From: Victivallales bacterium
GTDB lineage: Bacteria > Verrucomicrobiota > Lentisphaeria > Victivallales > GWF2-38-69
Assembly: GCA_021733985.1 (NCBI GenBank)
Contig: JAIPJT010000004.1
Location: 2,923 to 66,922 of the forward strand
Direction: 5' to 3'
Length of the DNA stretch: 64,000 nt
A model generated the notes under the pieces. The model did not search any database, was not told the DNA's origin, and was given only the letters and a program-made list of their open reading frames with translations. Below, piece after piece: positions 1 through 64,000 of the stretch; positions within the stretch are counted from its first letter, which is position 1, and each line of letters begins with the position of its first letter. The position numbers and the translations under genes are program-made.

Positions 1-903
1 GACCTGAAAGCTGCTAAAAATAAAAAACTTTCCTCTAAAATGAGGCGTGCGGACCGTTTTACAAAAATGGCCGTTTACTCTGTCGGCGATGCTGTCGAGA
101 ATCATGAAACAGAAGAATTTAACCTACGGGAAACAGGCGTGATTTTAACAACTGCTTTTGGCCCCCACAATACTACTTTCGGTTTTCTTGATGAACTTAT
201 TACATATGGCGAAAAAAATGTTTCGCCTATCAAATTTTCTCATTCTGTACACAATGCCGCCGCTTCATATATTGCACAGATCTTTAACATTAAAGGCCCT
301 GTCACTACAGTTGCACAATATAAATTTCCTGTAGTTCACGCAATTACTCTTGCGAGGAGCTGGTTAGAAAATAAATTATGTGAGAACGTACTGGTCTGCA
401 GTGTAGAGGAAAAGGGAAATGTATTTGATGCTGCTGTGAATCAAAAACTGAAAATTTCTGATAATAACAGACTGAAACCTATTAATTTTTCAGAAGCCGG
501 AAAAGCAGTTCCTGCAGAAGGAGCGGTAAGCTTTTTATTGACTTCAGCGAAAATAAAAAGTTCCTGCTGCAGAATCTCTCAGTGCGGTTTCAACAGTTGT
601 GATTTTTTAAGTACTGACTGCTACATCGCAGGTGCCGACGGTATACCCCCTGATCAAACCTTTTACAAGAAAATAACCAGTAATCCAAAGCCTGTGTGTG
701 TGTTCTCTCCTGTTTACGGAAGTATAATGACAGGTACTGCTTTTGATATCGGGATAGCTGTTTTAATACTGAATAATTATTGCGGCTATAATGATTATAT
801 TGTGAATCAGGCTGCATCTTCCTGTCTGCAGCCTAAAAAGATTACCTGCGTTAAATCAGACTGCTGTAACGATTTTGCAGCAGTCAGCCTGGAAACTCTT
901 TAA
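1..903 (+). CDS. Beta-ketoacyl synthase chain-length-factor-like protein (5'-truncated by window edge)
   Basis: RRADRFTKMA and SPIKFSHSVHNAAAS motifs of KS N-terminal/CLF proteins; no catalytic Cys evident; frame open back to base 1. Confidence 0.7.
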   Translation, partial: DLKAAKNKKLSSKMRRADRFTKMAVYSVGDAVENHETEEFNLRETGVILTTAFGPHNTTFGFLDELITYGEKNVSPIKFSHSVHNAAASYIAQIFNIKGPVTTVAQYKFPVVHAITLARSWLENKLCENVLVCSVEEKGNVFDAAVNQKLKISDNNRLKPINFSEAGKAVPAEGAVSFLLTSAKIKSSCCRISQCGFNSCDFLSTDCYIAGADGIPPDQTFYKKITSNPKPVCVFSPVYGSIMTGTAFDIGIAVLILNNYCGYNDYIVNQAASSCLQPKKITCVKSDCCNDFAAVSLETL

Positions 904-987
904 CCTGAAAACTGCATGCTACACGATTACAAAAGCATAGTTCTTAATTCAACGACATTGACATGTTATACACTCTGCTATTGATTT

Positions 988-2547
988 TTAGACAGGCTTA
1001 GCTATTCCGTGGAAAATAATGTTTGTTCCTGGCATTTTCTGCCTGGATAATGAAGTCCTTATATTTAATAAAGTGCCGTTTCCCTTTTTTATTTTCAGCT
1101 TTATTTTTCTGTTTGAAGCTTTGTCAAAAAATCTTTTATTCATTATTCTGTGATACCTTTTTTCTATTATGTGAAAAGGCGTTTTTTTTTCCTTGTTAAT
1201 ATGTGAGTCCTTAAAATGTTCTTTAAGAGTAACAAGCTTGCGATTATAATTAATAAAATCCGAGATAGAATGTCCGGTTATTTCCTCAAAATTTTTGCTC
1301 AGATATGTAAACTGAAGTTGGTTTTCTCCGGTGAACTCTGCAGTCCATGCAATAGAATTTGTTCTGCCGGAGAGTTCATCCATCAGTTTTTCATAGGCCG
1401 CGGAATTACTTTCTTTCTGTTTTTCTTTATTGTATAAGAAAGTACATCCTATTGTATATAAAGAGCTTCCTATTTTTACACCGCTCTTTATAGCCTTTAC
1501 CCATCTTGTGCCATATTTGCTGCTGATAAACCTGTAGATCTTATTAGTCATTATAAAAGGGTTTCGGTAAATATTATCATCAATTCCTTCTTCATCCATT
1601 TCTTTATCCATCTGTCCTACATCTTCAGGATGCCTCTTGCCGTTCCTTAAGTAATCGAGCTGTTCATTCCTCTTGGCTTTCATGTCTTCTGAATAAAATT
1701 CAAGCATACTTTCCCCGGAAACATCAAAAAGGGTTTTACCGTCTTTCCAGACCGAAACATTAAAACCCGGACCTGTTTCCAGCAGTATATGTAAAATCTT
1801 ACTAATCTCTTCAGCCTGTTTTCTATCAGTTATGTCAACAAAAGTACCCACGATTCCGGCTATCCTGTTTTCAGTATCGAATATGGGTAATTTTGAAATT
1901 ATACCCCACTTCTTTTTTCTTGTACCCGGAATATATGATTCAGAGTTTTCTACAGGGATTCCGGTATTAGTAACATATTGGTCTTGCTGATGGTTCTCTG
2001 CTGCCTCTTTTCTGTTAAAAAAATCAAAGTCGTTTTTATTGTTCACGTTGAAATCTGAACTTAAGCTCAGATTATTCAAAAATGAATTGTTTGCCGTTAT
2101 GTAATTTAAATTCTTGTCTTTAATGTAAAATATTGTAGGCATGGATTTTAAAAGTGCATTTATAATTGTTGTTGCCTGTGTTAATTTTTCCTCCAGCTTT
2201 AATATCTCCCTGTTTATCAGGCTGAACTCCCTTTTCTGAACTTCCTTGTCCGCGCTGCCGAGCAGATACCAAGAATCAATGGATTCAGATAAGTTGCTGG
2301 TTGATTTAGTGACTGTTTCTTCAAGGTCAGATATTTTTGTAACAGAAACATTTAAGGCCTCTGCTAAATTTCTAATGTTTTTCTCTCCAGGCGCGTAACG
2401 TTTTTTTTTCCATGCCCAGAAGGTAGTACGGTTTATATTTATCAAACTGCAGAGACCGGTTACGGAAAGGCCCCGTTCCTTCCGCAATGTATCGATTTGT
2501 TTGAAATTTATATTCACAATTGACCATTTGTTAACCATTGACAACAT
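988..2547 (-). CDS. XRE-family HTH + PAS-domain transcriptional regulator (paralogue 1); start may be GTG at 2517
   Basis: N-terminal HTH (LRKERGLSVTGLC...RTTFWAWK), PAS signature IFYIKDKNLNYITANNSF...GIVGTFVDITDRK. Confidence 0.8.
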   Translation of the reverse strand: MLSMVNKWSIVNINFKQIDTLRKERGLSVTGLCSLININRTTFWAWKKKRYAPGEKNIRNLAEALNVSVTKISDLEETVTKSTSNLSESIDSWYLLGSADKEVQKREFSLINREILKLEEKLTQATTIINALLKSMPTIFYIKDKNLNYITANNSFLNNLSLSSDFNVNNKNDFDFFNRKEAAENHQQDQYVTNTGIPVENSESYIPGTRKKKWGIISKLPIFDTENRIAGIVGTFVDITDRKQAEEISKILHILLETGPGFNVSVWKDGKTLFDVSGESMLEFYSEDMKAKRNEQLDYLRNGKRHPEDVGQMDKEMDEEGIDDNIYRNPFIMTNKIYRFISSKYGTRWVKAIKSGVKIGSSLYTIGCTFLYNKEKQKESNSAAYEKLMDELSGRTNSIAWTAEFTGENQLQFTYLSKNFEEITGHSISDFINYNRKLVTLKEHFKDSHINKEKKTPFHIIEKRYHRIMNKRFFDKASNRKIKLKIKKGNGTLLNIRTSLSRQKMPGTNIIFHGIAKPV

Positions 2548-2759
2548 ATAAGTTGAGTAAACACAACAATAATGTAAGATTATTTTTTATTTAAATAAAA
2601 CAAGCAGATTTATAAATTTTATTAAATATTTTAAAGTTAAACCTTCAGTTCTTTTTGATAATTCACGTTAATCTGTGAGATCAGCGGATATGAAAAAGGA
2701 ACTCTGTCCGCGGATTACGCTGATTTCCGCTAATAAAAAAAATAAAATCATCATTTACA

Positions 2760-3470
2760 ATGTCCTCTAAAATACAATATTTACTGATCGGCAACGGCAG
2801 GCTAGCGAAGCATCTTGTTAAATATCTGGATGACATGAATATTTCATTTATTCGCTGGTTCCGTGGATGTAAAGCTTATCTGTGCGAAGCGGCAGCCGGA
2901 AAAGATAATATAATTCTGCTTGCTGTCTCAGATTCGGCAATAGAACCTTTTATCAAAAAAAACAGGAACATATTAAGGAACAAGACCATAGTCCATTTTT
3001 CAGGTGCTTTATATACACCTCTTGCATATGGCTGCCACCCGTTAATGACTTTTTCAGATAAGCTTTATGAAAAAGAATTTTATCAGAGGATTTTGTTTAC
3101 GCTTGATGAAGATGCTCCCGATTTCAATGAGCTTTTCCCTGAACTTGACAATCCTAATATAAAGATTTCATCTGATTCCAAAGCTAAATATCATTCGCTA
3201 TGTGTCATGGCTAATAATTTCACTTCTCTGCTGTGGCGTAAATTTTTTGTTGAAATGAATGAAAGCTTTAATGCGGACAGCTCATGGTTAATTCCGTTTC
3301 TTGAGCGCACTGCTCAAAATATAACAGAAGATTATAAAGGATGTCTTACAGGGCCACTGGCAAGAGGGGACTATGAAACTGTTGAAATGAATATCAAAAG
3401 CCTTTCCGGGGACCCCTGGCAGAATGTATACAAAAGTTTTGTTGAAATATACCACAAAAAGGAAGAATAA
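2760..3470 (+). CDS. panG: Rossmann-like/DUF2520 protein, probable PanG-type ketopantoate reductase
   Basis: IGNGRLA Rossmann motif, HFSGA, HPLMTF, LTGPLARGD; stop overlaps panB start. Confidence 0.7.
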   Translation: MSSKIQYLLIGNGRLAKHLVKYLDDMNISFIRWFRGCKAYLCEAAAGKDNIILLAVSDSAIEPFIKKNRNILRNKTIVHFSGALYTPLAYGCHPLMTFSDKLYEKEFYQRILFTLDEDAPDFNELFPELDNPNIKISSDSKAKYHSLCVMANNFTSLLWRKFFVEMNESFNADSSWLIPFLERTAQNITEDYKGCLTGPLARGDYETVEMNIKSLSGDPWQNVYKSFVEIYHKKEE

Positions 3471-4258
3471 TGAAGATTAATGAATTTATACAAAGGAAGC
3501 AGTCAGGACAGAAAATATCCATGATTACCTGTTATGATTATACTTTTGCCGGCATTATTAACGAAACTGATATTGACAGTGTCTTAGTCGGCGATAGCGG
3601 TACAATGATTATGCACGGTTCAAAAACAACGACAGAAGCAACTGTGGATGAGATCAGTTTTATGATTAAAGGTGTTTCAAGGGCAATTGATAATAATAAA
3701 GTTATCGTTGGTGATATGCCTTTTCTGTCATACCGGAAAGGGCTGAAATTTGCGATGAATACAGTGGACGCATTTGTCAGGTCCGGCGCTAATATTGTGA
3801 AGCTTGAAGGTGTTGAGGGAAATCAGAAAATTATAAAGCATATAATAGGATCCGGCGTACCGGTAATGGGGCATATTGGATTAACTCCGCAGTCAATAAA
3901 TGCGCTCGGCGGCTATTTTGTGCAGGGAAAACTTGAGAAGGATGCTGAAAAGTTGCTTGAACAGGCAAAGGAATTATCAGATTTAGGCTGCTGTTCGATT
4001 GTTCTTGAATGTGTACCTTCAGAACTGGCCCGCATCGTTACCGAAACGGTTGATATACCTACTGTAGGTATTGGAGCAGGCCCTAATACCGACGGACAGG
4101 TCTTAGTGCTACAGGACATGCTGGGAATGTTTAAAGATTTAAAACCGAGATTTGTAAGACGTTACCTGGATGGATTTCAACTGGTTAAGGACGCTTTAAA
4201 TCATTATCACAGAGAAGTAGCAGAGTCGGTTTTCCCTGATTCTAAAGAAAGTTTTTAA
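3470..4258 (+). CDS. panB: 3-methyl-2-oxobutanoate hydroxymethyltransferase
   Basis: TCYD, LVGDS, VKLEG, GHIGLTPQ, DGQVLV motifs. Confidence 0.97.
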   Translation: MKINEFIQRKQSGQKISMITCYDYTFAGIINETDIDSVLVGDSGTMIMHGSKTTTEATVDEISFMIKGVSRAIDNNKVIVGDMPFLSYRKGLKFAMNTVDAFVRSGANIVKLEGVEGNQKIIKHIIGSGVPVMGHIGLTPQSINALGGYFVQGKLEKDAEKLLEQAKELSDLGCCSIVLECVPSELARIVTETVDIPTVGIGAGPNTDGQVLVLQDMLGMFKDLKPRFVRRYLDGFQLVKDALNHYHREVAESVFPDSKESF

Positions 4259-4261
4259 ATT

Positions 4262-5020
4262 ATGAAAATATACAAAAATATATATGAATGGCAGAATACA
4301 AGGCGAACTATCCCTAACGATAAAAAATTGGGAGTAGTACCTACAATGGGTGCTTTACACGAAGGACATTTAAGCCTTATTAAACAAAGTAAAGCTGAAA
4401 ATGACTTTACTTTAGTGACCATTTTTTTAAACCCGACTCAGTTTAATAATAAAGAGGACTTAGTTAATTATCCTGCCACCTGGAACGTTGATGTTAAACT
4501 CTTGAAAAATTTGAAGACAGATTATCTCCTGGCGCCCGATTTTAAACAGATATATCCTGATAATTATAATTTTACGATAAAGGAAAACAAGCTAAGTAAA
4601 ATTTTGTGCGGCTCAGCGCGTCCCGGACATTTTGACGGCGTCCTGACAGTTGTAATGAAACTTTTGATGTTGGCGGATGCTGACAGGGCATACTTCGGAG
4701 AGAAGGATTTTCAGCAGTTACTGCTTGTGAAAAAGATGGCTGAAGCCTTTTTTGTGAAAACTGAAATAGTTCCGTGTCCGACTATCAGAGAAAAAGACGG
4801 CCTGGCATTGAGTTCAAGAAACAGGCGGCTTTCCTCAGAAGGAAGGAAAAAAGCTTCTGAATATGCCCGTATTATCAAGCAGAAAAAAAATCGATCAGAA
4901 ATACGGGAAGAACTTGAAATGAACAATATAAAAGTGGATTACCTGGAAGAGTTTTTCGGCAGAAGGTTTGCTGCCGTATTTATAGACAACATCAGACTTA
5001 TAGATAATTTTAAATTATAA
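4262..5020 (+). CDS. panC: Pantoate--beta-alanine ligase
   Basis: [41 protein letters not shown]. Confidence 0.97.
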
Positions 5021-5031
5021 AGGAATATCCT

Positions 5032-5397
5032 ATGAAAAGAACAATGCTGAAATCCAAAATTCACATGGCTACCGTAACGGAGGCGAATTTAGAATATCAC
5101 GGATCAATTAGTATCTGTCCCGATTTGTATGAAAAAGCAGATATGCTGCCCTTCGAGAAGGTGGATATTTACAACTGCAATAACGGAAATCGATTTTCAA
5201 CTTATGTAATTCCGGGAAAAAAAGGTGAGATTTGTTTAAACGGTGCAGCGGCAAGGCTTGTAGCACCCGGTGATAAAGTAATTATTGCATCTTATGCTGA
5301 ATATGAACAGGGAGAATTAAAAAACTTCAAGCCTGAGCTGGTTTTTGTTGATAAAAATAACGAAATTTCAGAGGTCAGACACCAGTATATAACTTAA
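5032..5397 (+). CDS. panD: Aspartate 1-decarboxylase
   Basis: KSKIH, Y(H)GS cleavage site, [15 protein letters not shown]. Confidence 0.97.
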
Positions 5398-5596
5398 AGT
5401 ACACAAAAGCCGATTTAATTTATTTATCCATCTCACTTTACGGTATGACCTGTAACCAATGATAAGGACGAAAATTAGCGATAAAAATATATTGAAATCA
5501 TCCGGGATACAAGTAACCTTTTTAAAGTAACTTCTTCTTGTATCTGATATTTAAAAAAAAATTAATGAGTACATCTGTGTTGAATAATCTGCTTAT

Positions 5597-6193
5597 TCAA
5601 TGCTTTACTGTCTGGTGCTGCTCACGGATCCTTTCAGTAGAAATATGCTCACCATCAGTATTCTGCAGGTAGAGATAACCTACAAAAATACCGCCTTTTC
5701 TTACAATAAGGCTGCGGCAGGTTATATTGCCCCTTACTTCTCCCTTTTTCAGGATTTCAACTGATCCTTGTGCGGTAATATCTCCTATGACTTTGCCTCT
5801 TATCACTGCATTGCCAACCTGAATGGTTGAAGTCGCTATAATGCCTTTTTTCTGTAAATAAAGTTGACCATGGGTCTGTATAACTGCACCAAAAATAGTT
5901 TTTAATTTATGATCGCTTAAATCATTGCGCTGATAACAGTATTTACATATTACAGCCTGTGCATTCTTGTCAGCAATAATTTCTTTTCCGCATTTGTAAC
6001 AAAAAAGCTTTCTTTTTTCAATTTCAAATTTTTGCTTTTGATTATTCGTTCCTGGGAGTTCCTTCACATTTATCTGCCGTTTGCAATTTTGACATTGAAC
6101 CAGCGAGCTATATTGAGATAAAAATAGTGTACCCTGACAGTAGGGACACACTATTTTTTTCTTTTCGGGAGATTCTGAAGTGTGGTGATTCAT
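5597..6193 (-). CDS. Bactofilin-domain protein with N-terminal double zinc ribbon
   Basis: Four CxxC pairs followed by beta-helix repeats (IRGKVIGDITAQGSVEILKKGEVRGNI). Confidence 0.75.
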   Translation of the reverse strand: MNHHTSESPEKKKIVCPYCQGTLFLSQYSSLVQCQNCKRQINVKELPGTNNQKQKFEIEKRKLFCYKCGKEIIADKNAQAVICKYCYQRNDLSDHKLKTIFGAVIQTHGQLYLQKKGIIATSTIQVGNAVIRGKVIGDITAQGSVEILKKGEVRGNITCRSLIVRKGGIFVGYLYLQNTDGEHISTERIREQHQTVKH

Positions 6194-6248
6194 AGACTAA
6201 TAATTCTTGGTATAGTATTTTCCGAATTATTAATTAGTTCTATATTTG

Positions 6249-6716
6249 TTATTTCTTAGTTTCTTTTTTTTGAGCATTTTCCATATCAATCCCACTGGGA
6301 TTTACATTACATTTTCCAACAAAAAGTACGCCCTCTTCAATAGAAAGTGTTTTTGCGGTTAAATCACCGGTAAGCTGTGCTTTATTTTTAAGTTCAATTT
6401 TCTCTGAAGCAGTAACGTTTCCTTCAACTTTTCCTTCGATAGTTGCATTTTTTCCTTTAAGGTTTGCTTTAACTTCTCCTGTTTCGCCGACAATTACTTC
6501 CCCGTCTTTAGTAATCAGGTCTCCTTCGAATTTGCCGTTCATTTCTAAAACATTATTGAATTTGATAGTTCCCTTGATCTCAACATCAGGTGTTAAAATT
6601 GTTACATTATTTTTACTCATTTTCTTTTCCTTTTTAAACTCATTTTCTTTTATATTTTTGTTGTTCTCATAACTTAACAAATCCAAATCTTCATCTTTTT
6701 TGAAAAACTTTTTCAT
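6249..6716 (-). CDS. Bactofilin (polymer-forming cytoskeletal protein)
   Basis: EIKGTIKF...GKFEGDL...EGKVEGNV...LSIEEGVLFVGKC bactofilin pattern. Confidence 0.9.
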   Translation of the reverse strand: MKKFFKKDEDLDLLSYENNKNIKENEFKKEKKMSKNNVTILTPDVEIKGTIKFNNVLEMNGKFEGDLITKDGEVIVGETGEVKANLKGKNATIEGKVEGNVTASEKIELKNKAQLTGDLTAKTLSIEEGVLFVGKCNVNPSGIDMENAQKKETKK

Positions 6717-6979
6717 AAATGCTACCCCTTGAACCTCCTTGATATTTTAAATTATATCACTGCATGCACCTGCTATGAAAAAGACAAAATTTACAGCCTT
6801 AAGTGAACTAAGGAGAGATAAACCTTTTCCATGCAACATCTGAATATAACTAAAGTAATATAAATTCTTATCAGGAAGCATTCAAGAGCAATGAATAAAA
6901 AAACAATCTATAAAAGGATAAGGTGCCAAATGAATATGAACAGTGGACAGAGCAGAGCTTTGGCTGAAGAACATTTAAA

Positions 6980-7096
6980 CACAAATTATGCATATGAACT
7001 TTACAAAGTTTTAAAGTAATTTATTTTTATAGATTCCCAACTGTTTGCATTTTGCTGCTCTGCAGCCACAGCACACTCGTATCAGCATAATCCGGG
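6980..7096 (+). repeat. Dispersed degenerate MITE-like repeat, family A copy
   Basis: Ends CACAAATTATGCA / GCATAATCCGGG; internal GCATTTTGCTGCTCTGCAGCCACAGCACAC matches 20322-20353 and the reverse complement of 10171-10206. Confidence 0.55.
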
Positions 7097-7375
7097 TTAA
7101 ACTTAATAAATGATGATTTAAAAGCTTTTAACTTCTGTAAGATATGATATTTTAAAAGGTAAAATCAATATAATTAAGCATATGTTAAAAAAATACTTGT
7201 AAAATCAAGTTTTTATTATAAATTTTTGATTCAAATCGTTATTTTATACTGTATATATTACATGTTTTTCTAACTGCCTTCAGAAGAACATTTTTCAATA
7301 ATATTGCATAAAATCAACGGTTTATATTGGGAATATAATTAAAAATTTAAACTATATTAATTTAGAGGACATATA

Positions 7376-7645
7376 ATGGAAACAGAACACAAACAGGATA
7401 TTATAAAGAAATTCGCTACAAAAGAAGGTGATACCGGCTCAACTGAAGTACAGGTTGCTGTATTGACTGAAGATATTAAAAATCTTACAGAACATTTAAG
7501 GTCTAATAAGAAAGACCACAGCACTCGTCGCGGCCTTCTTGCAAAGGTTACCAGAAGGCGTAAACTTTTAGCTTATTTAAAAAGAAAAAATCATGAGAGT
7601 TACCTGAATCTTCTTAAAGAATTAGGAATCCGCCATCGCGGATAA
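7376..7645 (+). CDS. rpsO: 30S ribosomal protein S15
   Basis: [28 protein letters not shown]; upstream of pnp. Confidence 0.98.
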
Positions 7646-7658
7646 AAAAGTTAATATA

Positions 7659-7698
7659 TTGGGGGGTATAAGATATCTTCTTAATATACACCTCCAAT
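7659..7698 (+). terminator. Stem-loop after rpsO
   Basis: TTGGGGGGTATA...TATACACCTCCAA imperfect inverted repeat. Confidence 0.45.
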
Positions 7699-7783
7699 TT
7701 GCAGTATTATAAAGTTGTTTTATCGGAAAGAAAAGTCTTTTGACTACTAAATAATAAATTATACATATTATATGTATTTTATT

Positions 7784-7850
7784 GTGGAATCCGTGCCGAT
7801 ATCAGTTTCTTTTTGTATTGGGAAAAAAGGTATTGATATCGCGGTTCCAC
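7784..7850 (+). promoter_or_regulatory. Long leader hairpin upstream of pnp (probable RNase III site for PNPase autoregulation)
   Basis: GTGGAATCCG..CGATATCAGT pairs with ATTGATATCG CGGTTCCAC; position matches known pnp leader stems. Confidence 0.6.
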
Positions 7851-7966
7851 TAGGAAAAGCCTGTCTCTAAAATTCTTTCCTGTATGAAATCTTCTACATA
7901 CGCTGCAAAAGAAGAAATAAGAAAACATTATTTATGTTTGAAATACATTAAAACAAAGAGGAAAAA

Positions 7967-10075
7967 ATGACAGAAAAAAGTGTAAGTTTTGGAATTGGGA
8001 AAAATCGTGAAATTACTGTGTCTACCGGTAAATTAGCCGGTTTGGCAAATGGTTCATGTACTGTAAGAATGGGTGACACAATTGTTTTTACCGCAGCATG
8101 TTCAGGTCCGGCTAGAGAGGGAGCGGATTTTTTTCCGTTACAGGTCGATTATAGAGAAAAATTCAGTGCGTCCGGCCTTTTCCCGGGTGGATATATAAAA
8201 AGAGAAGGAAGGCCCAGTGACAAAGAAATCCTTATTTGCAGAATGGCTGACAGGCCTATAAGACCGCTTTTCCCGAAAGGTTTTTTTAATGAAGTCCAGG
8301 TACAGTCCATGCTGTTAAGCTGTGACCAGTCAAATGAACCGGATGTATTGAGTATGCTCGGTGCATCTGTAGCATTAACTTTATCCGATATGCCGTTCCA
8401 TGGGCCAATCGGTGCAGTGAGGGTTGGACTTATTGATGGAGAATTTATACCAAATCCGACTAATGAAGAAATGGAAAAGAGTTCATTAGATCTTATATAT
8501 GCAGGATTGGCTGATAAAGTAATAATGATAGAAGGGGATGCTGATGAGCTGTCAGAAGAGCAGTTGAAAGAGGCTCTGGAAACAGCTAATGAAGCTGTAA
8601 AAAAACAGATTGCCGCACAGGAAGAACTGGCTGAAAGAGCGGGAAAGGAAAAAATTGAACCGGAGTTAAATTTAGTTCCTGAAGTTATAGAAGCCGATGT
8701 AGATGAATTTTGCAGCGGGAAAATCGAAGAGGCATGTTTTATACCTGAAAAGGAAGCAAGAGGCAATGCACTTAATGCTGTTTATGATGAACTTGAAAAA
8801 GAACTTTGTGAAAAGTATTCAGCCAAGTATGAAGAGAAAGACCTTATATTTAAACTTAAAATTGCTTTTGATGAAAAAGTAAAAAAAACAGTTCGTCTTG
8901 CTATCCTGAAAGAAGGAAAGAGGTCTGACGGCAGAAAAGCTGATGAGGTCAGGACTTTAAATGCTGAAGTTGGCTACCTCCCGAGAACACACGGTTCTGC
9001 AATATTTTCAAGAGGCGAAACGCAGGCTTTAGTTTTAACTACTCTCGGTTCTTCTAAAGATGTGCAGATACATGATTCAATAACAACCGAAGATAAATCT
9101 GTGAAAAAGAAATTTTATCTTCACTATAATTTCCCTAATTACAGTGTCGGTGAAGTTGGAAGAATAACAGGTCCGGGCAGACGCGAAATAGGCCACGGTA
9201 ACCTTGCTGAACGTTCTCTGGCAAAAGTAATGCCCGAGGAGTATCAGTACACTGTTAGATGTGTCTCTGAAATTATGTCATCAAACGGTTCTACCTCTAT
9301 GGCCAGCGTATGCGGCGGTTCACTGGCTCTTATGGATGCCGGTGTACCAATAAAAAATGCTGTAGCCGGAATTTCGTGCGGGTTGGTTAAAGAAGGCGAT
9401 GAAACTGTCCTTCTTACAGATATACTTGGTTCGGAAGACCATTTCGGTGATATGGATTTTAAAGTTACAGGTTCTAAAGAGGGAATTACAGCATTCCAGC
9501 TTGATCTGAAACTTGACGGTATTTCAATAGATATGCTGTATGAGGCTATGTTAAGAAATAAAACTGCAAGGATGCAGATACTGGAAGTAATGAATGGCTG
9601 TATTGCCGAGCCGAGAAGCGATATAAGTCCTTATGCTCCGAGAATTGAAGATGTAAAGATTAAATCTGAAAAAATTGGTGCTCTTATTGGCCCGGGCGGA
9701 AAAGTTATTAAAGAAATCTGTGAAACAACAGGTGCGGAGATAGATATCGAAGATGATGGAACCGTTCATATCTTTGCTAAAGACAAGGATAACATGAATG
9801 AAGTTAAAGATATGATCGATGGAGTTATCGGCGATCCTGAGATTGGTAAAATATACAGAGGAACTGTTGTGGCAGTTAAAGATTTCGGTGCTTTTGTTGA
9901 ATTCCTACCCGGCAAAGAAGGTTTTGTCCATATTTCAGAACTTGCAAATTACAGAGTTCCAAGTGTTGCCGATATCTGTAAAGCTGGCGACAAAATGTCT
10001 GTTAAAGTTACCGGCGTTGATGGACGCGGCAGAGTTCGCTTAAGCAGAAAAGATGCTCTGGCAGAACTCGACTGA
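7967..10075 (+). CDS. pnp: Polyribonucleotide nucleotidyltransferase
   Basis: [42 protein letters not shown] and S1 domains. Confidence 0.98.
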
Positions 10076-10107
10076 ACAGAATAACCTTACAAACATTGAT
10101 ATGTTAC

Positions 10108-10146
10108 GGGGTCTAAGCCTTCGCACGAAGGCTGCCCCAATGTTTT
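10108..10146 (+). terminator. Probable terminator of pnp
   Basis: GGGG..AGCCTTCG-CA-CGAAGGCT.CCCC hairpin followed by TGTTTT. Confidence 0.55.
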
Positions 10147-10147
10147 G

Positions 10148-10432
10148 CCCGGATTATGCAATTAATTATTCAGTGTTGCCGGTAGCTGCAAGGCACCAAA
10201 ACGCAGCTTTTGTAACTAATGCATCAATGTCATTGAATTAAGGCAAAATTATTGGTTTTGCTTTTTTACGGAACGATCAGTCTTCGCTGGAAGCTACACC
10301 AAGACACAGGAGGACTGGTTCCCTCCACCACGCATTCTGTATTTTGTGAAGGGAATCAATCCCTTGATTCCGAGTATAGAATCCTTAATTCAACGGCATT
10401 GACTAATGCATATCAGTCATGCGACGGTACTT
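10148..10432 (-). repeat. Family A repeat copy (inverted), interrupted by the 177-bp MITE
   Basis: Begins CCCGGATTATGCA; after removing 10225-10411 its reverse complement aligns with 20284-20353. Confidence 0.65.
10225..10401. mobile_element. 177-bp MITE with 18-bp terminal inverted repeats and 10-bp target-site duplication (IS4-like ends)
   Basis: Left CAATGTCATTGAATTAAG, right CTTAATTCAACGGCATTG (2 mismatches); ACTAATGCAT at 10215-10224 and 10402-10411; no transposase. Confidence 0.85.
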
Positions 10433-10839
10433 GAATTGCTTTTAACCTAAATAATGCAGCTGATTTTGAAGCTGAAGCTGAGACCTGTCCTCAGAAGCCT
10501 TGGCGTAGGAGGAGGCAGCAAAGCGAAGCTGTACTTCGTAATGCATACCAGTTAACCACGGCGGGAGCAGGTAATTTAGTTTAGTACCGCTCAAGGTACT
10601 ATACAGGGCAGAGATTTCAGTAGTCCTTACCTGGTTAATATATTTGAGTCCATCTCAAAAAGAGAAGGGCGAAAATAATAATCGCGCCGGAAAACAAACC
10701 TAAAGCATTGAACTCCTACAGCAGCTATCATAACTGTATATATTTTTTTAAAAATATAAATGATCAATTTTAATCTTATTTCAGATAAAACCTTCACTTT
10801 TTTGGAGTTTAATGCAGGTTTATTGTATATGGAAAAAGG

Positions 10840-12036
10840 TTAGTCGTTCAGCACTTCTGTAAATGCTTTACAGACATAATCTATATTATTTCCATTTAGC
10901 CCGGCAAGGTTGATTCTTCCTGAATTAACGAAATAAATAGAATATTTTTCCCTTAATTCAATTACCTTGTCCTTTGTGAGGCCGGTGTACGAAAACATAC
11001 CGTGCTGTTTCTTAATAAAATCGAAGTTCTTTTTGCAGCCCTGTACTTTAAGATTTTCCACAAAAATATTACGATAAGAATTAATTCTGTCACGCATTTC
11101 TTTTACTTCATCCTCCCAAACAGTTCTCAGGTCCGGAGTAGATAGGATTGTAGTCACTATTGATGAACCGTGGGAAGGAGGATTAGAGTAGTTTGTTCTT
11201 GCACATATTTTTAGTTGACTCAATACTTTTGCGGCTTCTTTCTGTTTTGGAGTTACAATAGATAACGCTCCAATTCTCTCATTATATAAACCAAAGTTTT
11301 TAGAAAATGAATTTGAAACCAGAAATGATTTAACTTTTTCCGCAAAGGTCCTAATTCCAACTGCATCTTCTTTCAGGCCATTCCCGAAGCCTTGATAAGC
11401 AAAATCGAAAAACGGTATAAAGGATTTTTTCAGAGAAAGAGATGCAAGTTTTTTCCATTGTTCCGGTGATATATCCACTCCTGTCGGATTATGACAGCAA
11501 GCGTGAAAGAGTACAAGATCATTTCCTGGAATTTCGGACAGAGTTTTGTACATCCCGTCAAAATCAAGACCGTTTGTTTTCGGGTTATAATACGGATAAG
11601 TCCTTGTTTCCAAGCCTGCAGAATTAAATACTTTTTTATGGTTGGCCCAGGTTGGATCACTGATCCATACTTTTGTTCCTGGATAAAACTTTTTAATGAA
11701 ATCAGCTGCTAATTTTATCCCTCCAGTACCGCCCGGTGCCTGAATAGTAGCTGCCCTGCCTGAATTCACTATTTCACTGTTTGCTCCGAATACCAGCTTC
11801 TGAACAACTTTTTTATATGACGGTTTGCCGTCTATCGGCAGGTAAGATTTTGTCTTTTCTTCCTCAAGATTTATTCTTTCAGCTGCTTTAACACTGTTTA
11901 AGATAGGAGTTTTTCCTTCTTCATTTTTGTATACCCCAACTCCAAGATTTACTTTATTTGCTTTTTTATCCAGGTTAAACGCCTCATTTAAGCCCAAAAT
12001 AGGATCTGCCGGTGCCATTTCAATTGTTTCAAACAT
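10840..12036 (-). CDS. aspC: Aspartate/aromatic amino acid aminotransferase (class I, AspC/TyrB type)
   Basis: APADPILGL, NLGVGVY, HACCHNPTG, DFAYQGF, SFSKNFGLYNERIG. Confidence 0.93.
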   Translation of the reverse strand: MFETIEMAPADPILGLNEAFNLDKKANKVNLGVGVYKNEEGKTPILNSVKAAERINLEEEKTKSYLPIDGKPSYKKVVQKLVFGANSEIVNSGRAATIQAPGGTGGIKLAADFIKKFYPGTKVWISDPTWANHKKVFNSAGLETRTYPYYNPKTNGLDFDGMYKTLSEIPGNDLVLFHACCHNPTGVDISPEQWKKLASLSLKKSFIPFFDFAYQGFGNGLKEDAVGIRTFAEKVKSFLVSNSFSKNFGLYNERIGALSIVTPKQKEAAKVLSQLKICARTNYSNPPSHGSSIVTTILSTPDLRTVWEDEVKEMRDRINSYRNIFVENLKVQGCKKNFDFIKKQHGMFSYTGLTKDKVIELREKYSIYFVNSGRINLAGLNGNNIDYVCKAFTEVLND

Positions 12037-12296
12037 GATATTTGTCCTTTCGAACTAATAATAATTTAGCTAAGAAAATAGTTTAGACAATTAATCAAAA
12101 CTATATCAATATTCAATTTATTCAAGAAAAAAATTATAAAATTTATTAATTTGATGTTACACGATGAAGCTTCATACATTGAGTCTCTATTCTCCCCTGA
12201 AACAAGAATTATTATATCAGGGTAAAATTACTATTAAATAGAAAATATAAAATATTTAGTTAACGATGCTGTATTTTGGCGCACTAAGCCGTCGCC

Positions 12297-12413
12297 CCGC
12301 AGTCGTGGGGGGCTATGGCTCACCCTGCTTCGTACCGTATAAGCACTACGCAGGGCAGGCAGTTTTTTAGTCTTAACTATTATCGAGTACTACGGCGAAA
12401 GATCGTGCCCTAC
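12297..12413. repeat. Cluster of GC-rich REP-like hairpins
   Basis: AGCCGTCGCCCC...GGGGCTATGGCT and CCCTGCTTCGT...ACTACGCAGGG stems in an AT-rich spacer; similar sequence at 10584-10611. Confidence 0.55.
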
Positions 12414-12522
12414 CGGTTTGTTTCAATAGGATAGAAATTTCGCGAACGAAGATAAACGCTAATGAGGTATTTTTATTTTTACTAATCAGCACAGTTCATC
12501 GTGCATTGAAATTACTTTGTGT

Positions 12523-13869
12523 TTACAGGTTCGGAATCGTCCTGGGTATAATGCATTTACTGCATTGCATATCAAGTTTTTCGCAGTAATTTTTACATAG
12601 GTGGATGACTCCCTGCTGGGATGCTGTACATGAGATTACTTTCTTAGAGCGTTCCCCGGGTATTAACCATCGCTGGGTAGACATCTTTAAAATTATGTTA
12701 TCTTGGGCCGGTGGAAGCTTTAAGAAAAGATTTATGACTTTGTTTACAATTTTTTGATTTTTATTGATTTTTCCATAACCATAGATAGTTGGCAGTATGA
12801 TGTTAATGATAATATCCAGAGATCTGGAATGTCCAAGTACGGCTGATTTACTGGTTGGCTTTGTTGAAAAACCTGAATATTTATCCCATAAACTGTTACT
12901 GCATAAAAAAAATTGTTCAAATTCTCTGTAGGAGGAATTTGGTTTCAGGCTGTTAAAGGTGTTTAAAATACAGCCGAATGGGTCGTCGAGACTAATTCTG
13001 TTCAGCAGTACTGTAAGAGCCGCTATACGTTTACAGGGATGATTCTGAGGTCTGACGCCGCATAAATTCCATTTTATAGCTTTATGTTTCTTCTGTCTTA
13101 ACTTCCACCAGTGTTTCCAGGTTTTTTTAATAAACTCCTGCATTTCAGGTTCAAAATTATTGAGTGATCTACTCGGTAGAAGTCCTGACTCTCCCCATAA
13201 AATAGAATTAACCTCGCTTTTTGTTAAAGTATTAAGGTCATACTCAGAAAATCTTCGGTATAATTCCTTGAACTGTTCTTTATTTTTTTTGTAACCAAGA
13301 GATTCGAATAATGCTGTCTGTATTGTTTTATCGGCTCCGTTCCTGAGTACATTGTCTGCTGCTTCCCGGGACTTCAGTTTTAAACGTTCTAATCCGGCTG
13401 AAATAAAAATTCTATTCAGTTTTCTGTCCGGGATATCTTTGAAAAATTTACTGCAGTAGCCTTTTGGAAATTTGTTTCTAAGTGCTGAATTAAATTCTTT
13501 TATTATTCCGTTCTCAATGACTATTGTCGGCATTTGCAATGTATGGCTGTCGGTTTTTTCGTGTACAATATGCAGTATTACATTGGAATAACGAGGATCT
13601 TTATTGTGTCCATGGTTAATCCAGCCATTTTCCGATAGGTGAATTTCAATGTCACCGAAATGTTTTGTCCCGTTTATTTCAACGACAGCATTTTTAAAGT
13701 CCGGTCCTTCTTCGTTATTCCATGTTCCAGGACTTACAATATTTATTACTTTATTGCATATTGACCTGAAAACTGTATTTGATTTTATACAGCTCCAAAA
13801 ATGTTGTAATTGATATTCTTTAATATCTTCAGATAGAATAAAAAAGCAGTTATTTTTCATAAAACACAT
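12523..13869 (-). CDS. DUF2851 family protein
   Basis: PGTWNNEEGPDF, GDIEIH, W..HGH.KDPRY.NVILH, LGYKKN, RPQNHP, QQGVIHL..C..C motifs. Confidence 0.85.
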   Translation of the reverse strand: MCFMKNNCFFILSEDIKEYQLQHFWSCIKSNTVFRSICNKVINIVSPGTWNNEEGPDFKNAVVEINGTKHFGDIEIHLSENGWINHGHNKDPRYSNVILHIVHEKTDSHTLQMPTIVIENGIIKEFNSALRNKFPKGYCSKFFKDIPDRKLNRIFISAGLERLKLKSREAADNVLRNGADKTIQTALFESLGYKKNKEQFKELYRRFSEYDLNTLTKSEVNSILWGESGLLPSRSLNNFEPEMQEFIKKTWKHWWKLRQKKHKAIKWNLCGVRPQNHPCKRIAALTVLLNRISLDDPFGCILNTFNSLKPNSSYREFEQFFLCSNSLWDKYSGFSTKPTSKSAVLGHSRSLDIIINIILPTIYGYGKINKNQKIVNKVINLFLKLPPAQDNIILKMSTQRWLIPGERSKKVISCTASQQGVIHLCKNYCEKLDMQCSKCIIPRTIPNL

Positions 13870-14169
13870 TTCCGTAAAACTTAATTATTAAAAATATTTT
13901 GTTATGGTTAAAAGTCAAACAGAAACTGGAAGAATTAATTTCTATTATCTTCAGCATAGAAACAGCAGAGGAATGTCAAGTCCTGATTATAATTTGACAC
14001 TTTTTTTTATTGGATATTCAAAATAAAAAAAATTAAAATCAGCGCGTTGATTTAGCTCATTAGAGGGAAACCAGAAACTTTAGGTATATATTCGGGGTGT
14101 TTTCTTAATCCGTTAATGAAGTTATATTTGAGAGGCATATCGAGTACAGTATGCCGTTTACTTAAAAGA

Positions 14170-14237
14170 GCTGTATCAAAGTGATGTAAAGCCGGCAATT
14201 TGTGTGAAGATAGAAAGCAATGACACTTTGATACAGC
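14170..14237. repeat. 14-bp perfect inverted repeat with 40-bp spacer downstream of the chitinase gene (terminator or mini-element)
   Basis: GCTGTATCAAAGTG ... CACTTTGATACAGC. Confidence 0.55.
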
Positions 14238-14301
14238 CCCAAAAAAGGGAGATAATTTATTTTAAGAAATTAAACCTAAATCAAGGAGTTAGGTTATATT
14301 T

Positions 14302-17300
14302 TTACAAATATGACGCTTTCCCATCGGATTCGAATGTGTGATGGATTATATCCAGAAGCGGAGTTGACACATTCGAGCAGTATGGAAGTTTTTTTGCATA
14401 AGTTTTTTCAACTTTGCCTGCATCCCAGTCGCCGAATACCTGCCAGATTATAACACCGCCCGCATTGTGATCCATTACGTAATCAGCTTTACACTGGATG
14501 GAGTTTTCATCGTCATAACTTAAGAAATAGTTATCCTTAGTGAGATACGGAACTTTTGCCGTATCATCCCAGTGATAAGTCCATCCCTGTTTATTCTGCA
14601 TTATGTAACCGTAATTAGGAGTTCCTTCAAAAGCACTCCAGTTTGCAAAATCGGATGCAGTCATTACCGGTCCGTCGGCACCGAAAACTCTCTGGGTTTT
14701 TACTGTTGGAGCACCTAAATCACCCTGACCGTCTGTGACTACGCCTCTGCCGTAGAAGCCGAGCCCCATATTGATTTTGTTAGCCGGTACATGTTTTTCC
14801 TGTGTAAGGAACTTAAATGTTTTGTCCCAGCATAAACCTGAACCGTACAGAGGTGAATGATGTCCTGCATTTTTTGACCAGCCGCCGTTCATGTCATATG
14901 TCATCATATTGAAATAATCCATATACCGGTTAAGTTCTGACCAGTTGAAGCCTTCAAGCCTTTCCGGAACACAGCTGAATGCAGCAGTCAATATTTTATT
15001 CGGGCCAATTGTATTCCTGATATCACGCATCAGTTTGGTAAAATTGGCGTAATCAGCTTCAGAACCTGTATAGTTCATTCCGGGGAAAGGACCCGGAAAT
15101 TCCCAGTCTATATCTATTCCGTCAAATCCCATATCAATCAGGGTTCTGCAGTCTTCAAGGAATCTTGCTTTTTTTACAGGATCGGCTGCCATTTCAGGGA
15201 TGTGTTTGCACATGCTCCAGCCGCCGATTGTGGCTATAAGTTTAACATTATTTTCATGGCAGAGCTGTATTAAACCTTTAGCGCCGCCTTCTTTGTGCAT
15301 AGGTATAGGCATTTTGCCGGATAAGCCGGTTTTTGTATTGTACCAGGAATTGCCGTCTACAACGAAACCTTTTGCTTTGGCTTCCTGAGTATTTTCCCAG
15401 AGAAGGTCTAATTCACCGTAAAGTAACCAATAATCCCAGCTGCTGTAAACATCTCCGTGTAGTATTTGTGCCGGTTCCTGGACTTCGCCTTCTTTATAGA
15501 TATTCTTGTTTCTGTAATCTCCGCTGTGCAGAGAACCGTCCTTAGCGACGCCGAAGAAAGAGAAATTAAGTATTGTATACTTTGAATAATCTACATTGAG
15601 CTGATTACAGGTGCCTTTTGCCGGGTATCCGTGTTTTGTGCCTTTCCAGGCATCCCACTGCGTAAAGTATCCGACAACCTGCTTTCTTTCTACAGAGGGG
15701 TCATAAGCCTGTATTGCGACATCTACTGATTTTTCCGTAACGGCACCTAAGTTATCTATTGCAGTTGCTGTGACAGTGTATGACCTGAATCCAGACGGTG
15801 TCCAGTCTGCGGTGGAGCCGACAAAGGTTTTGCCGTCAACATCTATAACAACACTTTTTACTTTTCCGTCAGGATCATCAGCTGAAACGGAGATATGTAC
15901 AGGGGACAGTGTTTCCTGTCTTATTACTTCATTGTTGTAAGGTGTGTTAAAACTTACGTTCGGATGGAGGTTGTCTCCGCCTGACCCGCCTGAATCTTTT
16001 TCTATTGTAACTGTAATTGCTCTGACTGTTTCAGCTCCTTTGTTGTCAAGAGCTTTTGCTGTAACATTATATGTACCGAAATCGGATGGAGTCCATTCAG
16101 CGGAAATTCCGTTATATGTATGTCCGTCTACGGATATAGAGCTTTCCACTACTGTGCCGTCGCTGTCACTTACGTTTATTGCTATGTTCACAGGAGAAAG
16201 TGTATTCTGTTCAATAACGGCACTATTTGCAGGTGTAGTGAAATTTACAGTTGGTTTCAGGTTTATGTCAGAACCGGAACCGATGACATCAGCAACAGCT
16301 CTACCTGTAGCCCATTTCGGATGCGAATATCCGGGTGAGAGATCGCCGTCCGCAATATTCATTGCATCCCAGTCAACGCTCCAGTTCATAAATCCTGAGA
16401 CAGGGCTGTTCTGGGCAGTCATTTTGTCCCATGTGCTTTTTATCAGCTCTGGAGTTGCTATATAACTCATTTTTCCGCCTGCAGCGCCTTCTGTTGCCGG
16501 GATACCCAGACAGAGTTTGTCGGCGGGAATAAATACCCCTTTACTTCCGTTGGCTTTATAACCTTTATTTGTAGAGATACCCCATGACATAGCGGCGAGG
16601 AAGTTATCCATACCGTTTGCCGGAGATACTTTGCTTCCGTCAGCACCGGTTATACCGTTTGCAGGGCCCTGATTATAGGTTTGAGGCCAAATATAGTTAA
16701 AATTGTCAATTCCTATATCGCTTATAAGTTTTTTGAAGAAGACACCTTCCATTGAATGTGAAGCCCATTTACCTGAACCGTATGTATAAGGGATTATATA
16801 TCCCCATTCAGGCGCTGCTGTCAGCCAGAAATCCTTACCCTGATTCCTGTAATGGTTTATAACTTCTTTGACGGCCTTGCTTAAGAGTTCCGGATTGATT
16901 GTTGAAAGTGAATTGTGTTCAAGGTCAAGGTCAATACCTTCGAATCCGTATTCATCTATGATTTTTTCAGCCTGGCTGACAAAAAAGTCAACATCTTCAT
17001 TGCTGGACATTTTCATATCGAAAAACTGCCCTCCTAAAGATACAATAACCTTACGTCCCTGAGCTTTAGTTTTTTCTATGAAAGATTTAACCTGTTCAGG
17101 AGTATAAGTTGACGGAGCGGTTGAACCCGGATCTTTGAATGCAAGCGTGTAGTTGCCGTCAGTATCAGTAACAATAAATGCAGTTATTATAACGTTATAA
17201 GACGGATCAATTTTATCCATTTCGACAGGTTTGGATTTAATCTGTTTTCCATCAACATTGTATGAAGTATTACCACCCCATATGCACCAGTATGTTGCAT

Positions 17301-18876
17301 TGACCTTATTCAGTGCAACCTGTTTTTTTACAGTTACGGCAACGGTGCCTACAGCTGTTAAACCTGCTGCATTTTTAACGGTATAAGTAAATGAATCGCT
17401 GCCGGTATAACCGCTTGCCGGAGTATATTTGACCCTGTTGTTTTCAATAGCAGCTGTTCCGTGTCCGGGCCGGGTAACAGTATTAACAGTCAATCCTTCG
17501 CCTTTATCATTGGCGAGTACGTCGATTGTCTGGGCCGTGCCTTCGTGTACAAAAACTGAATCATCTTCGGCTGTCGGAGCCTGAGCTTTTTTAACTGTAA
17601 CATCAACAGTTGCTTCCGAAGTTTTACCGTTTTTATCTACTATGGTATAAGTGAACGAGTCGTCCCCTGTATAACCTTCCGTAGGATTATAAGTTACCTT
17701 AGAGTCAGTATTTGCAGCAGTTCCGTACTGAGGGTCGGATACAGTCTGTATTTTAATATTGCTGCCTGTGTCGTTGGCGAGTACGTTAACTGTTTTAGCC
17801 GTGCCTTTGTCTGTTGTGAAAAAATCTTTATTTGCCACAGGATCTTGCGAAGGGCTTCCCCCGTTGTTCATATCAATTTCAACATTTGCCGGAACTTCTG
17901 TAGCGTTTCCCGGAGACCCGTTGAAACCTATAGATACTGTTTTGTCCTGTGCAAGTGCTTTATTCCATGACTGATTTTCAATTATGTAATGATTTCCATT
18001 ATGTGATTTGATCTTTGCTCCCCACATAGAATTGATATTATACGGATAATCAAATTCGACCGTCCAGCCGTCTGAAGTTTTTCCTGTAGTATTTGTCAGA
18101 AGAATTTTACCGCCGAAACCGCTTCCCCAGTCTGATGTGACTTTGTACTCAAAGCCTTCTGTCGGAGTCGGGGAGGGGGTATTGTCTTCTACCGTGACAG
18201 AAACTGAAGCATCTGCAGTGTTACCGACTGAATTTTTTATTTCATATTTAAATGAATCAGAACCTGTATAGTTGCTGTCAGGTGTGTATTTAATAGATGA
18301 AGGCGAAACAGCAACAGCTTTGCCGTGCTGGGGGAGTGAAGTTACAGTAGATACTTCGATAGTTTTTCCGTCAGGATCACTATCGTTTTTGAGTACATTG
18401 ACTGTAACGCTTTTATTTTTTTCCGTTTTAACTGTGTCGTTTTCAGCAATAGGTGAACTTTCACCGCCGGAAGCGCTTTTCCCGTTTATCTTAACATTGG
18501 TTAAGCCCTCTTTTACGTTTCCGGGTTTTCCTCCGAAACCGAAAGAAGTACTTTTTCCCGGAGCTAATTTACCGTTCCATGATGCATTTTCTATTACATA
18601 ATGGCTGCCATTGTGAGATTTGATCTTTGCGTTCCATATTGAAGTTATATTATATGGAAAATCAAATTCCACCTTCCAGGAATCATATATTTTTTGTGTG
18701 TCGTTTTTAACTGTGATATTGCCGTTGAACCCGTTTCCCCAGTCTCCTGTAATCTTAAGAGATACCGGTGAGTCGGCGGCTGATGCGCTGAAATTCAGCA
18801 TAAAAATTCCGACAATTACTGCCGATAATTTCCATTTTGTCAAAATGTTTTTGACACTTTGAAATTTGTTGGTCAT
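14302..18876 (-). CDS. Secreted multimodular chitinase: SP-CBM2-Ig-CBM2-Ig-Ig-GH18-Ig-Ig-GH18
   Basis: Signal peptide (SASA/A), two DWGxGF CBM2-like modules, Ig-like VLxND/YTP repeats, two catalytic motifs EGIDLDLE and DGIDIDWE. Confidence 0.9.
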   Translation of the reverse strand: MTNKFQSVKNILTKWKLSAVIVGIFMLNFSASAADSPVSLKITGDWGNGFNGNITVKNDTQKIYDSWKVEFDFPYNITSIWNAKIKSHNGSHYVIENASWNGKLAPGKSTSFGFGGKPGNVKEGLTNVKINGKSASGGESSPIAENDTVKTEKNKSVTVNVLKNDSDPDGKTIEVSTVTSLPQHGKAVAVSPSSIKYTPDSNYTGSDSFKYEIKNSVGNTADASVSVTVEDNTPSPTPTEGFEYKVTSDWGSGFGGKILLTNTTGKTSDGWTVEFDYPYNINSMWGAKIKSHNGNHYIIENQSWNKALAQDKTVSIGFNGSPGNATEVPANVEIDMNNGGSPSQDPVANKDFFTTDKGTAKTVNVLANDTGSNIKIQTVSDPQYGTAANTDSKVTYNPTEGYTGDDSFTYTIVDKNGKTSEATVDVTVKKAQAPTAEDDSVFVHEGTAQTIDVLANDKGEGLTVNTVTRPGHGTAAIENNRVKYTPASGYTGSDSFTYTVKNAAGLTAVGTVAVTVKKQVALNKVNATYWCIWGGNTSYNVDGKQIKSKPVEMDKIDPSYNVIITAFIVTDTDGNYTLAFKDPGSTAPSTYTPEQVKSFIEKTKAQGRKVIVSLGGQFFDMKMSSNEDVDFFVSQAEKIIDEYGFEGIDLDLEHNSLSTINPELLSKAVKEVINHYRNQGKDFWLTAAPEWGYIIPYTYGSGKWASHSMEGVFFKKLISDIGIDNFNYIWPQTYNQGPANGITGADGSKVSPANGMDNFLAAMSWGISTNKGYKANGSKGVFIPADKLCLGIPATEGAAGGKMSYIATPELIKSTWDKMTAQNSPVSGFMNWSVDWDAMNIADGDLSPGYSHPKWATGRAVADVIGSGSDINLKPTVNFTTPANSAVIEQNTLSPVNIAINVSDSDGTVVESSISVDGHTYNGISAEWTPSDFGTYNVTAKALDNKGAETVRAITVTIEKDSGGSGGDNLHPNVSFNTPYNNEVIRQETLSPVHISVSADDPDGKVKSVVIDVDGKTFVGSTADWTPSGFRSYTVTATAIDNLGAVTEKSVDVAIQAYDPSVERKQVVGYFTQWDAWKGTKHGYPAKGTCNQLNVDYSKYTILNFSFFGVAKDGSLHSGDYRNKNIYKEGEVQEPAQILHGDVYSSWDYWLLYGELDLLWENTQEAKAKGFVVDGNSWYNTKTGLSGKMPIPMHKEGGAKGLIQLCHENNVKLIATIGGWSMCKHIPEMAADPVKKARFLEDCRTLIDMGFDGIDIDWEFPGPFPGMNYTGSEADYANFTKLMRDIRNTIGPNKILTAAFSCVPERLEGFNWSELNRYMDYFNMMTYDMNGGWSKNAGHHSPLYGSGLCWDKTFKFLTQEKHVPANKINMGLGFYGRGVVTDGQGDLGAPTVKTQRVFGADGPVMTASDFANWSAFEGTPNYGYIMQNKQGWTYHWDDTAKVPYLTKDNYFLSYDDENSIQCKADYVMDHNAGGVIIWQVFGDWDAGKVEKTYAKKLPYCSNVSTPLLDIIHHTFESDGKASYL

Positions 18877-19123
18877 ACGTCCTCCTATTTTTGTATTAAT
18901 TCTACCGATTTTTACTTCACATTTACAATTTAATATAAAAATACAAACCTTGAATTATTTTTTTAGAAAAAAGTAAAAAGTTAACAGATGGGTAACAAAA
19001 AAATGGAAAATATGTTAATATAGCCTTATAATTTAGACAAAAATAAAAAACCGTCTAAAATAATAAGCCACAGAGTGTGAAGCTTTTTAGTGTAACATTT
19101 AAACTTTTAATAAGGAGTTTTGT

Positions 19124-20215
19124 ATGGAGTTTTATTATAAAAAATTCAGGGAGTTACGAAAAAGCAGGGGGATCAGCAGTCAAGAACTATGCAGGATGCT
19201 TGATATTAGCCGTACAACTTTATGGAAATGGGAAAATAATAAAGTTACTCCATCTCCCGATTTTATTAGACTGATTTCAAAAAAGCTTAATATTAATGTT
19301 TCAGAGGTCAGTTCGCTTTTATCAGAGCCCAAACAAGCCTTAATAGATTATTCAGATTCTGCTGAAACATGTAATCTTCTACTCGACATAGATATGTTTT
19401 CTGTTAAAAATAAAAAACTTAATAAGGCATTAGCAGAAATAGCATCATTACAAACTGACCTGGACCAGGCGTCTCTTATACTGAACGCGATTTTTCGCGG
19501 AATTGGTTTAATATTTTATATTAAAGATACTAACTTAAAATATGTTGCAGCAAACAAAATGTTTTTAAATAATCTCTCGCTTCATTCTTCATACAAAGTT
19601 ATTGGAAAAACAGATTATGATTTTTTCCCTCAAAATGAAGCTAAGGAAAATATAGAACTGGATAAAGAAGTCCTTTATAAAGGAAAATCGTATTGTTCAG
19701 AAGGCTTTATATATGGAACAAGGAAAAAAAAGTGGGGAATAATAGAAAAACATCCGATACCTGATCAAAACGGGAAATTAATTGGTTTAATTTGTACATT
19801 GAAAGACGTAACAGAGCAGAGACGTGCCGAGGCCGAAAATGTAGAGCTACAGAGAGAAAAGGATATACTTTACTCAGCAGTTAACAGTATTGAAAAGGTT
19901 ATAGTGCTTCTATATAACATAGATATCAACCGTAAAGTAAAGTATAGATTTGTAAGCAGGAATTTGCAGAAAATTCTAGGTTATAATACAGAGAATTTTA
20001 TAAAAAACTGTTATCCGCTTATATCAATTATTCATCCCGATCAAAAACAATTAATAGACAATCATTTTCGGAAAAAAGATTCTGGATTCTTTAAGTATAT
20101 ATTTGATATCAGAAAAGAAGACGGCAGTTATATTAAGATGGAAGGAAGGGGGGAAAAGAGGAAAAATCCGGACGGTACATTTACAGTATTAGGTATATTG
20201 ACTAAATTAGATTAG
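19124..20215 (+). CDS. XRE-family HTH + PAS-domain regulator (paralogue 2)
   Basis: LRKSRGISSQELC..ISRTTLWKWE HTH; FYIKDTNLKYVAANKMF PAS; second PAS with IIHPDQ. Confidence 0.82.
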   Translation: MEFYYKKFRELRKSRGISSQELCRMLDISRTTLWKWENNKVTPSPDFIRLISKKLNINVSEVSSLLSEPKQALIDYSDSAETCNLLLDIDMFSVKNKKLNKALAEIASLQTDLDQASLILNAIFRGIGLIFYIKDTNLKYVAANKMFLNNLSLHSSYKVIGKTDYDFFPQNEAKENIELDKEVLYKGKSYCSEGFIYGTRKKKWGIIEKHPIPDQNGKLIGLICTLKDVTEQRRAEAENVELQREKDILYSAVNSIEKVIVLLYNIDINRKVKYRFVSRNLQKILGYNTENFIKNCYPLISIIHPDQKQLIDNHFRKKDSGFFKYIFDIRKEDGSYIKMEGRGEKRKNPDGTFTVLGILTKLD

Positions 20216-20224
20216 GGGATTCAA

Positions 20225-20365
20225 CTCAAATTATGCACTGCGCTGTATCTGCTCCCGCCGTCGTTTACCGAACTATGGCGGGTCAAGTACCATCGCATGA
20301 CTGGTATGTAGAAACTACAGCTGTATTTTGTTGCCTTGCATCTACAGCACACTGCATGTTGCGGG
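20225..20365 (+). repeat. Family A MITE-like repeat copy
   Basis: Ends CTCAAATTATGCA / TGCATGTTGCGGG; internal homology to the 7.0 kb and 10.1-10.57 kb copies. Confidence 0.6.
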
Positions 20366-20368
20366 TTT

Positions 20369-20401
20369 AAAAAACCTGTCTGAATAATATGCAGACAGGT
20401 T
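20369..20401 (-). terminator. Intrinsic terminator of the lysine fermentation operon
   Basis: AACCTGTCTG...CAGACAGGTT stem followed by a T-run on the minus strand. Confidence 0.7.
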
Positions 20402-20455
20402 ATCATATTAGAATAGACCGAAAAGTAAAGAATTTGCATTACATAACTAAGAATA

Positions 20456-21184
20456 TTAAGTCTCAGTTTTCCCAGTTATCTTTTTTGCTATATAAGAAGC
20501 CACATCTTCAGGATAAGTCCCTCTGCTGAAACCCGCGTCGTAGCCAAGTTCTATAGCCAATCTGTTAGTGATTCTGGGGCCGCCAACCACTACTATAAGT
20601 TTATCTCTAAGTCCTTCTGCCTCCAAAAGTTCAATAAGGTTAGTCATATTATGAATATGAACCTCTTTTTGTGTAACAATTTGAGAAATCAATATTGCAT
20701 CTGCATTAACTTTTTTTGCGTACTCAATAAATTCTTCATTTTCAACCTGGGCACCAAGGTTATGAGCTTCTATCATGGTGAATCTTTCGAGCCCGTAATG
20801 ATGGTCATAGCCTTTCATGTTCATTATGGCATCAATGCCGACAGTATGTGCATCTGTACCGGTACAAGCACCTACTATTACAAGTTTTCTTTTGATGTTT
20901 TCTTTTATGTAGTCATTGACTTCATAGAAATCCATACCTTTTTCTACTTCATCGACAACAATTTTATCAAAATCAACAGTAATTGAAGATGTTCCATAAG
21001 CAACAAAAAAAGTAAACCCCCTGCTTAATTCATGTGAATGAGCTATTTCACATTCTTCAAATCCCAGTTTTTTCATATACACAGAAGCTGCTTCATTTGC
21101 TTTGGCGGAAGCATCAACCGGCAAAGTGAAAGATACTTGAACTTTACCGTCGTTTAAAGTATCCCCGTAAGGTCTAATCATCAT
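20456..21184 (-). CDS. kamE: Lysine 5,6-aminomutase beta subunit (cobalamin-binding)
   Basis: RPYGDTLNDGKVQVSFTLP, GTDAHTVGIDAIMNMKG (DxHxxG plus PLP Lys); start moved to RBS-supported ATG. Confidence 0.95.
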   Translation of the reverse strand: MMIRPYGDTLNDGKVQVSFTLPVDASAKANEAASVYMKKLGFEECEIAHSHELSRGFTFFVAYGTSSITVDFDKIVVDEVEKGMDFYEVNDYIKENIKRKLVIVGACTGTDAHTVGIDAIMNMKGYDHHYGLERFTMIEAHNLGAQVENEEFIEYAKKVNADAILISQIVTQKEVHIHNMTNLIELLEAEGLRDKLIVVVGGPRITNRLAIELGYDAGFSRGTYPEDVASYIAKKITGKTET

Positions 21185-21214
21185 TTTACAAACCCTTTCT
21201 TTTATATTCAATTA

Positions 21215-22789
21215 TTATTTAATATTAAGCTTTTTCTTAAGGAATTGTTCCATCGGATTCCAGTAGTCAACTTCTTTTTCTTCTACGCCTTCCAGCCCTT
21301 TACCTCCATTTTTTGGACGGCTTATGTCTGCAAACATTTTCTGTTCTACAGCATCAAACAGACCGGAATCATTAACCTGGTTAAGAAAATCAATTGTTTC
21401 CTGCAGTACCTGTTGAGCTCTTTTCTGGATAATACCATCTTTTTTATATACTATATCTTCAGAAAAATCTGCTATATTATTTAGAACATACTGCGCATTG
21501 GCAACGGCGAGAAATCTATCCTGTATAAATGGAGTATGGATTGCTTCTGTGAGCATACCAAGGAGCAATATACCCTGTTTCGTTGCCCTTGAAACAAAGT
21601 TGAACATGGTGTTCATGGCATAACCTTTAAAAATATCGCCGGTCATATATTTTGTAGGAGGCATATATTTAAGCGGGGCTTCAGGGAAAATTTCACGAGC
21701 CATTTCAGCCTGGCTGAGCTCATACAGGAAACCGTTTTTAATTTCAGGATTCATTTCGAAGGCATGACCAAGGCCCATTTGAGAAGGTTTCATTCCGGAA
21801 CCATAAGCAAACTGTTCATTTATAAGCTGTGAAGCAGTTACTGTAAATGCTTTTTCATATGCGTCAGAAGTAGTCAGATAATTATCTTCACCAGTATTAA
21901 TAACAATGTCGGCAAATGAATTAATCATTCTGGAAAAATGCTGATCAACGAATGTTCTGTACATATTTATATCACGGAAAAGTATACCGTACATTGAGTC
22001 ATTGAGCATCATATCGAGTCTTTCGACAGCGCCCATTGCGGCTATTTCCGGCATGCAAAGACCTGAGCAGTAGTTTACAAGTCTGATATATTTACCAATT
22101 TGTTCACCTGTCTCATCAAGGGCTTTGCGCATTATTTTAAAATTTTCCTGAGTAGCGTAAGTTCCGCCGAACCCCTCTGTTGTCGCCCCGTAAGGTACAT
22201 AGTCAAGTAGGCTTTGACCTGTTGTTCTTATAACGGCTATGACATCAGCACCCTGGTTTGCAGCCGCCTGTGCCTGTTTAACATCTTCATATATATTACC
22301 TGTAGCAACAATTAAATAAAGGAGAGGAGAGTTTTCCTTGTTTTTGCAGCTGTTAATTTTTTCTGTTCTGTATTTTACATTTCCGGAGACTTTTCTGTCA
22401 AATTTATTGACAAGTTCATTTCCTTTTTCCTGAATATATTCGAAATCAACGAGGTCGATTTTTGAAATATCCAGGCCGTTTATTATTTCAGTATTTAATT
22501 CCTCAACGCTTAATCCCTTTTTTAGCAAAGCATTGATATAATATCGTGCGGCACCCCTTCCGAGGTTTTCCGAAAGCTGATTTGATATTATATTTGGAAC
22601 AGGAACACCATCCCGGTTTGCTCCGTCAGCACCGAGCATTCTTAATGTTGCTCTTTCTGTTGAATCTGTTGTATTTTTTCTGATATATTCTTCTACCGGT
22701 TTAACTATTTTTGATGCAAGTTTTCTTGCTTCGGCAATTTTGTTTTCCGATAAACCAAGTTTAGACTTAAATACCCCATTGGTTCTCAT
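21215..22789 (-). CDS. kamD: Lysine 5,6-aminomutase alpha subunit
   Basis: YLIVATGNIYED, IRTTGQSLLDYVPYGAT, NYCSGLCMPEIA, KYMPPTK. Confidence 0.96.
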   Translation of the reverse strand: MRTNGVFKSKLGLSENKIAEARKLASKIVKPVEEYIRKNTTDSTERATLRMLGADGANRDGVPVPNIISNQLSENLGRGAARYYINALLKKGLSVEELNTEIINGLDISKIDLVDFEYIQEKGNELVNKFDRKVSGNVKYRTEKINSCKNKENSPLLYLIVATGNIYEDVKQAQAAANQGADVIAVIRTTGQSLLDYVPYGATTEGFGGTYATQENFKIMRKALDETGEQIGKYIRLVNYCSGLCMPEIAAMGAVERLDMMLNDSMYGILFRDINMYRTFVDQHFSRMINSFADIVINTGEDNYLTTSDAYEKAFTVTASQLINEQFAYGSGMKPSQMGLGHAFEMNPEIKNGFLYELSQAEMAREIFPEAPLKYMPPTKYMTGDIFKGYAMNTMFNFVSRATKQGILLLGMLTEAIHTPFIQDRFLAVANAQYVLNNIADFSEDIVYKKDGIIQKRAQQVLQETIDFLNQVNDSGLFDAVEQKMFADISRPKNGGKGLEGVEEKEVDYWNPMEQFLKKKLNIK

Positions 22790-22803
22790 TCTATTTCCTT
22801 TCA

Positions 22804-24387
22804 TTATTTTTTGGCTAAGTATTTTTTTGCCTGTTTAATTATATTCGTATCAAGGCCGAGAATTTCGGCTATTTTAAGTGCGTCATAACAGGAAGCCCTG
22901 TTTGTATCATGTTCTATTTCATATTGCATAAAACTGTTAATCAGTTTTATTCTTTCTATGAAATCATAACCCGATTTAGATTTATAGTATTCAGTATACT
23001 TTTTATAATCCAGCCCTTTCATTCGGTAGAAGCACATTTCATCAAACTCAGGAAGATTCATAAAATGTGTTGATAAAAACGCATAGGCTATTTTTCTTGT
23101 GCTGAAATCGTTCAGTATGGCGGTTATAAGCGCTTCTGCCTCATGTGAATTTGTAGTACCCGCAAATTCGTCTATTAGATATAAGGCCTTTTCATTTGTA
23201 ATTCTGCAGGATTGAATAAAAGAAAAAATTTCCATACCGTAACTGCTCAAACCTGAAGAGTGTTCATGGTGAAGGTCTCCTATATAATGGAGGTTTTCAA
23301 AGACAGTGGTTTTATATTCTTTTGCAGGTACAAAGAACCCCATCTGTGTTAATACCTGAAGGAAAGCTATAGTTTTAAGAACAACTGTTTTACCACCCAT
23401 ATTAGAGCCGCTAATTACAATCATACGGTTTTTAAACAATACATTCAGCGGATAATATATAGTTTCCAGTTCAAGACAGTGTTCCATTACCGGTATACTT
23501 CTGCCTTCTTTTACTTCAATATTGCATCCGTATTCCTGTAAAACCGGTTTTTGCATATTATATTTTTCTGCAAGTACGGCTTTAGCTAAAATAACATCAA
23601 ATTTGTGTATTGATTTGATGTAACTTTTAATAAGTTTCAATTCTTTTTTTATTTTTGAAGACAGTTCTGTTATAACATTTTTTTCTTCCTGTTTTTCTTC
23701 TATAACAAGCTCTTCCTTGGTATAGTGCAGAGTAAAGTATTTTTCCGGGAGTACAGGCTTTATCAATACTTTGCTTGAGTCATAGCTTTCCTTATAGATA
23801 TAGTTACTGTCCATGTTTAAGACTTTCGCTTCTTCTATAACAATAAAGTTTTGAAATCTGAAATCCAGATTGAAGTTATTCTTAATATATTCAAGCCGTT
23901 CCCGTTTAAGGTTGAATAACTGTTTATCAAAATGTTTTATCCTGTTTCTTATTTCAGCCAGTTTTTCAGAGTAATTTTCACTTAGATAAAATGTTTCCTT
24001 ATTCCCGTTAAGGTTTAATTTTTTAAATAAACCGGTGGGTCTGAATTTCACAAAAAAGAGCATATATATTTCTTCAGGAAGAATTTCAGATATTTTTTTA
24101 TAGTTAAATAAAAACTTTTTAATTTCAAAGATATTAGTTGCGGTATAGCAATCGTTCTCAAGGAAGTTTAAATGCGGTATTCTTTTTAAATGGTATTCCA
24201 GTGAAGATGTTTTAGCAGTATCGCTTACAAGAAGAGAAATAAATTTTTTAATAAAAGAGTATTCAGTATTTAAATATTCTTCAGATGTAAATAATTCCCG
24301 TTTAGTTTTATCATTTTTTCCGTAAGGTGTAAACGGTGAGTATTTTTGATAAAAAGATTCAAACTCTGCAAAATCAAATATATTCAT
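22804..24387 (-). CDS. kamC: MutS-like ATPase, lysine 5,6-aminomutase reactivase subunit
   Basis: ISGSNMGGKT Walker A, GLSSYGMEI, LIDEFAGTTN, STHF; no mismatch-binding domain; adjacent to kamDE. Confidence 0.8.
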   Translation of the reverse strand: MNIFDFAEFESFYQKYSPFTPYGKNDKTKRELFTSEEYLNTEYSFIKKFISLLVSDTAKTSSLEYHLKRIPHLNFLENDCYTATNIFEIKKFLFNYKKISEILPEEIYMLFFVKFRPTGLFKKLNLNGNKETFYLSENYSEKLAEIRNRIKHFDKQLFNLKRERLEYIKNNFNLDFRFQNFIVIEEAKVLNMDSNYIYKESYDSSKVLIKPVLPEKYFTLHYTKEELVIEEKQEEKNVITELSSKIKKELKLIKSYIKSIHKFDVILAKAVLAEKYNMQKPVLQEYGCNIEVKEGRSIPVMEHCLELETIYYPLNVLFKNRMIVISGSNMGGKTVVLKTIAFLQVLTQMGFFVPAKEYKTTVFENLHYIGDLHHEHSSGLSSYGMEIFSFIQSCRITNEKALYLIDEFAGTTNSHEAEALITAILNDFSTRKIAYAFLSTHFMNLPEFDEMCFYRMKGLDYKKYTEYYKSKSGYDFIERIKLINSFMQYEIEHDTNRASCYDALKIAEILGLDTNIIKQAKKYLAKK

Positions 24388-25237
24388 AAGGATTGAAAAC
24401 AACTTTCTCATTTATACAGTTTTTAGTTAAAGCCTGGTTAAAATCTTCCCTCGTTATGTCAAATAAATTTACAGATATAAAGTTCAAGTGGAATTTTTCT
24501 TTATAATATACTGTTGTCCTTTTCAGCAGATCAGAGAGCTCATTCCAATTTAGAAAAATTTTAGTGAAATCATTAATTAGTATTATATTAAAAGCTTCAG
24601 GTATCTTTGAAGCTTTGATATTTGTAAGCGCTCCTTCACAGACAAAGCATTCTTCTTCTTCAAAATCTTTTTCTTTCTTAACAGGAAATTTTTTTACCAA
24701 ATTTAGTGTTTTGATTTGATTTAATGATTTAATTAAATTTTTCTGTGATACTTTCATAACATAAATGAATTCAGCTTCAGGGGCTGAAGTAATTTGAGTT
24801 ATTCTGTTGACTGCTCCGTCAATAAGATTAGTCTTTATAACTGTTTCTTCTCTTAAATATTTTAAAATAAAATCAAGCTGTGAATTGTTTTCGGGGCCGA
24901 TAAGTTCTATAGAACCTTTCCTGAGGATTCTGATTAACACAAGCCGTCCGAGTTTTGAGATAAAAGGGAATACTTCTACTACTTCAAAAACTGCATCTGT
25001 AACAGTTAATGCATATTCACAAGTTACAATATAATCATTTTTTTCTGCTGTAATACCGGGTTTTGGAGTTCCGAAGATCATATCTTCTTTTTCTCCGTCA
25101 ATGCCGATCGTCATATAACATAATGAATCGGCCTTCTTCCTTATGAGCGGAAGAAGGTAATTCAAAAATGTTGTTTTTCCGGCATTTTTGCTGTTCCCGG
25201 TTATAAAAGTAGTTTTATTGATTATACTATTTATCAT
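24374..25237 (-). CDS. kamB: Lysine 5,6-aminomutase reactivase subunit (P-loop)
   Basis: GNSKNAGKTT, TIGIDGE, LIDGAVNR; position before kamC-kamD-kamE. Confidence 0.75.
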   Translation of the reverse strand: MINSIINKTTFITGNSKNAGKTTFLNYLLPLIRKKADSLCYMTIGIDGEKEDMIFGTPKPGITAEKNDYIVTCEYALTVTDAVFEVVEVFPFISKLGRLVLIRILRKGSIELIGPENNSQLDFILKYLREETVIKTNLIDGAVNRITQITSAPEAEFIYVMKVSQKNLIKSLNQIKTLNLVKKFPVKKEKDFEEEECFVCEGALTNIKASKIPEAFNIILINDFTKIFLNWNELSDLLKRTTVYYKEKFHLNFISVNLFDITREDFNQALTKNCINEKVVFNPYEYI

Positions 25238-25243
25238 GTCTTT

Positions 25244-26446
25244 TCAATTTGCCTGTTTTGTTCTAACATCTATTACTTTTTCATTTTCGGTTTCAAATGT
25301 GATAGAACCATATTTTTTTGTCTCCATACAATAACCTGCTATGAATTCATCGAGGGTAAGTTTCTGACTTTCCAATGGGGGGAAAAGCCCGTTTTGCAAT
25401 GCACATTTTGCACCATGCGGCATGCCGTCAGAACTGAAAATTAAATCTACGCCGGGAATATAGCCAGCCTGGTCAATAAGCATCCTGAACGGATTATTTT
25501 TCTTTAGGCACTCGTCAGTTAATTTACCTTTGAAAAGTATGGATTCTTCCGAGAAGTTTATCTGCATAGAAAGTACTATTCCAAGTTTTTTGCATTTTAA
25601 AGCTACTTCCGGTGATATATACTGAGCATGTTCGATTCTCATACATGGAAGCTTAATGTTTTCCTGTTCTATAATATCTACTAATTGTTCAATTACTATT
25701 TCACCTAAAGCATGTGCCGCGACAGCCTTACCTTCGGATTCGGCAAATTTGAGATCATTTTTAAGTTCCTCATCTGTATAGAGTTTTATTCCACCGTCAA
25801 AGTCGGAGTTTACATACCCGTTAATAGCTGCTGTACCGGGACTTATTGCCCCGTCAAGAAAAATTTTAAAACCGGCTATTTTATCTTTATATTTTTCAGG
25901 CAGAGTTTTATAAGATTTCAGGTCTATCCAGATTTTTACTCTGTGTAAATAACCGGTTTTTTCATATAAATCTATAAAATCTGTGTTGGGTAAAAGCAGA
26001 TCCTGCATTTTGTAAATTTGATTTTCTTTAAGCATGTAATCGAAAAATTCATGAACATCTTTTTCAGTAATTTTTTTAATTTGCGGAATAAATTTAATAA
26101 TCGAGTAAAGGTTATGTTCGATCCATTCAAGATTTTCAATATTATTTACAATTTCCGGAAATTCATCTATTAACTTGTCTTTTGCCTTCTGATTCATTAT
26201 GTAATTGTGAAGGGAACTATCGCATATCAGTACTGCAGGAAGTTCTTTTTCAATTCTGTCTTTTGCTGTATCTCCGAAAGTCCATCCAAGAACAACATTT
26301 ACATCTTCGTCAAGTTCTTTTATTCTGTTTAAAGCTTTTTCCAAATCCTTAACGTTTCTCAGATCGAGACAGTTTCTCAGTGCCAAATAAAAGGAAGTGT
26401 GAGTGTGATGGTCATTAAGCAGCGGAATATTGTGTGTTGTTTTCAT
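25244..26446 (-). CDS. Metal-dependent amidohydrolase (amidohydrolase_3/YtcJ-like)
   Basis: DHHTH, KIFLDGA, AAHALGE, RIEHAQ, FSSDGMP metal ligands. Confidence 0.82.
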   Translation of the reverse strand: MKTTHNIPLLNDHHTHTSFYLALRNCLDLRNVKDLEKALNRIKELDEDVNVVLGWTFGDTAKDRIEKELPAVLICDSSLHNYIMNQKAKDKLIDEFPEIVNNIENLEWIEHNLYSIIKFIPQIKKITEKDVHEFFDYMLKENQIYKMQDLLLPNTDFIDLYEKTGYLHRVKIWIDLKSYKTLPEKYKDKIAGFKIFLDGAISPGTAAINGYVNSDFDGGIKLYTDEELKNDLKFAESEGKAVAAHALGEIVIEQLVDIIEQENIKLPCMRIEHAQYISPEVALKCKKLGIVLSMQINFSEESILFKGKLTDECLKKNNPFRMLIDQAGYIPGVDLIFSSDGMPHGAKCALQNGLFPPLESQKLTLDEFIAGYCMETKKYGSITFETENEKVIDVRTKQAN

Positions 26447-26474
26447 TTTTAACTCCTGTAATATTTAGTTAATA

Positions 26475-27758
26475 TTATTCTTCTTCATGGATTGCCTGAG
26501 GATTGTAGCCTTTTAACTTGTTTACCAGAATCACTAAAATTAAAAAAGCGGTTATTAACAGCATAAATACTGCTCCGGAAATAAAAACAAGTTTAAGCCC
26601 GACAGTTGCTTTGATGTAACTGGAAGCCAATGGAGCGATAACAGTGCCTACTGCTCCGCTTCCTAATACAGCAGTAGTCAGTCTGCTGGTTGCATGAGGA
26701 ACCTGGGTAGTACCTGTAGTAGCAATTGTTGAATATGCTGCTGCAAAGCACATTCCTGTTACTGCGGTAAATAAAAAAGCCCAAATAATACTGATATTCA
26801 ACACGGCCATGAGAAACAGGAGAATACCTGAAAGAGTGCAGATGAAACAGATATAAGTTTCCTGGGAAATTTTTTTTAGTATAAAAGTTGCGGAAAAGCG
26901 GCCGATTATTACAAAACCCCAAAAGGTCGAGATAAGGTAACTGCCGACACTGGCTGTCATTCCTATTTCTTTTTGTCCAAAAATAGGCAGCCAGAATATT
27001 ACAATGGTTTCAGCAATCACATAGAACATTAAAGAAAAACTCATTAAATATACTGTAACAGGCCAGTTAACTAGTTCATCAAGCCATGTCCTGCGGACCT
27101 CCAAATGTTTCGGCCTGGTTTTTTTTGAAGTTGAGACTGAAACTTTTTTGGGCGCTTCAAAGTTTGTAAATAGACAAAGTATAAATGCTAATACTATAAA
27201 AAGAATCACACTTGAAAGTGTTATATTCCAACTGAATTTAAGTTCATCAAGCATATAATTGAAAATTTTAGGAGCAGTAGTTGCACCGATGGCATATACC
27301 AGGGAAACTAATGCCATTTTAGAGGCTCTTTCTTTGTTATCCGTGATATAGATTATCAGATAGTATCCTAAGGAGAAGCACATTCCGTAACCAATTCCGT
27401 ATACAAACAATGCTATGTAAAAAATATGGATATTGGTTGAAATCAGTATTATCCCAATGCCAATAAAAAGTAAAATACTTGTAAGGATATTAGTTGTCTT
27501 AAGTGAAACAAATTCCAGCACAAGGCCTGTTGTGGCAAAAACCATAACTGCACTTGATAATGTAAAAAACGAATAACTTGCTACAGCGCTTGAAACATCC
27601 ACACCTAAAGCTTTGGCTATATCTCCGATCACAACTCCGATTGCCGGAAAACTCGCACCTAAAAAAATCATATAAAGATATGATACATATTCAATTTTTT
27701 TCTTTTCTGTTTTTAGATAACGCATATAGCGCTGTTTCATCGTTTCAGCAGCATACAT
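26475..27758 (-). CDS. MFS transporter (TsgA-like)
   Basis: About 12 hydrophobic helices in 6+6 arrangement, FWGFVIIGRF motif. Confidence 0.85.
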   Translation of the reverse strand: MYAAETMKQRYMRYLKTEKKKIEYVSYLYMIFLGASFPAIGVVIGDIAKALGVDVSSAVASYSFFTLSSAVMVFATTGLVLEFVSLKTTNILTSILLFIGIGIILISTNIHIFYIALFVYGIGYGMCFSLGYYLIIYITDNKERASKMALVSLVYAIGATTAPKIFNYMLDELKFSWNITLSSVILFIVLAFILCLFTNFEAPKKVSVSTSKKTRPKHLEVRRTWLDELVNWPVTVYLMSFSLMFYVIAETIVIFWLPIFGQKEIGMTASVGSYLISTFWGFVIIGRFSATFILKKISQETYICFICTLSGILLFLMAVLNISIIWAFLFTAVTGMCFAAAYSTIATTGTTQVPHATSRLTTAVLGSGAVGTVIAPLASSYIKATVGLKLVFISGAVFMLLITAFLILVILVNKLKGYNPQAIHEEE

Positions 27759-27792
27759 AAACTCCCCCCTTTTATTTTTAATTAAACATAGT

Positions 27793-27826
27793 AACAGATT
27801 CAGCGTAAACCTACGCTGGATCTGTT
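27793..27826 (-). terminator. Intra-operon stem-loop between kdd and the MFS gene
   Basis: AACAGATTCAGCGTA-AACC-TACGCTGGATCTGTT, 15-bp stem with weak U tract. Confidence 0.6.
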
Positions 27827-27835
27827 TTAAACAAA

Positions 27836-28873
27836 TTAAACATATAATTGTTTGTAGAGCTCTCTGATTCGGGTGCTTTCACGGATGATATTAATAGCTA
27901 TATTTGCGTGATTATAAGCATAACCGTTTCCTACAATCATATCAATATCTTTGCCTACACCTTCAGCGCCCAGGGCTGCTTTAGTAAAAGATGTGGCCAT
28001 GCTGAAAAAATATACAGTTCCTCTGTCCTTTGTCATGAGAATTGAACCCATTTCTGTATTCTGTATGTTTACATTATTTATAACTACATCGCAGAGCTTT
28101 CCATTTGTTGCAGCCATAGCTTTTTCATAGCAGCTGATAGCGTCAGTTGCGTCAAGCTTTATGACCTCGTCACATAGTTCCAAACTTTTCAGGAGTTTAA
28201 GGTTTTCATCTGAGTAGTCCATGCCTATGATTTTACCGTTGGGACCGGCGGCTTTTTTAGCGGCATAAGCGCAGAGAATGCCTGATTTTCCTGCAGCACC
28301 GATAATTGCAACTGTATTGTCTTTTTTGACAAGCCTTTCTGTCTGGGCCGGTGCCCCGGCTACATCTAATACAGCCAAAGCAAGTGAAGGTGGAATATCA
28401 TCAGGAAGCTTTGCATATATAGCTGATTCAAATAGTATTGCCTGTCCTTTAATTACAACCTGGTCAATGTTCTTTTTTACTTCCACAATTTCATCTATTT
28501 TTAATGGAGTCAGTGACAAGGATACCAGGCTTGCAATTCTGTCTCCCTCTTTGACTGAAACTTTAGATTTTATTTTATCTCCGATTGCATCTATATTCCC
28601 AATAAACATGCCGCCTGAACCGGTCACGGGATTTTTAAGTTTGCCGTTTCTCTTTACTAAATCCAGGATGATTTCCTTGATTTTTTCACTATCCCCGCCT
28701 GCTTGTTCTTTTATCTGTGTAAAACTTGCAGAGTCCACATTTAAAATATCAACATTGACACGTATTTCGTTGTCAAATAGCTCCATGTCATTTGAAATTT
28801 TTAAAGCTGGCTGAGGCAGTACTCTGGCCGGCTCGATTACTCTGTGGATTCCGTATGGGTTCCCTTGTTTCAT
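27836..28873 (-). CDS. kdd: L-erythro-3,5-diaminohexanoate dehydrogenase
   Basis: GNPYGIHRVIEP, LNVDSASF, NPVTGSGGM, LDVAGAPAQ, FFSMATSF; start at RBS-supported ATG 28873. Confidence 0.95.
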   Translation of the reverse strand: MKQGNPYGIHRVIEPARVLPQPALKISNDMELFDNEIRVNVDILNVDSASFTQIKEQAGGDSEKIKEIILDLVKRNGKLKNPVTGSGGMFIGNIDAIGDKIKSKVSVKEGDRIASLVSLSLTPLKIDEIVEVKKNIDQVVIKGQAILFESAIYAKLPDDIPPSLALAVLDVAGAPAQTERLVKKDNTVAIIGAAGKSGILCAYAAKKAAGPNGKIIGMDYSDENLKLLKSLELCDEVIKLDATDAISCYEKAMAATNGKLCDVVINNVNIQNTEMGSILMTKDRGTVYFFSMATSFTKAALGAEGVGKDIDMIVGNGYAYNHANIAINIIRESTRIRELYKQLYV

Positions 28874-28895
28874 GTTACCTGTTCCTTTGTTTGTT

Positions 28896-29714
28896 TTAAT
28901 TTTTAAGTTTAAACATTTCTCTGACATCTGCGGGCGTTGCAACAGAATATCCTGCGGCTTTGGATATTTTTGCAGCTCGTTCTACAAGCTGAGCATTGCT
29001 TTCGGCTAAAATACCTTTATCGAAATATATATTGTCTTCAAAGCCTACGCGCATAAAACCGCCAAGAGCAAGAGCTCCGTAATGGGCTTCAAGTGCTGCT
29101 TTGCCGCCAATGCCTATTACTGTCCAGCAAGTGCTTTCCGGCAGTCTCCTTACAAAAAAGCCAAGAGTTTCGACATCATATTTTGCCGCACCAGGGACAT
29201 TTAAAACAAAACTGTAATGGTAAGGCGGTTCTATGAGTCCTTCTTTAACAAGGAGATTTGCAGAATAAACATGGGACAAGTCAAAACATTCGAGAGTAGG
29301 TTTAACATTCTGTCTTTTCATTTCTTTAGCAAATTGCCGCATAATAGGCAAAGTATTGACAATATATTCATTTCCGAAATTCACTGTTCCGCAGTCAAGA
29401 GATGCCATTTCTGGTTTCAGTGAAACAACTTCAAGTCTTTCCTCGGGTGACATACCTACACCGCCGCCGGTTGTGACTTCAATGACTATATCACATTTTT
29501 TTCTAATAAGTTCAACTGCTTTTTGGAAAATATTAATATCCATCGTTGCTCTGCCGTCTTTGTCTCTGACATGCAAGTGGCAGATAGAAGCTCCCTTAAG
29601 ATATGAATTATAAGTACTTTCTGCTATTTCTTCGGGAGTAACAGGCAGGTTCGGATTATCTTTTTTGGATGTTTCGGCACCGCAGACAGCCACAGTAATG
29701 ACCATTTTTTTCAT
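28896..29714 (-). CDS. kce: 3-keto-5-aminohexanoate cleavage enzyme
   Basis: ITVAVCGAE, HLHVR, TTGG, RVGFEDN (BKACE/DUF849); operon context. Confidence 0.93.
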   Translation of the reverse strand: MKKMVITVAVCGAETSKKDNPNLPVTPEEIAESTYNSYLKGASICHLHVRDKDGRATMDINIFQKAVELIRKKCDIVIEVTTGGGVGMSPEERLEVVSLKPEMASLDCGTVNFGNEYIVNTLPIMRQFAKEMKRQNVKPTLECFDLSHVYSANLLVKEGLIEPPYHYSFVLNVPGAAKYDVETLGFFVRRLPESTCWTVIGIGGKAALEAHYGALALGGFMRVGFEDNIYFDKGILAESNAQLVERAAKISKAAGYSVATPADVREMFKLKN

Positions 29715-29749
29715 AGTTAAATTTCTCCTGTATTTTATGATTCCCGTTA

Positions 29750-30403
29750 TTATTTAATATCTATAGTTTTTATATCGTCAGGAACAAGAAATTCTGCATC
29801 TGTTGCTTTTTTGATATCATCTATTGTTGTATCCGGAGCGATTTCTTCTAAAACCATTCCTTTATTAGTTATCTTAAAAACACCCATTTCGGTTATAATG
29901 TCAGTAACTTTTCCTGCAGCTGTTAACGGCAGGGAACATTTTTTCATTATTTTAGGATTCCCTTTTTGAGTGTGCAGCATTGCGACTATAACTCTCTTTG
30001 CGCCGGAAACAAGGTCCATAGCCCCACCCATTCCGGGAACCATTTTGCCGGGTATTTTCCAATTGGCAATATCGCCGCTTTGGCTTACCTGTAATGCGCC
30101 GAGAATTGTGACATCTACATGTCCGCCGCGGATAATACCAAAAGAAGTAGCCGAATCGAAATACATTGCACCCGGGTTTGCAGTAACAGGCTGTCCTCCT
30201 GCATTTGTAAGCCTGAGATCTTCATTACCTTTTTCAGGAGCAGGTCCCAGTCCCATAATTCCGTTCTCTGACTGAAAAGTAATATCCTGGCCACTTTCTA
30301 TATAATTTGCCACCATGGTAGGAAGGCCTATGCCGAGGTTAACTACATTGCCGTCATTAAGCTCTTTTGCGGCTCGTTTAGCGATTAATACTTTAGGATT
30401 CAT
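29750..30403 (-). CDS. atoA: 3-oxoacid (acetoacetate) CoA-transferase subunit B
   Basis: VNLGIGLPT, QSENG catalytic Glu, GMGGAMDLV. Confidence 0.9.
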   Translation of the reverse strand: MNPKVLIAKRAAKELNDGNVVNLGIGLPTMVANYIESGQDITFQSENGIMGLGPAPEKGNEDLRLTNAGGQPVTANPGAMYFDSATSFGIIRGGHVDVTILGALQVSQSGDIANWKIPGKMVPGMGGAMDLVSGAKRVIVAMLHTQKGNPKIMKKCSLPLTAAGKVTDIITEMGVFKITNKGMVLEEIAPDTTIDDIKKATDAEFLVPDDIKTIDIK

Positions 30404-30404
30404 A

Positions 30405-31085
30405 TTACAGTTTTCCTCCATCAACTATATAATCAACAAAGATATGAGAAGTTACTACATTGTCGGGGTCAATCTCGCCGACTTCAACGATTTTTGCTGC
30501 TTCAACAATTACTCTGTCACAAGCCATTGCCATTAGCGGATTAAAGTTTCTTTCAGTTTTGCTGTAGCAGATATTGCCTTTTCTGTCTACAATAGCACCT
30601 TTTATCAGAGCGACATCTCCTCTCATAGGCTTTTCCAGGAGGTAGGTCTTTCTGTCAACAACAATTTTTTGCTTATCTTTTTCCACTTCTGTTTTTAGTC
30701 CTGTCGGTGTTAAAATACCTCCAAGCCCGAAACCAGCGGCTCTGATTTGTTCGGCGAGTGTGCCTTGCGGAACTAAAGTTACTTTAGCTTCTCCGGTATT
30801 CATCTGTTTACCGGTTTCCTTATTTGTCCCAATGTGGGTTGATATAAGATGTGAAATCTGTTTATTGACTATTAATTTGCCTATACCGGCTTTAATATTA
30901 CCGATATCTTCTGCGAAGCCTGAGTCATTACATATTACTGTAAGATTTTCAACTTTTTTATTACATAGTTCATCAATAAGCCTGTGCGGTGCACCGCAGG
31001 ATAAAAAACCGCCTATCATTAGAGTGTCGCCTTCTCTTATGAGGTCGGCGGCGATTTCTGCTGTAATAATTTTACTTTTACTCAT
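30405..31085 (-). CDS. atoD: 3-oxoacid (acetoacetate) CoA-transferase subunit A
   Basis: MIGGF, PQGTLAEQIRAAG, RNFNPLMA. Confidence 0.9.
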   Translation of the reverse strand: MSKSKIITAEIAADLIREGDTLMIGGFLSCGAPHRLIDELCNKKVENLTVICNDSGFAEDIGNIKAGIGKLIVNKQISHLISTHIGTNKETGKQMNTGEAKVTLVPQGTLAEQIRAAGFGLGGILTPTGLKTEVEKDKQKIVVDRKTYLLEKPMRGDVALIKGAIVDRKGNICYSKTERNFNPLMAMACDRVIVEAAKIVEVGEIDPDNVVTSHIFVDYIVDGGKL

Positions 31086-31151
31086 TTCTATTTCCTGTTT
31101 TAGCAAATATAAAATATTAAAAATGACGTTTCCTGTTAACCGATTTAAACT

Positions 31152-32399
31152 TTAGCAGTATTTTTCTTCTAAAGCTTTAAAGGTTTCATCGATTGACTTT
31201 AAGGTGTATTTTAAGTCTTTATCTGTATGTCGATAACAAACATACCAGTGGTGATAAGGCTGCAGGAATACATTTTTTCTAATCATTTCAGTATAGAATT
31301 CTTTCCTGATCGCTTTATATGATCCATCTTCATTCTTTGGAAAAGTGATAAAGAACATCGGCGGAATTCCTGTCAGATCTGCATCAATTTTACTTTCAAC
31401 GAGAATTTTTTTAATGCCGTTCATCAAGTATTCGCCCTTTTTCCATATTGTTTCAAGAATATCATTATTTTCGAGTAGTTCTATTGTTTTAAGAGCAGCA
31501 ACATGGCTTATACTGTTGGGGAAGAATGTAGAAGATATGAATACATTTTTGACTGCTTCTTTCATGAATTCTTTTTTTCCGGCTACAGCTCCTATCGGGT
31601 AACCGTTAGCCATAGCTTTGCCGAAAACAGCCATATCAGGTGTTACCCCGTAATATTTCTGTGCACCCCCAAGCGTGACTCTGAAACCGGTTCTTATCTC
31701 GTCAAAAATAACTACAGCGCCATACCTATGTGCAAGTTCCTTAACACTTTCCAGATATCCGGGTTTGGGAGCTTCCATAGGTTTTGCAGTCGGATGCGCA
31801 AAAGGGGTGATAATAACCGCTGCTGTATTGTTCTCATGTTCTTTCAGTAAACTTTCGAGATTTTCAAGATCATTATAATGAAATTCGTGAATATCTTCAT
31901 AAACTTTTTTAGGGACTCCGCCTTTTACTTCTACGCACCAGTTATGCCACCCGTGATATCCGCATCTTAATACTTTTGTCTTCTGTGTATAGGATCGGGC
32001 TATTCTTATTGCGCTTGTTGTTGCATCTGAGCCGGTTGTTACAAAAAGGCTCATTTCTGCGCAGGGAATGTGTTCACGCATTTTTACAGCCAAATCATTC
32101 TGAAATTTCTGAGTTAAGGAAAAACAAAATCCTTTTTCTCTTATTTGTTTAATAACGGCTTCATCGATTTCTTCTTCTCTGTATCCTAAAAGTATCGGGC
32201 CGTATGCACAAAGGTAATCAATATATTCATTACCGTCAATATCTTCTATTCTGCCGCCTTTAGCTTTGTCAAAATAAATAGGATATTCACCTTCTACAAA
32301 GTTATAAGGCCTTCTAATCCCGAGTACACCGCCGGGGATATTTTCTTTGCCTCTTTCGTATTCATTGAGTGAATTGGTGAGATTCAGCTTTTCTGTCAT
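31152..32399 (-). CDS. kat: Class III aminotransferase, probable 3-aminobutyryl-CoA aminotransferase
   Basis: PGGVLGIRRPYNFVEGEYP, FDEIRTGFR, FGKAMANG, SSTFFPNS, QPYHH resemble the Cloacamonas Kat as recalled; first gene of a lysine operon lacking kal. Confidence 0.82.
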   Translation of the reverse strand: MTEKLNLTNSLNEYERGKENIPGGVLGIRRPYNFVEGEYPIYFDKAKGGRIEDIDGNEYIDYLCAYGPILLGYREEEIDEAVIKQIREKGFCFSLTQKFQNDLAVKMREHIPCAEMSLFVTTGSDATTSAIRIARSYTQKTKVLRCGYHGWHNWCVEVKGGVPKKVYEDIHEFHYNDLENLESLLKEHENNTAAVIITPFAHPTAKPMEAPKPGYLESVKELAHRYGAVVIFDEIRTGFRVTLGGAQKYYGVTPDMAVFGKAMANGYPIGAVAGKKEFMKEAVKNVFISSTFFPNSISHVAALKTIELLENNDILETIWKKGEYLMNGIKKILVESKIDADLTGIPPMFFITFPKNEDGSYKAIRKEFYTEMIRKNVFLQPYHHWYVCYRHTDKDLKYTLKSIDETFKALEEKYC

Positions 32400-32607
32400 A
32401 ATTAACTCCTAATGTTATTTTTTATCCAAAAACTGATATTTGTGAGCCTCTGAAAAATAATGATATCATTGTATATTTTCATTACAATAAAAAAAATAAT
32501 TTACTATTGAAAATAAAAAAAATATATAACTAAAAGTCAAACAAATAATTGACTTATAAATTAATTAATATTTATTTGAATAAAAAAGATAAATAAAGGA
32601 AGGTGAA

Positions 32608-34173
32608 ATGTTACTATACTATAAAAAATTAAGATCACTAAGAAAAGCCACAGGCTTACAGACCAAAGTGTTTTGTGAACGCATAGGTGTTTCAGTTTCA
32701 ACTTTGTGGCACTGGGAGAAAGGCAGTAAAACGCCATCAGAGAAAAGAGTTAGAAAATTAGCGAAAGTTTTATGCGTATCGGTTGATGAAATATCGGATC
32801 TGACTCCTGAATACAAAAAATCAGATCAGGATCTGTCTGAGATAATCAATATCTGGCGTGACAATTCGGGTTTGAGTATGAAGGAATCGGAAGCCGAGTT
32901 TAATATACTTATAAATAAATTAATTAGGCAGCATAAAAACCTGATTCAGCATTCCTTAATAACAAAAGCAATACTTTCATCTATTAATTCAATTATATAT
33001 ATTAAAGACATCAATCAAAAATATTTAGTTGCCAATGATGCTTTTATTGAATTATTGGGATTGATTAATGGTTACAGGGTTGACGGAAAAACAGATTTTG
33101 ATTTTTATAATAGTACAGAAGCTAAAGAGATTATTAATCAGGACAATCAGGTTCTTTCTACTGGTAAGCCCATAACAAATTTAAACAGTTTTATGCCCGG
33201 TACAAAAAAGAAGAGACATGCATTAATTTCAAAGTTTCCAATTCTTGATTCAGAGAATAAAATTGTAGGACTTATTGGGACTTACAATGATATTACAGAA
33301 ATGAAAAAGGCGGGAAGAGTAAGAGAGATACTTGAAATATATGTGGGGGCGATGACAGACTGCTTATCTGTTTTTTTCAGTCACAATTATAAGTACATAT
33401 TTGTAAATAATGCTTATGCAGATATTTTCGGATATCCTGTAGAAAAATTTTATGAGGGTGGACTGATTGATTTTTTTGCTGAAAAATGTGTTCATCCTGA
33501 TGACAGGGAACAAGAAAAAAAATATTTAAAGGAAAAAAACTGGCCTAAACAACGTATTTACAGGATTATTAAACCGAACGGTGATGTCAGGTGGCTGGAA
33601 GGAAGTGTGAACAGAAGAAAATATTTTGGTAAGGAATGCTGTATTTCAGTTAACCGTGATATAACAGAAAGAGTTTACGAATCTGCCTTTAGCGACCTGT
33701 TCGGGCTTATACTGGAACATTCTGATGATGTCCTGTGGATTAGAGATAAAACAGAAAATGAAGGGTTGGTTTTTGTATCAGTTTCTGTCAGAAAACTTTA
33801 TGGTCATTCAGAAGATATTTTTTACAAAGATTCATTTTTTTGGTTAAATAAATGTCTTTATTCAAAAGATAAAACTGTATGGTTATTAAACGAAGAAAAC
33901 AGTTCTCTCCGGGACTATAAAAAGGAATACAGGATATATGATTCTAAACAGCAGCTTAAGTGGATAGAATTAACATGCTTCGAATACAAATTTTTAGGTA
34001 AAGAGTGTTATTGTTATCTTGAAAAAAATATTACTGATAAAAAGGCTGTGGAAAAGTCAAAGGAAAATGAAAGCCTAAGAAAGGTTGCGAAAAAACTAAG
34101 AAAAATGGATTTTAATACAGATTTAATTTCCGAGATAACAGAATTAAGTAGAAAACAAATTGAAGTTTTATAG
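32608..34173 (+). CDS. XRE-family HTH + three PAS domains regulator with Rpn-like C-terminal tail (paralogue 3)
   Basis: HTH (VSVSTLWHWE), PAS repeats (IYIKD, VHPDDRE, DITE), tail VAKKLRKMDFNTDLISEITELSRKQIEVL. Confidence 0.82.
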   Translation: MLLYYKKLRSLRKATGLQTKVFCERIGVSVSTLWHWEKGSKTPSEKRVRKLAKVLCVSVDEISDLTPEYKKSDQDLSEIINIWRDNSGLSMKESEAEFNILINKLIRQHKNLIQHSLITKAILSSINSIIYIKDINQKYLVANDAFIELLGLINGYRVDGKTDFDFYNSTEAKEIINQDNQVLSTGKPITNLNSFMPGTKKKRHALISKFPILDSENKIVGLIGTYNDITEMKKAGRVREILEIYVGAMTDCLSVFFSHNYKYIFVNNAYADIFGYPVEKFYEGGLIDFFAEKCVHPDDREQEKKYLKEKNWPKQRIYRIIKPNGDVRWLEGSVNRRKYFGKECCISVNRDITERVYESAFSDLFGLILEHSDDVLWIRDKTENEGLVFVSVSVRKLYGHSEDIFYKDSFFWLNKCLYSKDKTVWLLNEENSSLRDYKKEYRIYDSKQQLKWIELTCFEYKFLGKECYCYLEKNITDKKAVEKSKENESLRKVAKKLRKMDFNTDLISEITELSRKQIEVL

Positions 34174-34223
34174 TTTTATAAGTTTACCGAATAACTTTTT
34201 TATAAAGGGAATTTAAAATATCT

Positions 34224-34616
34224 ATGAATAATAATAAAAAATATATTTACAAAGAGGGGTTTAATTTTAATTTTGATAATTCCGCCTGTGAACATTGCGG
34301 AGGAAAATGCTGTTCCGGAGAGAGCGGTTATATCTGGATAACTCAGGCGGAAATAAAAAAAACAGCTGAATATTTAGATGTTAAATTAAATACTTTTTTT
34401 ACAGAATATTTAAGATTTAAAAATGGTAGTTATACTATAAAAGATATTAAGTACGGTGGTTATTATTCCTGCCTCTTTTTTGATAGAGAAGAAAATAAAT
34501 GTCTAATATATCCGGTTAGACCTTTACAGTGTAGAACATACCCGTTCTGGGAAATGTATATGGGAGATTCTGAAGAATTATTTGATGATTGTCCAGGTGT
34601 AAAAAAGCTTCCATGA
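34224..34616 (+). CDS. YkgJ family cysteine-cluster protein
   Basis: CEHCGGKCC, CLFFD...CLIYPVRPLQCRTYPFW, CPG. Confidence 0.9.
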   Translation: MNNNKKYIYKEGFNFNFDNSACEHCGGKCCSGESGYIWITQAEIKKTAEYLDVKLNTFFTEYLRFKNGSYTIKDIKYGGYYSCLFFDREENKCLIYPVRPLQCRTYPFWEMYMGDSEELFDDCPGVKKLP

Positions 34617-34641
34617 AACAGGGTGCATGCACCCTGTTTTT
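34616..34641. terminator. Bidirectional intrinsic terminator between ykgJ-like gene and kamA
   Basis: Perfect palindrome AAACAGGGTGCATGCACCCTGTTT plus T-run. Confidence 0.8.
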
Positions 34642-34685
34642 GTTTCAGAAAAGATTAAACTTCGCTGAACGAAGAACAGCATTAA

Positions 34686-35933
34686 CTATCTCCTGTTCAA
34701 ATTCTGTATATTTTCCTCGAGCAGGGTTGCCACTCCTTCTGATGGAGTAAAAAATTTATATGTGTTTTTACAGATATTACATCTTCCGCAGTCTGAAGAG
34801 GTATCTGATGGCTGAGTATATACTGTTATTGTACCTTCATAGTTACGCAGTATGAGTTTTTTATCAGATCTCGAAATTACATAGTTGGGCATTACCGGTA
34901 TTTTACCACCTCCGCCTGGTGCATCTACAACGTAAGTCGGAACAGCCATTCCGGAAGTATGGCCTCTTAAATTTTCGATTATTTCAATACCTTTTCCTAC
35001 GGAAGTTCTGAAATGACTTATTCCTGTAGATAGATCACATTGATATATATAGTACGGTTTTACTCTTATTTTCAAAAGTTCATGCATTAACTCTTTCATA
35101 ATAAAAGGACAGTCGTTTACATCACGCAGCAGTACGGTTTGATTGCCCACAGGGACCCCGTTCTCAGTAAGTTTGTCGCAGGCGATTTTTGCTTCTTCTG
35201 TTATTTCGTCCGGATGATTAAAGTGAGTATTGAAGAAAATAGGCTGATATTTTTTTATAATATTTACAAGGTTGTCTGTTATTCTCTGCGGCATAACTAC
35301 AGGAGTTCTGCTTCCAATTCTGATGATTTCGACATGATTAATATTTCTTAAAGTTTCCAGAATATACTCAATCCTGCTATCCGGTAATGTTAAAGGATCA
35401 CCTCCGGAAACAATTACATCCCTGATCTGCTTATTTTTTTTAATATAATTTACAGCATCCAAAAAACATTCCTTATTAAAACCGCTTTCATCACAACCTA
35501 CAACTCTGCGGCGAGTACAGTGTCTGCAGTACATAGAGCATTTTCTTGTAACAAGGAGGAGAACTCTGTCAGGGTATCGATGAGTTAAACCTGGTACAGG
35601 TGAATCTATATCTTCATGGAGTGGGTCAGAAATATCCGAATCATCTTTAATTAGTTCCTGTATTCTTGGGACAGCCTGTAATCTGATGGGGCATCTAATA
35701 TAATTTTCATCGATGAGTGCGGCGTAATAGGGGGTAATTGCCATTTTGAATTTTTTTAAACTTATGGCCAGCTGTTCTTTTTCCTTTTCATCAATTGTAA
35801 TGATCTTTGAAAGAGACGAAATGTCTTTAATTGTGTTATTTAACTGCCATTTCCAGTCATTCCAGTCTTCGTCTTTTACATCCTTAAATATCGGAATATG
35901 CTTGTGGAGTACTTTTCTGTAGATCTTCTTCAT
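34686..35933 (-). CDS. kamA: L-lysine 2,3-aminomutase (radical SAM, PLP)
   Basis: WNDWKWQL, LTHRYPDR, CSMYCRHCTRRR, SGGDPL, DAPGGGGKIP. Confidence 0.96.
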   Translation of the reverse strand: MKKIYRKVLHKHIPIFKDVKDEDWNDWKWQLNNTIKDISSLSKIITIDEKEKEQLAISLKKFKMAITPYYAALIDENYIRCPIRLQAVPRIQELIKDDSDISDPLHEDIDSPVPGLTHRYPDRVLLLVTRKCSMYCRHCTRRRVVGCDESGFNKECFLDAVNYIKKNKQIRDVIVSGGDPLTLPDSRIEYILETLRNINHVEIIRIGSRTPVVMPQRITDNLVNIIKKYQPIFFNTHFNHPDEITEEAKIACDKLTENGVPVGNQTVLLRDVNDCPFIMKELMHELLKIRVKPYYIYQCDLSTGISHFRTSVGKGIEIIENLRGHTSGMAVPTYVVDAPGGGGKIPVMPNYVISRSDKKLILRNYEGTITVYTQPSDTSSDCGRCNICKNTYKFFTPSEGVATLLEENIQNLNRR

Positions 35934-36205
35934 GGTAATGTTTTCTCCCCCAAATTATTTTATTTAAAATGATAAAAACCCGAATAATATAGCTCGGTTC
36001 AGAAAATTAAACAGCCAAGAAGTAAAATAATATTTTATATTTTATATTTTTCCAGTTTTTTTGTATGAATCGATTGTTCTTTTTTTAATAGAGATTTATA
36101 ATATAAGCTGTAACAATTAATATGAATTGTAATTATTTAACAGTTAACTAATAGAGTTACTGTTCTTATTATGTTTAATTTACCATTATCGAAAGGGAAG
36201 TAACA

Positions 36206-37636
36206 ATGCCTGATATTGGCACTATATTTAGAGTAGGAGAAACTTTAAAACGAGCTATTCAGGCAGACGCTGTATTCAGACAGTCTGACCAGGAACATGT
36301 AGATAGAATTGTCAGATCTGTATACAGAACTGTAATGAATAATAGAATTAAGTTTGCTAAAATGGCCGTAGAAGAGACTGGACTTGGACGCTGGGAGGAT
36401 AAAGTCTTAAAGACTGTAGTCGCATCCCAGTTTGTTTACGAATATATCAAAGATAGAAAAACTGTCGGAGTTGTTTCTGACGATGTAGAGAAAGGGATAA
36501 CTGAAATAGCTCACCCTATAGGAACGGTTCTCGGAATAGTATCAAAGACGGATCCCATTGCTTCAGCAGTTTTTAAGATAATTATAGCAATGAAAACAAG
36601 AAACCCTATAATTATTGCTTCTGACCCAAAAGCCGTTAAGACTACAGAAGCTGTTTGTGATTTATGTTATGAAGCAGCATTAAAGGAAGATGCTCCCGAA
36701 GACTGTATTCAGTGTTTTTATGATACTTCAACAGATGAGTTTGAAAACTTAATAGCGGACAAACGTTTGAACCTGATTATTGCTGCCGGAGACGGAGCAG
36801 TAAAAGAAAATAATAATGTTAAAGCACCTGTAATTGGAAGCGGCAGCGGCAATGTTCCCGTTTACATTGCCGAAGACATTGACCCTGATTTTGTTGCTAA
36901 GCAAATTATCGATTCAAAAGTTTTTGACCAGGGTGTAATGAATTCAAGCGAACAGGCTGTTGTAATAAACAAAAATATTACAAAACAGTTTAAAACTGCA
37001 ATAGAGAAAAAGGGCGGACATTTTGTAACAGAAAAAGAAAAGAAAATGTTAATCGATTATGTTCTGGAAAAAGGAGATAAGGTAAATAAAGATATAACAG
37101 GCCAAAGTCCACAGATTATTGCAGCAAACTCAGGCTTCAAAGTACCTGAAACTACAAAATTATTAATTGTACCTCTGAAAGGTGTGGGAAGTGAATATCC
37201 GCTCTCGGAGAAAGTGCTCGCACCTTTAATAGCGTTTTACGAAGTAGAAGATTTTCATGAGGCTATTAATGTTTGTATCGATTTGAATTATTATGAAGGT
37301 ATTGGTCATACAGTATGCATTTATTCTAATGACCATGATAAAATAAAGAAATTTGCTATGGAGATGAATGCCGGGCGAGTTATTGTAAACAGCCCTAGTT
37401 CAATGGGTGCTGTTGGTGGAATATACAATCTTCTGCCTCCATCTTTTTCATTGGCATGCGGAGCTGTTGGGAAGACTATAACTATGGATAATGTTTCCAT
37501 AAAGCATCTTATAAATTTACAGAGAATCTCGAGAAGAAGAATAAATCAGAGGTTACGGGATTTTGACAGGAAGATGTACATTGATGAAAGTAAAAATATA
37601 GATGAAATAGAGAGGTTGTTTAATAAAAACTATTAA
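36206..37636 (+). CDS. CoA-acylating aldehyde dehydrogenase (AdhE N-domain) homologue lacking the catalytic Cys
   Basis: AVEETGLG, KTRNPII, LSEKVLAP, GHT, PSFSLACG; the usual FDNGxICASEQ reads FDQGVMNSSEQ. Confidence 0.85.
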   Translation: MPDIGTIFRVGETLKRAIQADAVFRQSDQEHVDRIVRSVYRTVMNNRIKFAKMAVEETGLGRWEDKVLKTVVASQFVYEYIKDRKTVGVVSDDVEKGITEIAHPIGTVLGIVSKTDPIASAVFKIIIAMKTRNPIIIASDPKAVKTTEAVCDLCYEAALKEDAPEDCIQCFYDTSTDEFENLIADKRLNLIIAAGDGAVKENNNVKAPVIGSGSGNVPVYIAEDIDPDFVAKQIIDSKVFDQGVMNSSEQAVVINKNITKQFKTAIEKKGGHFVTEKEKKMLIDYVLEKGDKVNKDITGQSPQIIAANSGFKVPETTKLLIVPLKGVGSEYPLSEKVLAPLIAFYEVEDFHEAINVCIDLNYYEGIGHTVCIYSNDHDKIKKFAMEMNAGRVIVNSPSSMGAVGGIYNLLPPSFSLACGAVGKTITMDNVSIKHLINLQRISRRRINQRLRDFDRKMYIDESKNIDEIERLFNKNY

Positions 37637-37666
37637 TATTTTATATAGAATATATGAGGAGGAAAC

Positions 37667-37960
37667 ATGGCTGTTACTTTAAATCGTAATGATGGGACAG
37701 TAAATTTTGTTTTTGAAGGCAGAATGGACACAATAAAATGTATGTCGGCAGAGAAAGATGTAGTAGAAAATATTAATGAGAATGACCAGGTAGTATTCGA
37801 CCTCAAAGAGGTTGATTATATTGCATCTTCTTTTCTAAGATTATGCGGTAGAGCATCGAATACTGTTGGTGTGGAAAATTTTTCTGTTATAAATGTATCT
37901 CCCTCTGTTAAAAAAGTATTTAAAATAGCCGGCCTTGCCAACAGATTAAATATCAAATAA
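37667..37960 (+). CDS. STAS-domain anti-sigma factor antagonist
   Basis: GRMD, DLKEVDYIASSFLR (phospho-Ser motif), VFKIAGL. Confidence 0.9.
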   Translation: MAVTLNRNDGTVNFVFEGRMDTIKCMSAEKDVVENINENDQVVFDLKEVDYIASSFLRLCGRASNTVGVENFSVINVSPSVKKVFKIAGLANRLNIK

Positions 37961-37976
37961 TTGCCTTTAAAATTAA

Positions 37977-38384
37977 ATGAAAAGAATAAAGAAAAAGGCA
38001 ACATTCGAGAATTTAGAGGAAGTCCTGCAATTTGTGAAGGTCGGTGCAAAAGCGTTTGGTTTTGACAAAGCTGCTATTGCCGATCTAATTCTTGCCGTTG
38101 AAGAGGTTTTGGTCAATATTATTAGCTATGCCTATACAGATCAGTGTAAAAGTGGATACATGGAAGTAAGATATAAAAATAATAATAGTTCTTATTCAAT
38201 AACTTTTCTTGATACCGGCAAAAAATTTGATCCTACTGCAGTAAGTGAGCCAGATACCTCAATTCCTATTAACCAAAGAAGGATGGGGGGAATGGGAATA
38301 CACATTGTAAGAAATATTGTCGATAATCTTCAATATAAAAGGGAAGGCGGTAAGAATATTTTCACTATTGAGAAGAAAAAATAA
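37977..38384 (+). CDS. RsbW-like anti-sigma factor / Ser kinase (HATPase_c)
   Basis: LAVEEVLVNIISYAY, DTGKKFDP, GGMGIHIV. Confidence 0.9.
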   Translation: MKRIKKKATFENLEEVLQFVKVGAKAFGFDKAAIADLILAVEEVLVNIISYAYTDQCKSGYMEVRYKNNNSSYSITFLDTGKKFDPTAVSEPDTSIPINQRRMGGMGIHIVRNIVDNLQYKREGGKNIFTIEKKK

Positions 38385-38473
38385 TTTCTAAATATTGCCT
38401 GTAGGCTTCTTTGGAAAAATTTTTGGAGTCAGAAAAAGTGTGGTTTTATTTTTTTATATGATTAAGAAGAATA

Positions 38474-39202
38474 TCAGTTTGAGACAATGCTTGCTTTATT
38501 GGTATTTCCATTTAGCACTTCTATCAGATTATTGGGATTCGAATAATTGAAAACTACAATGGGTAGGTCATTGTCTTTACATAAAGAAAAAGCTGTTGAA
38601 TCCATTATTTTAAGATTTTGCATTAAGGCTTTTTCATAAGTTATTTTTTCGTAACGCACAGCGTCCGGTGAAGTTTCAGGATCAGCTGAAAAAATTCCAT
38701 TCACTTTTGTTGCCTTCAACACAGCTTCGGCGTCAATTTCAAGGGCTCTTAAAACTGCTGTAGTATCAGTTGTAAAAAAAGGATGCCCGGTCCCACCGGC
38801 AAAAATCACAACACAACCTTCTTCGAGGTACTTTACTGCTTTTTCATGATCAAATGTTTCTGCAATAGGTTCTATATGTTGTGAAGTTTGAATTTTACAT
38901 GTAATGCCATTAGCCTCAAAGCAGTCTTTTATCATGAGTCCATTCATAACAGTTCCAAGCATTCCCATATAATCAGCCCTGACAGGGTCCATTCCTATTT
39001 TTTTCCCAAGTTTTCCCCGCCATATATTTCCTGCACCTATGACAAGGGCAAGTTCTATCCCTGCATCAAGAACATTAATTAAATTATTAATGAGAGTTTT
39101 AAGTGCATCCGGACAGTAACCGGGTTCATTTGGCTTACTTAAAGCTTCACCACTTATTTTTAGAAGAATCCTTTTATAAGGGAAATTACTTTTCATTTTC
39201 AC
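38474..39202 (-). CDS. pyrH: Uridylate kinase
   Basis: RILLKISGEAL, GAGNIWRG, DYMGMLGT, GTGHPFFTTD, MDSTAF. Confidence 0.96.
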   Translation of the reverse strand: MKMKSNFPYKRILLKISGEALSKPNEPGYCPDALKTLINNLINVLDAGIELALVIGAGNIWRGKLGKKIGMDPVRADYMGMLGTVMNGLMIKDCFEANGITCKIQTSQHIEPIAETFDHEKAVKYLEEGCVVIFAGGTGHPFFTTDTTAVLRALEIDAEAVLKATKVNGIFSADPETSPDAVRYEKITYEKALMQNLKIMDSTAFSLCKDNDLPIVVFNYSNPNNLIEVLNGNTNKASIVSN

Positions 39203-39270
39203 TCCAAAAAAAACATTTCATAATAGATCATTATAAAAAATCTATTATGAAATTTTAAAAATTATAATTT

Positions 39271-39732
39271 TTAGATAGTTGCAAGCAGTACTATAGCGAA
39301 GGCCATTACAAAAATTGCTACCGTTTCAATAATACCGAGTGCCATAAGATAGTTTACAAATCCTTTACCGGTTTCTCCAAATGCATCGCAGGATGCAGCA
39401 GCAGCTTTTCCCTGCCAAAGAGCTGACATTCCAAGACCTGCTCCGCCTGCAAAGCCGATAATCAAATAAAGTGGCCACATTCCTGGGTTTGCTGTTACTT
39501 TTCCGTTAAGAATGAACATTAAGATCATACCGTAAATAGTCTGTGAGAGTGGTGCTCCTGCAAATACAACAAGCTGGAAAGGTGCCGGTTTACTTTGTGC
39601 ATAGCACCTTTTCCAAGCTCCAACAGCAGAAGTACCTGCTGCTCCTGTTCCTAATGCTGAACCTATTGCACCCATTGCTATTGCTGCAAAGGCTCCACCC
39701 TGTCCTAATGCTGTAATTGTTGCTGCGTCCAT
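39271..39732 (-). CDS. ntpK: V/A-type ATPase subunit K (4-TM proteolipid)
   Basis: GSALG, PLSQTIYG, SALWQG, IIETVAIF. Confidence 0.92.
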   Translation of the reverse strand: MDAATITALGQGGAFAAIAMGAIGSALGTGAAGTSAVGAWKRCYAQSKPAPFQLVVFAGAPLSQTIYGMILMFILNGKVTANPGMWPLYLIIGFAGGAGLGMSALWQGKAAAASCDAFGETGKGFVNYLMALGIIETVAIFVMAFAIVLLATI

Positions 39733-39783
39733 AAAATAACTCCTTTTTTATAATTTTTATCTTTAGTTTGAATATGTATAAAT

Positions 39784-41592
39784 TTAATTGTTAGTTAACT
39801 CATCTTTACTTCTGTCTCTGATATGACGTTTAAATGGATTGTAGAAAAAACCGGACCATTCTAATTCCATATGGTTTGAAAACTCAAGTGTATTAAGCCT
39901 TATGCCATGTACAAGAACACCCATAAATGCAAGAGCAATATTCAGTAAATGTCCAAGAGCTATAATCAGCATTGCGAATACTAAAAACCAGGGGGAAAGT
40001 TCGTAGACCATTTTTCCCATATTATTAAAACTCATCGCAATATATAGAGTGGCGAGGCCGACTGCAAAAAGTCTTATATAGGATAATAAGTCAACGAAAC
40101 TGCCTATAAAATCAAATGGTGTATTGAAAATACTTCCGGCATCATTCCATTGAATATAGAACAATATTATAAGCACAAAGCCTATGCCGTATAGATAAAA
40201 TGCGATGGTAGGGAATTCCATTTTCGAGTAAACTATAAGTTTGAGTGCTGTAAAATAGTTTCCCCAGATAAATAAGCCCCATCCCAACTGTCCTAAGGCC
40301 TTGAGCTTGTTACTGTAGATTATAGTTTTCCAAACTCTTGCCAGGGATAAATGTATTGCACCAAGTGTAAAACAAATAAAAAGCATCGTATCGTTTTTTG
40401 TTTTGGGATTTGTCAAAGGCTTAAGCCCCTGCATATCTCCCGGCAGGACTTTATGAGGTAAACCGAAATATGTACAGGTCAATGCTCCCCATATAATTGT
40501 TGCAATACTTAGAACAAGAAACAGATTTAATGGAACCCGCATTTCTCTTTTTCTTTTGAATATAATTTTCAATGCTATACCGACAATCAGGAAAAGTATT
40601 CCATAACCGGCATCACCGACAATCATGCCGAAAAAGATGGTAAAAAAGAAAAGAAAGCATATACTTACATCCCATTCATTGTATCCGGGTGAAATCCCTA
40701 TAAACTTGAAAACTGGTCTAATTATTGAAAAAACTTTTGGAATATTTAATAAAGTTGGTACAGTATCATCTGCTGAAGGAGCCTCGAAGGTCGCAGCCCA
40801 TCCGCACTTCATTGCGGCACGAGAAATTCTATTCTTCTTTTTAGCCGGTATAAAGCCTGTAATATAGGTCAGGGTATCTGCTTCACCCATTCCATGTTTA
40901 TTATAGATGAATTCATACTGCTGCTGTATTTCCTTCTGATACAGTTTAATCTCATTTATAGACTGGGCAATACTTTGTAGTTCAGAAGTACAATCCTGTA
41001 TAACTTGTTTATTCTTCTCAATTTTTTCATCTAACTCAGCAAGAGATAATCTGGAAGACGGAAGGGATACAATGGGTAGTTCTTCTTTAGGCTGTTTGCT
41101 GTCCGATATGAGGGCAAAGTATGTTTTCTCTTTTACATGTTTAATAATTTCTACCGTACCATATTTTTCAAAGCTGCTTACATTTCTGTTGTTTGCAACG
41201 CATAGATAAACATGAACACCTTTTTCTTTAAGGGAATCAATTTGTGAAATAGAAAAATTCCCCCATGGTTCGAGAAGGGCTCGTTCTCTGTATAAATGGT
41301 TGAGGGTTTTTTTAGCCTCTGAAAGCCGGTCATAATTTTCCAAAGCCATTTTTGATAAGGCTCTGGGGCTTTTTTTAGAATAGGGATCAGCTTCAGCATT
41401 TTCATATTCGGATAATATATTGACAATTTTAATCTGTCTATCCAATGCCTGCTCTATATCAGTTAATATCTGGCTTTCGGGTTTCTGGATCTGATTAACA
41501 TGCAGAACACCGAGATTTCTTAAGCTAAGAAGTGTCTTTTCCCGATCTTCCTTTCTACAAATAATCGTAGTTTTAAGCATTTTTTCAATCAT
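39784..41592 (-). CDS. ntpI: V/A-type ATPase subunit I
   Basis: PGYNEWD, GDAGYG, DLLSYIRLFAVGLA, HGIRLNTLEF. Confidence 0.93.
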   Translation of the reverse strand: MIEKMLKTTIICRKEDREKTLLSLRNLGVLHVNQIQKPESQILTDIEQALDRQIKIVNILSEYENAEADPYSKKSPRALSKMALENYDRLSEAKKTLNHLYRERALLEPWGNFSISQIDSLKEKGVHVYLCVANNRNVSSFEKYGTVEIIKHVKEKTYFALISDSKQPKEELPIVSLPSSRLSLAELDEKIEKNKQVIQDCTSELQSIAQSINEIKLYQKEIQQQYEFIYNKHGMGEADTLTYITGFIPAKKKNRISRAAMKCGWAATFEAPSADDTVPTLLNIPKVFSIIRPVFKFIGISPGYNEWDVSICFLFFFTIFFGMIVGDAGYGILFLIVGIALKIIFKRKREMRVPLNLFLVLSIATIIWGALTCTYFGLPHKVLPGDMQGLKPLTNPKTKNDTMLFICFTLGAIHLSLARVWKTIIYSNKLKALGQLGWGLFIWGNYFTALKLIVYSKMEFPTIAFYLYGIGFVLIILFYIQWNDAGSIFNTPFDFIGSFVDLLSYIRLFAVGLATLYIAMSFNNMGKMVYELSPWFLVFAMLIIALGHLLNIALAFMGVLVHGIRLNTLEFSNHMELEWSGFFYNPFKRHIRDRSKDELTNN

Positions 41593-42196
41593 AATAAGCC
41601 TCCGCCAATTTTTTCTTAGCAATTTTAGAGCGGCCTACAGCTGCAGTCTGCTGGTCTCCGAGATATATCTGGATTTGCCTGATGTTTTCCCTGCATTCAG
41701 GTATTTTGACTTTTTCAAACAAGTTTACCCTTTGAGTGGTCGTCTGAAGTTCTTTATGTAACCTTATAAACTGTTCCTGCAGAATATCCCGTTCAATTCT
41801 AATTTCTAGTATAGACTTCAATATTTCAATACCGTCATCAATCCATGGGGTTTCAGCAAAAAGGTCATATTTTTTTATATTAAAATAGGTTTTATTATAT
41901 ACGGGAATTTTAACTCCGGCAATATTACTGAACTGGTAATCTATTTTGTCTATCGAAATAAAGTTTATAATCTTTTCATTTTCATCGTTCTTACCAAACA
42001 TAGAAATCCAGGACATAATATGCTGTTTTGCCTGTTCTTCTTTCCTTTTATTTTCCTCAACTCTCTGGAGGCTGAGTCGGGTTTCAAGTTGAAGCTGCTG
42101 TTTCTTTAATTGTAGTGTAGGTAGAAAACGCTGAAACTGCTTCAGAGAGTCTCTCTGAGTTTTCAGTTCACTTTTTGTCAATTTTATTTTAGGCAT
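41585..42196 (-). CDS. ntpD: V/A-type ATPase subunit D
   Basis: LPTLQLKK, TTQRVNLFEKVKIP. Confidence 0.93.
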   Translation of the reverse strand: MPKIKLTKSELKTQRDSLKQFQRFLPTLQLKKQQLQLETRLSLQRVEENKRKEEQAKQHIMSWISMFGKNDENEKIINFISIDKIDYQFSNIAGVKIPVYNKTYFNIKKYDLFAETPWIDDGIEILKSILEIRIERDILQEQFIRLHKELQTTTQRVNLFEKVKIPECRENIRQIQIYLGDQQTAAVGRSKIAKKKLAEAYYD

Positions 42197-42216
42197 TATT
42201 AGCTCCGATCATCTAA

Positions 42217-43515
42217 TTAAGCGTTTTCAGGCCAAAACTCCTTAATAAAGTCAGTTTTAATACCTGTCTCAGTTTTATCAAAACATTCGGCCAGAGTTTT
42301 CCATCCTAAGTCGAGCGCTTCTTCGAGTGGGATATTAACAGACAGGTCCATCATTCTGGATTCAAACATTTCTCCATATTTAAGAAGTTTATTGTCCCAG
42401 TTAGTCATTTGGAAGCCCATTGACTGCTTTTCACAGGTACTCTTATAATCAGCGTATAACCGTACCATAGTGTCCATGATAACACGATGGTCTTTTCTTG
42501 TTTTGTCATTTACCTGCTGTTTAAGACGGCTTAGAGAACCGAAGGGTTCTATCCTTCCATTCTTAAGATAGAACTGGCCTTCTGTTATATATCCAGTATT
42601 GTCCGGCACCGGATGCGTTACATCATCACCAGGCATAGTTGTAGCTGCCAGGATTGTAATAGAACCCGCATCATCAAAGTCTACAGCTTTTTCATAGCGT
42701 GCTGCCAGCTGGCTGTAAAGGTCACCGGGGTAACCACGGTTTGACGGGATCTGTTCCATTGTAATAGCAATTTCTTTAAGTGCATCAGAATAATTTGTCA
42801 TATCAGTCATTAGAACGAGTACATCTTTTCCTTCCAATGCATAACTTTCAGCTACAGCAAGTGAAACATCCGGTACAAGCAGACATTCTACAATAGGGTC
42901 AGCTGCAGTATGAATAAACATAAGTGATCTGGAAAGAGCACCGTGTTCATCAAGAGTGTTTTTGAAATATAAATAGTCGTCGTATTTCAGGCCCATTCCA
43001 CCAAGAATTATTATATCAACTTCAGCCTGCATTGCTATTCTTGCAAGAAGATCGTTGTATGGTTCACCGGCAACAGAAAAGATAGGAATTTTTTGTGACA
43101 CGACAAGTGAATTGAAAACATCTATCATCGGAATACCGGTTCTAACCATTCTCTGTGGAATGATTCTTTTAGCCGGGTTAACAGAAGGACCGCCGATTTC
43201 TATTAAATCTTCAGTAATTTCGGGGCGATTGTCACGAGGACGGCCTGCACCGTTAAAAACTCTGCCCAGTAGATTGTCCGAGGATGAAATCTGCATAGGT
43301 TTTCCGAGAAAACGAACTTCATCATTTGTAGAGACTCCGCGGCTTCCTGCGAAAACCTGAAGATACACCTTATTGTCCTGAAGTCTTATAACCTGTGCAA
43401 GAGAGACTCCGCGTTTACTGGTGACTTCCGCAAGATCATTATATGCTACATTTTCGGCTTCAACTGTAATAACATTTCCGGCAACCTGTATTATTTTATG
43501 ATATACCTTACGCAT
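42217..43515 (-). CDS. ntpB: V/A-type ATPase subunit B
   Basis: [33 protein letters not shown]. Confidence 0.95.
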
Positions 43516-45241
43516 TTGTACTCTCCTTAAGTTTTCTGTCAATCGATTGTTCGAGTTCTTTAAACTCGTTGCTGCCCATCTTTGCATAATTCCAGTCAAT
43601 GTACAGCTGGCGGAGTTCCATAAAAAATTTTCTTACAGAATCTTTATCTTCAAATTTCATCTCGGTTTTGAGTATATTCATTACTTTGTCAAACATATGT
43701 TTCTGGCGTTTTTCATTTGTAGCGCCATCAACACTGTCAAATGTGTTTTGCTGCAGATAAACTGAATCAATAAATTCACTTTTCAGATAAATCATGAAAT
43801 CGTCAATGCTTGTTCCTTCTTCACCGACGACTTTCATCATCTGATTAACTTCATTTCCTCGTTGGAGAGTTTTTCTTGCAGTTTCGAGTGCTTCCGGAGC
43901 AGCAATACTGTTATATTTACTCCAGCTGTCAAGTGGATGTATTGAAGGGAATCTTCTGGCTTCTGCACGTTCACGGGAAAGTCCAAGGAAAGCCCCTACT
44001 ACTTTTAATGTTGCCTGTGTTACGGGTTCTTCAAAATTACCGCCTGCTGGGCTGACTGAACCGCCGATAGTAACGGAACCTGACTCACCGTTATTCAGTT
44101 TAACGAGACCTGCCCGTTCATAAAAACCTGCTATAAGAGATTCGAGGTAAGCAGGGAATCCTTCTTCGCCCGGAATCTCTTCGAGTCTGCCGGACATTTC
44201 ACGAAGGGCCTGGGCCCATCTGGATGTTGAATCAGCGAGGAGAAGCGTGTTAAGCCCCATTTGCCTGTAGTATTCGGCCATTGTAACTGCGGTATAAACA
44301 GAAGCTTCACGCGCTGCAACAGGCATTGAGCTTGTATTGCATATAATAATGGATCTTTCCATTAAAGTTTTTCCGGTTCTCGGGTCTTCAAGGTGTGGGA
44401 ATTCCTTAAGAATTTCTACAACTTCCCCAGCTCGTTCACCGCAGGCTGCGATAACAACGATATCAGTTTGGGCATGCTGACTTATTGCATGCTGAAGAAC
44501 GGTTTTGCCGGCACCGAAAGGCCCTGGTGTACAGAAAGTTCCTCCAACAGCTACCGGAAAAAAGGTATCAATAATTCTTTGCTGTGTAATTAATGTATCT
44601 TCCGGTAGATATTTTTCTTTATATGCGTTTATGGGGATTTTTACCGGCCAGTTCTGGACCATTTTTATTTCTAATACTTCCCCTTTCTCATTTTCAGCTT
44701 TTCCGATAATATCATCTAAGGTATATTCACCAGATTCAGCAATCTCTGTTATAGTCCAGTTTCCCTGTGCGGAAAACGGGAAAGATATATAGTGAGTATA
44801 AATTCCCTCAGGTACATGCCCTACATAATCCCCGGCTTTTATTTTGTCATCCTTTTTGGCTGTAGGAGTAAATTCCCATTTTGTTTCTCTGTCAAGAGGC
44901 TGCATGTATACACCTCTTTCAAGAAAGAAACCTGATTCTTCTGCAAGGTTATCTAACGGATTCTGGAGCCCGTCATAAACCATTGTCAAAAGTCCCGGCC
45001 CGAGTTCTACACTTAATAAGTTATCAGTAAATTCGATAACGTCGTTAATCTTTAATCCTGACGTTGATTCAAATACCTGCAGGTCTGCTTTGTTGCCATT
45101 TACACGAATAACTTCGCATTTCAGTTTTTTATCACCGATAATAGCGAATGCTACTTCGTTCTGTGTTACAAAAGTGTCAAACCTGACAGTGATCATGTTG
45201 CCATTAATACCAACTATATGGCCTCGATTATTATCCAGCAT
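43508..45241 (-). CDS. ntpA: V/A-type ATPase subunit A
   Basis: [36 protein letters not shown]. Confidence 0.96.
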
Positions 45242-45326
45242 AATGGATTCTCCTCACTGTTGCTTTATATATTATTTTATTCATCATTAGTTTTCCGTGG
45301 AGTAAAAAAAAACAGAACAGGGCTGT

Positions 45327-45881
45327 TTAAACAATCTCCAGAATATCTCCTTTATATAGTTCATTAAGAGCTTTTTCAAAATTATTCTTTCCCCTGTCGG
45401 TAGTTCGATGAAGCCATTTTTCACAGAGCTGCAGCTTTAATTTATAAATACATAGCAGATCCAGATCAAAAATATGACATGCTTCAAGGCTATTGAGAAA
45501 GACCCATCTTTGTTCATCTAAAACCTTTTCCTTTTGAAGAGGTGTTTCAGCGCTTAAAGCTTCCTGTACTACACGATCGACTTCGGAAAAGTAATCATAT
45601 TCTTCGCGGAGGTATAATGTCTGGTCAAGGTCAAGTTTTGTTGAACGATGCCTGACTAAACGGTTTCTCAAGCAGGTTTCCCAGTTATACCATCTTTCAG
45701 TAGTAGTGATTGAATGGTTCGGTGATTTTTTGGGCTGGACATCTGTCTCTTTTAATATTTCCATTTCATTTACTGTCAACCATTCTTCACAGTTTAAAAG
45801 AAAGGTATCCATATCTACTTCTAACTCGTCCCATAGATATATTGACGGCAGACTACTTATAAGATAGTAAAATTTAGACAT
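45327..45881 (-). CDS. DUF2764 family V/A-ATPase subunit (C-like)
   Basis: YYLISSLP, LRNRL, YKLKL; located between subunits E and A. Confidence 0.8.
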   Translation of the reverse strand: MSKFYYLISSLPSIYLWDELEVDMDTFLLNCEEWLTVNEMEILKETDVQPKKSPNHSITTTERWYNWETCLRNRLVRHRSTKLDLDQTLYLREEYDYFSEVDRVVQEALSAETPLQKEKVLDEQRWVFLNSLEACHIFDLDLLCIYKLKLQLCEKWLHRTTDRGKNNFEKALNELYKGDILEIV

Positions 45882-45899
45882 ATTATACAGCTTCCTTTT

Positions 45900-46502
45900 T
45901 TATTTTATAACTGAAGCGAGTCTGGGGCCAACATATTCGCATACAATATCAGTCAATGCTTCATCTGAAAAATCAAAAAATACATCAGAACCTTTAAAGC
46001 CGATTTTCATGCCTGTTGCAAAATCGTGACCTGTAAATACTTCAGGTTTTTCCTCGAAAGAGTCAAGAAAGCTTTTTTTAAGTTTATCCACTATTTCATT
46101 TAACTCCTTTTGAGGGAAAATCAACTTCATTGATGCTTCTTTCCCTGAAGTTTCAATATAATGCTCAGACATTTTTTTGATAATTTCCCCCATAAGTTCG
46201 GGTGTTAAAGCTTCTGAGATTAGATCTTTAATGCAGTTACGCATTCTTTCCTGTAGGGTAGAGTTAAGTTCTATGATGATATCCCTCGCAGCCTGTTTTA
46301 TAGAGGACTTGGCACGTTCTTCATTTTTCTTTGCATCTTCAGACGCTTTTTTCAGAATTGAATCTGCCTCCTCTTTTGCCCCCTGAACAATATCCTCAGC
46401 TTCTTTTTGTGCATTTTTAATAATGTCAGCTTTTTCTGTTTCAGCTTTTTTTATACCTTCTTCATTGATTCTATTAAGAAGTCCCTGCAATTCTTCAGCC
46501 AT
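45900..46502 (-). CDS. ntpE: V/A-type ATPase subunit E
   Basis: LQGLLNRINEEG coiled coil, DFSDEAL; first gene of the operon. Confidence 0.88.
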   Translation of the reverse strand: MAEELQGLLNRINEEGIKKAETEKADIIKNAQKEAEDIVQGAKEEADSILKKASEDAKKNEERAKSSIKQAARDIIIELNSTLQERMRNCIKDLISEALTPELMGEIIKKMSEHYIETSGKEASMKLIFPQKELNEIVDKLKKSFLDSFEEKPEVFTGHDFATGMKIGFKGSDVFFDFSDEALTDIVCEYVGPRLASVIK

Positions 46503-46829
46503 ACTTACTCCTTTAATTATTTGTATATAAAATTTAATCTAAGGTGTATTTTGATATCCAAATTAATGTCGCAATTTTGATATTAAATTTTTCTCTAATC
46601 TAAAGGGAATAATACTAATTTTACATAAGTTCTTTTAGATTGTAAAGATTTGTAAGAAAAAAAATATAAAAATTTGTTTTGAATAAAATACTTTTTACAA
46701 AATTGAAAAAGTTTTGAAGTTATTTACTTACTTCAAATTATTGTTTTTTTCAAGAATGAATGTAATTTTTATGTTCAAATATAATTTTTTATATGATTTA
46801 CAATAATTTAAATATTTATGGAGTTTATT

Positions 46830-47684
46830 ATGTGGAATTATACAGATAAAGTGATGGAACATTTCCTTAATCCCAGAAACGTAGGCAAAGTTGATAATCC
46901 TGACGGAGAAGCAATAGTTGGAAATCTCAGTTGTGGCGATGCGCTAGAAATTTCTTTCAGTCTTGATGAGAATAAAAAAATAAAAGATGTAAAATTTAAG
47001 ACTTTCGGCTGCGGCAGTGCTATTGCTTCTTCTTCTGTGCTTACAGAAATGGTAAAAGGTAAGACACTTGAGGAAGCGGAAAAAATTACGAATCATGATA
47101 TAGTGGATAAACTGGGCGGATTACCGGATAAAAAAATTCACTGTTCTGTAATGGGTACTGATGCTTTGCATGCTGCCATAGCTAATTATCGCGGTGAAAA
47201 ACCGAAAGATACTAATGAAACCAAATATGAAGGGACTGTGGTTTGTCATTGTTTTGATGTGACTGATGTCAAAATTAGGGAGCTTGCAAAAGAGAATAAC
47301 TTAAAAACTGTGGATGAAATAACAGATTACTGCAAAGCCGGAGGTTCATGCGGAGAGTGCAGAGAAGAAATTAAGCAAATTCTTGACGGGCTCTGGAAAA
47401 GGGAAAAGGAAACCAGTGGAAAGGATATTTCGAATCAGAAAACAGTACTGACGTTTGCACAGAAAGTGATGAAAGTACAGGAGGTTATAGAACAGGAAAT
47501 ACGGCCTGCCTTAGAGAGAGACGGTGGGAGTATCGAATTTATTGATTTATCAAAGGATACAGTAGTAGTCAGGCTCAAAGGAAGATGCGCAAGCTGCCCG
47601 AGCTCAAAAGTTACTATTAAAACTTTTGTTGAGAAAAAATTAAAAGAACTTGTTTCTGAAGAACTAAAGGTTGAACAGGAGTAA
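46830..47684 (+). CDS. nifU: Three-domain Fe-S scaffold NifU
   Basis: IscU-like domain (CGD, FGCGSA, KIHCS), BFD-like CHC...CGEC, Nfu domain RPALERDGG...CASC. Confidence 0.93.
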   Translation: MWNYTDKVMEHFLNPRNVGKVDNPDGEAIVGNLSCGDALEISFSLDENKKIKDVKFKTFGCGSAIASSSVLTEMVKGKTLEEAEKITNHDIVDKLGGLPDKKIHCSVMGTDALHAAIANYRGEKPKDTNETKYEGTVVCHCFDVTDVKIRELAKENNLKTVDEITDYCKAGGSCGECREEIKQILDGLWKREKETSGKDISNQKTVLTFAQKVMKVQEVIEQEIRPALERDGGSIEFIDLSKDTVVVRLKGRCASCPSSKVTIKTFVEKKLKELVSEELKVEQE

Positions 47685-47702
47685 AACTTAACCACTGGAT
47701 TT

Positions 47703-48548
47703 TCAGTTATTAACTTGTAACTTTTTCAGATATTTTATATCATCAGTATTCATGCCGTTGACAAGTTTATGATTTTTATATGCATTTATAAACCACGCAG
47801 TACCGATAATTATCATAGGGAAGGATAGTACCTGTCCCATTGTCAGCCAACCCCAGGCCAGATACCCTAATTGCGGATCAGGCGCTCTTACAAACTCAAC
47901 TGCAAATCTGAAGATACCGTAGAGTAATAGAAATAAACCTGAAACAGCCATTCTCGGCCTGGTTTTTCTGGAGTAAAACCATAAAATTATAAACAGTACT
48001 ATACCTTCTAACAAAAATTCGTAGAGCATTGAGGGGTGCCTGGGTAATTGTGCAGGATCTGTCGGGAAAACCATAGCCCAGGGGATGGTAGTTGTTTTAC
48101 CCCAGAGTTCACCGTTTATAAAGTTTCCAATTCGTCCGGCTCCTAATCCTATAGGCACAAAAGGGACTATAAAATCACCAACCTGAAAAAGATTCTTCCT
48201 GTTTTTTTTTGCAAATATAATAAATGCTGTAATTACACCTATTAATCCGCCGTGAAACGACATGCCTCCATCCCAGACTTTAATTATTTCCGAAGGATTA
48301 GATAAATAATATGGAAGATTATAAAAAACAATGTATCCTAAACGTCCGCCTAATAAAACCCCTATAATACCATAAAAAATTAAATCTGAAAGTTGTTCTG
48401 AAGTCCAGAGGCCTTTTGATTTTCTTACTCTGATTGATGCGCAGAGCCAGATTAATATGAATCCAATTAAATACATTACTCCATACCAATGTATTTTTAT
48501 CGGCCCAAGTTTTAAAAGGACAGGGTTAATGTCAGGGTATTTTATCAT
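47703..48548 (-). CDS. lgt: Prolipoprotein diacylglyceryl transferase
   Basis: [38 protein letters not shown]. Confidence 0.97.
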
Positions 48549-48551
48549 AAT

Positions 48552-50417
48552 TTATCCGTAAGAAAGAATATCTATATTATCCAATATTTTTTCTGCGATT
48601 CGTTCTGGAGTCAGTCCCATTTTCTTCTTTATCCCGCCGGGAGTCCCGTGAGGTATAATATTGTTGCTATATCCGAAATGGAGTATTTCTTTGTGATCAA
48701 TGTTTATCAACGTTTCATCAACTGTAGAAGCCAACCCTCCTGATTTTCTGTTGTCTTCAATTGTAACTACAGGCATTTTTTGTGCAGTGTTTATTAGTTT
48801 CTCCTCATCGAAGGGTCTGATGAACCTCGTATTTACTATATTAATTTCCACTTTAGAAAAGGTATTGATAATATTTTTAACTTTAAGTGCTGTCAGGAGC
48901 TCTCCTCCAGTTGCCCATATCGACAGGTCCTGTCCTTCTGTTATATCTAATGCCTTTCCCCATTTAATTTTTTTATCAGTATTTTGAAATTTTGAAATTT
49001 TATCCTTAGAGTATTTAATAATAACCGGGGCTGCTTTTTCATATGCTTCGAACAACATGTTTTCCAGTTCAATTTTATCAGCGGGATAAAGTATTGATAT
49101 GTTTGGAAGGGACCTGATATAGCTAAGGTCATTTACGCCGTGGTGTGTCGGCCCGTCTGCTACAATGCCGGCACGGTCGGCACATATTATTAACGGCAGT
49201 CCCTGTAGGCAGATATCATGGAAAAGGCATCCCAAAGAGCGTTGAAGAAAAGTTGAATAAACTGCAAATACTGGCCTTAATCCTTTGGCGGCCAGTCCTG
49301 CTGCAAAAACAGTGGCATGTTCTTCTGCAATTCCGACATCAAAAAACCTGTCGGGAAATTTTTGGGCAAACTTGTCCATTCCGGTTCCGGATTTCATTGC
49401 TGCTGTAATTCCAACAATCTCACGGTGTTTATCAGCCAATTTGACTAAAGAATGTCCGAACGCTTCTGAAAAAGTTAAATGTTTGGATGATTTTGATTTA
49501 CCCGTTTTCAGTTCAAATCCGCTGAGGCCGTGGAATTTTTCAGGATAAAGCTCGGCAGGTTTATACCCTTTTCCTTTGGTTGTCAAAACATGAACGACTA
49601 CCGGTGAATCAAATTCCTTAATCAGCTCAAACGTCTGTAAAAGGAGTTTTAGGTTATGCCCGTCAATGGGGCCTATATATCTTATTCCAAGTTCCTCGAA
49701 AAAAACTCCCGGGACAAGAAGACTTTTTGCTGCTTCTTCAATTTCGCCGATTGTTTTTCTGATTTTATTTCCGTAACGGGGTATTTTTAGTATAGTTCTT
49801 TTGAAAAAATTTCTTGTTTTATTGTAGCCGCGTTTAAGGATTATTCTATTCAGATATGAAGTCATACCCCCGACATTTTTGGAAATAGACATTTTATTAT
49901 CATTGAGAACTAAAATTAAGTCTTTGGTTGTTTCTGAAATATTATTTAATCCTTCAAATGTAATACCGTTTGTGAGGGAACCGTCACCTATAACCGATAT
50001 AATTTTTTCTTTTCCGCCCTGTCTGTCTCTTGCAACTGCCATACCGAGAGCTGCAGAAACTGCAGTGCCGGCATGTCCGGCATAAAAGCAGTCGTATTCT
50101 GATTCTTTCGGACTTGTAAAACCGCAGCATCCGTTATCTTTACGAAGTGTGTTAAAGAAAAAATTACGGCCGGTAATTAATTTGTGAGCGTAAGTTTGAT
50201 GGCTTACATCCCACAGGATTTTGTCTTTCGGTGTATTGAATATGTAGTGCATAGCAACAGTAAGTTCAACTACACCAAGATTTGGAGCTGTATGACCGCC
50301 GTTTACGGAAGTGACCTCTATAATTTTATTTCTGATTTCTTTGCACAGCGTAATTAATTCCGAGTTGTTGAGCTTTCTGGCATCTTCAGGACTATTTATA
50401 AAACCTAATATACTCAT
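48552..50417 (-). CDS. dxs: 1-deoxy-D-xylulose-5-phosphate synthase
   Basis: GGH..NLGVVELT, DVSHQ, GDGSLT..E.LNN, DVGIAEEHA, DGPTHHG. Confidence 0.96.
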   Translation of the reverse strand: MSILGFINSPEDARKLNNSELITLCKEIRNKIIEVTSVNGGHTAPNLGVVELTVAMHYIFNTPKDKILWDVSHQTYAHKLITGRNFFFNTLRKDNGCCGFTSPKESEYDCFYAGHAGTAVSAALGMAVARDRQGGKEKIISVIGDGSLTNGITFEGLNNISETTKDLILVLNDNKMSISKNVGGMTSYLNRIILKRGYNKTRNFFKRTILKIPRYGNKIRKTIGEIEEAAKSLLVPGVFFEELGIRYIGPIDGHNLKLLLQTFELIKEFDSPVVVHVLTTKGKGYKPAELYPEKFHGLSGFELKTGKSKSSKHLTFSEAFGHSLVKLADKHREIVGITAAMKSGTGMDKFAQKFPDRFFDVGIAEEHATVFAAGLAAKGLRPVFAVYSTFLQRSLGCLFHDICLQGLPLIICADRAGIVADGPTHHGVNDLSYIRSLPNISILYPADKIELENMLFEAYEKAAPVIIKYSKDKISKFQNTDKKIKWGKALDITEGQDLSIWATGGELLTALKVKNIINTFSKVEINIVNTRFIRPFDEEKLINTAQKMPVVTIEDNRKSGGLASTVDETLINIDHKEILHFGYSNNIIPHGTPGGIKKKMGLTPERIAEKILDNIDILSYG

Positions 50418-50423
50418 GTTTCT

Positions 50424-50999
50424 TTAGTTTTGAATTTTAATAAAATTTCGCAGAAGTTTATGGCCGAATTCAGTTAAAATGGATTCGGGATGAAACTGTA
50501 CACCGTAAATGGGTAAATTTTTATGCTGGATACCCATAACTATACCGTCTATAGTTTTAGCTGTAACTTTTAAGCAGTCCGGTATGGAGGAAGGGGAAAT
50601 AATTAACGAATGATATCTTGTGGCACTGTATGGAGATGGAATATCATCAAAAATTCCTTCATTATTGTGATATATTTTAGAAGTTTTACCGTGCATTAAT
50701 TCCGGTGCATGTACAATATTAGCCCCGAAAACATCACCAATCGATTGAAACCCCAGGCAAACTCCCAGAACAGGAAGCTCTTTATCTGCAAGCTTTTCAA
50801 TTAGGCTGCATGATATGCCTGCCTGTTTGGGGGTACATGGTCCCGGCGAAATTACGACTTTGTCAAATTTTTCATTCTCCATGATGAAATCTGCAGAAAC
50901 CGCGTTATTTCTTATTACATTTACGTCCTGGTTCAATTCTCTGAAATATTGAACTATGTTATATGTGAATGAGTCGTAATTGTCTATCATTAATATCAT
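50424..50999 (-). CDS. trpG: Anthranilate/aminodeoxychorismate synthase glutamine amidotransferase component
   Basis: IDNYDSFTYN, SPGPC, GVCLG, RYHSL, QFHPES; could equally be pabA. Confidence 0.88.
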   Translation of the reverse strand: MILMIDNYDSFTYNIVQYFRELNQDVNVIRNNAVSADFIMENEKFDKVVISPGPCTPKQAGISCSLIEKLADKELPVLGVCLGFQSIGDVFGANIVHAPELMHGKTSKIYHNNEGIFDDIPSPYSATRYHSLIISPSSIPDCLKVTAKTIDGIVMGIQHKNLPIYGVQFHPESILTEFGHKLLRNFIKIQN

Positions 51000-51484
51000 T
51001 GATACTTATCCATTAGGTATAAAGAAAAAAAGCTAATATATAATATTATTTCGGACTGCTATTTACTGAGATTAGTTATTCTTATATTATTTTTATCATT
51101 ATAAATAGATTAAAACTACTTTAATAAATACATTTTTAGACAAAAAAATCAAGATTCCATATTATGATATGTTTAATAAAAATTATTTGCTGAATATATG
51201 GTTAATGATAATATGGAAATATTGAAAAATATACTATATTGCAATATCTTATAATAAGATAGATTAATACGAAAAGCCTTCAAAATCCGGGGCCTGAAAA
51301 AAAATGGACTTCCGAATTTGCCGGGCCGCTAAGGCCGCCAAATATTTTTTTCCGTTGAATATCTATATTATATAGAGATAAACGCAGGAATTAAGGATAA
51401 TCCGCTATAGGCGGAATGTACTTTTGTATAAGGCTTAAAAAAAGCATTTCGATAATAATAATATAAAATTGGGATTACAACACA

Positions 51485-52987
51485 ATGGCTAATGAAGAAA
51501 AATCTCAAAATAATGATGATAACAAGAAAACGGGATTAAGATTTAATAAATCCATGCTGGAAAAGACTCTTGCATTAAAAAGTAAGGAGTCCGGACAACA
51601 GGCAGAAAATACAACAGGCACTGAAAAAAAGGACAATACTGAAGACAAACCGGTTAACCCTTTAGACAAAACCAGGTCTGAACAGAAGTCTGATGACGTA
51701 GAAAAAACTTCAAAGCTAAAGATGACTTCTGATAAAGAAGAGCAGTCTTTGGATAAAAATACTAAAGCCGAACCGGAAAAAACATTGAAACTTAAACCTG
51801 ATTCTAAACAGGTAAAACATAAAGAGGAAGATTCAAAAACACAAAAAGCAAAATCAACTCATGATGAAACTGTTAAACTCAAAAGAGAAAAAAACGGAAC
51901 AGCAGAGGAAGATAAAAACGTTAAGGATCAGATCGCTGAACACTCTAAGACTTCCGCGGGTTCCGATAAATCATTAAATCTAAAACTAAATAAGAAAGAC
52001 GATAAATCTTCTGCAGAACAGAGGAAAAGCTCAGAAAGCCTAAAGCGGACTATAAAGCTTAAAAGTTTATCTAAAAAAACATATGCGGGGAAACAGCCCG
52101 GCCATTTAACTACAAATACTATTAAACTGTCTCCGAAAAAAACTGATGATAAACGTAAATCCTCTTCTGATTCGGAAAAGGAAAAAACTATAAAACTGAA
52201 AACACCTGAAAAAAAGGACCCGAATTTATCGAACCTTTCAAAAACATTGAAGTTAAAGAAAAACACTAATAAAAAAGAAATTGAAGATAAAGCCGAAGGT
52301 GATGTAATTTCAACAGTTTCTTCGACAAAAGATATATCTCCTTCTAAAGTTATTAAATTAAAAACTACTGTTGATGAAGAAAAAAAAGTTGATCCAATGT
52401 CAACGCAGACAATCAAGATAAAGTCAGCTAAACCTGATACCGATAAAAAGCCTGAAAAAAAAACAGATAAAAAAGAAAGCGCTGAACCGGTAGAAAACAC
52501 TGCAAAAGTTTCTTTGGATAAAACGGAGGACTTACCCTCTATTGACGAAGGTACACAAAAACAGGAACTGGAAAAAAAGACAAAGCTGTTTGAGTCAAAG
52601 AAAGAAGAGCCGGAAGAGAAACAACCTGAGAAAACCTTAAAATTGAAACCCCAAAAAACTGAACCTGAGAGAAGGAAACCTGAACTTAAAAAAGAGAAAG
52701 ACGAAACAGTAAAAGATAATAAGGATGCTGAAAAAACAACTGCTCCGCCTGACCTTGGAGACCTGAAAAATGTTTTAAATGATTTCAAAGAGGAAAAAGA
52801 ACAAAAAGTAAAAAAAAGTATTGCCAAAAGTGCAGAGAAAAAAAAACAGGAAGTTAAAGGGAGAGTTGAGAGTACGGAAGAAGAACAGACAACATCTTTT
52901 TTTACTGTTGCAGTAGGAGCAGCAACTGTAATTGCACTTTCTATTGTTTTATATTTTGTTTTATCTTCATACCTATTCATTTCATAA
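51485..52987 (+). CDS. Lys/Glu-rich disordered protein with repeated KT(I/L)KLK motifs and a C-terminal TM anchor
   Basis: Highly charged 470-aa region, about 11 motif copies, single terminal hydrophobic helix. Confidence 0.75.
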   Translation: MANEEKSQNNDDNKKTGLRFNKSMLEKTLALKSKESGQQAENTTGTEKKDNTEDKPVNPLDKTRSEQKSDDVEKTSKLKMTSDKEEQSLDKNTKAEPEKTLKLKPDSKQVKHKEEDSKTQKAKSTHDETVKLKREKNGTAEEDKNVKDQIAEHSKTSAGSDKSLNLKLNKKDDKSSAEQRKSSESLKRTIKLKSLSKKTYAGKQPGHLTTNTIKLSPKKTDDKRKSSSDSEKEKTIKLKTPEKKDPNLSNLSKTLKLKKNTNKKEIEDKAEGDVISTVSSTKDISPSKVIKLKTTVDEEKKVDPMSTQTIKIKSAKPDTDKKPEKKTDKKESAEPVENTAKVSLDKTEDLPSIDEGTQKQELEKKTKLFESKKEEPEEKQPEKTLKLKPQKTEPERRKPELKKEKDETVKDNKDAEKTTAPPDLGDLKNVLNDFKEEKEQKVKKSIAKSAEKKKQEVKGRVESTEEEQTTSFFTVAVGAATVIALSIVLYFVLSSYLFIS

Positions 52988-53060
52988 AGATTAGTATGTT
53001 GTTGTTAACTGAATACTTTGTTCAATGTTAACCGAATTAAGAATTAACTGGGAAGAATTC

Positions 53061-53741
53061 ATGACAAAAAAAGAATATGCAGCAGCGATTGATATGACCG
53101 GACCGTTCTCTTCATGGTGTATAGCAGACCTATACGAAAAGGTAATTATTGAGGAAAAATCAATAAAAATTTCAAGAAAATCAAATTCTCTGTTTTTTAA
53201 TTCGTTTAAAAATACACTTAACGAATTAAAAATTAATATACAGGAGATAAAGAACTGGTATGTCGGAGTAGGTCCTGGAAGCTATACCGGAATACGTGTC
53301 GGGGCTTCTTTTGTCTCTGGAATTCTGTACAGTTCCCAAGAAAATATAAAAATTACAGGTGTACCTTCCTTCTTTCCGATAGCTGCGGAAGTTTCTACTG
53401 AGAATAATGGGAAAACAGGTGTGGTTTTTCAAGTTACACCTAAGTCATTGTTAATTTATAGTGTATATAAAAGGGGAGGCGTACTGAATTCATTAGATAA
53501 ACCTTTGTTGGTAAATGAAGAAAATGCAGAAGTGTTACTGGAGGAATATAGTAAAGTTGTAACGCTCCAGGATTTGAAAAATAATTTATTAGCAAAAGGT
53601 GCTTTAAAAGATAAAATAATATGTCTTAACTCCTTTCCTGTAAGAAGAATGTTTGATAAGGAATGCTGTACAAATTCTAATAATATTGAGGATCTGATTT
53701 ATATACGACCCGCCGTAACAGCTGCGGTTAATGCAGGTTAG
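53061..53741 (+). CDS. tsaB: tRNA threonylcarbamoyladenosine biosynthesis protein TsaB
   Basis: AIDMT, VGVGPGSYTGIRVG, C-terminal IYIRP. Confidence 0.85.
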   Translation: MTKKEYAAAIDMTGPFSSWCIADLYEKVIIEEKSIKISRKSNSLFFNSFKNTLNELKINIQEIKNWYVGVGPGSYTGIRVGASFVSGILYSSQENIKITGVPSFFPIAAEVSTENNGKTGVVFQVTPKSLLIYSVYKRGGVLNSLDKPLLVNEENAEVLLEEYSKVVTLQDLKNNLLAKGALKDKIICLNSFPVRRMFDKECCTNSNNIEDLIYIRPAVTAAVNAG

Positions 53742-53854
53742 TGAACAAAAATTAGAGTTGAACTTTGTACAACGAAGCTTAATCATTTCTGAAGCCTTAA
53801 TGTTTATCTTTAAAAAAAATACTGATAGTATAACAGTGTAGAAAATGAGGAAAA

Positions 53855-54472
53855 TTGATGTGTAAATATGTAATTATATCCGTTCTGGTCTTTAGTGTAT
53901 TTTTTACTGGCTGCCAGAAGATTAAAATTGATTATGTTGGACAAAACGATCCTAAAACAAAATTTGCTAAACTGTATTTTGGAAAAAATGAGGTAAATAA
54001 ACCTTACAAGGTCATAGGAAAAGCAATTATCAGGGCATCTACCTCCTTCAGTTCAGTTGATATACAAAAAAAATTAAGAAGAACTGCTGAAGCAAAAGGT
54101 GCCGATGCTGTAATAATACTTTCTTATAAAGAGGTTCCTGCTGGAATGTATGCGTACAATAATTATCCAATGTGGGGAATGTACGATGGGATGTACGGTT
54201 GGGGCGGAATGGGATGTATGCCCTGCAACTACGGACCTTACTGGGGTGAAATGAATTATCCCGGTATGGGGGGGAAGGGTGAAGAATCAGTGCAGTGTTA
54301 TTATGATTATTTAATAAAAACATTATTTGTCAGATTCAAAAATAATGACAGCACCGAACCATTATTAACCGGGAAAACTGTAAAACATTTGAAAGATCAA
54401 GGTAATTCTGGGGGCGCTATGAAAAAATTTTTATCAGAAAAAAAGTATAGAAAAAGTACTAAAAAGTTTTAG
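53855..54472 (+). CDS. Lipoprotein with YbjQ-like fold and a Gly/Met/Tyr/Trp-rich insert
   Basis: Lipobox FTGC; AEAKGADAVII; GMY-rich segment containing CMPC. Confidence 0.65.
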   Translation: MMCKYVIISVLVFSVFFTGCQKIKIDYVGQNDPKTKFAKLYFGKNEVNKPYKVIGKAIIRASTSFSSVDIQKKLRRTAEAKGADAVIILSYKEVPAGMYAYNNYPMWGMYDGMYGWGGMGCMPCNYGPYWGEMNYPGMGGKGEESVQCYYDYLIKTLFVRFKNNDSTEPLLTGKTVKHLKDQGNSGGAMKKFLSEKKYRKSTKKF

Positions 54473-54555
54473 CTCTTAACTTAATATTCTTTAGATCCTG
54501 TGCCGGTCTACCTATAGGAATTTAACGTATAATTTAAATGGAGATTAAAGGAGAA

Positions 54556-55743
54556 ATGGAAGTAAAAACTAATTTATTTGCTGCTGCAGTTTTATTATTT
54601 TGCCTAATGTGTTCAAACTTAACCGGTGTCGAAGTCGGTGAAAAAGCACCACCGCTTAAAGTTGCTAAATGGATTAAAAATGAACCTGTTGATTATCTGA
54701 AAAGAAAAGACGAAGGTATTGAAAAGGATATTGTAGTATTATGCTTCTGGGCTACATGGAGCGAGACAACAGATAATCTGATAAGATTTATGAATACTGA
54801 AAAAGAAGTATATCAGAAAGAGAATGTTGTTTTTATTGCACTTTCAAACGAAAGAACAAGATTAATAGAAAGATATGTAAAATCAAATAAAAATATTAGT
54901 TTTGCAGTAGGTGCGGATAAAAAATCTGAAACTTATGATGAATATATGATAGGGACAAGTGGTGTTCCTATGTTTTTTATAATTGATAAATCCAGGGATT
55001 TGTTATGGAAAGGTTCTCCTTTCGCTGTTGACAGAATACTTTCAAGAGTGGTTACCGGCACTTATGATGAGGAAAAAGAAAACAAAATAGAGAAAATCAG
55101 AGAAAAACTGCAGCGGTCAATACAATATTTAAATTTTAATCGCCAGAATGAACTTGCGGAGGAAATTCTTAAAATTGATCCCATAGACCAGATGGCCATA
55201 AATAATATAGTAGATAATTATATAAGAAAAGACGAAATAGATAAAGCGATAAAGTTTATAATGGAAAGGATCAAACTGGCCAATTATAATCAATTTGTTG
55301 CAAGGTCAATGTACTTTAACCTGCTGACTATAATTCAGGGGCTTGATAACGAAAAGGGAAAGAAATATTTAAAAGAATGCATTGATGGATATTTCGAAGC
55401 TTTTAAAAATAATCCTGAAGCACTCAACTCTTTTTCAGTTGCGATCGTGCAGGGGATGCCTATGTCGATTGTACCGCTGAATAAGATATATAAAATGGTA
55501 TCACATGTTATAAAGCTACAGAAAAATATTAATCCGAAAGCTAATAAAGAACTGGGGATATATTATCGTTCAATGGCAAAAATTTTTTATTTGACCGGTA
55601 TGCTTGACAGGGCTGTCGAAGTACAAAAAAAATCGCTGGAATACCTTAAAAAAACAAAGGATAATGAATATGTTAAACAGGCAGAGCTTCTTTTAAAATA
55701 TTATAAATCAGCAATAGAAATAAAAAAAAAGTTGAGCGTTTAA
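54556..55743 (+). CDS. Exported TlpA-like thioredoxin-fold + helical/TPR-like protein lacking CXXC
   Basis: VGEKAPPL, FWATWSETT (vs FWATWCxxC), GVPMFFIIDK; helical C-terminal region. Confidence 0.75.
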   Translation: MEVKTNLFAAAVLLFCLMCSNLTGVEVGEKAPPLKVAKWIKNEPVDYLKRKDEGIEKDIVVLCFWATWSETTDNLIRFMNTEKEVYQKENVVFIALSNERTRLIERYVKSNKNISFAVGADKKSETYDEYMIGTSGVPMFFIIDKSRDLLWKGSPFAVDRILSRVVTGTYDEEKENKIEKIREKLQRSIQYLNFNRQNELAEEILKIDPIDQMAINNIVDNYIRKDEIDKAIKFIMERIKLANYNQFVARSMYFNLLTIIQGLDNEKGKKYLKECIDGYFEAFKNNPEALNSFSVAIVQGMPMSIVPLNKIYKMVSHVIKLQKNINPKANKELGIYYRSMAKIFYLTGMLDRAVEVQKKSLEYLKKTKDNEYVKQAELLLKYYKSAIEIKKKLSV

Positions 55744-55909
55744 CTTGCGATTCTCATGTTTAGCATTAGCCTCAAGAATAGGAGCATTGAAAAATGTTTT
55801 CTTTGAATTTGCCCTTTCTTTTGTGCCTGATTTCTAAGTATATTAAACAAAATTGTGGTTTTGTTTAGTAAACCACATAAAAATAAAAATATTGAATGTA
55901 CACACCGTG

Positions 55910-56659
55910 TTAAAATTGACACAGGATTGCAACTGTAAATAATCCGGTGGTTTCACTTATTTCACAGACAGCACCTAAAACATCTCCGTTAATGCCGCCA
56001 ATATATCTGTATGAAATTTTTACTAAATATAACATAATAGCAGTCATAATAAACAATGCTGCTATAGTATTAATAAAAAACAGACATGGAAGGGTAAGGG
56101 TAAACGAGATAAGAAATGTTTTTTTACTCACTTTACCTATAATTAAACTTCCAAGACCTTTATTTTCAGACGGTTTGAAGTAGTGTGCAGCAAAAACAAG
56201 AAGCATTCGGGCTAAAACAATAACTGCAGAGGCCTGAAAAAAAGCTTTATTCCTGTAAATTACAGAAAAAGCTGAAAATTTTAAAATTAGAAGAATTATA
56301 ATACCTGTAACTCCAAAACTGCCGACTCTCGGGTCATGCATAATTTCAAGTCGTTTTTCCCGCCCTGCATGACTTCCAAAACCGTCACAAATATCTGCAA
56401 AACCGTCTAAATGCATAGCACCGGTTGTAATGATAAGGCATAATACTGACCATGAAGCAAGTAGAAGTGGAGAAGCATTAATATTTATCAGGTATAAAAA
56501 ATAACCGGGGAAAATAGTTAGTATTGCTATAATATATCCGCATCCCGGAAAAAAGGCGCAGCTTTCTGTCCAGTCAGCCTTATCAATATCTAAATTATTA
56601 ACCGGTATCCTTGTAAGTAATGATAATGATAACTTAAAATTTTCAAAAATTTTTGACAT
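55910..56659 (-). CDS. cobS: Adenosylcobinamide-GDP ribazoletransferase (cobalamin synthase)
   Basis: LLTRIP, TGAMHLDGFADICDG, IMHDPRVGSFG, GGINGDVLGA. Confidence 0.95.
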   Translation of the reverse strand: MSKIFENFKLSLSLLTRIPVNNLDIDKADWTESCAFFPGCGYIIAILTIFPGYFLYLININASPLLLASWSVLCLIITTGAMHLDGFADICDGFGSHAGREKRLEIMHDPRVGSFGVTGIIILLILKFSAFSVIYRNKAFFQASAVIVLARMLLVFAAHYFKPSENKGLGSLIIGKVSKKTFLISFTLTLPCLFFINTIAALFIMTAIMLYLVKISYRYIGGINGDVLGAVCEISETTGLFTVAILCQF

Positions 56660-56670
56660 TGCGGCTTTTC

Positions 56671-58272
56671 TTAATTTTTATTTTCCGGAGGAAGAATTCC
56701 TATGCCAATTATTACATAACGTGGATAATCAGGGAAAAATCCGGTTTTAACCATGAACTTATAGATAACAGGAAAATGATCATGTAAAAAGGCTCGCAGG
56801 TACGGTCGGGTATCTTTGTCTGGAATACCTACTTTTTGAAATTTGTAGTTTCCTAAAACTTTAAGTTCAGGATAAGTCTTTTTTAAGCTTTCGAGTTTAT
56901 CCTCTGATAACGGAGATTTACCTCCCGTAGGAGTTACCCACCAGGTGAACATAGCTCCGTTCTTCTTGAAATCTTCAAGGTTAAGCCATTCAGAGTCTTT
57001 CAGACTCCAATCTATAAAAGGTATTGGTTTATCTTTGGAATAAGTACATATTGATACAATAAGATAGTGTGAGCCGGCAATATACTTTAGTTTTTTATGA
57101 TATTTATTATGCCATATATTAGTAACTTTATTTGCTATCTTTTCTCCCGGGAAATAGTTCCAAAGTCTGTAATTACCATTCATGTTGGCAGCCCAGTATC
57201 CATAATAAACAGAATATGAAACAGAAATTATTATTATGATAGGAATCAGCAGAAGTAAAAAACGTTTAAAAACTTTCTTTGTGATTTTCGGTTTGATAGA
57301 AGCCATCACTATTATCCCTACAAGTGAAAAGCATGGCCTCCCCCAGCGAACAACAAGTTCCTCAGAGGTTAAAAGTGGGGATATGAATGCGATAAAAAAA
57401 GGTCCTAATCCCATATAAAGGAGGAATTTTTTATTGAAACTGCCGATTTTATTTCCTTTTTTACGCTCAGCTAATAGAAAAGTTAATGACAGTAGTAAAA
57501 ATAATGATAAAAAGCCAAGGTGTGCAGCGGCAAAGTTCAGGCTTGACAGGATGCTTTCAAAAAAAGTATAGCCGCCATCGCTTGTGGATCTATATGCATA
57601 AGCTATTTCCTGAAAACCGTTTTCATAAGACCATATCATGTGAGGGGTTATTAAAATTAAAAAAAGAAGGCCGCATAAATAAATTCCCGGTTTTTTAAGG
57701 TTTTCTCTTCCTTCTTCGGTGAATATGCACATAAGGGCCATAGGAATATATATTAATAAGGCCTGGTATTTAGCGTAAAATGAAAGAGCGCAGAACAAGC
57801 CTACAAGCAGCCACTGGTATAATTTTTTTTCTCTGAGAGCAATATAAAAAGTAAGTATAGTCAGACCCCAGCAGGGAAACTGCATTGTGTCAGGGGTTAT
57901 GGATACGTTAAAAATATTATAGTACAGTGTGGCATCCAGTAACATTACACTGATTAATGCCTGTACAGGAGGCAGAATCCTGTTCGCAAGTTTCCATACA
58001 GCCCAGAATGATATAAAAGTTAATAACGCGGCACCTAAAAAAAGCTGAAAATTAATAAAAGGGCCGGCATCTGAAAATAAAGCTGCAACCCAGCAGGAAA
58101 GAGGGGGATGTTTACTGTATCCGAGCTGCCACTGGTTTCCCCAGGCTATAGTTTCCATTGTATCGCTGAATAAATTTTGCCAGGTAGCAGTCGGGATGAT
58201 AGTCCACAATGCTACATGCAGGCCCGAAAATAAATAGAACCACTTCTTTGTATTTATTTTTATTTCTTCCAT
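56671..58272 (-). CDS. ArnT/Rgt-like (GT-C fold) membrane glycosyltransferase
   Basis: D..E..AWG..WQLGYSKHPPL, KYQ, PHMIW; multiple TMs. Confidence 0.8.
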   Translation of the reverse strand: MEEIKINTKKWFYLFSGLHVALWTIIPTATWQNLFSDTMETIAWGNQWQLGYSKHPPLSCWVAALFSDAGPFINFQLFLGAALLTFISFWAVWKLANRILPPVQALISVMLLDATLYYNIFNVSITPDTMQFPCWGLTILTFYIALREKKLYQWLLVGLFCALSFYAKYQALLIYIPMALMCIFTEEGRENLKKPGIYLCGLLFLILITPHMIWSYENGFQEIAYAYRSTSDGGYTFFESILSSLNFAAAHLGFLSLFLLLSLTFLLAERKKGNKIGSFNKKFLLYMGLGPFFIAFISPLLTSEELVVRWGRPCFSLVGIIVMASIKPKITKKVFKRFLLLLIPIIIIISVSYSVYYGYWAANMNGNYRLWNYFPGEKIANKVTNIWHNKYHKKLKYIAGSHYLIVSICTYSKDKPIPFIDWSLKDSEWLNLEDFKKNGAMFTWWVTPTGGKSPLSEDKLESLKKTYPELKVLGNYKFQKVGIPDKDTRPYLRAFLHDHFPVIYKFMVKTGFFPDYPRYVIIGIGILPPENKN

Positions 58273-58275
58273 TTG

Positions 58276-59877
58276 TTACCTTTTACATTTTTGTTTGTTT
58301 GGCAGTACCATAACTATTTTAATTTTTATAGGATCAATTTTTTCTTTCAAAAACGGTAGATACTTTGAAAGTTCGAGAATTTTTTTTCTGATTTGAGGGT
58401 GATTCCTGTATTGTTCGAATATGGAACCATTAAGCCAGGGAACCTCTTTGACCGGAAGGACTTTTATCCTGGCGTCAAACTTGTCTTTTATTCTATCAAT
58501 AATTTTATCTGTATTTTTTTCGTTGTGTTCCCAAATAAATAAAGCTCCGTTTTCTTGAATGTCATCTTTACTTGTCCAGGGGGATTTCGAACTGCAGAAC
58601 AGCTCATATGTACTGGGCCTGGATTTCAGGTAACTGTTTACAAATGATTTATAGTCCGGACCGAAACCTCCTACATATTTGAAGGGGAGGGAAGTATGTT
58701 TGTGCCATAAATTGTTACATAAAATTGCAATATTTTTACCCGGAAACTGTATATGAACGGTTTTTCCGTTTATGACCGGGGGGAGAAATTGTGTCAGGAA
58801 TGCAATAATTATAGATGGAATTATAATTGTTAAAAAACAGAATACTATAACAAATTTAGAACGAAATTTATTCAGGTTTATATCGGGTCTGAAAAAATAA
58901 AGAAGAGCTGTCATTGTAAAATTAAAAAAAGTCATAGTCCAGTAAGGATTCACGTGTACGCCCAATAGGAGGGTCAGAAAAAAAGTGAAGACAAAAGAAC
59001 CGAGCAGCACCAGTATAACAAATGTTGTATTTTGAAAATTTCTTTCGATTTTTTCATCTTTGCCGTTTTTGAAACATAGTATAACTGTAATTATAATTAA
59101 CGGTATCGCCGGCAATATTATGTTAACAATATAATCAAGCGGCCAGTGTATATGGTCCCAAATGGATTTAACTGTAAAAAAGACGTCAGTTTTACCAAAG
59201 GCATAATTTACAGGTTCAAAATCATTATTAAAAAGCCAGATTAAGTGTGGTGTTATAATAAAAAAATATAAGATGAAAGCAAGGAGAAAGCCTACGCTTA
59301 AGATTTGCTTTCTTATATCCCTGTTTATTATAAAGTAGACGAGAGCCGGAAGAAAGATAAATGCACCTACATATTTTGCCAGAACAGATAAACCTGCAAG
59401 AACTCCAATTACACACCAGTTAAAAACAGAGTATTTTCTGGATACTTTATAAATAAATAATATTAATAAGGCTGAAATCGGAAAACTGATTACGTTCGGA
59501 TTAAAAGTACAGGTCGGGAACGAATAATAATATATTGTGGAAATTGAAATTACACTTATTAATGCGTAATTTTCGTTCATCATGTTTTTTGACAGTTTCC
59601 ATACAGCTATAAAAGTAATAATTATACATATTTGCGCTAAAGCGTAGAGCGTGAAACCGGGACTTCCCTGAAGTACTACTGCTAAATTAGACAGCCAGGC
59701 AGCTAAAGGTGGATGTTTATAATATCCCCACTGCCATTCACAGCCCCAGGCTACTCCTTCTGAAGTATCAAGAGGGATTGTTTTTAAAAAAATTGAAGGT
59801 ATAACTGCCCAGAAGAAAAACTGGCAGATAAGGAATGCATAAAAGATTTTTGATTGCTTAGAAAAACTTTTTTCCAT
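58276..59877 (-). CDS. ArnT/Rgt-like (GT-C fold) membrane glycosyltransferase, tandem paralogue
   Basis: DTSEGVAWG.EWQWGYYKHPPL, KYV, PHLIWL. Confidence 0.8.
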   Translation of the reverse strand: MEKSFSKQSKIFYAFLICQFFFWAVIPSIFLKTIPLDTSEGVAWGCEWQWGYYKHPPLAAWLSNLAVVLQGSPGFTLYALAQICIIITFIAVWKLSKNMMNENYALISVISISTIYYYSFPTCTFNPNVISFPISALLILFIYKVSRKYSVFNWCVIGVLAGLSVLAKYVGAFIFLPALVYFIINRDIRKQILSVGFLLAFILYFFIITPHLIWLFNNDFEPVNYAFGKTDVFFTVKSIWDHIHWPLDYIVNIILPAIPLIIITVILCFKNGKDEKIERNFQNTTFVILVLLGSFVFTFFLTLLLGVHVNPYWTMTFFNFTMTALLYFFRPDINLNKFRSKFVIVFCFLTIIIPSIIIAFLTQFLPPVINGKTVHIQFPGKNIAILCNNLWHKHTSLPFKYVGGFGPDYKSFVNSYLKSRPSTYELFCSSKSPWTSKDDIQENGALFIWEHNEKNTDKIIDRIKDKFDARIKVLPVKEVPWLNGSIFEQYRNHPQIRKKILELSKYLPFLKEKIDPIKIKIVMVLPNKQKCKR

Positions 59878-60254
59878 GGTAAAATATCCTGATAATAAAA
59901 TGATAATATTGAAGATATATTATATGATAAGTTTTAGATATGTCTATGGGGATTTGTCGGTTTTAAAATTATTTCTTTGTAAATCTGTTTATAATTTTTC
60001 TATCCGGATGTTTATGAAGACCGAGCTTATTTATCCAATATGCGCTGTTTGTCATATATGACCTCAAATTAGGCTGTACTTCGCCACTTTAATCCAACAA
60101 TGTTGATTATTCTATATAAATTATTAAAACGTATTATGAAAAAAAGTTCAGACTGTTTTTTTTTAAAAAATTTAGTTTTTATATCTGTAAAAGCATTGTG
60201 AATATAATAAAATGAACTTATCATTCTTTTTAGTTAAAAATCTTAATAATAAAA

Positions 60255-61448
60255 ATGGGAAAAATCAAGATGGAGAGTGCTTTAGTCAGTGATTCTTTTG
60301 GTATTATTGCAGTATTAATAGCTGTTCCTGCGGTAATTTATACAATGGCAAATTCTAAAACTTTTGGTAAACTGTTTACTATCATACCATCCTTAGTTTT
60401 TGCCTATTTCATACCTACTGTTTTATCTGCATGCAACGTTATCCCTGTTGATGCACCTATTTATACAGCCATAAAAAGATATTTACTTCCGGCAAGTTTA
60501 CTTCTGCTTACTATTTCTGTAGATATCAAAGGAATTTTCGGTTTGGGATATAAGGCTTTAGTTATGTTTTTTGCGGCTACAGCAGGTGTTGTTATCGGAG
60601 GACCGATTTCTTTAATTATTTTCAAGAATGCCCTGCCGGCAGATGTCTGGACCGGTATGTCTGCTTTGGCGGGTTCATGGATAGGGGGCGGTGCTAATTT
60701 TATTGCAATTGGAAATGCTGTAGGAGCTACAAGTACAATGTTGGGAATGATGGTGATTGTTGATGTACTGTCTTCAAATATTTGGCGCGGATGTATTTTC
60801 TTTCTTGCCGGAAAAGCGCGGACTGTTGATAGGTTGTTCAAAGCTGATACAAATTCCATTGATGAACTTGTAGAGAAAACGGTTGAATTTCAGGAATCAA
60901 CCAGAAGGATTCCAACAACAGTGGATTATATGGTGATGATAGGCGGAACTTTTATTATTACGTGGCTGGCATTAAAAGCAGGTAAAGCATTACCTGAGAT
61001 AGGAAGTATTATTTCCCACGGTACATGGGGGTTAATAATAATTACTTCTTTAGGTGTGCTTTTTTCATTTACTAAAATAAAAAATTATGACGGTGCCGGG
61101 GCATCGAAACTGGGATCTGTTCTATTATACATGCTGATAGGTGTAATCGGGGCAGGGGCTAATGTAAAAGAGGTTGTCCATTATCCTTTACTTTTTGCTA
61201 TGGGGATCACCTGGATAACAGTTCATGTAATAGTTATGATTGTTACAATGAAATTAATTAAAGCACCGTTGTTTTTTATGGCTGTCGGTTCTCAGGCAAA
61301 TGTCGGCGGTGCAGCATCTGCTCCCATTGTTGCTTCTGCTTTTCATCCTGCATTAGCTTCTGTGGGTGTAATGCTTGGTATTGCGGGTTACGTAATGGGG
61401 ACTTATGCCGCGTTGCTTTGTGCATGGCTTCTTAAATTAGTGTCTTGA
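60255..61448 (+). CDS. DUF819 family membrane protein
   Basis: LAGSWIGGGAN, GSQANVGGAASAP. Confidence 0.88.
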   Translation: MGKIKMESALVSDSFGIIAVLIAVPAVIYTMANSKTFGKLFTIIPSLVFAYFIPTVLSACNVIPVDAPIYTAIKRYLLPASLLLLTISVDIKGIFGLGYKALVMFFAATAGVVIGGPISLIIFKNALPADVWTGMSALAGSWIGGGANFIAIGNAVGATSTMLGMMVIVDVLSSNIWRGCIFFLAGKARTVDRLFKADTNSIDELVEKTVEFQESTRRIPTTVDYMVMIGGTFIITWLALKAGKALPEIGSIISHGTWGLIIITSLGVLFSFTKIKNYDGAGASKLGSVLLYMLIGVIGAGANVKEVVHYPLLFAMGITWITVHVIVMIVTMKLIKAPLFFMAVGSQANVGGAASAPIVASAFHPALASVGVMLGIAGYVMGTYAALLCAWLLKLVS

Positions 61449-61486
61449 TTTAAAATATACAAAATAATAACGGGAGGGAATTATAG

Positions 61487-62674
61487 ATGCAACACCTGGC
61501 ATTTATTCACGATTCGTTTGGAATTGCGGCAGTTTTAATAACAGTTCCGGCTGTAATTTTTTCATTGGCATCACATTCAAAATTTGCAAAGTTTTTCTCT
61601 ATAGTTCCGCCGCTGGTTTTTGCGTACTTCGTGCCTACCTTGCTTGCCACACTAAATATCATACCCAGTCAGCATGAAACTTATTCCTATATCAAAAGTT
61701 ATATTTTACCAGCAAGTTTACTTCTGCTAACTATTTCCGTTGACTTAAAAGGAATTTTCAAACTCGGCTTTAAAGCAGTATTTATGCTTATAGCTGCAAC
61801 TTTCGGTATTGTAATAGGCGGTCCGATTGCTTTTTTCTTCTTTAAAAACGGTTTACCGCCCGATGCCTGGAAAGGTTTTGCTGCGCTTGCCGGATCCTGG
61901 ATTGGAGGCGGCGCCAACTTTATAGCTGTAGGTAATTCTGTCGGTACACCGGATTCTATTATGGGGATGATGGTAATTGTAGACGTTTTGACAGCAAATA
62001 TATGGACTGGTATTCTACTTTATCTTACAGGCCGGGAGAAACAGATAGACGGCTTTATGAAAGCGGACAGTTCTGCTATTCAGGATTTAAAAGATAAGAT
62101 GGTCAATTTTCAGGAGGAAACAAAGAGGATTGCTACAACAAAAGATTATATGGTAATGGTATCGATGGCATTTCTTTGTACATGGATAGCTGCCCAGCTT
62201 GGAAACCTACTTCCCGAACTGGGAAGTGTAATTTCGCATGGTACATGGAAAATTATACTGATAACAACTATCGGTGTAATTTTCTCTTTTACTCCTATCA
62301 GGAATTTTGAAGGAGCAGGAGCGTCAAAGATCGGTACATTATTCTTGTATATTCTTATCGGTACAATCGGGGCGAATGCAGATGTAATAAAAGTTTTTAC
62401 ATATCCCTATTTATTTTTTACAGGGGTTGTATGGATATTAATACACATTTCTATAATTACTATAGCGATGTGGCTAATAAGAGCTCCTCTGTTTTTCATG
62501 GCTGTCGGCTCACAGGCCAATATCGGCGGTGCAGCATCTGCGCCTATTGTTGCATCTGCTTTCCATCCGGCCCTGGCTACTGTTGGTGTTATGATGGGGA
62601 TAGCAGGTTACGTCCTCGGGACATATTGTGCTCTGCTGTGTGCTGCATTAATCCAGTGGGTAAATACAATGTGA
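61487..62674 (+). CDS. DUF819 family membrane protein, tandem paralogue
   Basis: LAGSWIGGGAN, GSQANIGGAASAP; colinear similarity to the upstream gene. Confidence 0.88.
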   Translation: MQHLAFIHDSFGIAAVLITVPAVIFSLASHSKFAKFFSIVPPLVFAYFVPTLLATLNIIPSQHETYSYIKSYILPASLLLLTISVDLKGIFKLGFKAVFMLIAATFGIVIGGPIAFFFFKNGLPPDAWKGFAALAGSWIGGGANFIAVGNSVGTPDSIMGMMVIVDVLTANIWTGILLYLTGREKQIDGFMKADSSAIQDLKDKMVNFQEETKRIATTKDYMVMVSMAFLCTWIAAQLGNLLPELGSVISHGTWKIILITTIGVIFSFTPIRNFEGAGASKIGTLFLYILIGTIGANADVIKVFTYPYLFFTGVVWILIHISIITIAMWLIRAPLFFMAVGSQANIGGAASAPIVASAFHPALATVGVMMGIAGYVLGTYCALLCAALIQWVNTM

Positions 62675-62701
62675 TTGATGTTTAACTATACAAAAGCCGA
62701 T

Positions 62702-63184
62702 TTAATTTTTTCTGATGAGAAGGATGTTTGCAAATACAGCAATACCTTCTCCACGTCCACAGAACCCCATTTTTTCAGTTGTTTTAGCTTTAACCGAAAT
62801 TTTTTCTTCTGATAGTGATAAAGCATCAGCAAGAGAGTACTGAATTTCGTTTATGTAATTGGTGAGTTTTGGCTTTTCTGCTATTACAGTTGTGTCGAGG
62901 TTGCATATATTATATTCTGAAACTTTTTTCGACTGAAGAACGGTTTTAAGTAAATAAAGACTATTGATATTTTTATATTTTCTGTCACTGTCAGGGAACC
63001 AGTTTCCTATATTCCCCCTTGAAAGACCTCCCAGTATGGAATCAATAACAGCATGTGTCAGTACATCGGCGTCACTGTGTCCGGCTAAACCGTATTCGTA
63101 GGGGATTTTTACTCCTCCTAAGATCAGCGGGGGGGTTTTTTTAAATCTGTGTGCATCAAATCCCTGTCCAATTCTTATATCCAT
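62702..63184 (-). CDS. ispF: 2-C-methyl-D-erythritol 2,4-cyclodiphosphate synthase
   Basis: RIGQGFDAH, GHSDADV, VKAKTTEKMG. Confidence 0.96.
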   Translation of the reverse strand: MDIRIGQGFDAHRFKKTPPLILGGVKIPYEYGLAGHSDADVLTHAVIDSILGGLSRGNIGNWFPDSDRKYKNINSLYLLKTVLQSKKVSEYNICNLDTTVIAEKPKLTNYINEIQYSLADALSLSEEKISVKAKTTEKMGFCGRGEGIAVFANILLIRKN

Positions 63185-63263
63185 GTAATAATTTTTTAAA
63201 AACTCCTGATATAGCTTGCTGTTATATATTTATATTAATAGTTTGACCCGGATGATATAAGAC

Positions 63264-63779
63264 CTACCAACCTTCTGCACATCTCCAAACGACTTTTTCT
63301 GCTGCGTCTCTGCATGCCTGGCGTATGCCCTGAGAGCGCGCGGGAAAAAGATCAACAGGCACCTGGAACTGTGCATTGCCTGAAACACTTGTAGATGGAA
63401 CAGCGGGCGTTGCTCTTCCGGGTATTATTAAAACATACTGGAAGGTGACTGTTGCACCGAATTCATTAGTCTGAAAAGTTACAGCGTTAGGACTTGTCAT
63501 TATATTCTGTGCGGTTATATCAATAGTGGTTATCTGTCCGTATAAAATCGCGTCGGCATTTTTCATATTTGTTATTTTATATGTGCCGTCGACTTGAAAA
63601 CGTTCAGCAAGTTTCTGTTTCATATAAGTTGCGGCAAAAGCTGAATTGGTTTCATTTTTTATTGGTGCAATTGCTATGCTTTTAAATTGCGGGTTACCTA
63701 CAGTCCCTAGTTGATAACCGCAGCCAGCTAATAATAAAAGTGTAATGAGTAAAAAGGATTTTAGTAAAACTTGATACAT
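63264..63779 (-). CDS. lptE: LPS assembly lipoprotein LptE family
   Basis: Lipobox LAGCGYQLG, IAIAPIKNET, ADAILYGQI, C-terminal W. Confidence 0.75.
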   Translation of the reverse strand: MYQVLLKSFLLITLLLLAGCGYQLGTVGNPQFKSIAIAPIKNETNSAFAATYMKQKLAERFQVDGTYKITNMKNADAILYGQITTIDITAQNIMTSPNAVTFQTNEFGATVTFQYVLIIPGRATPAVPSTSVSGNAQFQVPVDLFPARSQGIRQACRDAAEKVVWRCAEGW

Positions 63780-63801
63780 TTTATTCCTTAATTAAAAATT
63801 G

Positions 63802-63999
63802 TTAAAGATTATTTCTGTATTTTTTCTGAAGTATTTTTTCCTGATTTAAACCGAGATTTTTAATCGGTACCAGCCATTTCCCGCCGCTGTTTTCCGGAAT
63901 AACAACTATAGAATCTTCATCGTCGCTTTGAGGGAGCTGGTAGAGGCCGTATTTAGATTTCTTTTTACGGGGGGGGATTTTTGAAATTGGATATAGAGG
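63802..63999 (-). CDS. C-terminal fragment of an unidentified protein running off the window
   Basis: Open frame PLYPISKIPP...KWLVPIKNLG...NNL* ending 23 bp upstream of lptE. Confidence 0.55.
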   Translation of the reverse strand, partial: PLYPISKIPPRKKKSKYGLYQLPQSDDEDSIVVIPENSGGKWLVPIKNLGLNQEKILQKKYRNNL

Positions 64000-64000
64000 C

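Follow-up and report, generated by a model that had tools for sequence, protein, structure and literature searches.

The window, a 64,000-nucleotide stretch of contig JAIPJT010000004.1 of a Victivallales bacterium (GCA_021733985.1), carries three open reading frames at the positions given for them in an earlier note, 988-2547 (-), 19124-20215 (+) and 32608-34173 (+), whose products are referred to here as regulators A, B and C (Table 1). All three display the layout proposed for them, consisting of an XRE HTH, a long helix, a first PAS domain (PAS1) and one or two further PAS domains, and the basic motifs quoted for them were found in their translations. Pfam searches detected an XRE/Cro-C1 HTH and PAS_4 in each protein, with HTH_3 scoring over the cut-off in B and C and the HTH of A remaining under the cut-offs; N-terminal identity to regulator C was 39-40%. 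In an AlphaFold2 model of regulator C (mean pLDDT 89.7, pTM 0.59), the HTH comprises five helices at residues 5-62, and the PGTKKKR loop sits between two PAS1 strands at residues 189-195 and 204-213. The C-terminal tail of C matched positions 231-271 of TIGR01784 weakly (E 0.0034).

Table 1. Genes and candidate sites at the three regulator loci (positions in the window)
Feature	Positions	Strand	Remarks
Regulator A: XRE HTH, helical linker, PAS1, PAS2, PAS3	988..2517	-	509 aa from likely GTG
PGTRKKK basic loop, PAS1 of A	1909..1929	-	Computed from alignment position
Candidate operator of A, CAACATATAAGTTG	2542..2555		One-mismatch palindrome, AACAT-N2-ATGTT type
Pantothenate operon: DUF2520 protein, panB, panC, panD	2760..5397	+	Predicted target of A
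Secreted GH18 chitinase, CBM2 and Big_9 repeats	14302..18876	-	Divergent from B
Regulator B: XRE HTH, linker, PAS1, PAS2	19124..20215	+	363 aa
Lysine-fermentation operon	20456..32399	-	Predicted target of C; profile matches
Candidate operator AAGTCAA-N8-TTGACTT	32534..32555		Perfect palindrome upstream of C
Regulator C: XRE HTH, 35-residue helix, PAS1, PAS2, PAS3, three-helix tail	32608..34173	+	521 aa
PGTKKKR basic loop, PAS1 of C	33196..33216	+	Alignment and model
Three-helix tail of C, RpnS-like	34036..34170	+	Helices in model
kamA (lysine 2,3-aminomutase)	34686..35933	-	Apart from operon here; within operon's run in G005

Judging from their sequences, A, B and C are members of an expanded XRE-HTH/multi-PAS family (XRE-PAS family), likely of one-component transcription factors. 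Beyond PAS1, members carry zero to six distal PAS domains (PAS_4, PAS_3 and PAS_9 across those scanned), the arrays reaching seven domains; 12 of 156 complete members have no distal PAS, and three of these 12 carry HD-GYP instead. The proposed absence of kinase, GGDEF and AAA output domains held in Pfam scans for A, B, C and all 12 copies of the source genome (G000), but not for a few relatives that end in an HD-GYP-type domain. Kinase or receiver domains were found in none of the 12 copies and 22 relatives scanned, sensor and HTH forming a single chain, and no nuclease or transposase domain appeared in any member scanned with Pfam. In the PAS1 alignment, K133, D179 and K209 are invariant and E193 is near-invariant, K209 not being retained in a second subfamily.

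Regulator A lies head-to-head with the DUF2520-panB-panC-panD operon, as had been proposed; we take the DUF2520 protein to be PanG-like. Translation of A probably starts at GTG 2517 rather than at ATG 2547, because all paralogues and the orthologue of A align from the former and the latter falls inside the candidate operator CAACATATAAGTTG, located 25-38 nt upstream of the GTG. The pairing is kept in another genus of the same Victivallales family, where the orthologue in genome G005 (64% identity over 508 aa) is divergent from the same pan genes; the order DUF2520, panB, panC is identical there, and panD was not found within the 6 kb flank. The aligned site beside this orthologue is a perfect palindrome, AACATATATGTT. 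Regulator B is head-to-head with the GH18 chitinase, also as proposed. Its full-length relative P0183, 54% identical, comes without genomic context, and no orthologue with a known context was found that would show the regulator-chitinase pairing to be conserved. No conserved site was found upstream of B, either by eye or with the family motif.

The head-to-head position of regulator C and a lysine-fermentation operon was likewise borne out. The operon encodes a class III aminotransferase, probably Kat, CoA-transferase A/B, kce, kdd, an MFS protein, an amidohydrolase, a kamB-like product, kamC, kamD and kamE; kdd, kamC, kamD and kamE scored over the NCBIfam cut-off and kce slightly below it. 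This pairing is also kept in G005, with the aminotransferase-to-kdd order beside the orthologue of C. The candidate operator AAGTCAA-N8-TTGACTT has two matches in the source genome at up to one mismatch, only the one upstream of C being intergenic, and a near-perfect copy is aligned beside the G005 orthologue. No exact match occurred across 207 loci, the lysine-cluster paralogue on C2 has no such palindrome in front of it, and no second copy was found near kamA; taken together, these results do not point to a regulon. The TTGACT within the palindrome looks like a -35 box.

The divergent neighbours were tabulated, and the orientation of the family proved non-random, with 11 of 12 G000 copies divergent vs 592 of 1972 genes (30%) genome-wide. 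Divergent placement was also found at 98 of 114 resolved loci and at 36 of 45 further loci, the 30% background being that measured in G000. The neighbours belong mostly to primary metabolism and transport, and five regulator-operon pairs (pan, lysine fermentation, hut, bioF and pckA) are kept across genera. In a tree of 157 rows, the five hutH-linked copies formed one clade (SH-aLRT 96), as did the pan pair (99), the three lysine-cluster copies (99) and the pckA copies (100); 60 of its 154 inner branches were unresolved, and most clades were genome- or genus-specific with differing neighbours. Nor are pairings constant: of the eight family genomes with a close hutH, five have this gene divergent from an XRE-PAS member, the exceptions being G001, G004 and G008.

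Besides the 12 copies in G000, eight of the nine other genomes of the source's little-studied Victivallales family hold 5 to about 89 copies each; a hand count of full-length rows gave 5 (G001), 11 (G004), 10 (G008), 12 (G009), 17 (G006), 46 (G005) and 89 (G003). Outside that family, a full-length match was found in only 2 of 296 sampled genomes of the phylum, which upholds the proposed lineage-restricted expansion; the outside matches of the first relatives search were PAS proteins without HTH, mostly histidine kinases (11 of 11 loci inspected). The XRE-PAS family outnumbers LysR, GntR, AraC, LacI and TetR individually in all four genomes tested, and in G000 only TetR, with one match, scored over the cut-off (LysR, GntR, AraC and LacI, 0 each). 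GntR reaches 138 matches in one genome of another Victivallales family vs 0-8 in the source's, which shows sister lineages meeting regulatory needs via different expansions. Three sequencing runs, all of DNA and from a single study, contain the source DNA, and no RNA run is listed. Of the idea of a lineage-specific modular system, the lineage restriction stood; taken as a new principle it would be overstated, since HTH_3+PAS clusters are also present in other phyla, Thermodesulfobacteriota and Pseudomonadota among them, and lineage-expanded regulators combining XRE and PAS-like domains are known (MmyB, PMC3406030). Among openly accessible main texts, we found no published description of the family under its architecture, its lineage or Lentisphaerae regulators.

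The variable distal modules of the earlier note were recovered in family-wide comparisons. Across all member pairs, PAS2 identity had a median of 18% and a 95th percentile of 33%, the median for PAS1 being 45%; in the 11 orthologue pairs beside the same operon, PAS2 identity was 49-78%. In both window orthologue pairs PAS2 was also better conserved than PAS3, with 77% against 46% in one and 62% against 32% in the other. Several member pairs look like module swaps: in seven pairs a similar second domain stands on unrelated N-termini, and the reverse was seen in several others. The conservation of PAS2 inside operon-linked orthogroups, which owes partly to shared descent, is consistent with distal PAS domains setting ligand specificity.

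Upstream regions of the family are enriched in a candidate operator, AACAT-N2-4-ATGTT, in the discovery set. Its core palindrome ACAT-N2-4-ATGT occurred in 20 of 154 upstream regions and in 6 of 1097 control regions, none of the 255 remaining half-sites coming close, and the one-mismatch form accompanied 27 of 58 members with an R-x-T-x-W recognition helix vs 20 of 146 (median p 4e-5, taking one per cluster). Held-out loci did not confirm the strict palindrome, which was present at 1 of 50 (p 0.27); a relaxed form, picked after that failure, replicated weakly, with 9 of 50 loci, whereas shuffles averaged 4.9 and attained 9 in 8 of 300 cases (p 0.017 against AT-matched controls). Only 3 of 12 G000 copies have the relaxed site, regulator B not among them. 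In position, the candidate sites gather 25-100 nt away from the start of the regulator itself rather than that of the operon. When palindromic EM was run on the complete set of upstream regions, nothing but poly-A/T patterns emerged. A promoter scan did no better than chance (5 vs a mean of 2.9), and class-wise searches for other helix types, made without correction for multiple testing, gave only leads (ATGTAG for Ser-6 helices, for example).

On this sequence evidence, we propose, with a probability of about 0.7, that each XRE-PAS protein binds a palindrome near its own promoter, controls the divergent operon and senses its ligand via PAS2. The proteins would form parallel dimers held by the 35-residue helix and by PAS1, which, with its polar pocket and basic loop, may be the shared scaffold coupling sensor to HTH. 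PAS2 would be the specific sensor, recognising pantothenate or CoA in A, lysine or a pathway intermediate in C, histidine or urocanate in the hut copy, and biotin or a precursor in the bioF copy. Ligand binding could then twist the helical spine and shift the two HTH heads. Because the sites cluster near the regulator's own start, self-repression with activation of the divergent operon is favoured, if only slightly. New specificities might arise when the HTH-linker-PAS1 cassette duplicates, its recognition helix changes and distal modules are exchanged or stacked.

Alternatively, the proteins might be local transcription factors answering a shared signal, with PAS1 binding a family-wide ligand or partner, distal PAS domains serving as spacers or for oligomerisation, and specificity residing in the HTH only. 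PAS1 is indeed the most conserved sensor domain, its K133, D179, K209 and E193 align with K23, D71, K101 and D85 of VqmA, and some members dispense with distal PAS domains, as described above. However, within operon-linked orthogroups, albeit not between them, PAS2 roughly equals or surpasses PAS1 in conservation, K209 is lost in the second subfamily, and VqmA F67 and F99 are replaced by N and I. We consider this explanation unlikely.

We consider it distinctly less probable that the family represents, in the main, a gene that regulates itself and spreads by duplication, most divergent neighbours being bystanders and few copies recruited. The wide range of copy number, tandem pairs, genome-specific clades, the many neighbours that are unrelated or unknown proteins, the position of the sites and a tail resembling the Rpn C-terminus would all fit such a gene, whereas the lack of nuclease and transposase domains in the members scanned and of a full Rpn in the 10 family genomes, the small number of broken copies, the strong divergent bias and the five conserved pairings would not. 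Least probable is an HTH devoid of specific DNA binding, the proteins acting as soluble sensor scaffolds that use partners via the basic loop or tail. Multi-PAS arrays, and a loop and tail without known role, leave room for it; yet in those orthologue pairs that were compared, the HTH is 54-74% and its recognition helix 64-100% identical, and the upstream palindrome changes together with that helix.

A broader reading, which we put forward tentatively and at somewhat less than even odds, is that much of the local metabolic regulation of one bacterial family has been rebuilt on a single chassis. Its constant part would be an XRE-helix-PAS1 cassette obeying a helix-to-operator code that can be read, to which swappable metabolite-binding PAS domains (occasionally HD-GYP, FmdE-like or Rpn-type tails) are added; the whole would stand in for HutC-, BirA- and LysR-type regulators, as a bacterial parallel to bHLH-PAS. 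PAS2 would then constitute a natural library of sensors, for histidine/urocanate, biotin, pantothenate/CoA and lysine catabolites, with ligands guessable from the adjoining operon. To our knowledge, the ligands of most PAS domains are unknown. The PAS cluster that the distal domains resemble has been termed largely unstudied (PMC10468136). Since each sensor is paired with a ligand-predicting operon and a candidate operator, ligand assignment can be put to a direct test for dozens of PAS domains. The family would also offer a ready biosensor scaffold, provided that distal modules can be exchanged while the DNA-binding cassette stays constant.

The combination of XRE-type or other HTH and PAS domains has precedent in MmyB, VqmA and FG214. 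MmyB/MltR proteins, with up to 36 paralogues in Streptomyces, similarly join an N-terminal XRE HTH to a C-terminal PAS-related sensor without enzymatic output, the DNA-binding domain being conserved and the sensors divergent (PMC3406030). As far as that account goes, they have one atypical PAS-like ligand-binding domain, are linked to antibiotic and fatty-acid metabolism and occur mostly in actinomycetes, whereas in the XRE-PAS family a 35-residue helix leads into a canonical PAS_4 and zero to six further PAS domains, and the genes adjoin primary metabolic operons. Its members come from Victivallales or Lentisphaerota, not actinomycetes, Pfam found no MmyB-type domain, and MltR (3pxp) was not among the best 60 of 80 PDB matches; with lineage and neighbours differing too, membership was rejected despite the shared XRE HTH.

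The closest solved match to PAS1 is the PAS domain of VqmA (E 5e-7), likewise a one-component PAS-HTH factor; this DPO receptor, made up of PAS_4 and a LuxR HTH, cannot do without K101 in binding DPO (10.1101/2019.12.19.881847). The four aligned residues named above are kept or conservatively changed, but VqmA has a single PAS, the reverse domain order and a LuxR-type HTH. Of the DPO-binding residues F67, F99 and K101, the family retains only the equivalent of K101; it lacks both aromatic residues that stack on DPO and is thus not expected to bind this ligand, a reading that was rejected. FG214 of Fimbriimonas, a heme HTH-PAS switch described together with EL222, shares the HTH-then-PAS order and shows ligand-controlled dimerisation on an inverted repeat, much as proposed for the XRE-PAS proteins, but has a single heme PAS with His ligands and an HTH not termed XRE in the part of that source available (PMC13060918). 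The PAS1 alignment contains no invariant His, and heme binding by way of such a residue was rejected.

At least 34 of 156 members end in a three-helix, HTH-like tail that recalls RpnS (10.1101/2023.05.02.539157) and weakly matches the C-terminal part of TIGR01784 (E 1e-5 to 3e-3) and PDB 7th0 (E 0.13); this tail is joined to a regulator, whereas the Rpn module follows a PD-(D/E)XK nuclease. An Rpn toxin-antitoxin pair was rejected, there being no nuclease domain in the members scanned and, in 10 family genomes, no full Rpn over the TIGR01784 cut-off, only weak C-terminal matches. Finally, a DNA-binding domain followed by tandem PAS domains is also the order of eukaryotic bHLH-PAS proteins, in which PAS-B of AHR and HIF2-alpha binds ligands (PMC10468136). 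Distal PAS domains of the XRE-PAS family often bear the H(P)(D/E)D...R motif reported for bHLH-PAS and for bacterial cluster 8 (PMC10468136); the DNA-binding domains are unrelated, and the likeness is an analogy in layout, not membership.

ORF calls, translations and Pfam searches reproduced the three open reading frames, the basic motifs and the head-to-head neighbours described in the earlier note: regulator A beside the pan operon, B beside a chitinase gene and C beside a lysine operon. The lysine-fermentation genes kdd, kamC, kamD and kamE of the window, plus a separate kamA, were confirmed with NCBIfam; the cluster showed no stand-alone kal. Kat is described as the 3-aminobutyryl-CoA aminotransferase of a variant lysine pathway (PMC3149608). 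In an AlphaFold2 model of C (50-row alignment; mean pLDDT 89.7, pTM 0.59), a five-helix HTH (residues 5–62) and a helix (91–125) continuing into the shared sensor domain PAS1 (129–228) are followed by linker helices, PAS2 (252–351), PAS3 (375–474) and a three-helix tail. The loop joining strands 189–195 and 204–213 is formed by the basic motif.

Features of the window and of fetched loci (L) carrying family members
Location	Strand	Feature
Window 988–2517	-	Regulator A; start most likely GTG 2517
Window 2542–2555		Candidate relaxed site of A; perfect form in A's orthologue
Window 5597–6716		Two bactofilin genes side by side, one with N-terminal double zinc ribbon
Window 14302–18876		Chitinase (1524 aa): two GH18 catalytic domains, two CBM2, three Big_9 repeats; related proteins adjoin family members in G004 and G006
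Window 19124–20215	+	Regulator B
Window 31152–32399		Class III aminotransferase, first in lysine operon; best score HemL-like; probably Kat
Window 32534–32555		Palindrome of C, aligned also in C's orthologue
Window 32608–34173	+	Regulator C
L002 (contig C2) 7957–12649		Second lysine-related cluster, divergent from sister paralogue of C: amidohydrolase (51% identical to the window's), membrane protein, DAP-epimerase-like protein, second kamA (71%)
L007 (contig C39) 5015–6405		Class III aminotransferase split over two adjacent ORFs (161, 302 aa), suggesting frameshift or assembly error; head-to-head with the C39 paralogue
L138 844–2202; L061 1501–2868; L088 1501–2871		XRE-helix-PAS1 joined directly to HD-GYP-type domain

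A profile of the shared N-terminus detected 12 copies, 11 of them close and one distant, in the 2.46-Mb source genome (G000). Eleven of the 12 are divergent from their upstream neighbour, versus 592 of 1972 genes as background in our ORF set. Besides the pan operon, the chitinase and the lysine operon of the window, these neighbours are fabH, hutH-hutU-ftcD, a second, kamA-containing lysine cluster, aconitase together with ATP-citrate lyase, an aminotransferase together with oxaloacetate decarboxylase, a REC-GGDEF gene, an efflux pair and a protein with a pilin-like N-terminus (judged by eye; no Pfam match); the co-directional copy has a type I secretion adaptor upstream.

Across the 10 genomes of the GTDB family, full-length copies, counted by hand as rows starting no later than profile position 15 and reaching at least position 220, numbered 5 (G001), 11 (G004), 10 (G008), 12 (G009), 17 (G006) and 46 (G005). 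G003, a genome with 7% contamination, gave 89 such rows from 150 of 163 candidates scored, and G007 held at least 10 members among 20 matches; the relatives search returned a PAS-only match and no full-length member in G002. The best matches in 10 genomes from other families of the order were without the HTH, and full-length matches outside the family occurred in 2 of 296 genomes of the phylum (nine candidates scored per genome), both from one sister family. A scan for the exact motif, insensitive to divergent members, covered 185,579 species and found 28 loci, every title being Victivallales or Lentisphaerota; named protein matches were Lentisphaerota or "bacterium". The strict loop PG[TS][RK][KR][KR] is present in 81 of 119 core members versus 0 of 63 top-scoring proteins without the full N-terminus. 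The lineage-specificity originally claimed holds for the expansion but not for the domain pair: the few classified members of HTH_3+PAS clusters in the ESM Atlas belong to Thermodesulfobacteriota, Pseudomonadota or Bacillota, so the pair itself is not limited to the Victivallales lineage.

The family outnumbers each of LysR, GntR, AraC, LacI and TetR in all four genomes compared, MarR, Crp and sigma-54 activators being outside the comparison. Counts over the cut-off were, in that order, 0, 0, 0, 0 and 1 in G000; 4, 0, 2, 0 and 2 in G008; 4, 2, 4, 2 and 5 in G005; and 16, up to 8, 5, 7 and 10 in G003. A separate regulator expansion was seen in G021, from another family of the order, with 138 GntR matches, mostly of 340–400 aa.

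We favour, with a probability of about 0.7, the reading that members are local one-component factors, which would dimerize via the long helix and PAS1, regulate themselves at a palindrome and control the divergent operon through a metabolite held by PAS2. Placement is non-randomly divergent, as had been proposed: an upstream gene could be resolved for 114 of 129 members, of which 98 are divergent from it and 16 co-directional with it, and 50 later members gave 36 divergent and 9 co-directional. That the genes spread themselves, their neighbours being bystanders, seems quite improbable to us. Copies cluster by neighbour across genera in a quick maximum-likelihood tree built from 157 N-termini: the hutH-linked clade (support 96) spans G000, G003, G005, G007 and G009, the hut pairing being present in five of eight family genomes; the bioF-linked clade (82) has its neighbour in four genomes; the pan-linked clade (99) joins G000 and G005, the lysine-linked clade (99) two G000 copies and G005; and the pckA-linked clade has support 100. 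Operon order is preserved next to the pan and lysine orthologues. The proposed pairing was supported for pan and lysine, and no orthologous chitinase pairing was found: the tree holds no close relative of B, and the G006 and G004 members that adjoin a chitinase or CBM2 protein fall in other clades. Candidate exchanges, judged by identity, include one HD-GYP-type domain (59–72% identical) attached to unrelated N-termini, two G005 copies with similar PAS2 (66%) and N-termini of 34–39%, and two G003 copies with N-termini 64–72% identical and PAS2 23%.

That all members read one common signal through PAS1 is a minority reading, although the likeliest alternative. When every pair of the 114 core members is compared, identity has a median of 39% in the HTH, 45% in PAS1 and 18% in PAS2; PAS2 reaches 49–78% in 11 orthologue pairs with the same operon and is more conserved than PAS3 in both window orthologue pairs. 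The distal modules are indeed variable, 0, 1, 2, 3, 4, 5 or 6 PAS domains occurring in 12, 69, 37, 25, 9, 2 and 2 of 156 complete members. PAS1 K133, D179, E193 and K209 align with K23, D71, D85 and K101 of VqmA, whose PAS is the nearest solved relative, and may preserve a conserved polar pocket. DPO is an unlikely ligand: VqmA F67 and F99, reported to stack on it (10.1101/2019.12.19.881847), are replaced by N and I. Elsewhere, one relative has an FmdE-like C-terminal domain, and at least 34 of 156 members have a tail resembling the Rpn C-terminus, no full Rpn being found in the 10 family genomes. The HD-GYP fusions, from three genomes and two N-terminal clades, possibly combine DNA binding with c-di-GMP phosphodiesterase activity.

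Scaffolds without DNA binding seem very improbable beside the candidate operators. In a dyad analysis, 154 upstream regions pointed to ACAT/ATGT half-sites; ACAT-N2-4-ATGT occurs in 20 of these regions versus 6 of 1097 controls, and in 1 of 50 held-out regions. The relaxed form AACAT-N2-4-ATGTT with one mismatch, defined after that result, occurs in 9 of 50 held-out regions (shuffle mean 4.9; AT-matched controls 30/409, p 0.017). It tracks the recognition helix within the family (27/58 for R-x-T-x-W versus 20/146, equal AT content), also with one member per cluster, and 40 of 54 sites lie 25–100 nt upstream of the regulator's start. C, whose recognition helix is without the arginine, has a different palindrome; a minus-strand promoter-like match, not above chance, implies a start ~91 nt from its centre, with the palindrome upstream. 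By class I activation spacing, such a position would be activator-like. The bioF-linked copies (L160, L049, L087) carry repeated TTACAGTT upstream, inverted in one and direct in two, which differs from the ACAT palindrome; position 6 of their helix is Ser. The strict site is present in six control regions, four of which (G000 C9:11518, C66, C16, C59) precede amino-acid genes, by eye from N-termini: metK (perfect 18-bp palindrome), argB, dapF and lysA, which are possible distal targets.

As a genomic pattern, the XRE-PAS family is well supported; no published account was found in literature on its architecture, lineage or Lentisphaerae regulators, supplements aside. Autoregulation at palindromes is described as common among XRE proteins (PMC12565409). 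MmyB/MltR, reported as an expanded XRE and PAS-like family (PMC3406030), provides a precedent; membership tests of our family in it failed. VqmA and FG214 are one-component factors that differ in having a single PAS domain, and the likeness to bHLH-PAS proteins is one of analogy.

Follow-up and report, generated by a model that had tools for sequence, protein, structure and literature searches.

A lysine fermentation operon, probably of the known Kat type, carries something new in an uncultured lake bacterium: a presumed importer and an amidohydrolase are built into the operon itself. The route by which lysine is fermented to acetate and butyrate is well mapped, and its natural feed is usually taken to be free lysine. 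We propose, with moderate confidence, that the locus is a cytoplasmic import-and-hydrolyse feeder that frees lysine from an amide conjugate; as part of the same explanation, we consider it about evenly balanced that a Kat-variant operon gained the transporter and hydrolase genes as a two-gene accessory module. The operon would thus probably let the bacterium feed on chemically masked lysine.

Architecture of the operon

The source is a Victivallales metagenome-assembled genome (MAG; G000, 95.9% complete), and the window analyzed here is a 64,000-nucleotide stretch of it that contains an 11-gene block encoded entirely on the minus strand. The first-pass annotation described this one-strand run from kat to kamE, with a hairpin, an MFS transporter, and an amidohydrolase inside it, and the open reading frames and family matches bear that description out. 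The block is headed by a kat-like class-III (HemL-like) aminotransferase (31152-32399; PF00202, 178 bits), followed by CoA-transferase subunits A (ctfA, 30405-31106; PF01144, 184.6 bits; TIGR02429, 195 bits, above cut-off) and B (ctfB, 29750-30424; TIGR02428, 313.8 bits, above cut-off), kce (28896-29714; PF05853, 319.8 bits), and the 3,5-diaminohexanoate dehydrogenase gene kdd (27836-28942; NF052381, 258.8 bits, above cut-off). The listed start of kdd overlaps kce and the true start therefore probably lies further downstream; the model match begins at residue 31. After the hairpin come the MFS transporter (26475-27758), the YtcJ-like amidohydrolase (25244-26446), the aminomutase reactivase subunit gene kamB (24374-25237; NF052386, 145 bits, below the cut-off of 210), kamC for a MutS-like reactivase ATPase (22804-24411; NF052383, 387.5 bits, above cut-off), kamD (21215-22804; NF052384, 810 bits, above cut-off; PF09043, 788 bits), and kamE (20456-21211; NF052385, 381.7 bits, above cut-off). 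Intergenic gaps measure 77 bp between kdd and the MFS gene, 28 bp between the MFS and amidohydrolase genes, and 6 bp between the latter and kamB.

The hairpin in the kdd-MFS gap is real (27793-27826, minus strand; a 14-pair stem with one mismatch, -23.8 kcal/mol, z = -2.3), with 7 of 200 shuffles folding equally well. No T-run follows it, a terminator scan of the region did not call it, and an Rfam search of it returned no match.

Divergent from kat, a plus-strand gene (32608-34173) encodes a regulator with domain matches to XRE-HTH and two PAS domains. Its 49% identical ortholog in a relative (G005) is likewise divergent from kat, and a 42% identical paralog is divergent from a second hydrolase cluster, on contig C2 of G000. 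Between this regulator and the lysine 2,3-aminomutase gene kamA (34686-35933, minus strand; TIGR03820, 599 bits, above cut-off), which forms a separate transcription unit, lies a gene for a CxxCxxCC (PF03692) protein (34224-34616, plus strand). At the other end, a shorter HTH-PAS regulator, also recognized by domain matches and 34% identical to the first, is convergent with kamE (19124-20215, plus strand).

The Kat-variant gene set of kamA, kamD, kamE, kdd, and kce is present in full, with kce alone below its NCBIfam cut-off (NF052387, 367.7 bits, slightly under 382); the kce protein matches just the KCE half of the bifunctional KAL-KCE model. The HemL-like aminotransferase at the operon head is a match at class level, and its best NCBIfam matches are models for glutamate-1-semialdehyde (GSA) aminomutase, all below cut-off. 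Orthologs of 70-73% identity head the operons of two relatives, G005 and G003, and the gene occupies the place of kat in the variant pathway as given in the available part of Perret 2011 (PMC3149608).

The amidohydrolase and its transporter

The amidohydrolase belongs to PF07969 and the YtcJ-like group (COG1574), scoring 55.7 bits against a gathering score of 29.7, and its homologs carry the JGI name "predicted amidohydrolase YtcJ." Six residues (H14, H16, K194, H245, H273, and D340) are invariant in alignments of 25 and 81 sequences and, by analogy, form a predicted binuclear metal site comprising the HxH motif, a bridging (carboxylated) Lys, two more His, and Asp. The HxH motif begins at residue 14, so that a signal peptide would not fit ahead of it; the protein looks like a working enzyme and is predicted to be cytoplasmic. 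An AF2 model (pLDDT 96, pTM 0.92) finds its top Foldseek matches in PDB 3igh (E = 5e-19, TMq 0.68) and 3icj (E = 1e-18, TMq 0.69), two Pyrococcus YtcJ-like metal-dependent hydrolases that are also the best match by sequence and profile. They share 18-19% identity with the protein described here and are 70-130 residues longer, whereas the latter is shorter than the solved family members and has no N-terminal extension ahead of the HxH motif; since both are uncharacterized, they carry no information on substrate. The transporter is an MFS member (PF07690, 94.8 bits against a gathering score of 33.4), with no NCBIfam subfamily model above cut-off (best TsgA, 161 bits against 221), and is presumed to import the substrate of the hydrolase.

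In the proposed mechanism, the MFS transporter would bring in a small amide-linked lysine derivative, the cytoplasmic binuclear-metal amidohydrolase would cut its amide bond, and the released lysine, most likely L-alpha-lysine, would enter the pathway and be converted by KamA to beta-lysine. We infer here that transporter and hydrolase share one substrate and that the product is lysine, and likewise the identity of the acyl group. Our first guess for the substrate, taken from the example of the YtcJ-like Streptomyces epsilon-lysine acylases, is an omega-N-acyl (N-epsilon-acyl) lysine. Other possible substrates are N-epsilon-acetyl-beta-lysine and isopeptides or dipeptides with lysine as the last residue, and a beta-lysine conjugate could be one among several.

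Conservation in relatives

Among 41 genomes (G000 and 40 relatives), KamD scores above cut-off in three (G000, G003, and G005), and hydrolase orthologs of at least 66% identity (66-67% in G003 and G005) occur in exactly the same three. In each of them the hydrolase lies directly ahead of kamB-kamC-kamD-kamE, so that the linkage of hydrolase and kam genes in one operon holds for every KamD genome of the set. The pairing of MFS and hydrolase recurs as well, with the MFS gene directly upstream in G005 (MFS 54% identical) and in the metagenome contig L093 (MFS 53%, hydrolase 69%); the G003 operon has the hydrolase and no MFS gene. Both G005 and G003 have a kamB ortholog of 60-64% identity in the corresponding position. 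The kce gene of G003 is interrupted by an IS4 element.

This direct context covers three genomes from three genera, all of one family, and they are not independent, because a single cassette may have been inherited. Indirect support comes from five further contigs (sizes 17908, 60758, 178744, 15128, and 12709) that combine a hydrolase of the clade with a close KamB or KamD, paired by their equal sizes. Four contigs with a 62-71% identical clade hydrolase (20943, 206254, 1467293, and 4296673) have no size-matched KamB or KamD among the matches listed, and a close KamB or KamD lacks a size-matched hydrolase among the matches listed for 123795, 42892, 42255, 41266, 92356, and 34964. Size pairing misses the known case of G003, and such blanks are therefore weak evidence either way.

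Paralogs and the wider family

Three hydrolase paralogs are encoded in G000, and all three adjoin a transporter (the MFS here, HAAAP-type permeases on contigs C2 and C71), at loci that differ in gene order and transporter family. The C2 cluster reads hydrolase-permease-DapF-KamA, its DapF and KamA each being the second copy in the genome, and has no kamDE; the product of its hydrolase should therefore be a KamA substrate. Read from gene content, this points to alpha-lysine, and we consider alpha- rather than beta-lysine the more likely product released. In G005, a permease-hydrolase pair of the C71 type abuts, in convergent orientation, the ornithine fermentation operon ortB-oraS-oraE-Or4.

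In a quick tree, hydrolases of all three paralog types group in a single clade (22 rows, SH-aLRT 100) on a long branch. Position 76, four residues away from the invariant H80, is Asp in this clade and Asn in 92% of the remaining sequences. It is conceivable, although we think it quite unlikely, that the YtcJ-like amidohydrolases of this clade are all cytoplasmic, are each paired with a small-molecule importer of their own, and channel omega-N-acylated diamino acids into fermentations that run through B12-dependent aminomutases. If true, the clade and its importers would constitute a way, so far undescribed, for anaerobes to scavenge compatible solutes and modified amino acids. More narrowly, the conserved importer and amidohydrolase in the operon suggest that some anaerobes take up masked lysine (acyl-lysines, isopeptides, acetyl-beta-lysine). 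A widespread, uncharacterized PF07969 branch of about 400 residues, with 868 database matches at E <= 0.001, would thereby acquire its first physiological role and a testable substrate class.

It is unlikely that the MFS and hydrolase genes are instead passengers whose substrate is an amide that has nothing to do with lysine, laterally acquired as one cassette and inherited by a few related genera. Such a history would fit the patchy occurrence of the hydrolase family: sampling across the phylum located it in 2 of 401 genomes, and sampling across the order in 5 of 251, every one from a single family. KamD is equally patchy in the sampled genomes. The passenger history would also fit the wider family (35-45% identity), in which 77 of the 80 loci examined have no kam, MFS, or HAAAP neighbors and the neighbors are heterogeneous (GcpE, topoisomerase, and succinyl-CoA ligase among them), and the chance that some clade members are in genomes without a close kamD. 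However, the slot between kamA or MFS and kamB has been kept in three genera despite the move of kamA, the loss of the MFS gene, and an IS insertion, and two more paralogs have independent links, one to a KamA cluster and the other to an ornithine aminomutase operon.

Position of kamA

The first-pass annotation placed kamA about 2.3 kb away in a separate unit with its own terminator and suggested that the hydrolase bypasses KamA. The distance stands, with kamA upstream and 2287 bp, including two plus-strand genes, between it and the start of kat. As for the terminator, downstream of kamA lies a weak terminator-like hairpin (34674-34660), and because the region holds 11 such sites against 11.3 expected from shuffles, it is not evidence by itself. 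Gene order is kdd-kamA-MFS-hydrolase-kamB in G005 and kdd-kamA-hydrolase-kamB in G003; since both keep kamA inside the operon, its outlying position is, judged by gene order, a rearrangement particular to G000 and not a design feature.

These arrangements also bear on the bypass, in which the hydrolase would deacetylate N-epsilon-acetyl-beta-lysine and pass beta-lysine straight to KamDE. The hydrolase does lie directly ahead of kamBCDE, and many distant family members come, by their record titles, from saline or marine MAGs. No match to AblB (TIGR03827) was found in G000 (95.9% complete) at E <= 0.01, so that the bacterium would be a consumer rather than a producer of this osmolyte, and the literature search, in the portions of the sources available to us, yielded biosynthesis and no catabolic route. 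If this were the substrate, the hydrolase would be the first catabolic enzyme for that osmolyte. Yet kamA sits immediately upstream of the MFS-hydrolase pair in G005 and of the hydrolase in G003, within the same operon, and the C2 paralog clusters with KamA in the absence of kamDE. None of the three genomes that combine the hydrolase with kamDE lacks kamA. We therefore regard the bypass as unsupported and decidedly unlikely.

Spontaneous lactam formation from pathway intermediates is plausible chemistry, and the hydrolase is predicted to be cytoplasmic and lies amid pathway genes. It is nevertheless very improbable that the enzyme serves metabolite repair, reopening a spontaneous lactam or amide of an intermediate (for example, the delta-lactam of 5-amino-3-oxohexanoate or of 3,5-diaminohexanoate) beside an MFS that is a plain lysine importer, as Kat-type operons without the hydrolase exist, both in G043 and among clusters in the available part of Perret 2011 (PMC3149608), and the paralogs have transporter neighbors at loci apart from kdd and kce.

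Comparison with known systems

For the preferred reading, in which an imported conjugate is hydrolyzed to lysine, a biochemical precedent is the pair of Streptomyces epsilon-lysine acylases SmELA and SgELA (EC 3.5.1.17), which the available text of their description (PMC10699109) presents as metal-dependent and classes as YtcJ-like. Of N-epsilon-acetyl-lysine and N-alpha-acetyl-lysine, SgELA cleaves only the former (PMC10699109). Both release L-lysine from N-epsilon-acyl-lysine, the reaction proposed here as most likely, a likeness at the level of the YtcJ-like class. They are enzymes of aerobic actinomycetes and, in the same text, are not described within a lysine catabolic operon, unlike the hydrolase of this locus.

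Osmolyte synthesis by AblA and AblB likewise uses a KamA-family aminomutase, and both KamA-family genes of G000 score above the cut-off of TIGR03820 ("AblA"). That system, however, is biosynthetic and requires the acetyltransferase AblB, whereas the hydrolase described here would work in the reverse sense, with deacylation as its proposed reaction.

A Kat-type operon of another genome of the phylum, G043, has no hydrolase, MFS, or kamBC and includes a thiolase, which is absent from the G000 operon. The Kat-variant cluster, as presented in the available part of Perret 2011 (PMC3149608), shares with this locus kamA, kamD, kamE, kdd, and kce, an acetoacetate CoA-transferase, a MutS-like gene (kamC) accompanied by the small kamB, and probably the placement of a HemL-like aminotransferase where kal would be. 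The earlier statement that canonical lysine fermentation needs no amidohydrolase agrees with that source, whose available text on lysine fermentation never uses the word. In contrast to that cluster, G000 has kamA displaced to its own unit, and the interval from kdd (or kamA) to kamB has taken in two genes, for an MFS transporter and a YtcJ-like amidohydrolase.

Organisation of the lysine-fermentation operon

Open reading frames and family matches confirm the gene list of the first-pass annotation. Eleven minus-strand genes run from 32399 down to 20456: a HemL-like class-III aminotransferase (at the kat position), CoA-transferase A and B, kce, kdd, an MFS transporter (26475-27758), a YtcJ-like PF07969 amidohydrolase (25244-26446; hereafter the hydrolase), kamB, kamC, kamD, and kamE. 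The hydrolase is separated from kamB by 6 bp and from the MFS gene by 28 bp, and kdd and the MFS gene lie 77 bp apart. The hairpin reported within this last gap does exist (14 pairs, 27793-27826, z = -2.3). It lacks a trailing T-run and goes uncalled in the terminator scan; it may be a candidate attenuator, processing, or stabilising element.

The kamA gene (34686-35933) has the same orientation as the operon and is indeed separate, 2287 bp upstream of kat. The candidate terminator ascribed to it is a weak hairpin of a kind that the region holds about as often as shuffled sequence would (11 terminator-like sites versus 11.3 expected). Two plus-strand genes, encoding an XRE-HTH/PAS regulator and a CxxCxxCC protein, occupy the space between kamA and kat. 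Paralogous XRE-HTH regulators with two or three PAS domains and 34-49% mutual identity flank amino-acid fermentation clusters of this lineage (window 19124-20215 (+) and 32608-34173 (+); contig C2 of the same genome, 13025-14545 (-); locus L006:89-1654 (-)). No operator common to the clusters flanked by these regulators was found, and nine promoter or intergenic regions (from the kam operon, the C2 and C71 clusters described below, and the relative G005) have only AT-rich k-mers in common and no joint palindrome. An Rfam scan of 18800-37000 returned no riboswitch; its sole match, to U6 (E = 0.81), is noise.

At 36206-38384 (+), an acetylating aldehyde dehydrogenase that is EutE-like (below cut-offs) is divergent from kamA; after it come a STAS anti-sigma-antagonist and an RsbW-like anti-sigma kinase. 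At 14302-18876 (-), a 1524-residue protein features two GH18 chitinase stretches, CBM2 cellulose/chitin-binding domains, and cadherin-like/Big_9 repeats.

Conservation within the lineage and across the family

The window's own genome (2.46 Mb, 71 contigs, 95.9% complete) was compared with 40 relatives. The amidohydrolase family is present in 5 of these 41 genomes (E <= 1e-20), all within the window's own taxonomic family, where 4 of 9 other genomes carry it; across the order the count is 5 of 251, and in a phylum-wide sample 2 of 401. KamD exceeds its curated cut-off in three of the 41 genomes, namely the window's own and the relatives G003 and G005, and hydrolase orthologs of 66-67% identity occur in exactly the same three. 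Three genomes of the 401 in the phylum sample also pass the KamD cut-off (the window's own, G005, and G043, a phylum member of another family).

Gene order in the two relatives was established by tblastn of the window proteins against their regions. G005 features a divergent regulator beside kat-ctfA-ctfB-kce-kdd-kamA-MFS-amidohydrolase-kamB-kamC-kamD-kamE, and G003 features kat-ctfA-ctfB-kce(split)-kdd-kamA-amidohydrolase-kamB-kamC-kamD-kamE. The hydrolase has therefore kept its position directly before kamB in three genera, accompanied by the MFS gene in two of them. Within this lineage, the lysine-fermentation operon does carry a conserved extra module of importer and hydrolase. A metagenome scan for close relatives recovered two short contigs: L093 (3 kb) encodes a third MFS-hydrolase pair, and L094 is too short to inform. 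The sequencing runs listed as carrying the locus are DNA runs labelled lake water metagenome, with no RNA run among them. In G003 (contig C150, L014:4982-7372), an IS4-family transposase gene in the opposite orientation interrupts kce, and that operon may for this reason be inactive.

The linkage of the hydrolase with kam genes stands for these three genomes and was not seen in the wider family surveyed. In a survey of 80 loci from species-representative genomes (neighbour threshold E <= 1e-8), kam, MFS, or HAAAP neighbours resembling those of the window are confined to the three Victivallales loci; the other 77, at 35-45% identity, have none at that threshold. These originate from Desulfobacterales, Thermoplasmatota, Parabeggiatoa, Aminicenantes, rumen MAGs, and others, and their neighbours are mostly housekeeping genes. 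Conservation of these neighbours stays within lineages: rumen MAGs share GcpE and a MopE-motif protein, and Thermoplasmatota share an MFS protein, topoisomerase, and succinyl-CoA ligase. Clustering of neighbours over all 80 loci yielded no family-wide partner.

Five more contigs, identified by equal "longest contig" values in the match tables of the hydrolase, KamB, and KamD, appear by this indirect measure to carry a hydrolase of the same clade together with a close KamB or KamD (17908, 60758, 178744, 15128, and 12709). Hydrolase contigs 20943, 206254, 1467293, and 4296673, the last with three paralogs, have no matching KamB or KamD among the matches listed, and, in those tables, at least six contigs that carry a close KamB or KamD lack a hydrolase counterpart. 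Since the method also overlooks the known case of G003, such unmatched contigs weigh little; linkage of hydrolase and kam genes may not be universal.

Paralogs, transporters, and the place of KamA

From the outlying kamA, the first-pass annotation had argued that the transporter imports, and the hydrolase deacylates, a conjugate that feeds KamDE directly and bypasses KamA. Two observations speak against the bypass. First, both relatives hold kamA inside the operon, immediately upstream of the MFS-hydrolase pair (G005) or the hydrolase (G003); its position in the window is therefore a local rearrangement, and the argument from that position fails. Second, one of the hydrolase paralogs clusters with KamA in the absence of KamDE.

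The window's genome encodes three hydrolase paralogs with ~50% mutual identity. The C2 cluster (C2:13025-19648; L004:5026-11649) comprises an amidohydrolase (50% identity), a HAAAP-type permease, DapF, and KamA, with a divergent HTH-PAS regulator paralog. The genome has two KamA and two DapF genes; the second copy of each lies here, KamA at 71% identity to that of the window and DapF at 185 bits (216 for the other). This association with KamA but not KamDE argues that the product of the clade is the substrate of KamA, alpha-lysine, and we consider alpha-lysine a more likely product of the hydrolase than beta-lysine. AblB was not found in this genome, and both KamA genes are therefore catabolic. 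The C2 cluster may feed the kam operon; that its extra DapF racemises lysine is a speculative possibility. Going by the Pfam and NCBIfam names of the enzyme, D-lysine is also a KamDE substrate.

The third paralog, on contig C71, lies after a further HAAAP-type permease. In G005, a permease-hydrolase pair of this type (68% ortholog; contig C9, L015:8656-17289) lies tail-to-tail with ornithine-fermentation genes, 170 bp apart: OrtB, a 126-aa ORF at the OraS position that has no family match, OraE, and a GlmL-like Or-4. The KamD-family search that detected this OraE (E = 1e-42) found nothing comparable in the window's genome. That all three paralogs adjoin transporters, from two families and in differing gene orders, argues most strongly for a transporter and hydrolase that act on one imported substrate.

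Downstream of the C71 paralog (C71:3478-9550; L005) are two tandem proteins of ~1000 residues, each with a response-regulator receiver and a PPDK_N (PEP-utilising, ATP-binding) domain. A further amidohydrolase-family homolog in G005 (C15:417081-418247; 42% identity) contains an internal TAA stop and is possibly a pseudogene.

The hydrolase protein

The hydrolase is 400 residues long and begins MKTTHNIPLLNDHHTH. Its HxH motif already occupies residues 14-16, which leaves no room for a signal peptide. H14, H16, K194, H245, H273, and D340 do not vary across family alignments of 25 and 81 sequences, and this set matches a binuclear-metal amidohydrolase in which a lysine is bridging. By sequence, profile, and structure (AlphaFold model, pLDDT 96), its only close PDB relatives are the uncharacterised Pyrococcus hydrolases 3igh and 3icj. 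Distant Foldseek matches (TM about 0.35-0.4) are cog1228 dipeptidases and carboxypeptidases. Among the more remote relatives are amino-acid-directed amidohydrolases such as Xaa-Pro dipeptidase, the Lys/Arg carboxypeptidase Cc2672, and ochratoxinase. NCBIfam offers only a weak Xaa-Pro dipeptidase match (24.5 bits versus a cut-off of 500), and the protein atlas only 'amidohydrolase family protein' clusters.

A quick maximum-likelihood tree (SH-aLRT, no bootstrap) places 22 sequences in a clade with a support of 100 and a long branch: 13 of operon type, six resembling the C2 and C71 paralogs (48-54% identity), and three others. Position 76, next to the invariant H80, is Asp in this clade versus Asn in 92% of the remaining 59 sequences. 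An additional acidic residue close to the active site would be in keeping with a substrate that bears an amino group, which is no more than a hint.

Candidate substrates and relation to known systems

According to a 2026 preprint, some PF07969 enzymes deconjugate bile-acid amides (10.64898/2026.04.05.716592); given that report, hydrolysis of N-acyl-amino acids falls within the range of the family. Our tentative first choice of substrate is an N-epsilon- or omega-N-acyl-L-lysine. Other amides hold what is left of a rough and subjective split once two further candidates are counted: lysine iso- or dipeptides, which we regard as unlikely, and N-epsilon-acetyl-beta-lysine, which we regard as somewhat less likely still.

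Streptomyces epsilon-lysine acylases (EC 3.5.1.17) are described as YtcJ-like metal amidohydrolases, and SgELA is reported to hydrolyse N-epsilon-acetyl-lysine but not N-alpha-acetyl-lysine (PMC10699109); their likeness to the hydrolase is one of described class. The HemL-like aminotransferase of the window occupies the kat position of the variant pathway of Perret et al. 2011 (PMC3149608). The compact, high-GC operon of G043 (contig C22, L099:8816-16793; kce-kdd-kamA-kamD-kamE-thiolase-kat) is of the Kat type and lacks the hydrolase, MFS, kamB, kamC, and CoA-transferase. The MFS-hydrolase module is therefore accessory and not intrinsic to the Kat variant. [quoted passage not shown] The locus as a whole represents a variant of the known lysine-fermentation pathway that centres on an uncharacterised enzyme subfamily.

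Follow-up and report, generated by a model that had tools for sequence, protein, structure and literature searches.

Partner switches described so far have sigma factors, diguanylate cyclases or a glycosyltransferase as their targets. Enzyme-directed switches are SiaC-SiaD, HsbA-HsbD and BgrV-BgrR (PMC8457831), and All4160/HenR/Alr3423 of Anabaena (bioRxiv 10.64898/2026.04.08.717354). Control of an enzyme by a STAS protein has precedent in these systems. A review of STAS-only proteins deals with proteins linked to sigma factors and with others whose targets it gives as unknown (PMC8256260). The switch proposed here appears to be tied to an acetylating aldehyde dehydrogenase (ALDH) and to acetate-CoA ligase (Acs), the two enzymes through which C2 units enter acetyl-CoA. 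The locus considered lies in a 64-kb stretch of DNA, hereafter the window, from the genome designated G000; other L, G and P numbers denote the loci, genomes and proteins compared with it.

Results

A sequence-only reading of this DNA had pointed to an intact 476-aa AdhE-like frame in which the nucleophilic Cys, the TNPTS motif and the ATGG loop were all changed. Alignment to 5j78, 3k9d and AdhE bore out the replacement of the Cys by N246 (AAT, 36941), and the changes of TNPTS to TDPIA and of ATGG to AAGD within an intact frame also stood. An additional loss had been missed, that of a conserved Glu now replaced by K336 (Table 1). We take the positions of D116, AAGD and K336 to be those of the oxyanion Asn, the ATGG cofactor loop and the cofactor-binding Glu, respectively. 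N216 is retained in the alignment, as is H368 of the GHT motif, presumably the His general base.

Table 1. Features of the dead ALDH operon and its divergent neighbour in the window
Feature	Position	Strand	Details
Predicted pseudoenzyme, Cys-less tailed stand-alone acetylating ALDH	36206..37636	+	476 aa; Pfam Aldedh
N246 at catalytic Cys position	36941..36943	+	codon AAT; alignment to 5j78, 3k9d, AdhE
D116 at oxyanion-hole Asn (TNP to TDP; TNPTS to TDPIA)	36551..36553	+	alignment to relatives
AAGD (193-196) in place of ATGG cofactor loop	36782..36793	+	alignment to relatives
K336 in place of conserved Glu of EKL/EIL motif	37211..37213	+	alignment rows
C-terminal tail 448-476 peculiar to the subfamily, predicted to form three helices; candidate surface for STAS docking	37547..37633	+	pLDDT 90-95
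Dedicated STAS protein, YxxSxFLRxC type	37667..37960	+	97 aa; Pfam STAS
S54, predicted phospho-acceptor	37826..37828	+	alignment of cognate STAS
RsbW/SpoIIAB-type Ser kinase	37977..38384	+	135 aa; HATPase_c_2 82 bits, above cut-off
kamA, divergent from ALDH	34686..35933		Pfam/NCBIfam and ORF calls

The AF2 model of the window ALDH (pLDDT 91.5, pTM 0.91) has the complete three-domain fold of acylating ALDHs, with a Foldseek TM of 0.89 to 5j7i and a three-helix tail confidently placed at residues 448-472. According to DSSP, the helix after AAGD is mostly unwound (pLDDT 73-76 at residues 191-220), while the corresponding cofactor helix (197-205) is formed in the AF2 model of a Cys-keeping member. 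The best NCBIfam matches, AdhE (457.8 bits) and EutH_ACDH (396.4 bits), both fall below cut-off. The protein is not an AdhE, since it has 476 aa instead of ~870 aa, is devoid of the C-terminal Fe-ADH domain and stays below the PRK13805 cut-off of 951 bits. As an acylating ALDH it has the fold and the His but lacks the catalytic Cys, the oxyanion Asn, the ATGG loop and the cofactor Glu. Judged from its sequence, the window ALDH is very probably a pseudoenzyme, and it likely neither catalyses nor binds NAD or CoA.

Among the 120 best homologues, the window protein included, the catalytic Cys is kept in 111 and replaced by N, S, G or Q in nine; the oxyanion position is N in 111, D in 8 and S in 1. 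The five closest homologues (66-71% identity) are all full-length and Cys-less. Together with the window protein, P0007, the copy in G003 (L031 = P0095, Victivallales) and the distant P0152, they make up what we call group A. Cys loss is common to group-A relatives at 48-71% identity to the window ALDH, and frames are full-length across the group despite pairwise identities of 48-82%. Strain-specific decay was rejected on the strength of these full-length Cys-less homologues. Sequencing error was likewise rejected, because the loss is common to homologues and because a contig from a second lake-water sample (run X3, same study) spans positions 36072-37656 with 0 differences to the window; run X1, possibly the source of the window assembly, was left out of this comparison.

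Residue counts in group A, which omit P0076 with its unrelated C-terminus, gave K336 in 8/8 rows (a position at which 95% or more of 180 Cys-keeping rows have E), H368 in 7/8, N216 in 8/8 and D116 in 7/8; K336 is absent from P0152. A conserved N-terminal motif was gained in the group. Group A is small: a profile search returned no further close members, and none of the four loci from a metagenome scan held a Cys-less group-A gene. Gene context is known for two members (G000 and G003), the 7 to 8 others being proteins without DNA. G003 belongs to the family of the window, which makes a Victivallales origin of the window probable. The dead copy of G003 lies far from its live neighbour in the tree, and its origin as a recent tandem duplicate was rejected on this ground.

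The Cys-keeping relatives are not AdhE but stand-alone acetylating ALDHs of ~477 aa with the same three-helix tail, which is absent from AdhE rows of the alignment. DNA was available for 98 distinct ALDH genes, drawn from 41 relatives, 351 class genomes, 66 GTDB loci and 4 metagenome loci. Of the 89 subfamily ALDH genes whose downstream flank reaches 400 nt or more, 86 have STAS as the next domain or gene, once as a fusion. The three exceptions are the live G003 copy, which has the dead copy between it and STAS, and L042 and L079, Cys-keeping ALDHs without an adjoining STAS that speak against our best reading. Record titles of the loci span Lentisphaeria, Omnitrophota, Bacteroidota, Planctomycetota, Hydrogenedentota, Armatimonadota, Acidobacteriota, Cloacimonadota and others. 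Long flanks were also available for two AdhE genes and for two ALDHs without the tail, and no such STAS was found downstream of these; in ten more AdhE loci the flank was only ~300 nt. Over the 351 class genomes, a STAS of at least 88 bits occurs in 34/34 with a stand-alone ALDH versus 4/317 others, a comparison that is partly circular, the profile having been built from these STAS, and in which only four ALDH candidates were scored per genome.

ORF coordinates confirmed the spacing given in the sequence-only reading, with gaps of 30 bp between ALDH and STAS and 16 bp between STAS and RsbW, as well as the divergent kamA. The linkage it had remarked on is stronger than it saw and belongs to the whole tailed subfamily, most of whose top members keep the Cys. 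The dead ALDH has kamA, STAS, RsbW and pyrH-like genes as neighbours; a functional link to kamA was rejected, as kamA lies beside ALDH in the window's own locus only. A promoter scan (20 sites versus 12.0 ± 3.8) was uninformative.

The predicted phospho-acceptor Ser is invariant in 87/87 cognate STAS and is followed by FLRxC; S54 of the window protein aligns with the first Ser of the SpoIIAA DSS phospho-site region. The window STAS has the fold and the Ser of RsbV/SpoIIAA, but it scores 33.9 bits at TIGR00377 against a cut-off of 53.45 and reads ASSFL instead of DSxGL. Natural fusions with STAS behind ALDH occur in L064 and P0122. In the AF2 model of the L064 fusion (pTM 0.76, only 12 ALDH rows) both domains fold and their relative placement is not confident. 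The same STAS type stands in front of a complete Acs (TIGR02188, above cut-off) beside ALDH in L031, L092, L099, L103, L107 and L108, and STAS-Acs fusions are also present in L112 and L183. The STAS-Acs fusions point to the enzymes as targets; the sequence-only reading had taken the ALDH as an input. A word-index search for longer STAS fusions, itself weak, gave none at E<=0.001, and mutual information over 83 paired ALDH/STAS rows gave no signal (top z 6.5 versus 5.8-6.7 in 8 re-paired controls). Against our best reading, STAS-RsbW(-PP2C) blocks exist without ALDH (L180, L181), and further paralogues of the ALDH-linked STAS type lie beside unrelated genes. We consider direct binding of STAS to ALDH reasonably probable.

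RsbW-type kinases were found with 21 of the 64 ALDH genes in loci of at least 8 kb and SpoIIE phosphatases with 21 (either, 26; both, 16). Neither is nearby in the other 38, which again counts against our best reading. A stand-alone RsbW directly follows STAS in 14/87 pairs, and the ATP-binding boxes of the window RsbW are common to RsbW genes of related loci, where the SpoIIE phosphatases are mostly Cache/HAMP sensors. The window operon has no SpoIIE gene; G000 has five SpoIIE proteins and two RsbW, and one of the former (C35:23625, with its SpoIIE domain at C35:23625-25352) matches the relatives' operon phosphatases over most of its length at ~31% identity. With the two G000 sigma proteins as queries, no sigma match was obtained in any ALDH locus. 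The only two sigma70_r2 matches in G000 are long primary-like proteins, its sigma70_r4_2 matches look like a regulator of the LuxR type and a small HTH protein, and a sigma70-type search found no cognate alternative sigma factor in the loci or in G000. Compared with a canonical sigma-controlling switch, the RsbW-type kinase and the SpoIIE/PP2C phosphatase are present, and no alternative sigma was found by that search. An ECF or sigma-54 factor may nonetheless be the target, which would tell against our best reading.

Two further types of Cys-less ALDH were identified. Group B consists of L103, L106 and L107 (Kiritimatiellae/Verrucomicrobiota in record titles) and has lost the His and N216 too; L093 (Vulcanimicrobiota in its title) forms group C. 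Groups A and B separate on a 42-row tree, and a 207-row FastTree agrees. Within the limits set by a quick search and long branches, the AU test rejected A+B as one clade (p=0.0036) as well as A+B+L093 (p=0.0098). By these sequence comparisons the Cys is lost at least twice independently, and a third independent loss is likely. STAS is kept in 5/5 dead genes with downstream DNA. RsbW is kept beside the dead ALDH in the window and in L093, the latter also with a phosphatase, and the dead ALDHs of L103 and L107 are followed by STAS-Acs.

dN/dS was 0.15-0.22 in three group-B pairs, 0.03-0.19 in 9/10 live pairs (the remaining one being saturated) and 0.24, near saturation, for the window versus the dead G003 copy. 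Purifying selection on the group-B dead copies is supported by these substitution ratios, although dead copies are less strongly selected than the majority of live pairs, a point against our best reading. The prediction of a pseudoenzyme gained from this selection in a second dead lineage, from Cys loss in relatives and from the intact fold.

Divergence was unevenly distributed. Identity of group A to live members was 0.43 for the Rossmann domain and 0.45 for the catalytic domain, as against 0.72 and 0.60 among live members themselves. The corresponding values were 0.42 versus 0.39 for the tail and 0.56 versus 0.60 for the N-terminal helices. The alignment shows the tail to be retained in dead copies, group B holding less in it (0.33 identity to live members), and the oligomerisation hairpin and strand are conserved. 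None of the three dead groups has retained the ATGG loop, and each has lost it differently. Since divergence fell on the cofactor and catalytic domains and not on the tail, sensing of NAD or acyl-CoA is disfavoured; the acyl-CoA/NAD(H) sensor that the sequence-only reading had proposed thus lost ground, the nucleotide pocket decaying in all three groups.

Every dead case that was looked into had another route for the chemistry: AdhE in 3/3 group-B genomes (G352-G354), a distant acylating ALDH in G351, two live copies of the ALDH in G003, and AOR with Fe-ADH in G000. The dead gene adjoins the live copy in G003 (L031) and AdhE in L103 and L106. No other AdhE-type ALDH and no Acs were found in G000 (95.9% complete); without them no switch output is apparent there, which tells against our best reading.

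Discussion

The reading we prefer, to which we give about an even chance, is that the dead ALDH binds STAS, as a scaffold or as a sink, within a sigma-independent partner switch whose targets would be enzymes that form acetyl-CoA. Gene order, fusions, residue losses and selection are seen in the sequences; for phosphorylation, binding, direction and output we propose the following. The RsbW kinase would phosphorylate STAS on S54, and membrane Cache/HAMP-SpoIIE phosphatases would reverse this on outside signals. One phospho-state of STAS would dock on ALDH via the tail and the N-terminal helices. In Cys-keeping relatives the docked STAS would gate acetaldehyde/acetyl-CoA flux, and the fused copy would do likewise on Acs. 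On this proposal, catalysis and cofactor binding would decay wherever a different enzyme takes care of the chemistry, while the docking surface stays, and the dead protein would then set the amount of STAS free for the kinase and other targets.

The dead ALDH could instead sense an aldehyde, a carboxylate or acyl-CoA, holding or releasing STAS and so feeding the kinase cascade. Group A offers some material for this, with H368 and N216 kept, the fixed charged K336 and D116 that could form a rebuilt pocket, and its newly gained N-terminal motif; moreover, the dead gene heads the kinase cassette in both L093 and the window. However, the NAD/CoA loop was lost in a different way in each dead group, group B is devoid of the His and N216 as well, the cofactor helix is unwound in the AF2 model and K336 does not extend to P0152, and we regard a sensor as unlikely. 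Alternatively, the dead ALDH might form hetero-oligomers with an active ALDH or AdhE and, as a regulatory subunit, place the active enzyme under STAS control. This would account for the dead genes that adjoin a live copy or AdhE and for the conserved oligomerisation elements, and dead second AldDHs are known in GRM1 microcompartment loci (PMC4207490). Such a subunit is quite improbable, as G000 contains no other AdhE-type ALDH for such a partnership and G351 only a distant one.

Full-length group-A frames at such divergence, group-B dN/dS far below 1, and a tail and STAS kept through independent losses are hard to reconcile with a slowly decaying relic that merely heads a useful STAS-RsbW operon; we judge this very unlikely, although the long branches, raised dN/dS and small clades fit it, as do STAS-RsbW blocks that persist without ALDH. 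Finally, STAS and RsbW might work as a classical anti-sigma pair whose target is a sigma of the housekeeping type, as reported for Chlamydia, with ALDH merely co-transcribed. Neither the kinase nor the phospho-Ser is damaged, both sigmas of G000 are primary-like, and the chlamydial system controls sigma-66 (PMC8256260). This explanation leaves the STAS fusions to ALDH and Acs, the FLRxC type of STAS and the 86/89 adjacency unexplained, and there is little to recommend it.

Beyond the scaffold or sink itself, we tentatively put forward, at somewhat less than even confidence, a broader proposal. A sigma-free switch found over many anaerobic phyla would set C2 flux by phospho-controlled docking of STAS on ALDH and Acs. 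ALDH itself would take part in signalling, and on at least two occasions this non-catalytic role would have passed to a dedicated pseudoenzyme that retains or frees STAS, which group A would do via a rebuilt small-molecule pocket. If true, the ALDH/STAS-Acs switch would add a new level of post-translational control over acetate and ethanol metabolism in many uncultured anaerobes, with a bearing on digesters, sediments and ethanol engineering. The repeated loss of catalysis under selection, in genes that keep their STAS neighbour, would constitute a natural experiment separating chemistry from a signalling role, and the parts of the module are small enough for testing in E. coli. Dead ALDH genes are moreover mis-annotated as active acetaldehyde/alcohol dehydrogenases.

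We found no description of an ALDH-STAS or STAS-Acs module in full-text literature, subscription papers and supplements being places that may hold a mention, and the ALDH-STAS(-RsbW-PP2C, STAS-Acs) module is apparently undescribed. With acetylating ALDHs (Geobacillus AcAldDH 5j78/5j7i, Listeria 3k9d; TIGR02518) and the ALDH half of AdhE (PRK13805), the window protein has in common the fold (TM 0.89), 35-40% identity and the His base. It differs from them in the absence of the Cys, the oxyanion Asn, the ATGG loop, the cofactor Glu and the ADH domain, in its three-helix tail and dedicated STAS gene, and in scoring below both cut-offs. Human ALDH16A1 (PMC8160307) and the second GRM1 AldDH (PMC4207490) have also lost the Cys, and a scaffold or binding role is proposed for them, as here. 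The passages on these proteins mention no link to STAS or a kinase, and PMC4207490 gave 0 hits for STAS. The dead GRM1 AldDH shares its microcompartment locus with a live copy, whereas the window copy does not, to judge from its neighbouring genes and the lack of a live AdhE-type enzyme in G000.

The RsbV/RsbW/RsbU and SpoIIAA/SpoIIAB/SpoIIE switches (Bacillus; Chlamydia Rsb) have in common with the module a STAS with Ser, a GHKL Ser kinase and SpoIIE phosphatases (the latter in related loci and G000). Unlike them, the ALDH module has no sigma in any locus, carries SxFLRxC instead of DSxGL and ties STAS to metabolic enzymes. Closer in kind are the SiaC, HsbA, BgrV and All4160 switches, in which the phospho-state of a STAS-type protein, free or fused, controls an enzyme and not a sigma factor. 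Their targets are diguanylate cyclases or a glycosyltransferase, whereas the partners in the ALDH module are acetyl-CoA-forming enzymes, one of them repeatedly a pseudoenzyme. The ALDH-STAS module would work like the enzyme-directed switches and is a member of none of them.

Gene order and partner-switch inventory

Only two sigma70-family proteins were found in the whole genome that contains the window (G000), which also encodes five phosphatases of the SpoIIE family, two RsbW kinases and no fewer than three proteins with a STAS domain. In the relative G003 (locus L037) the order of genes is pssA-ALDH-STAS-RsbW-PP2C. This order is broken up in G004 and G008 (L042, L043, L180, L181), where the ALDH has been relocated beside gapA and STAS-RsbW remains after pssA.

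Variant ALDH and STAS proteins

The third dead ALDH, at L093, carries an insertion of ∼20 residues immediately ahead of the cofactor loop, which looks like a local duplication. P0076, in which a 365 aa N-terminal part of a group-A ALDH is followed by an esterase-like C-terminus, is probably a chimeric assembly. In G001, a single live ALDH is surrounded by three dedicated STAS copies, one of which has D replacing A ahead of the Ser. A second paralogue group of FLR-type STAS, independent of ALDH (one in G000; L164-L179), has unrelated neighbours (tyrS, GH130, response regulators). STAS also occurs as an N-terminal fusion partner of complete acetyl-CoA synthetase (L031, L092, L099, L103, L107, L108, L112, L183), and L183 has a STAS-GPP34 fusion as well.

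Catabolic operons and candidate signal input

Besides kamA, kdd and kce, the lysine-fermentation cluster includes CoA-transferase subunit genes, a kamB-like gene and one for a MutS-like reactivase partner, together with genes encoding an MFS transporter and an aminotransferase. G000 has a second kamA, which is 71% identical to that of the window. Several G000 paralogues of the XRE-HTH/PAS fusion each adjoin a catabolic operon (kamA copies, AOR-ADH).

Coordinates of the features described
Feature	Location	Strand
Lysine-fermentation cluster	window 22804-35933	-
Fusion of an XRE-type HTH with several PAS domains	window 32608-34173	+
Further XRE-HTH/PAS fusions	G000:C2:13028; G000:C36:19153; L043:6097-7557	
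Second kamA	G000:C2:18359	
ALDH-independent FLR-type STAS	G000:C35:43202-43513	
Live ALDH with three STAS	L039:4499-7076	
Third dead ALDH	L093:5821-7479	

At L040 and L044, the ALDH-STAS pair lies next to tandem fusion proteins of 740-760 aa in which a sodium:dicarboxylate symporter is joined to a family-3 solute-binding domain. A gene for an NMT1/THI5-like solute-binding protein and Cache-HAMP-SpoIIE(-kinase) genes directly follow the pair at L060, L075, L078, L092, L100 and L108; together these genes are a candidate signal input.
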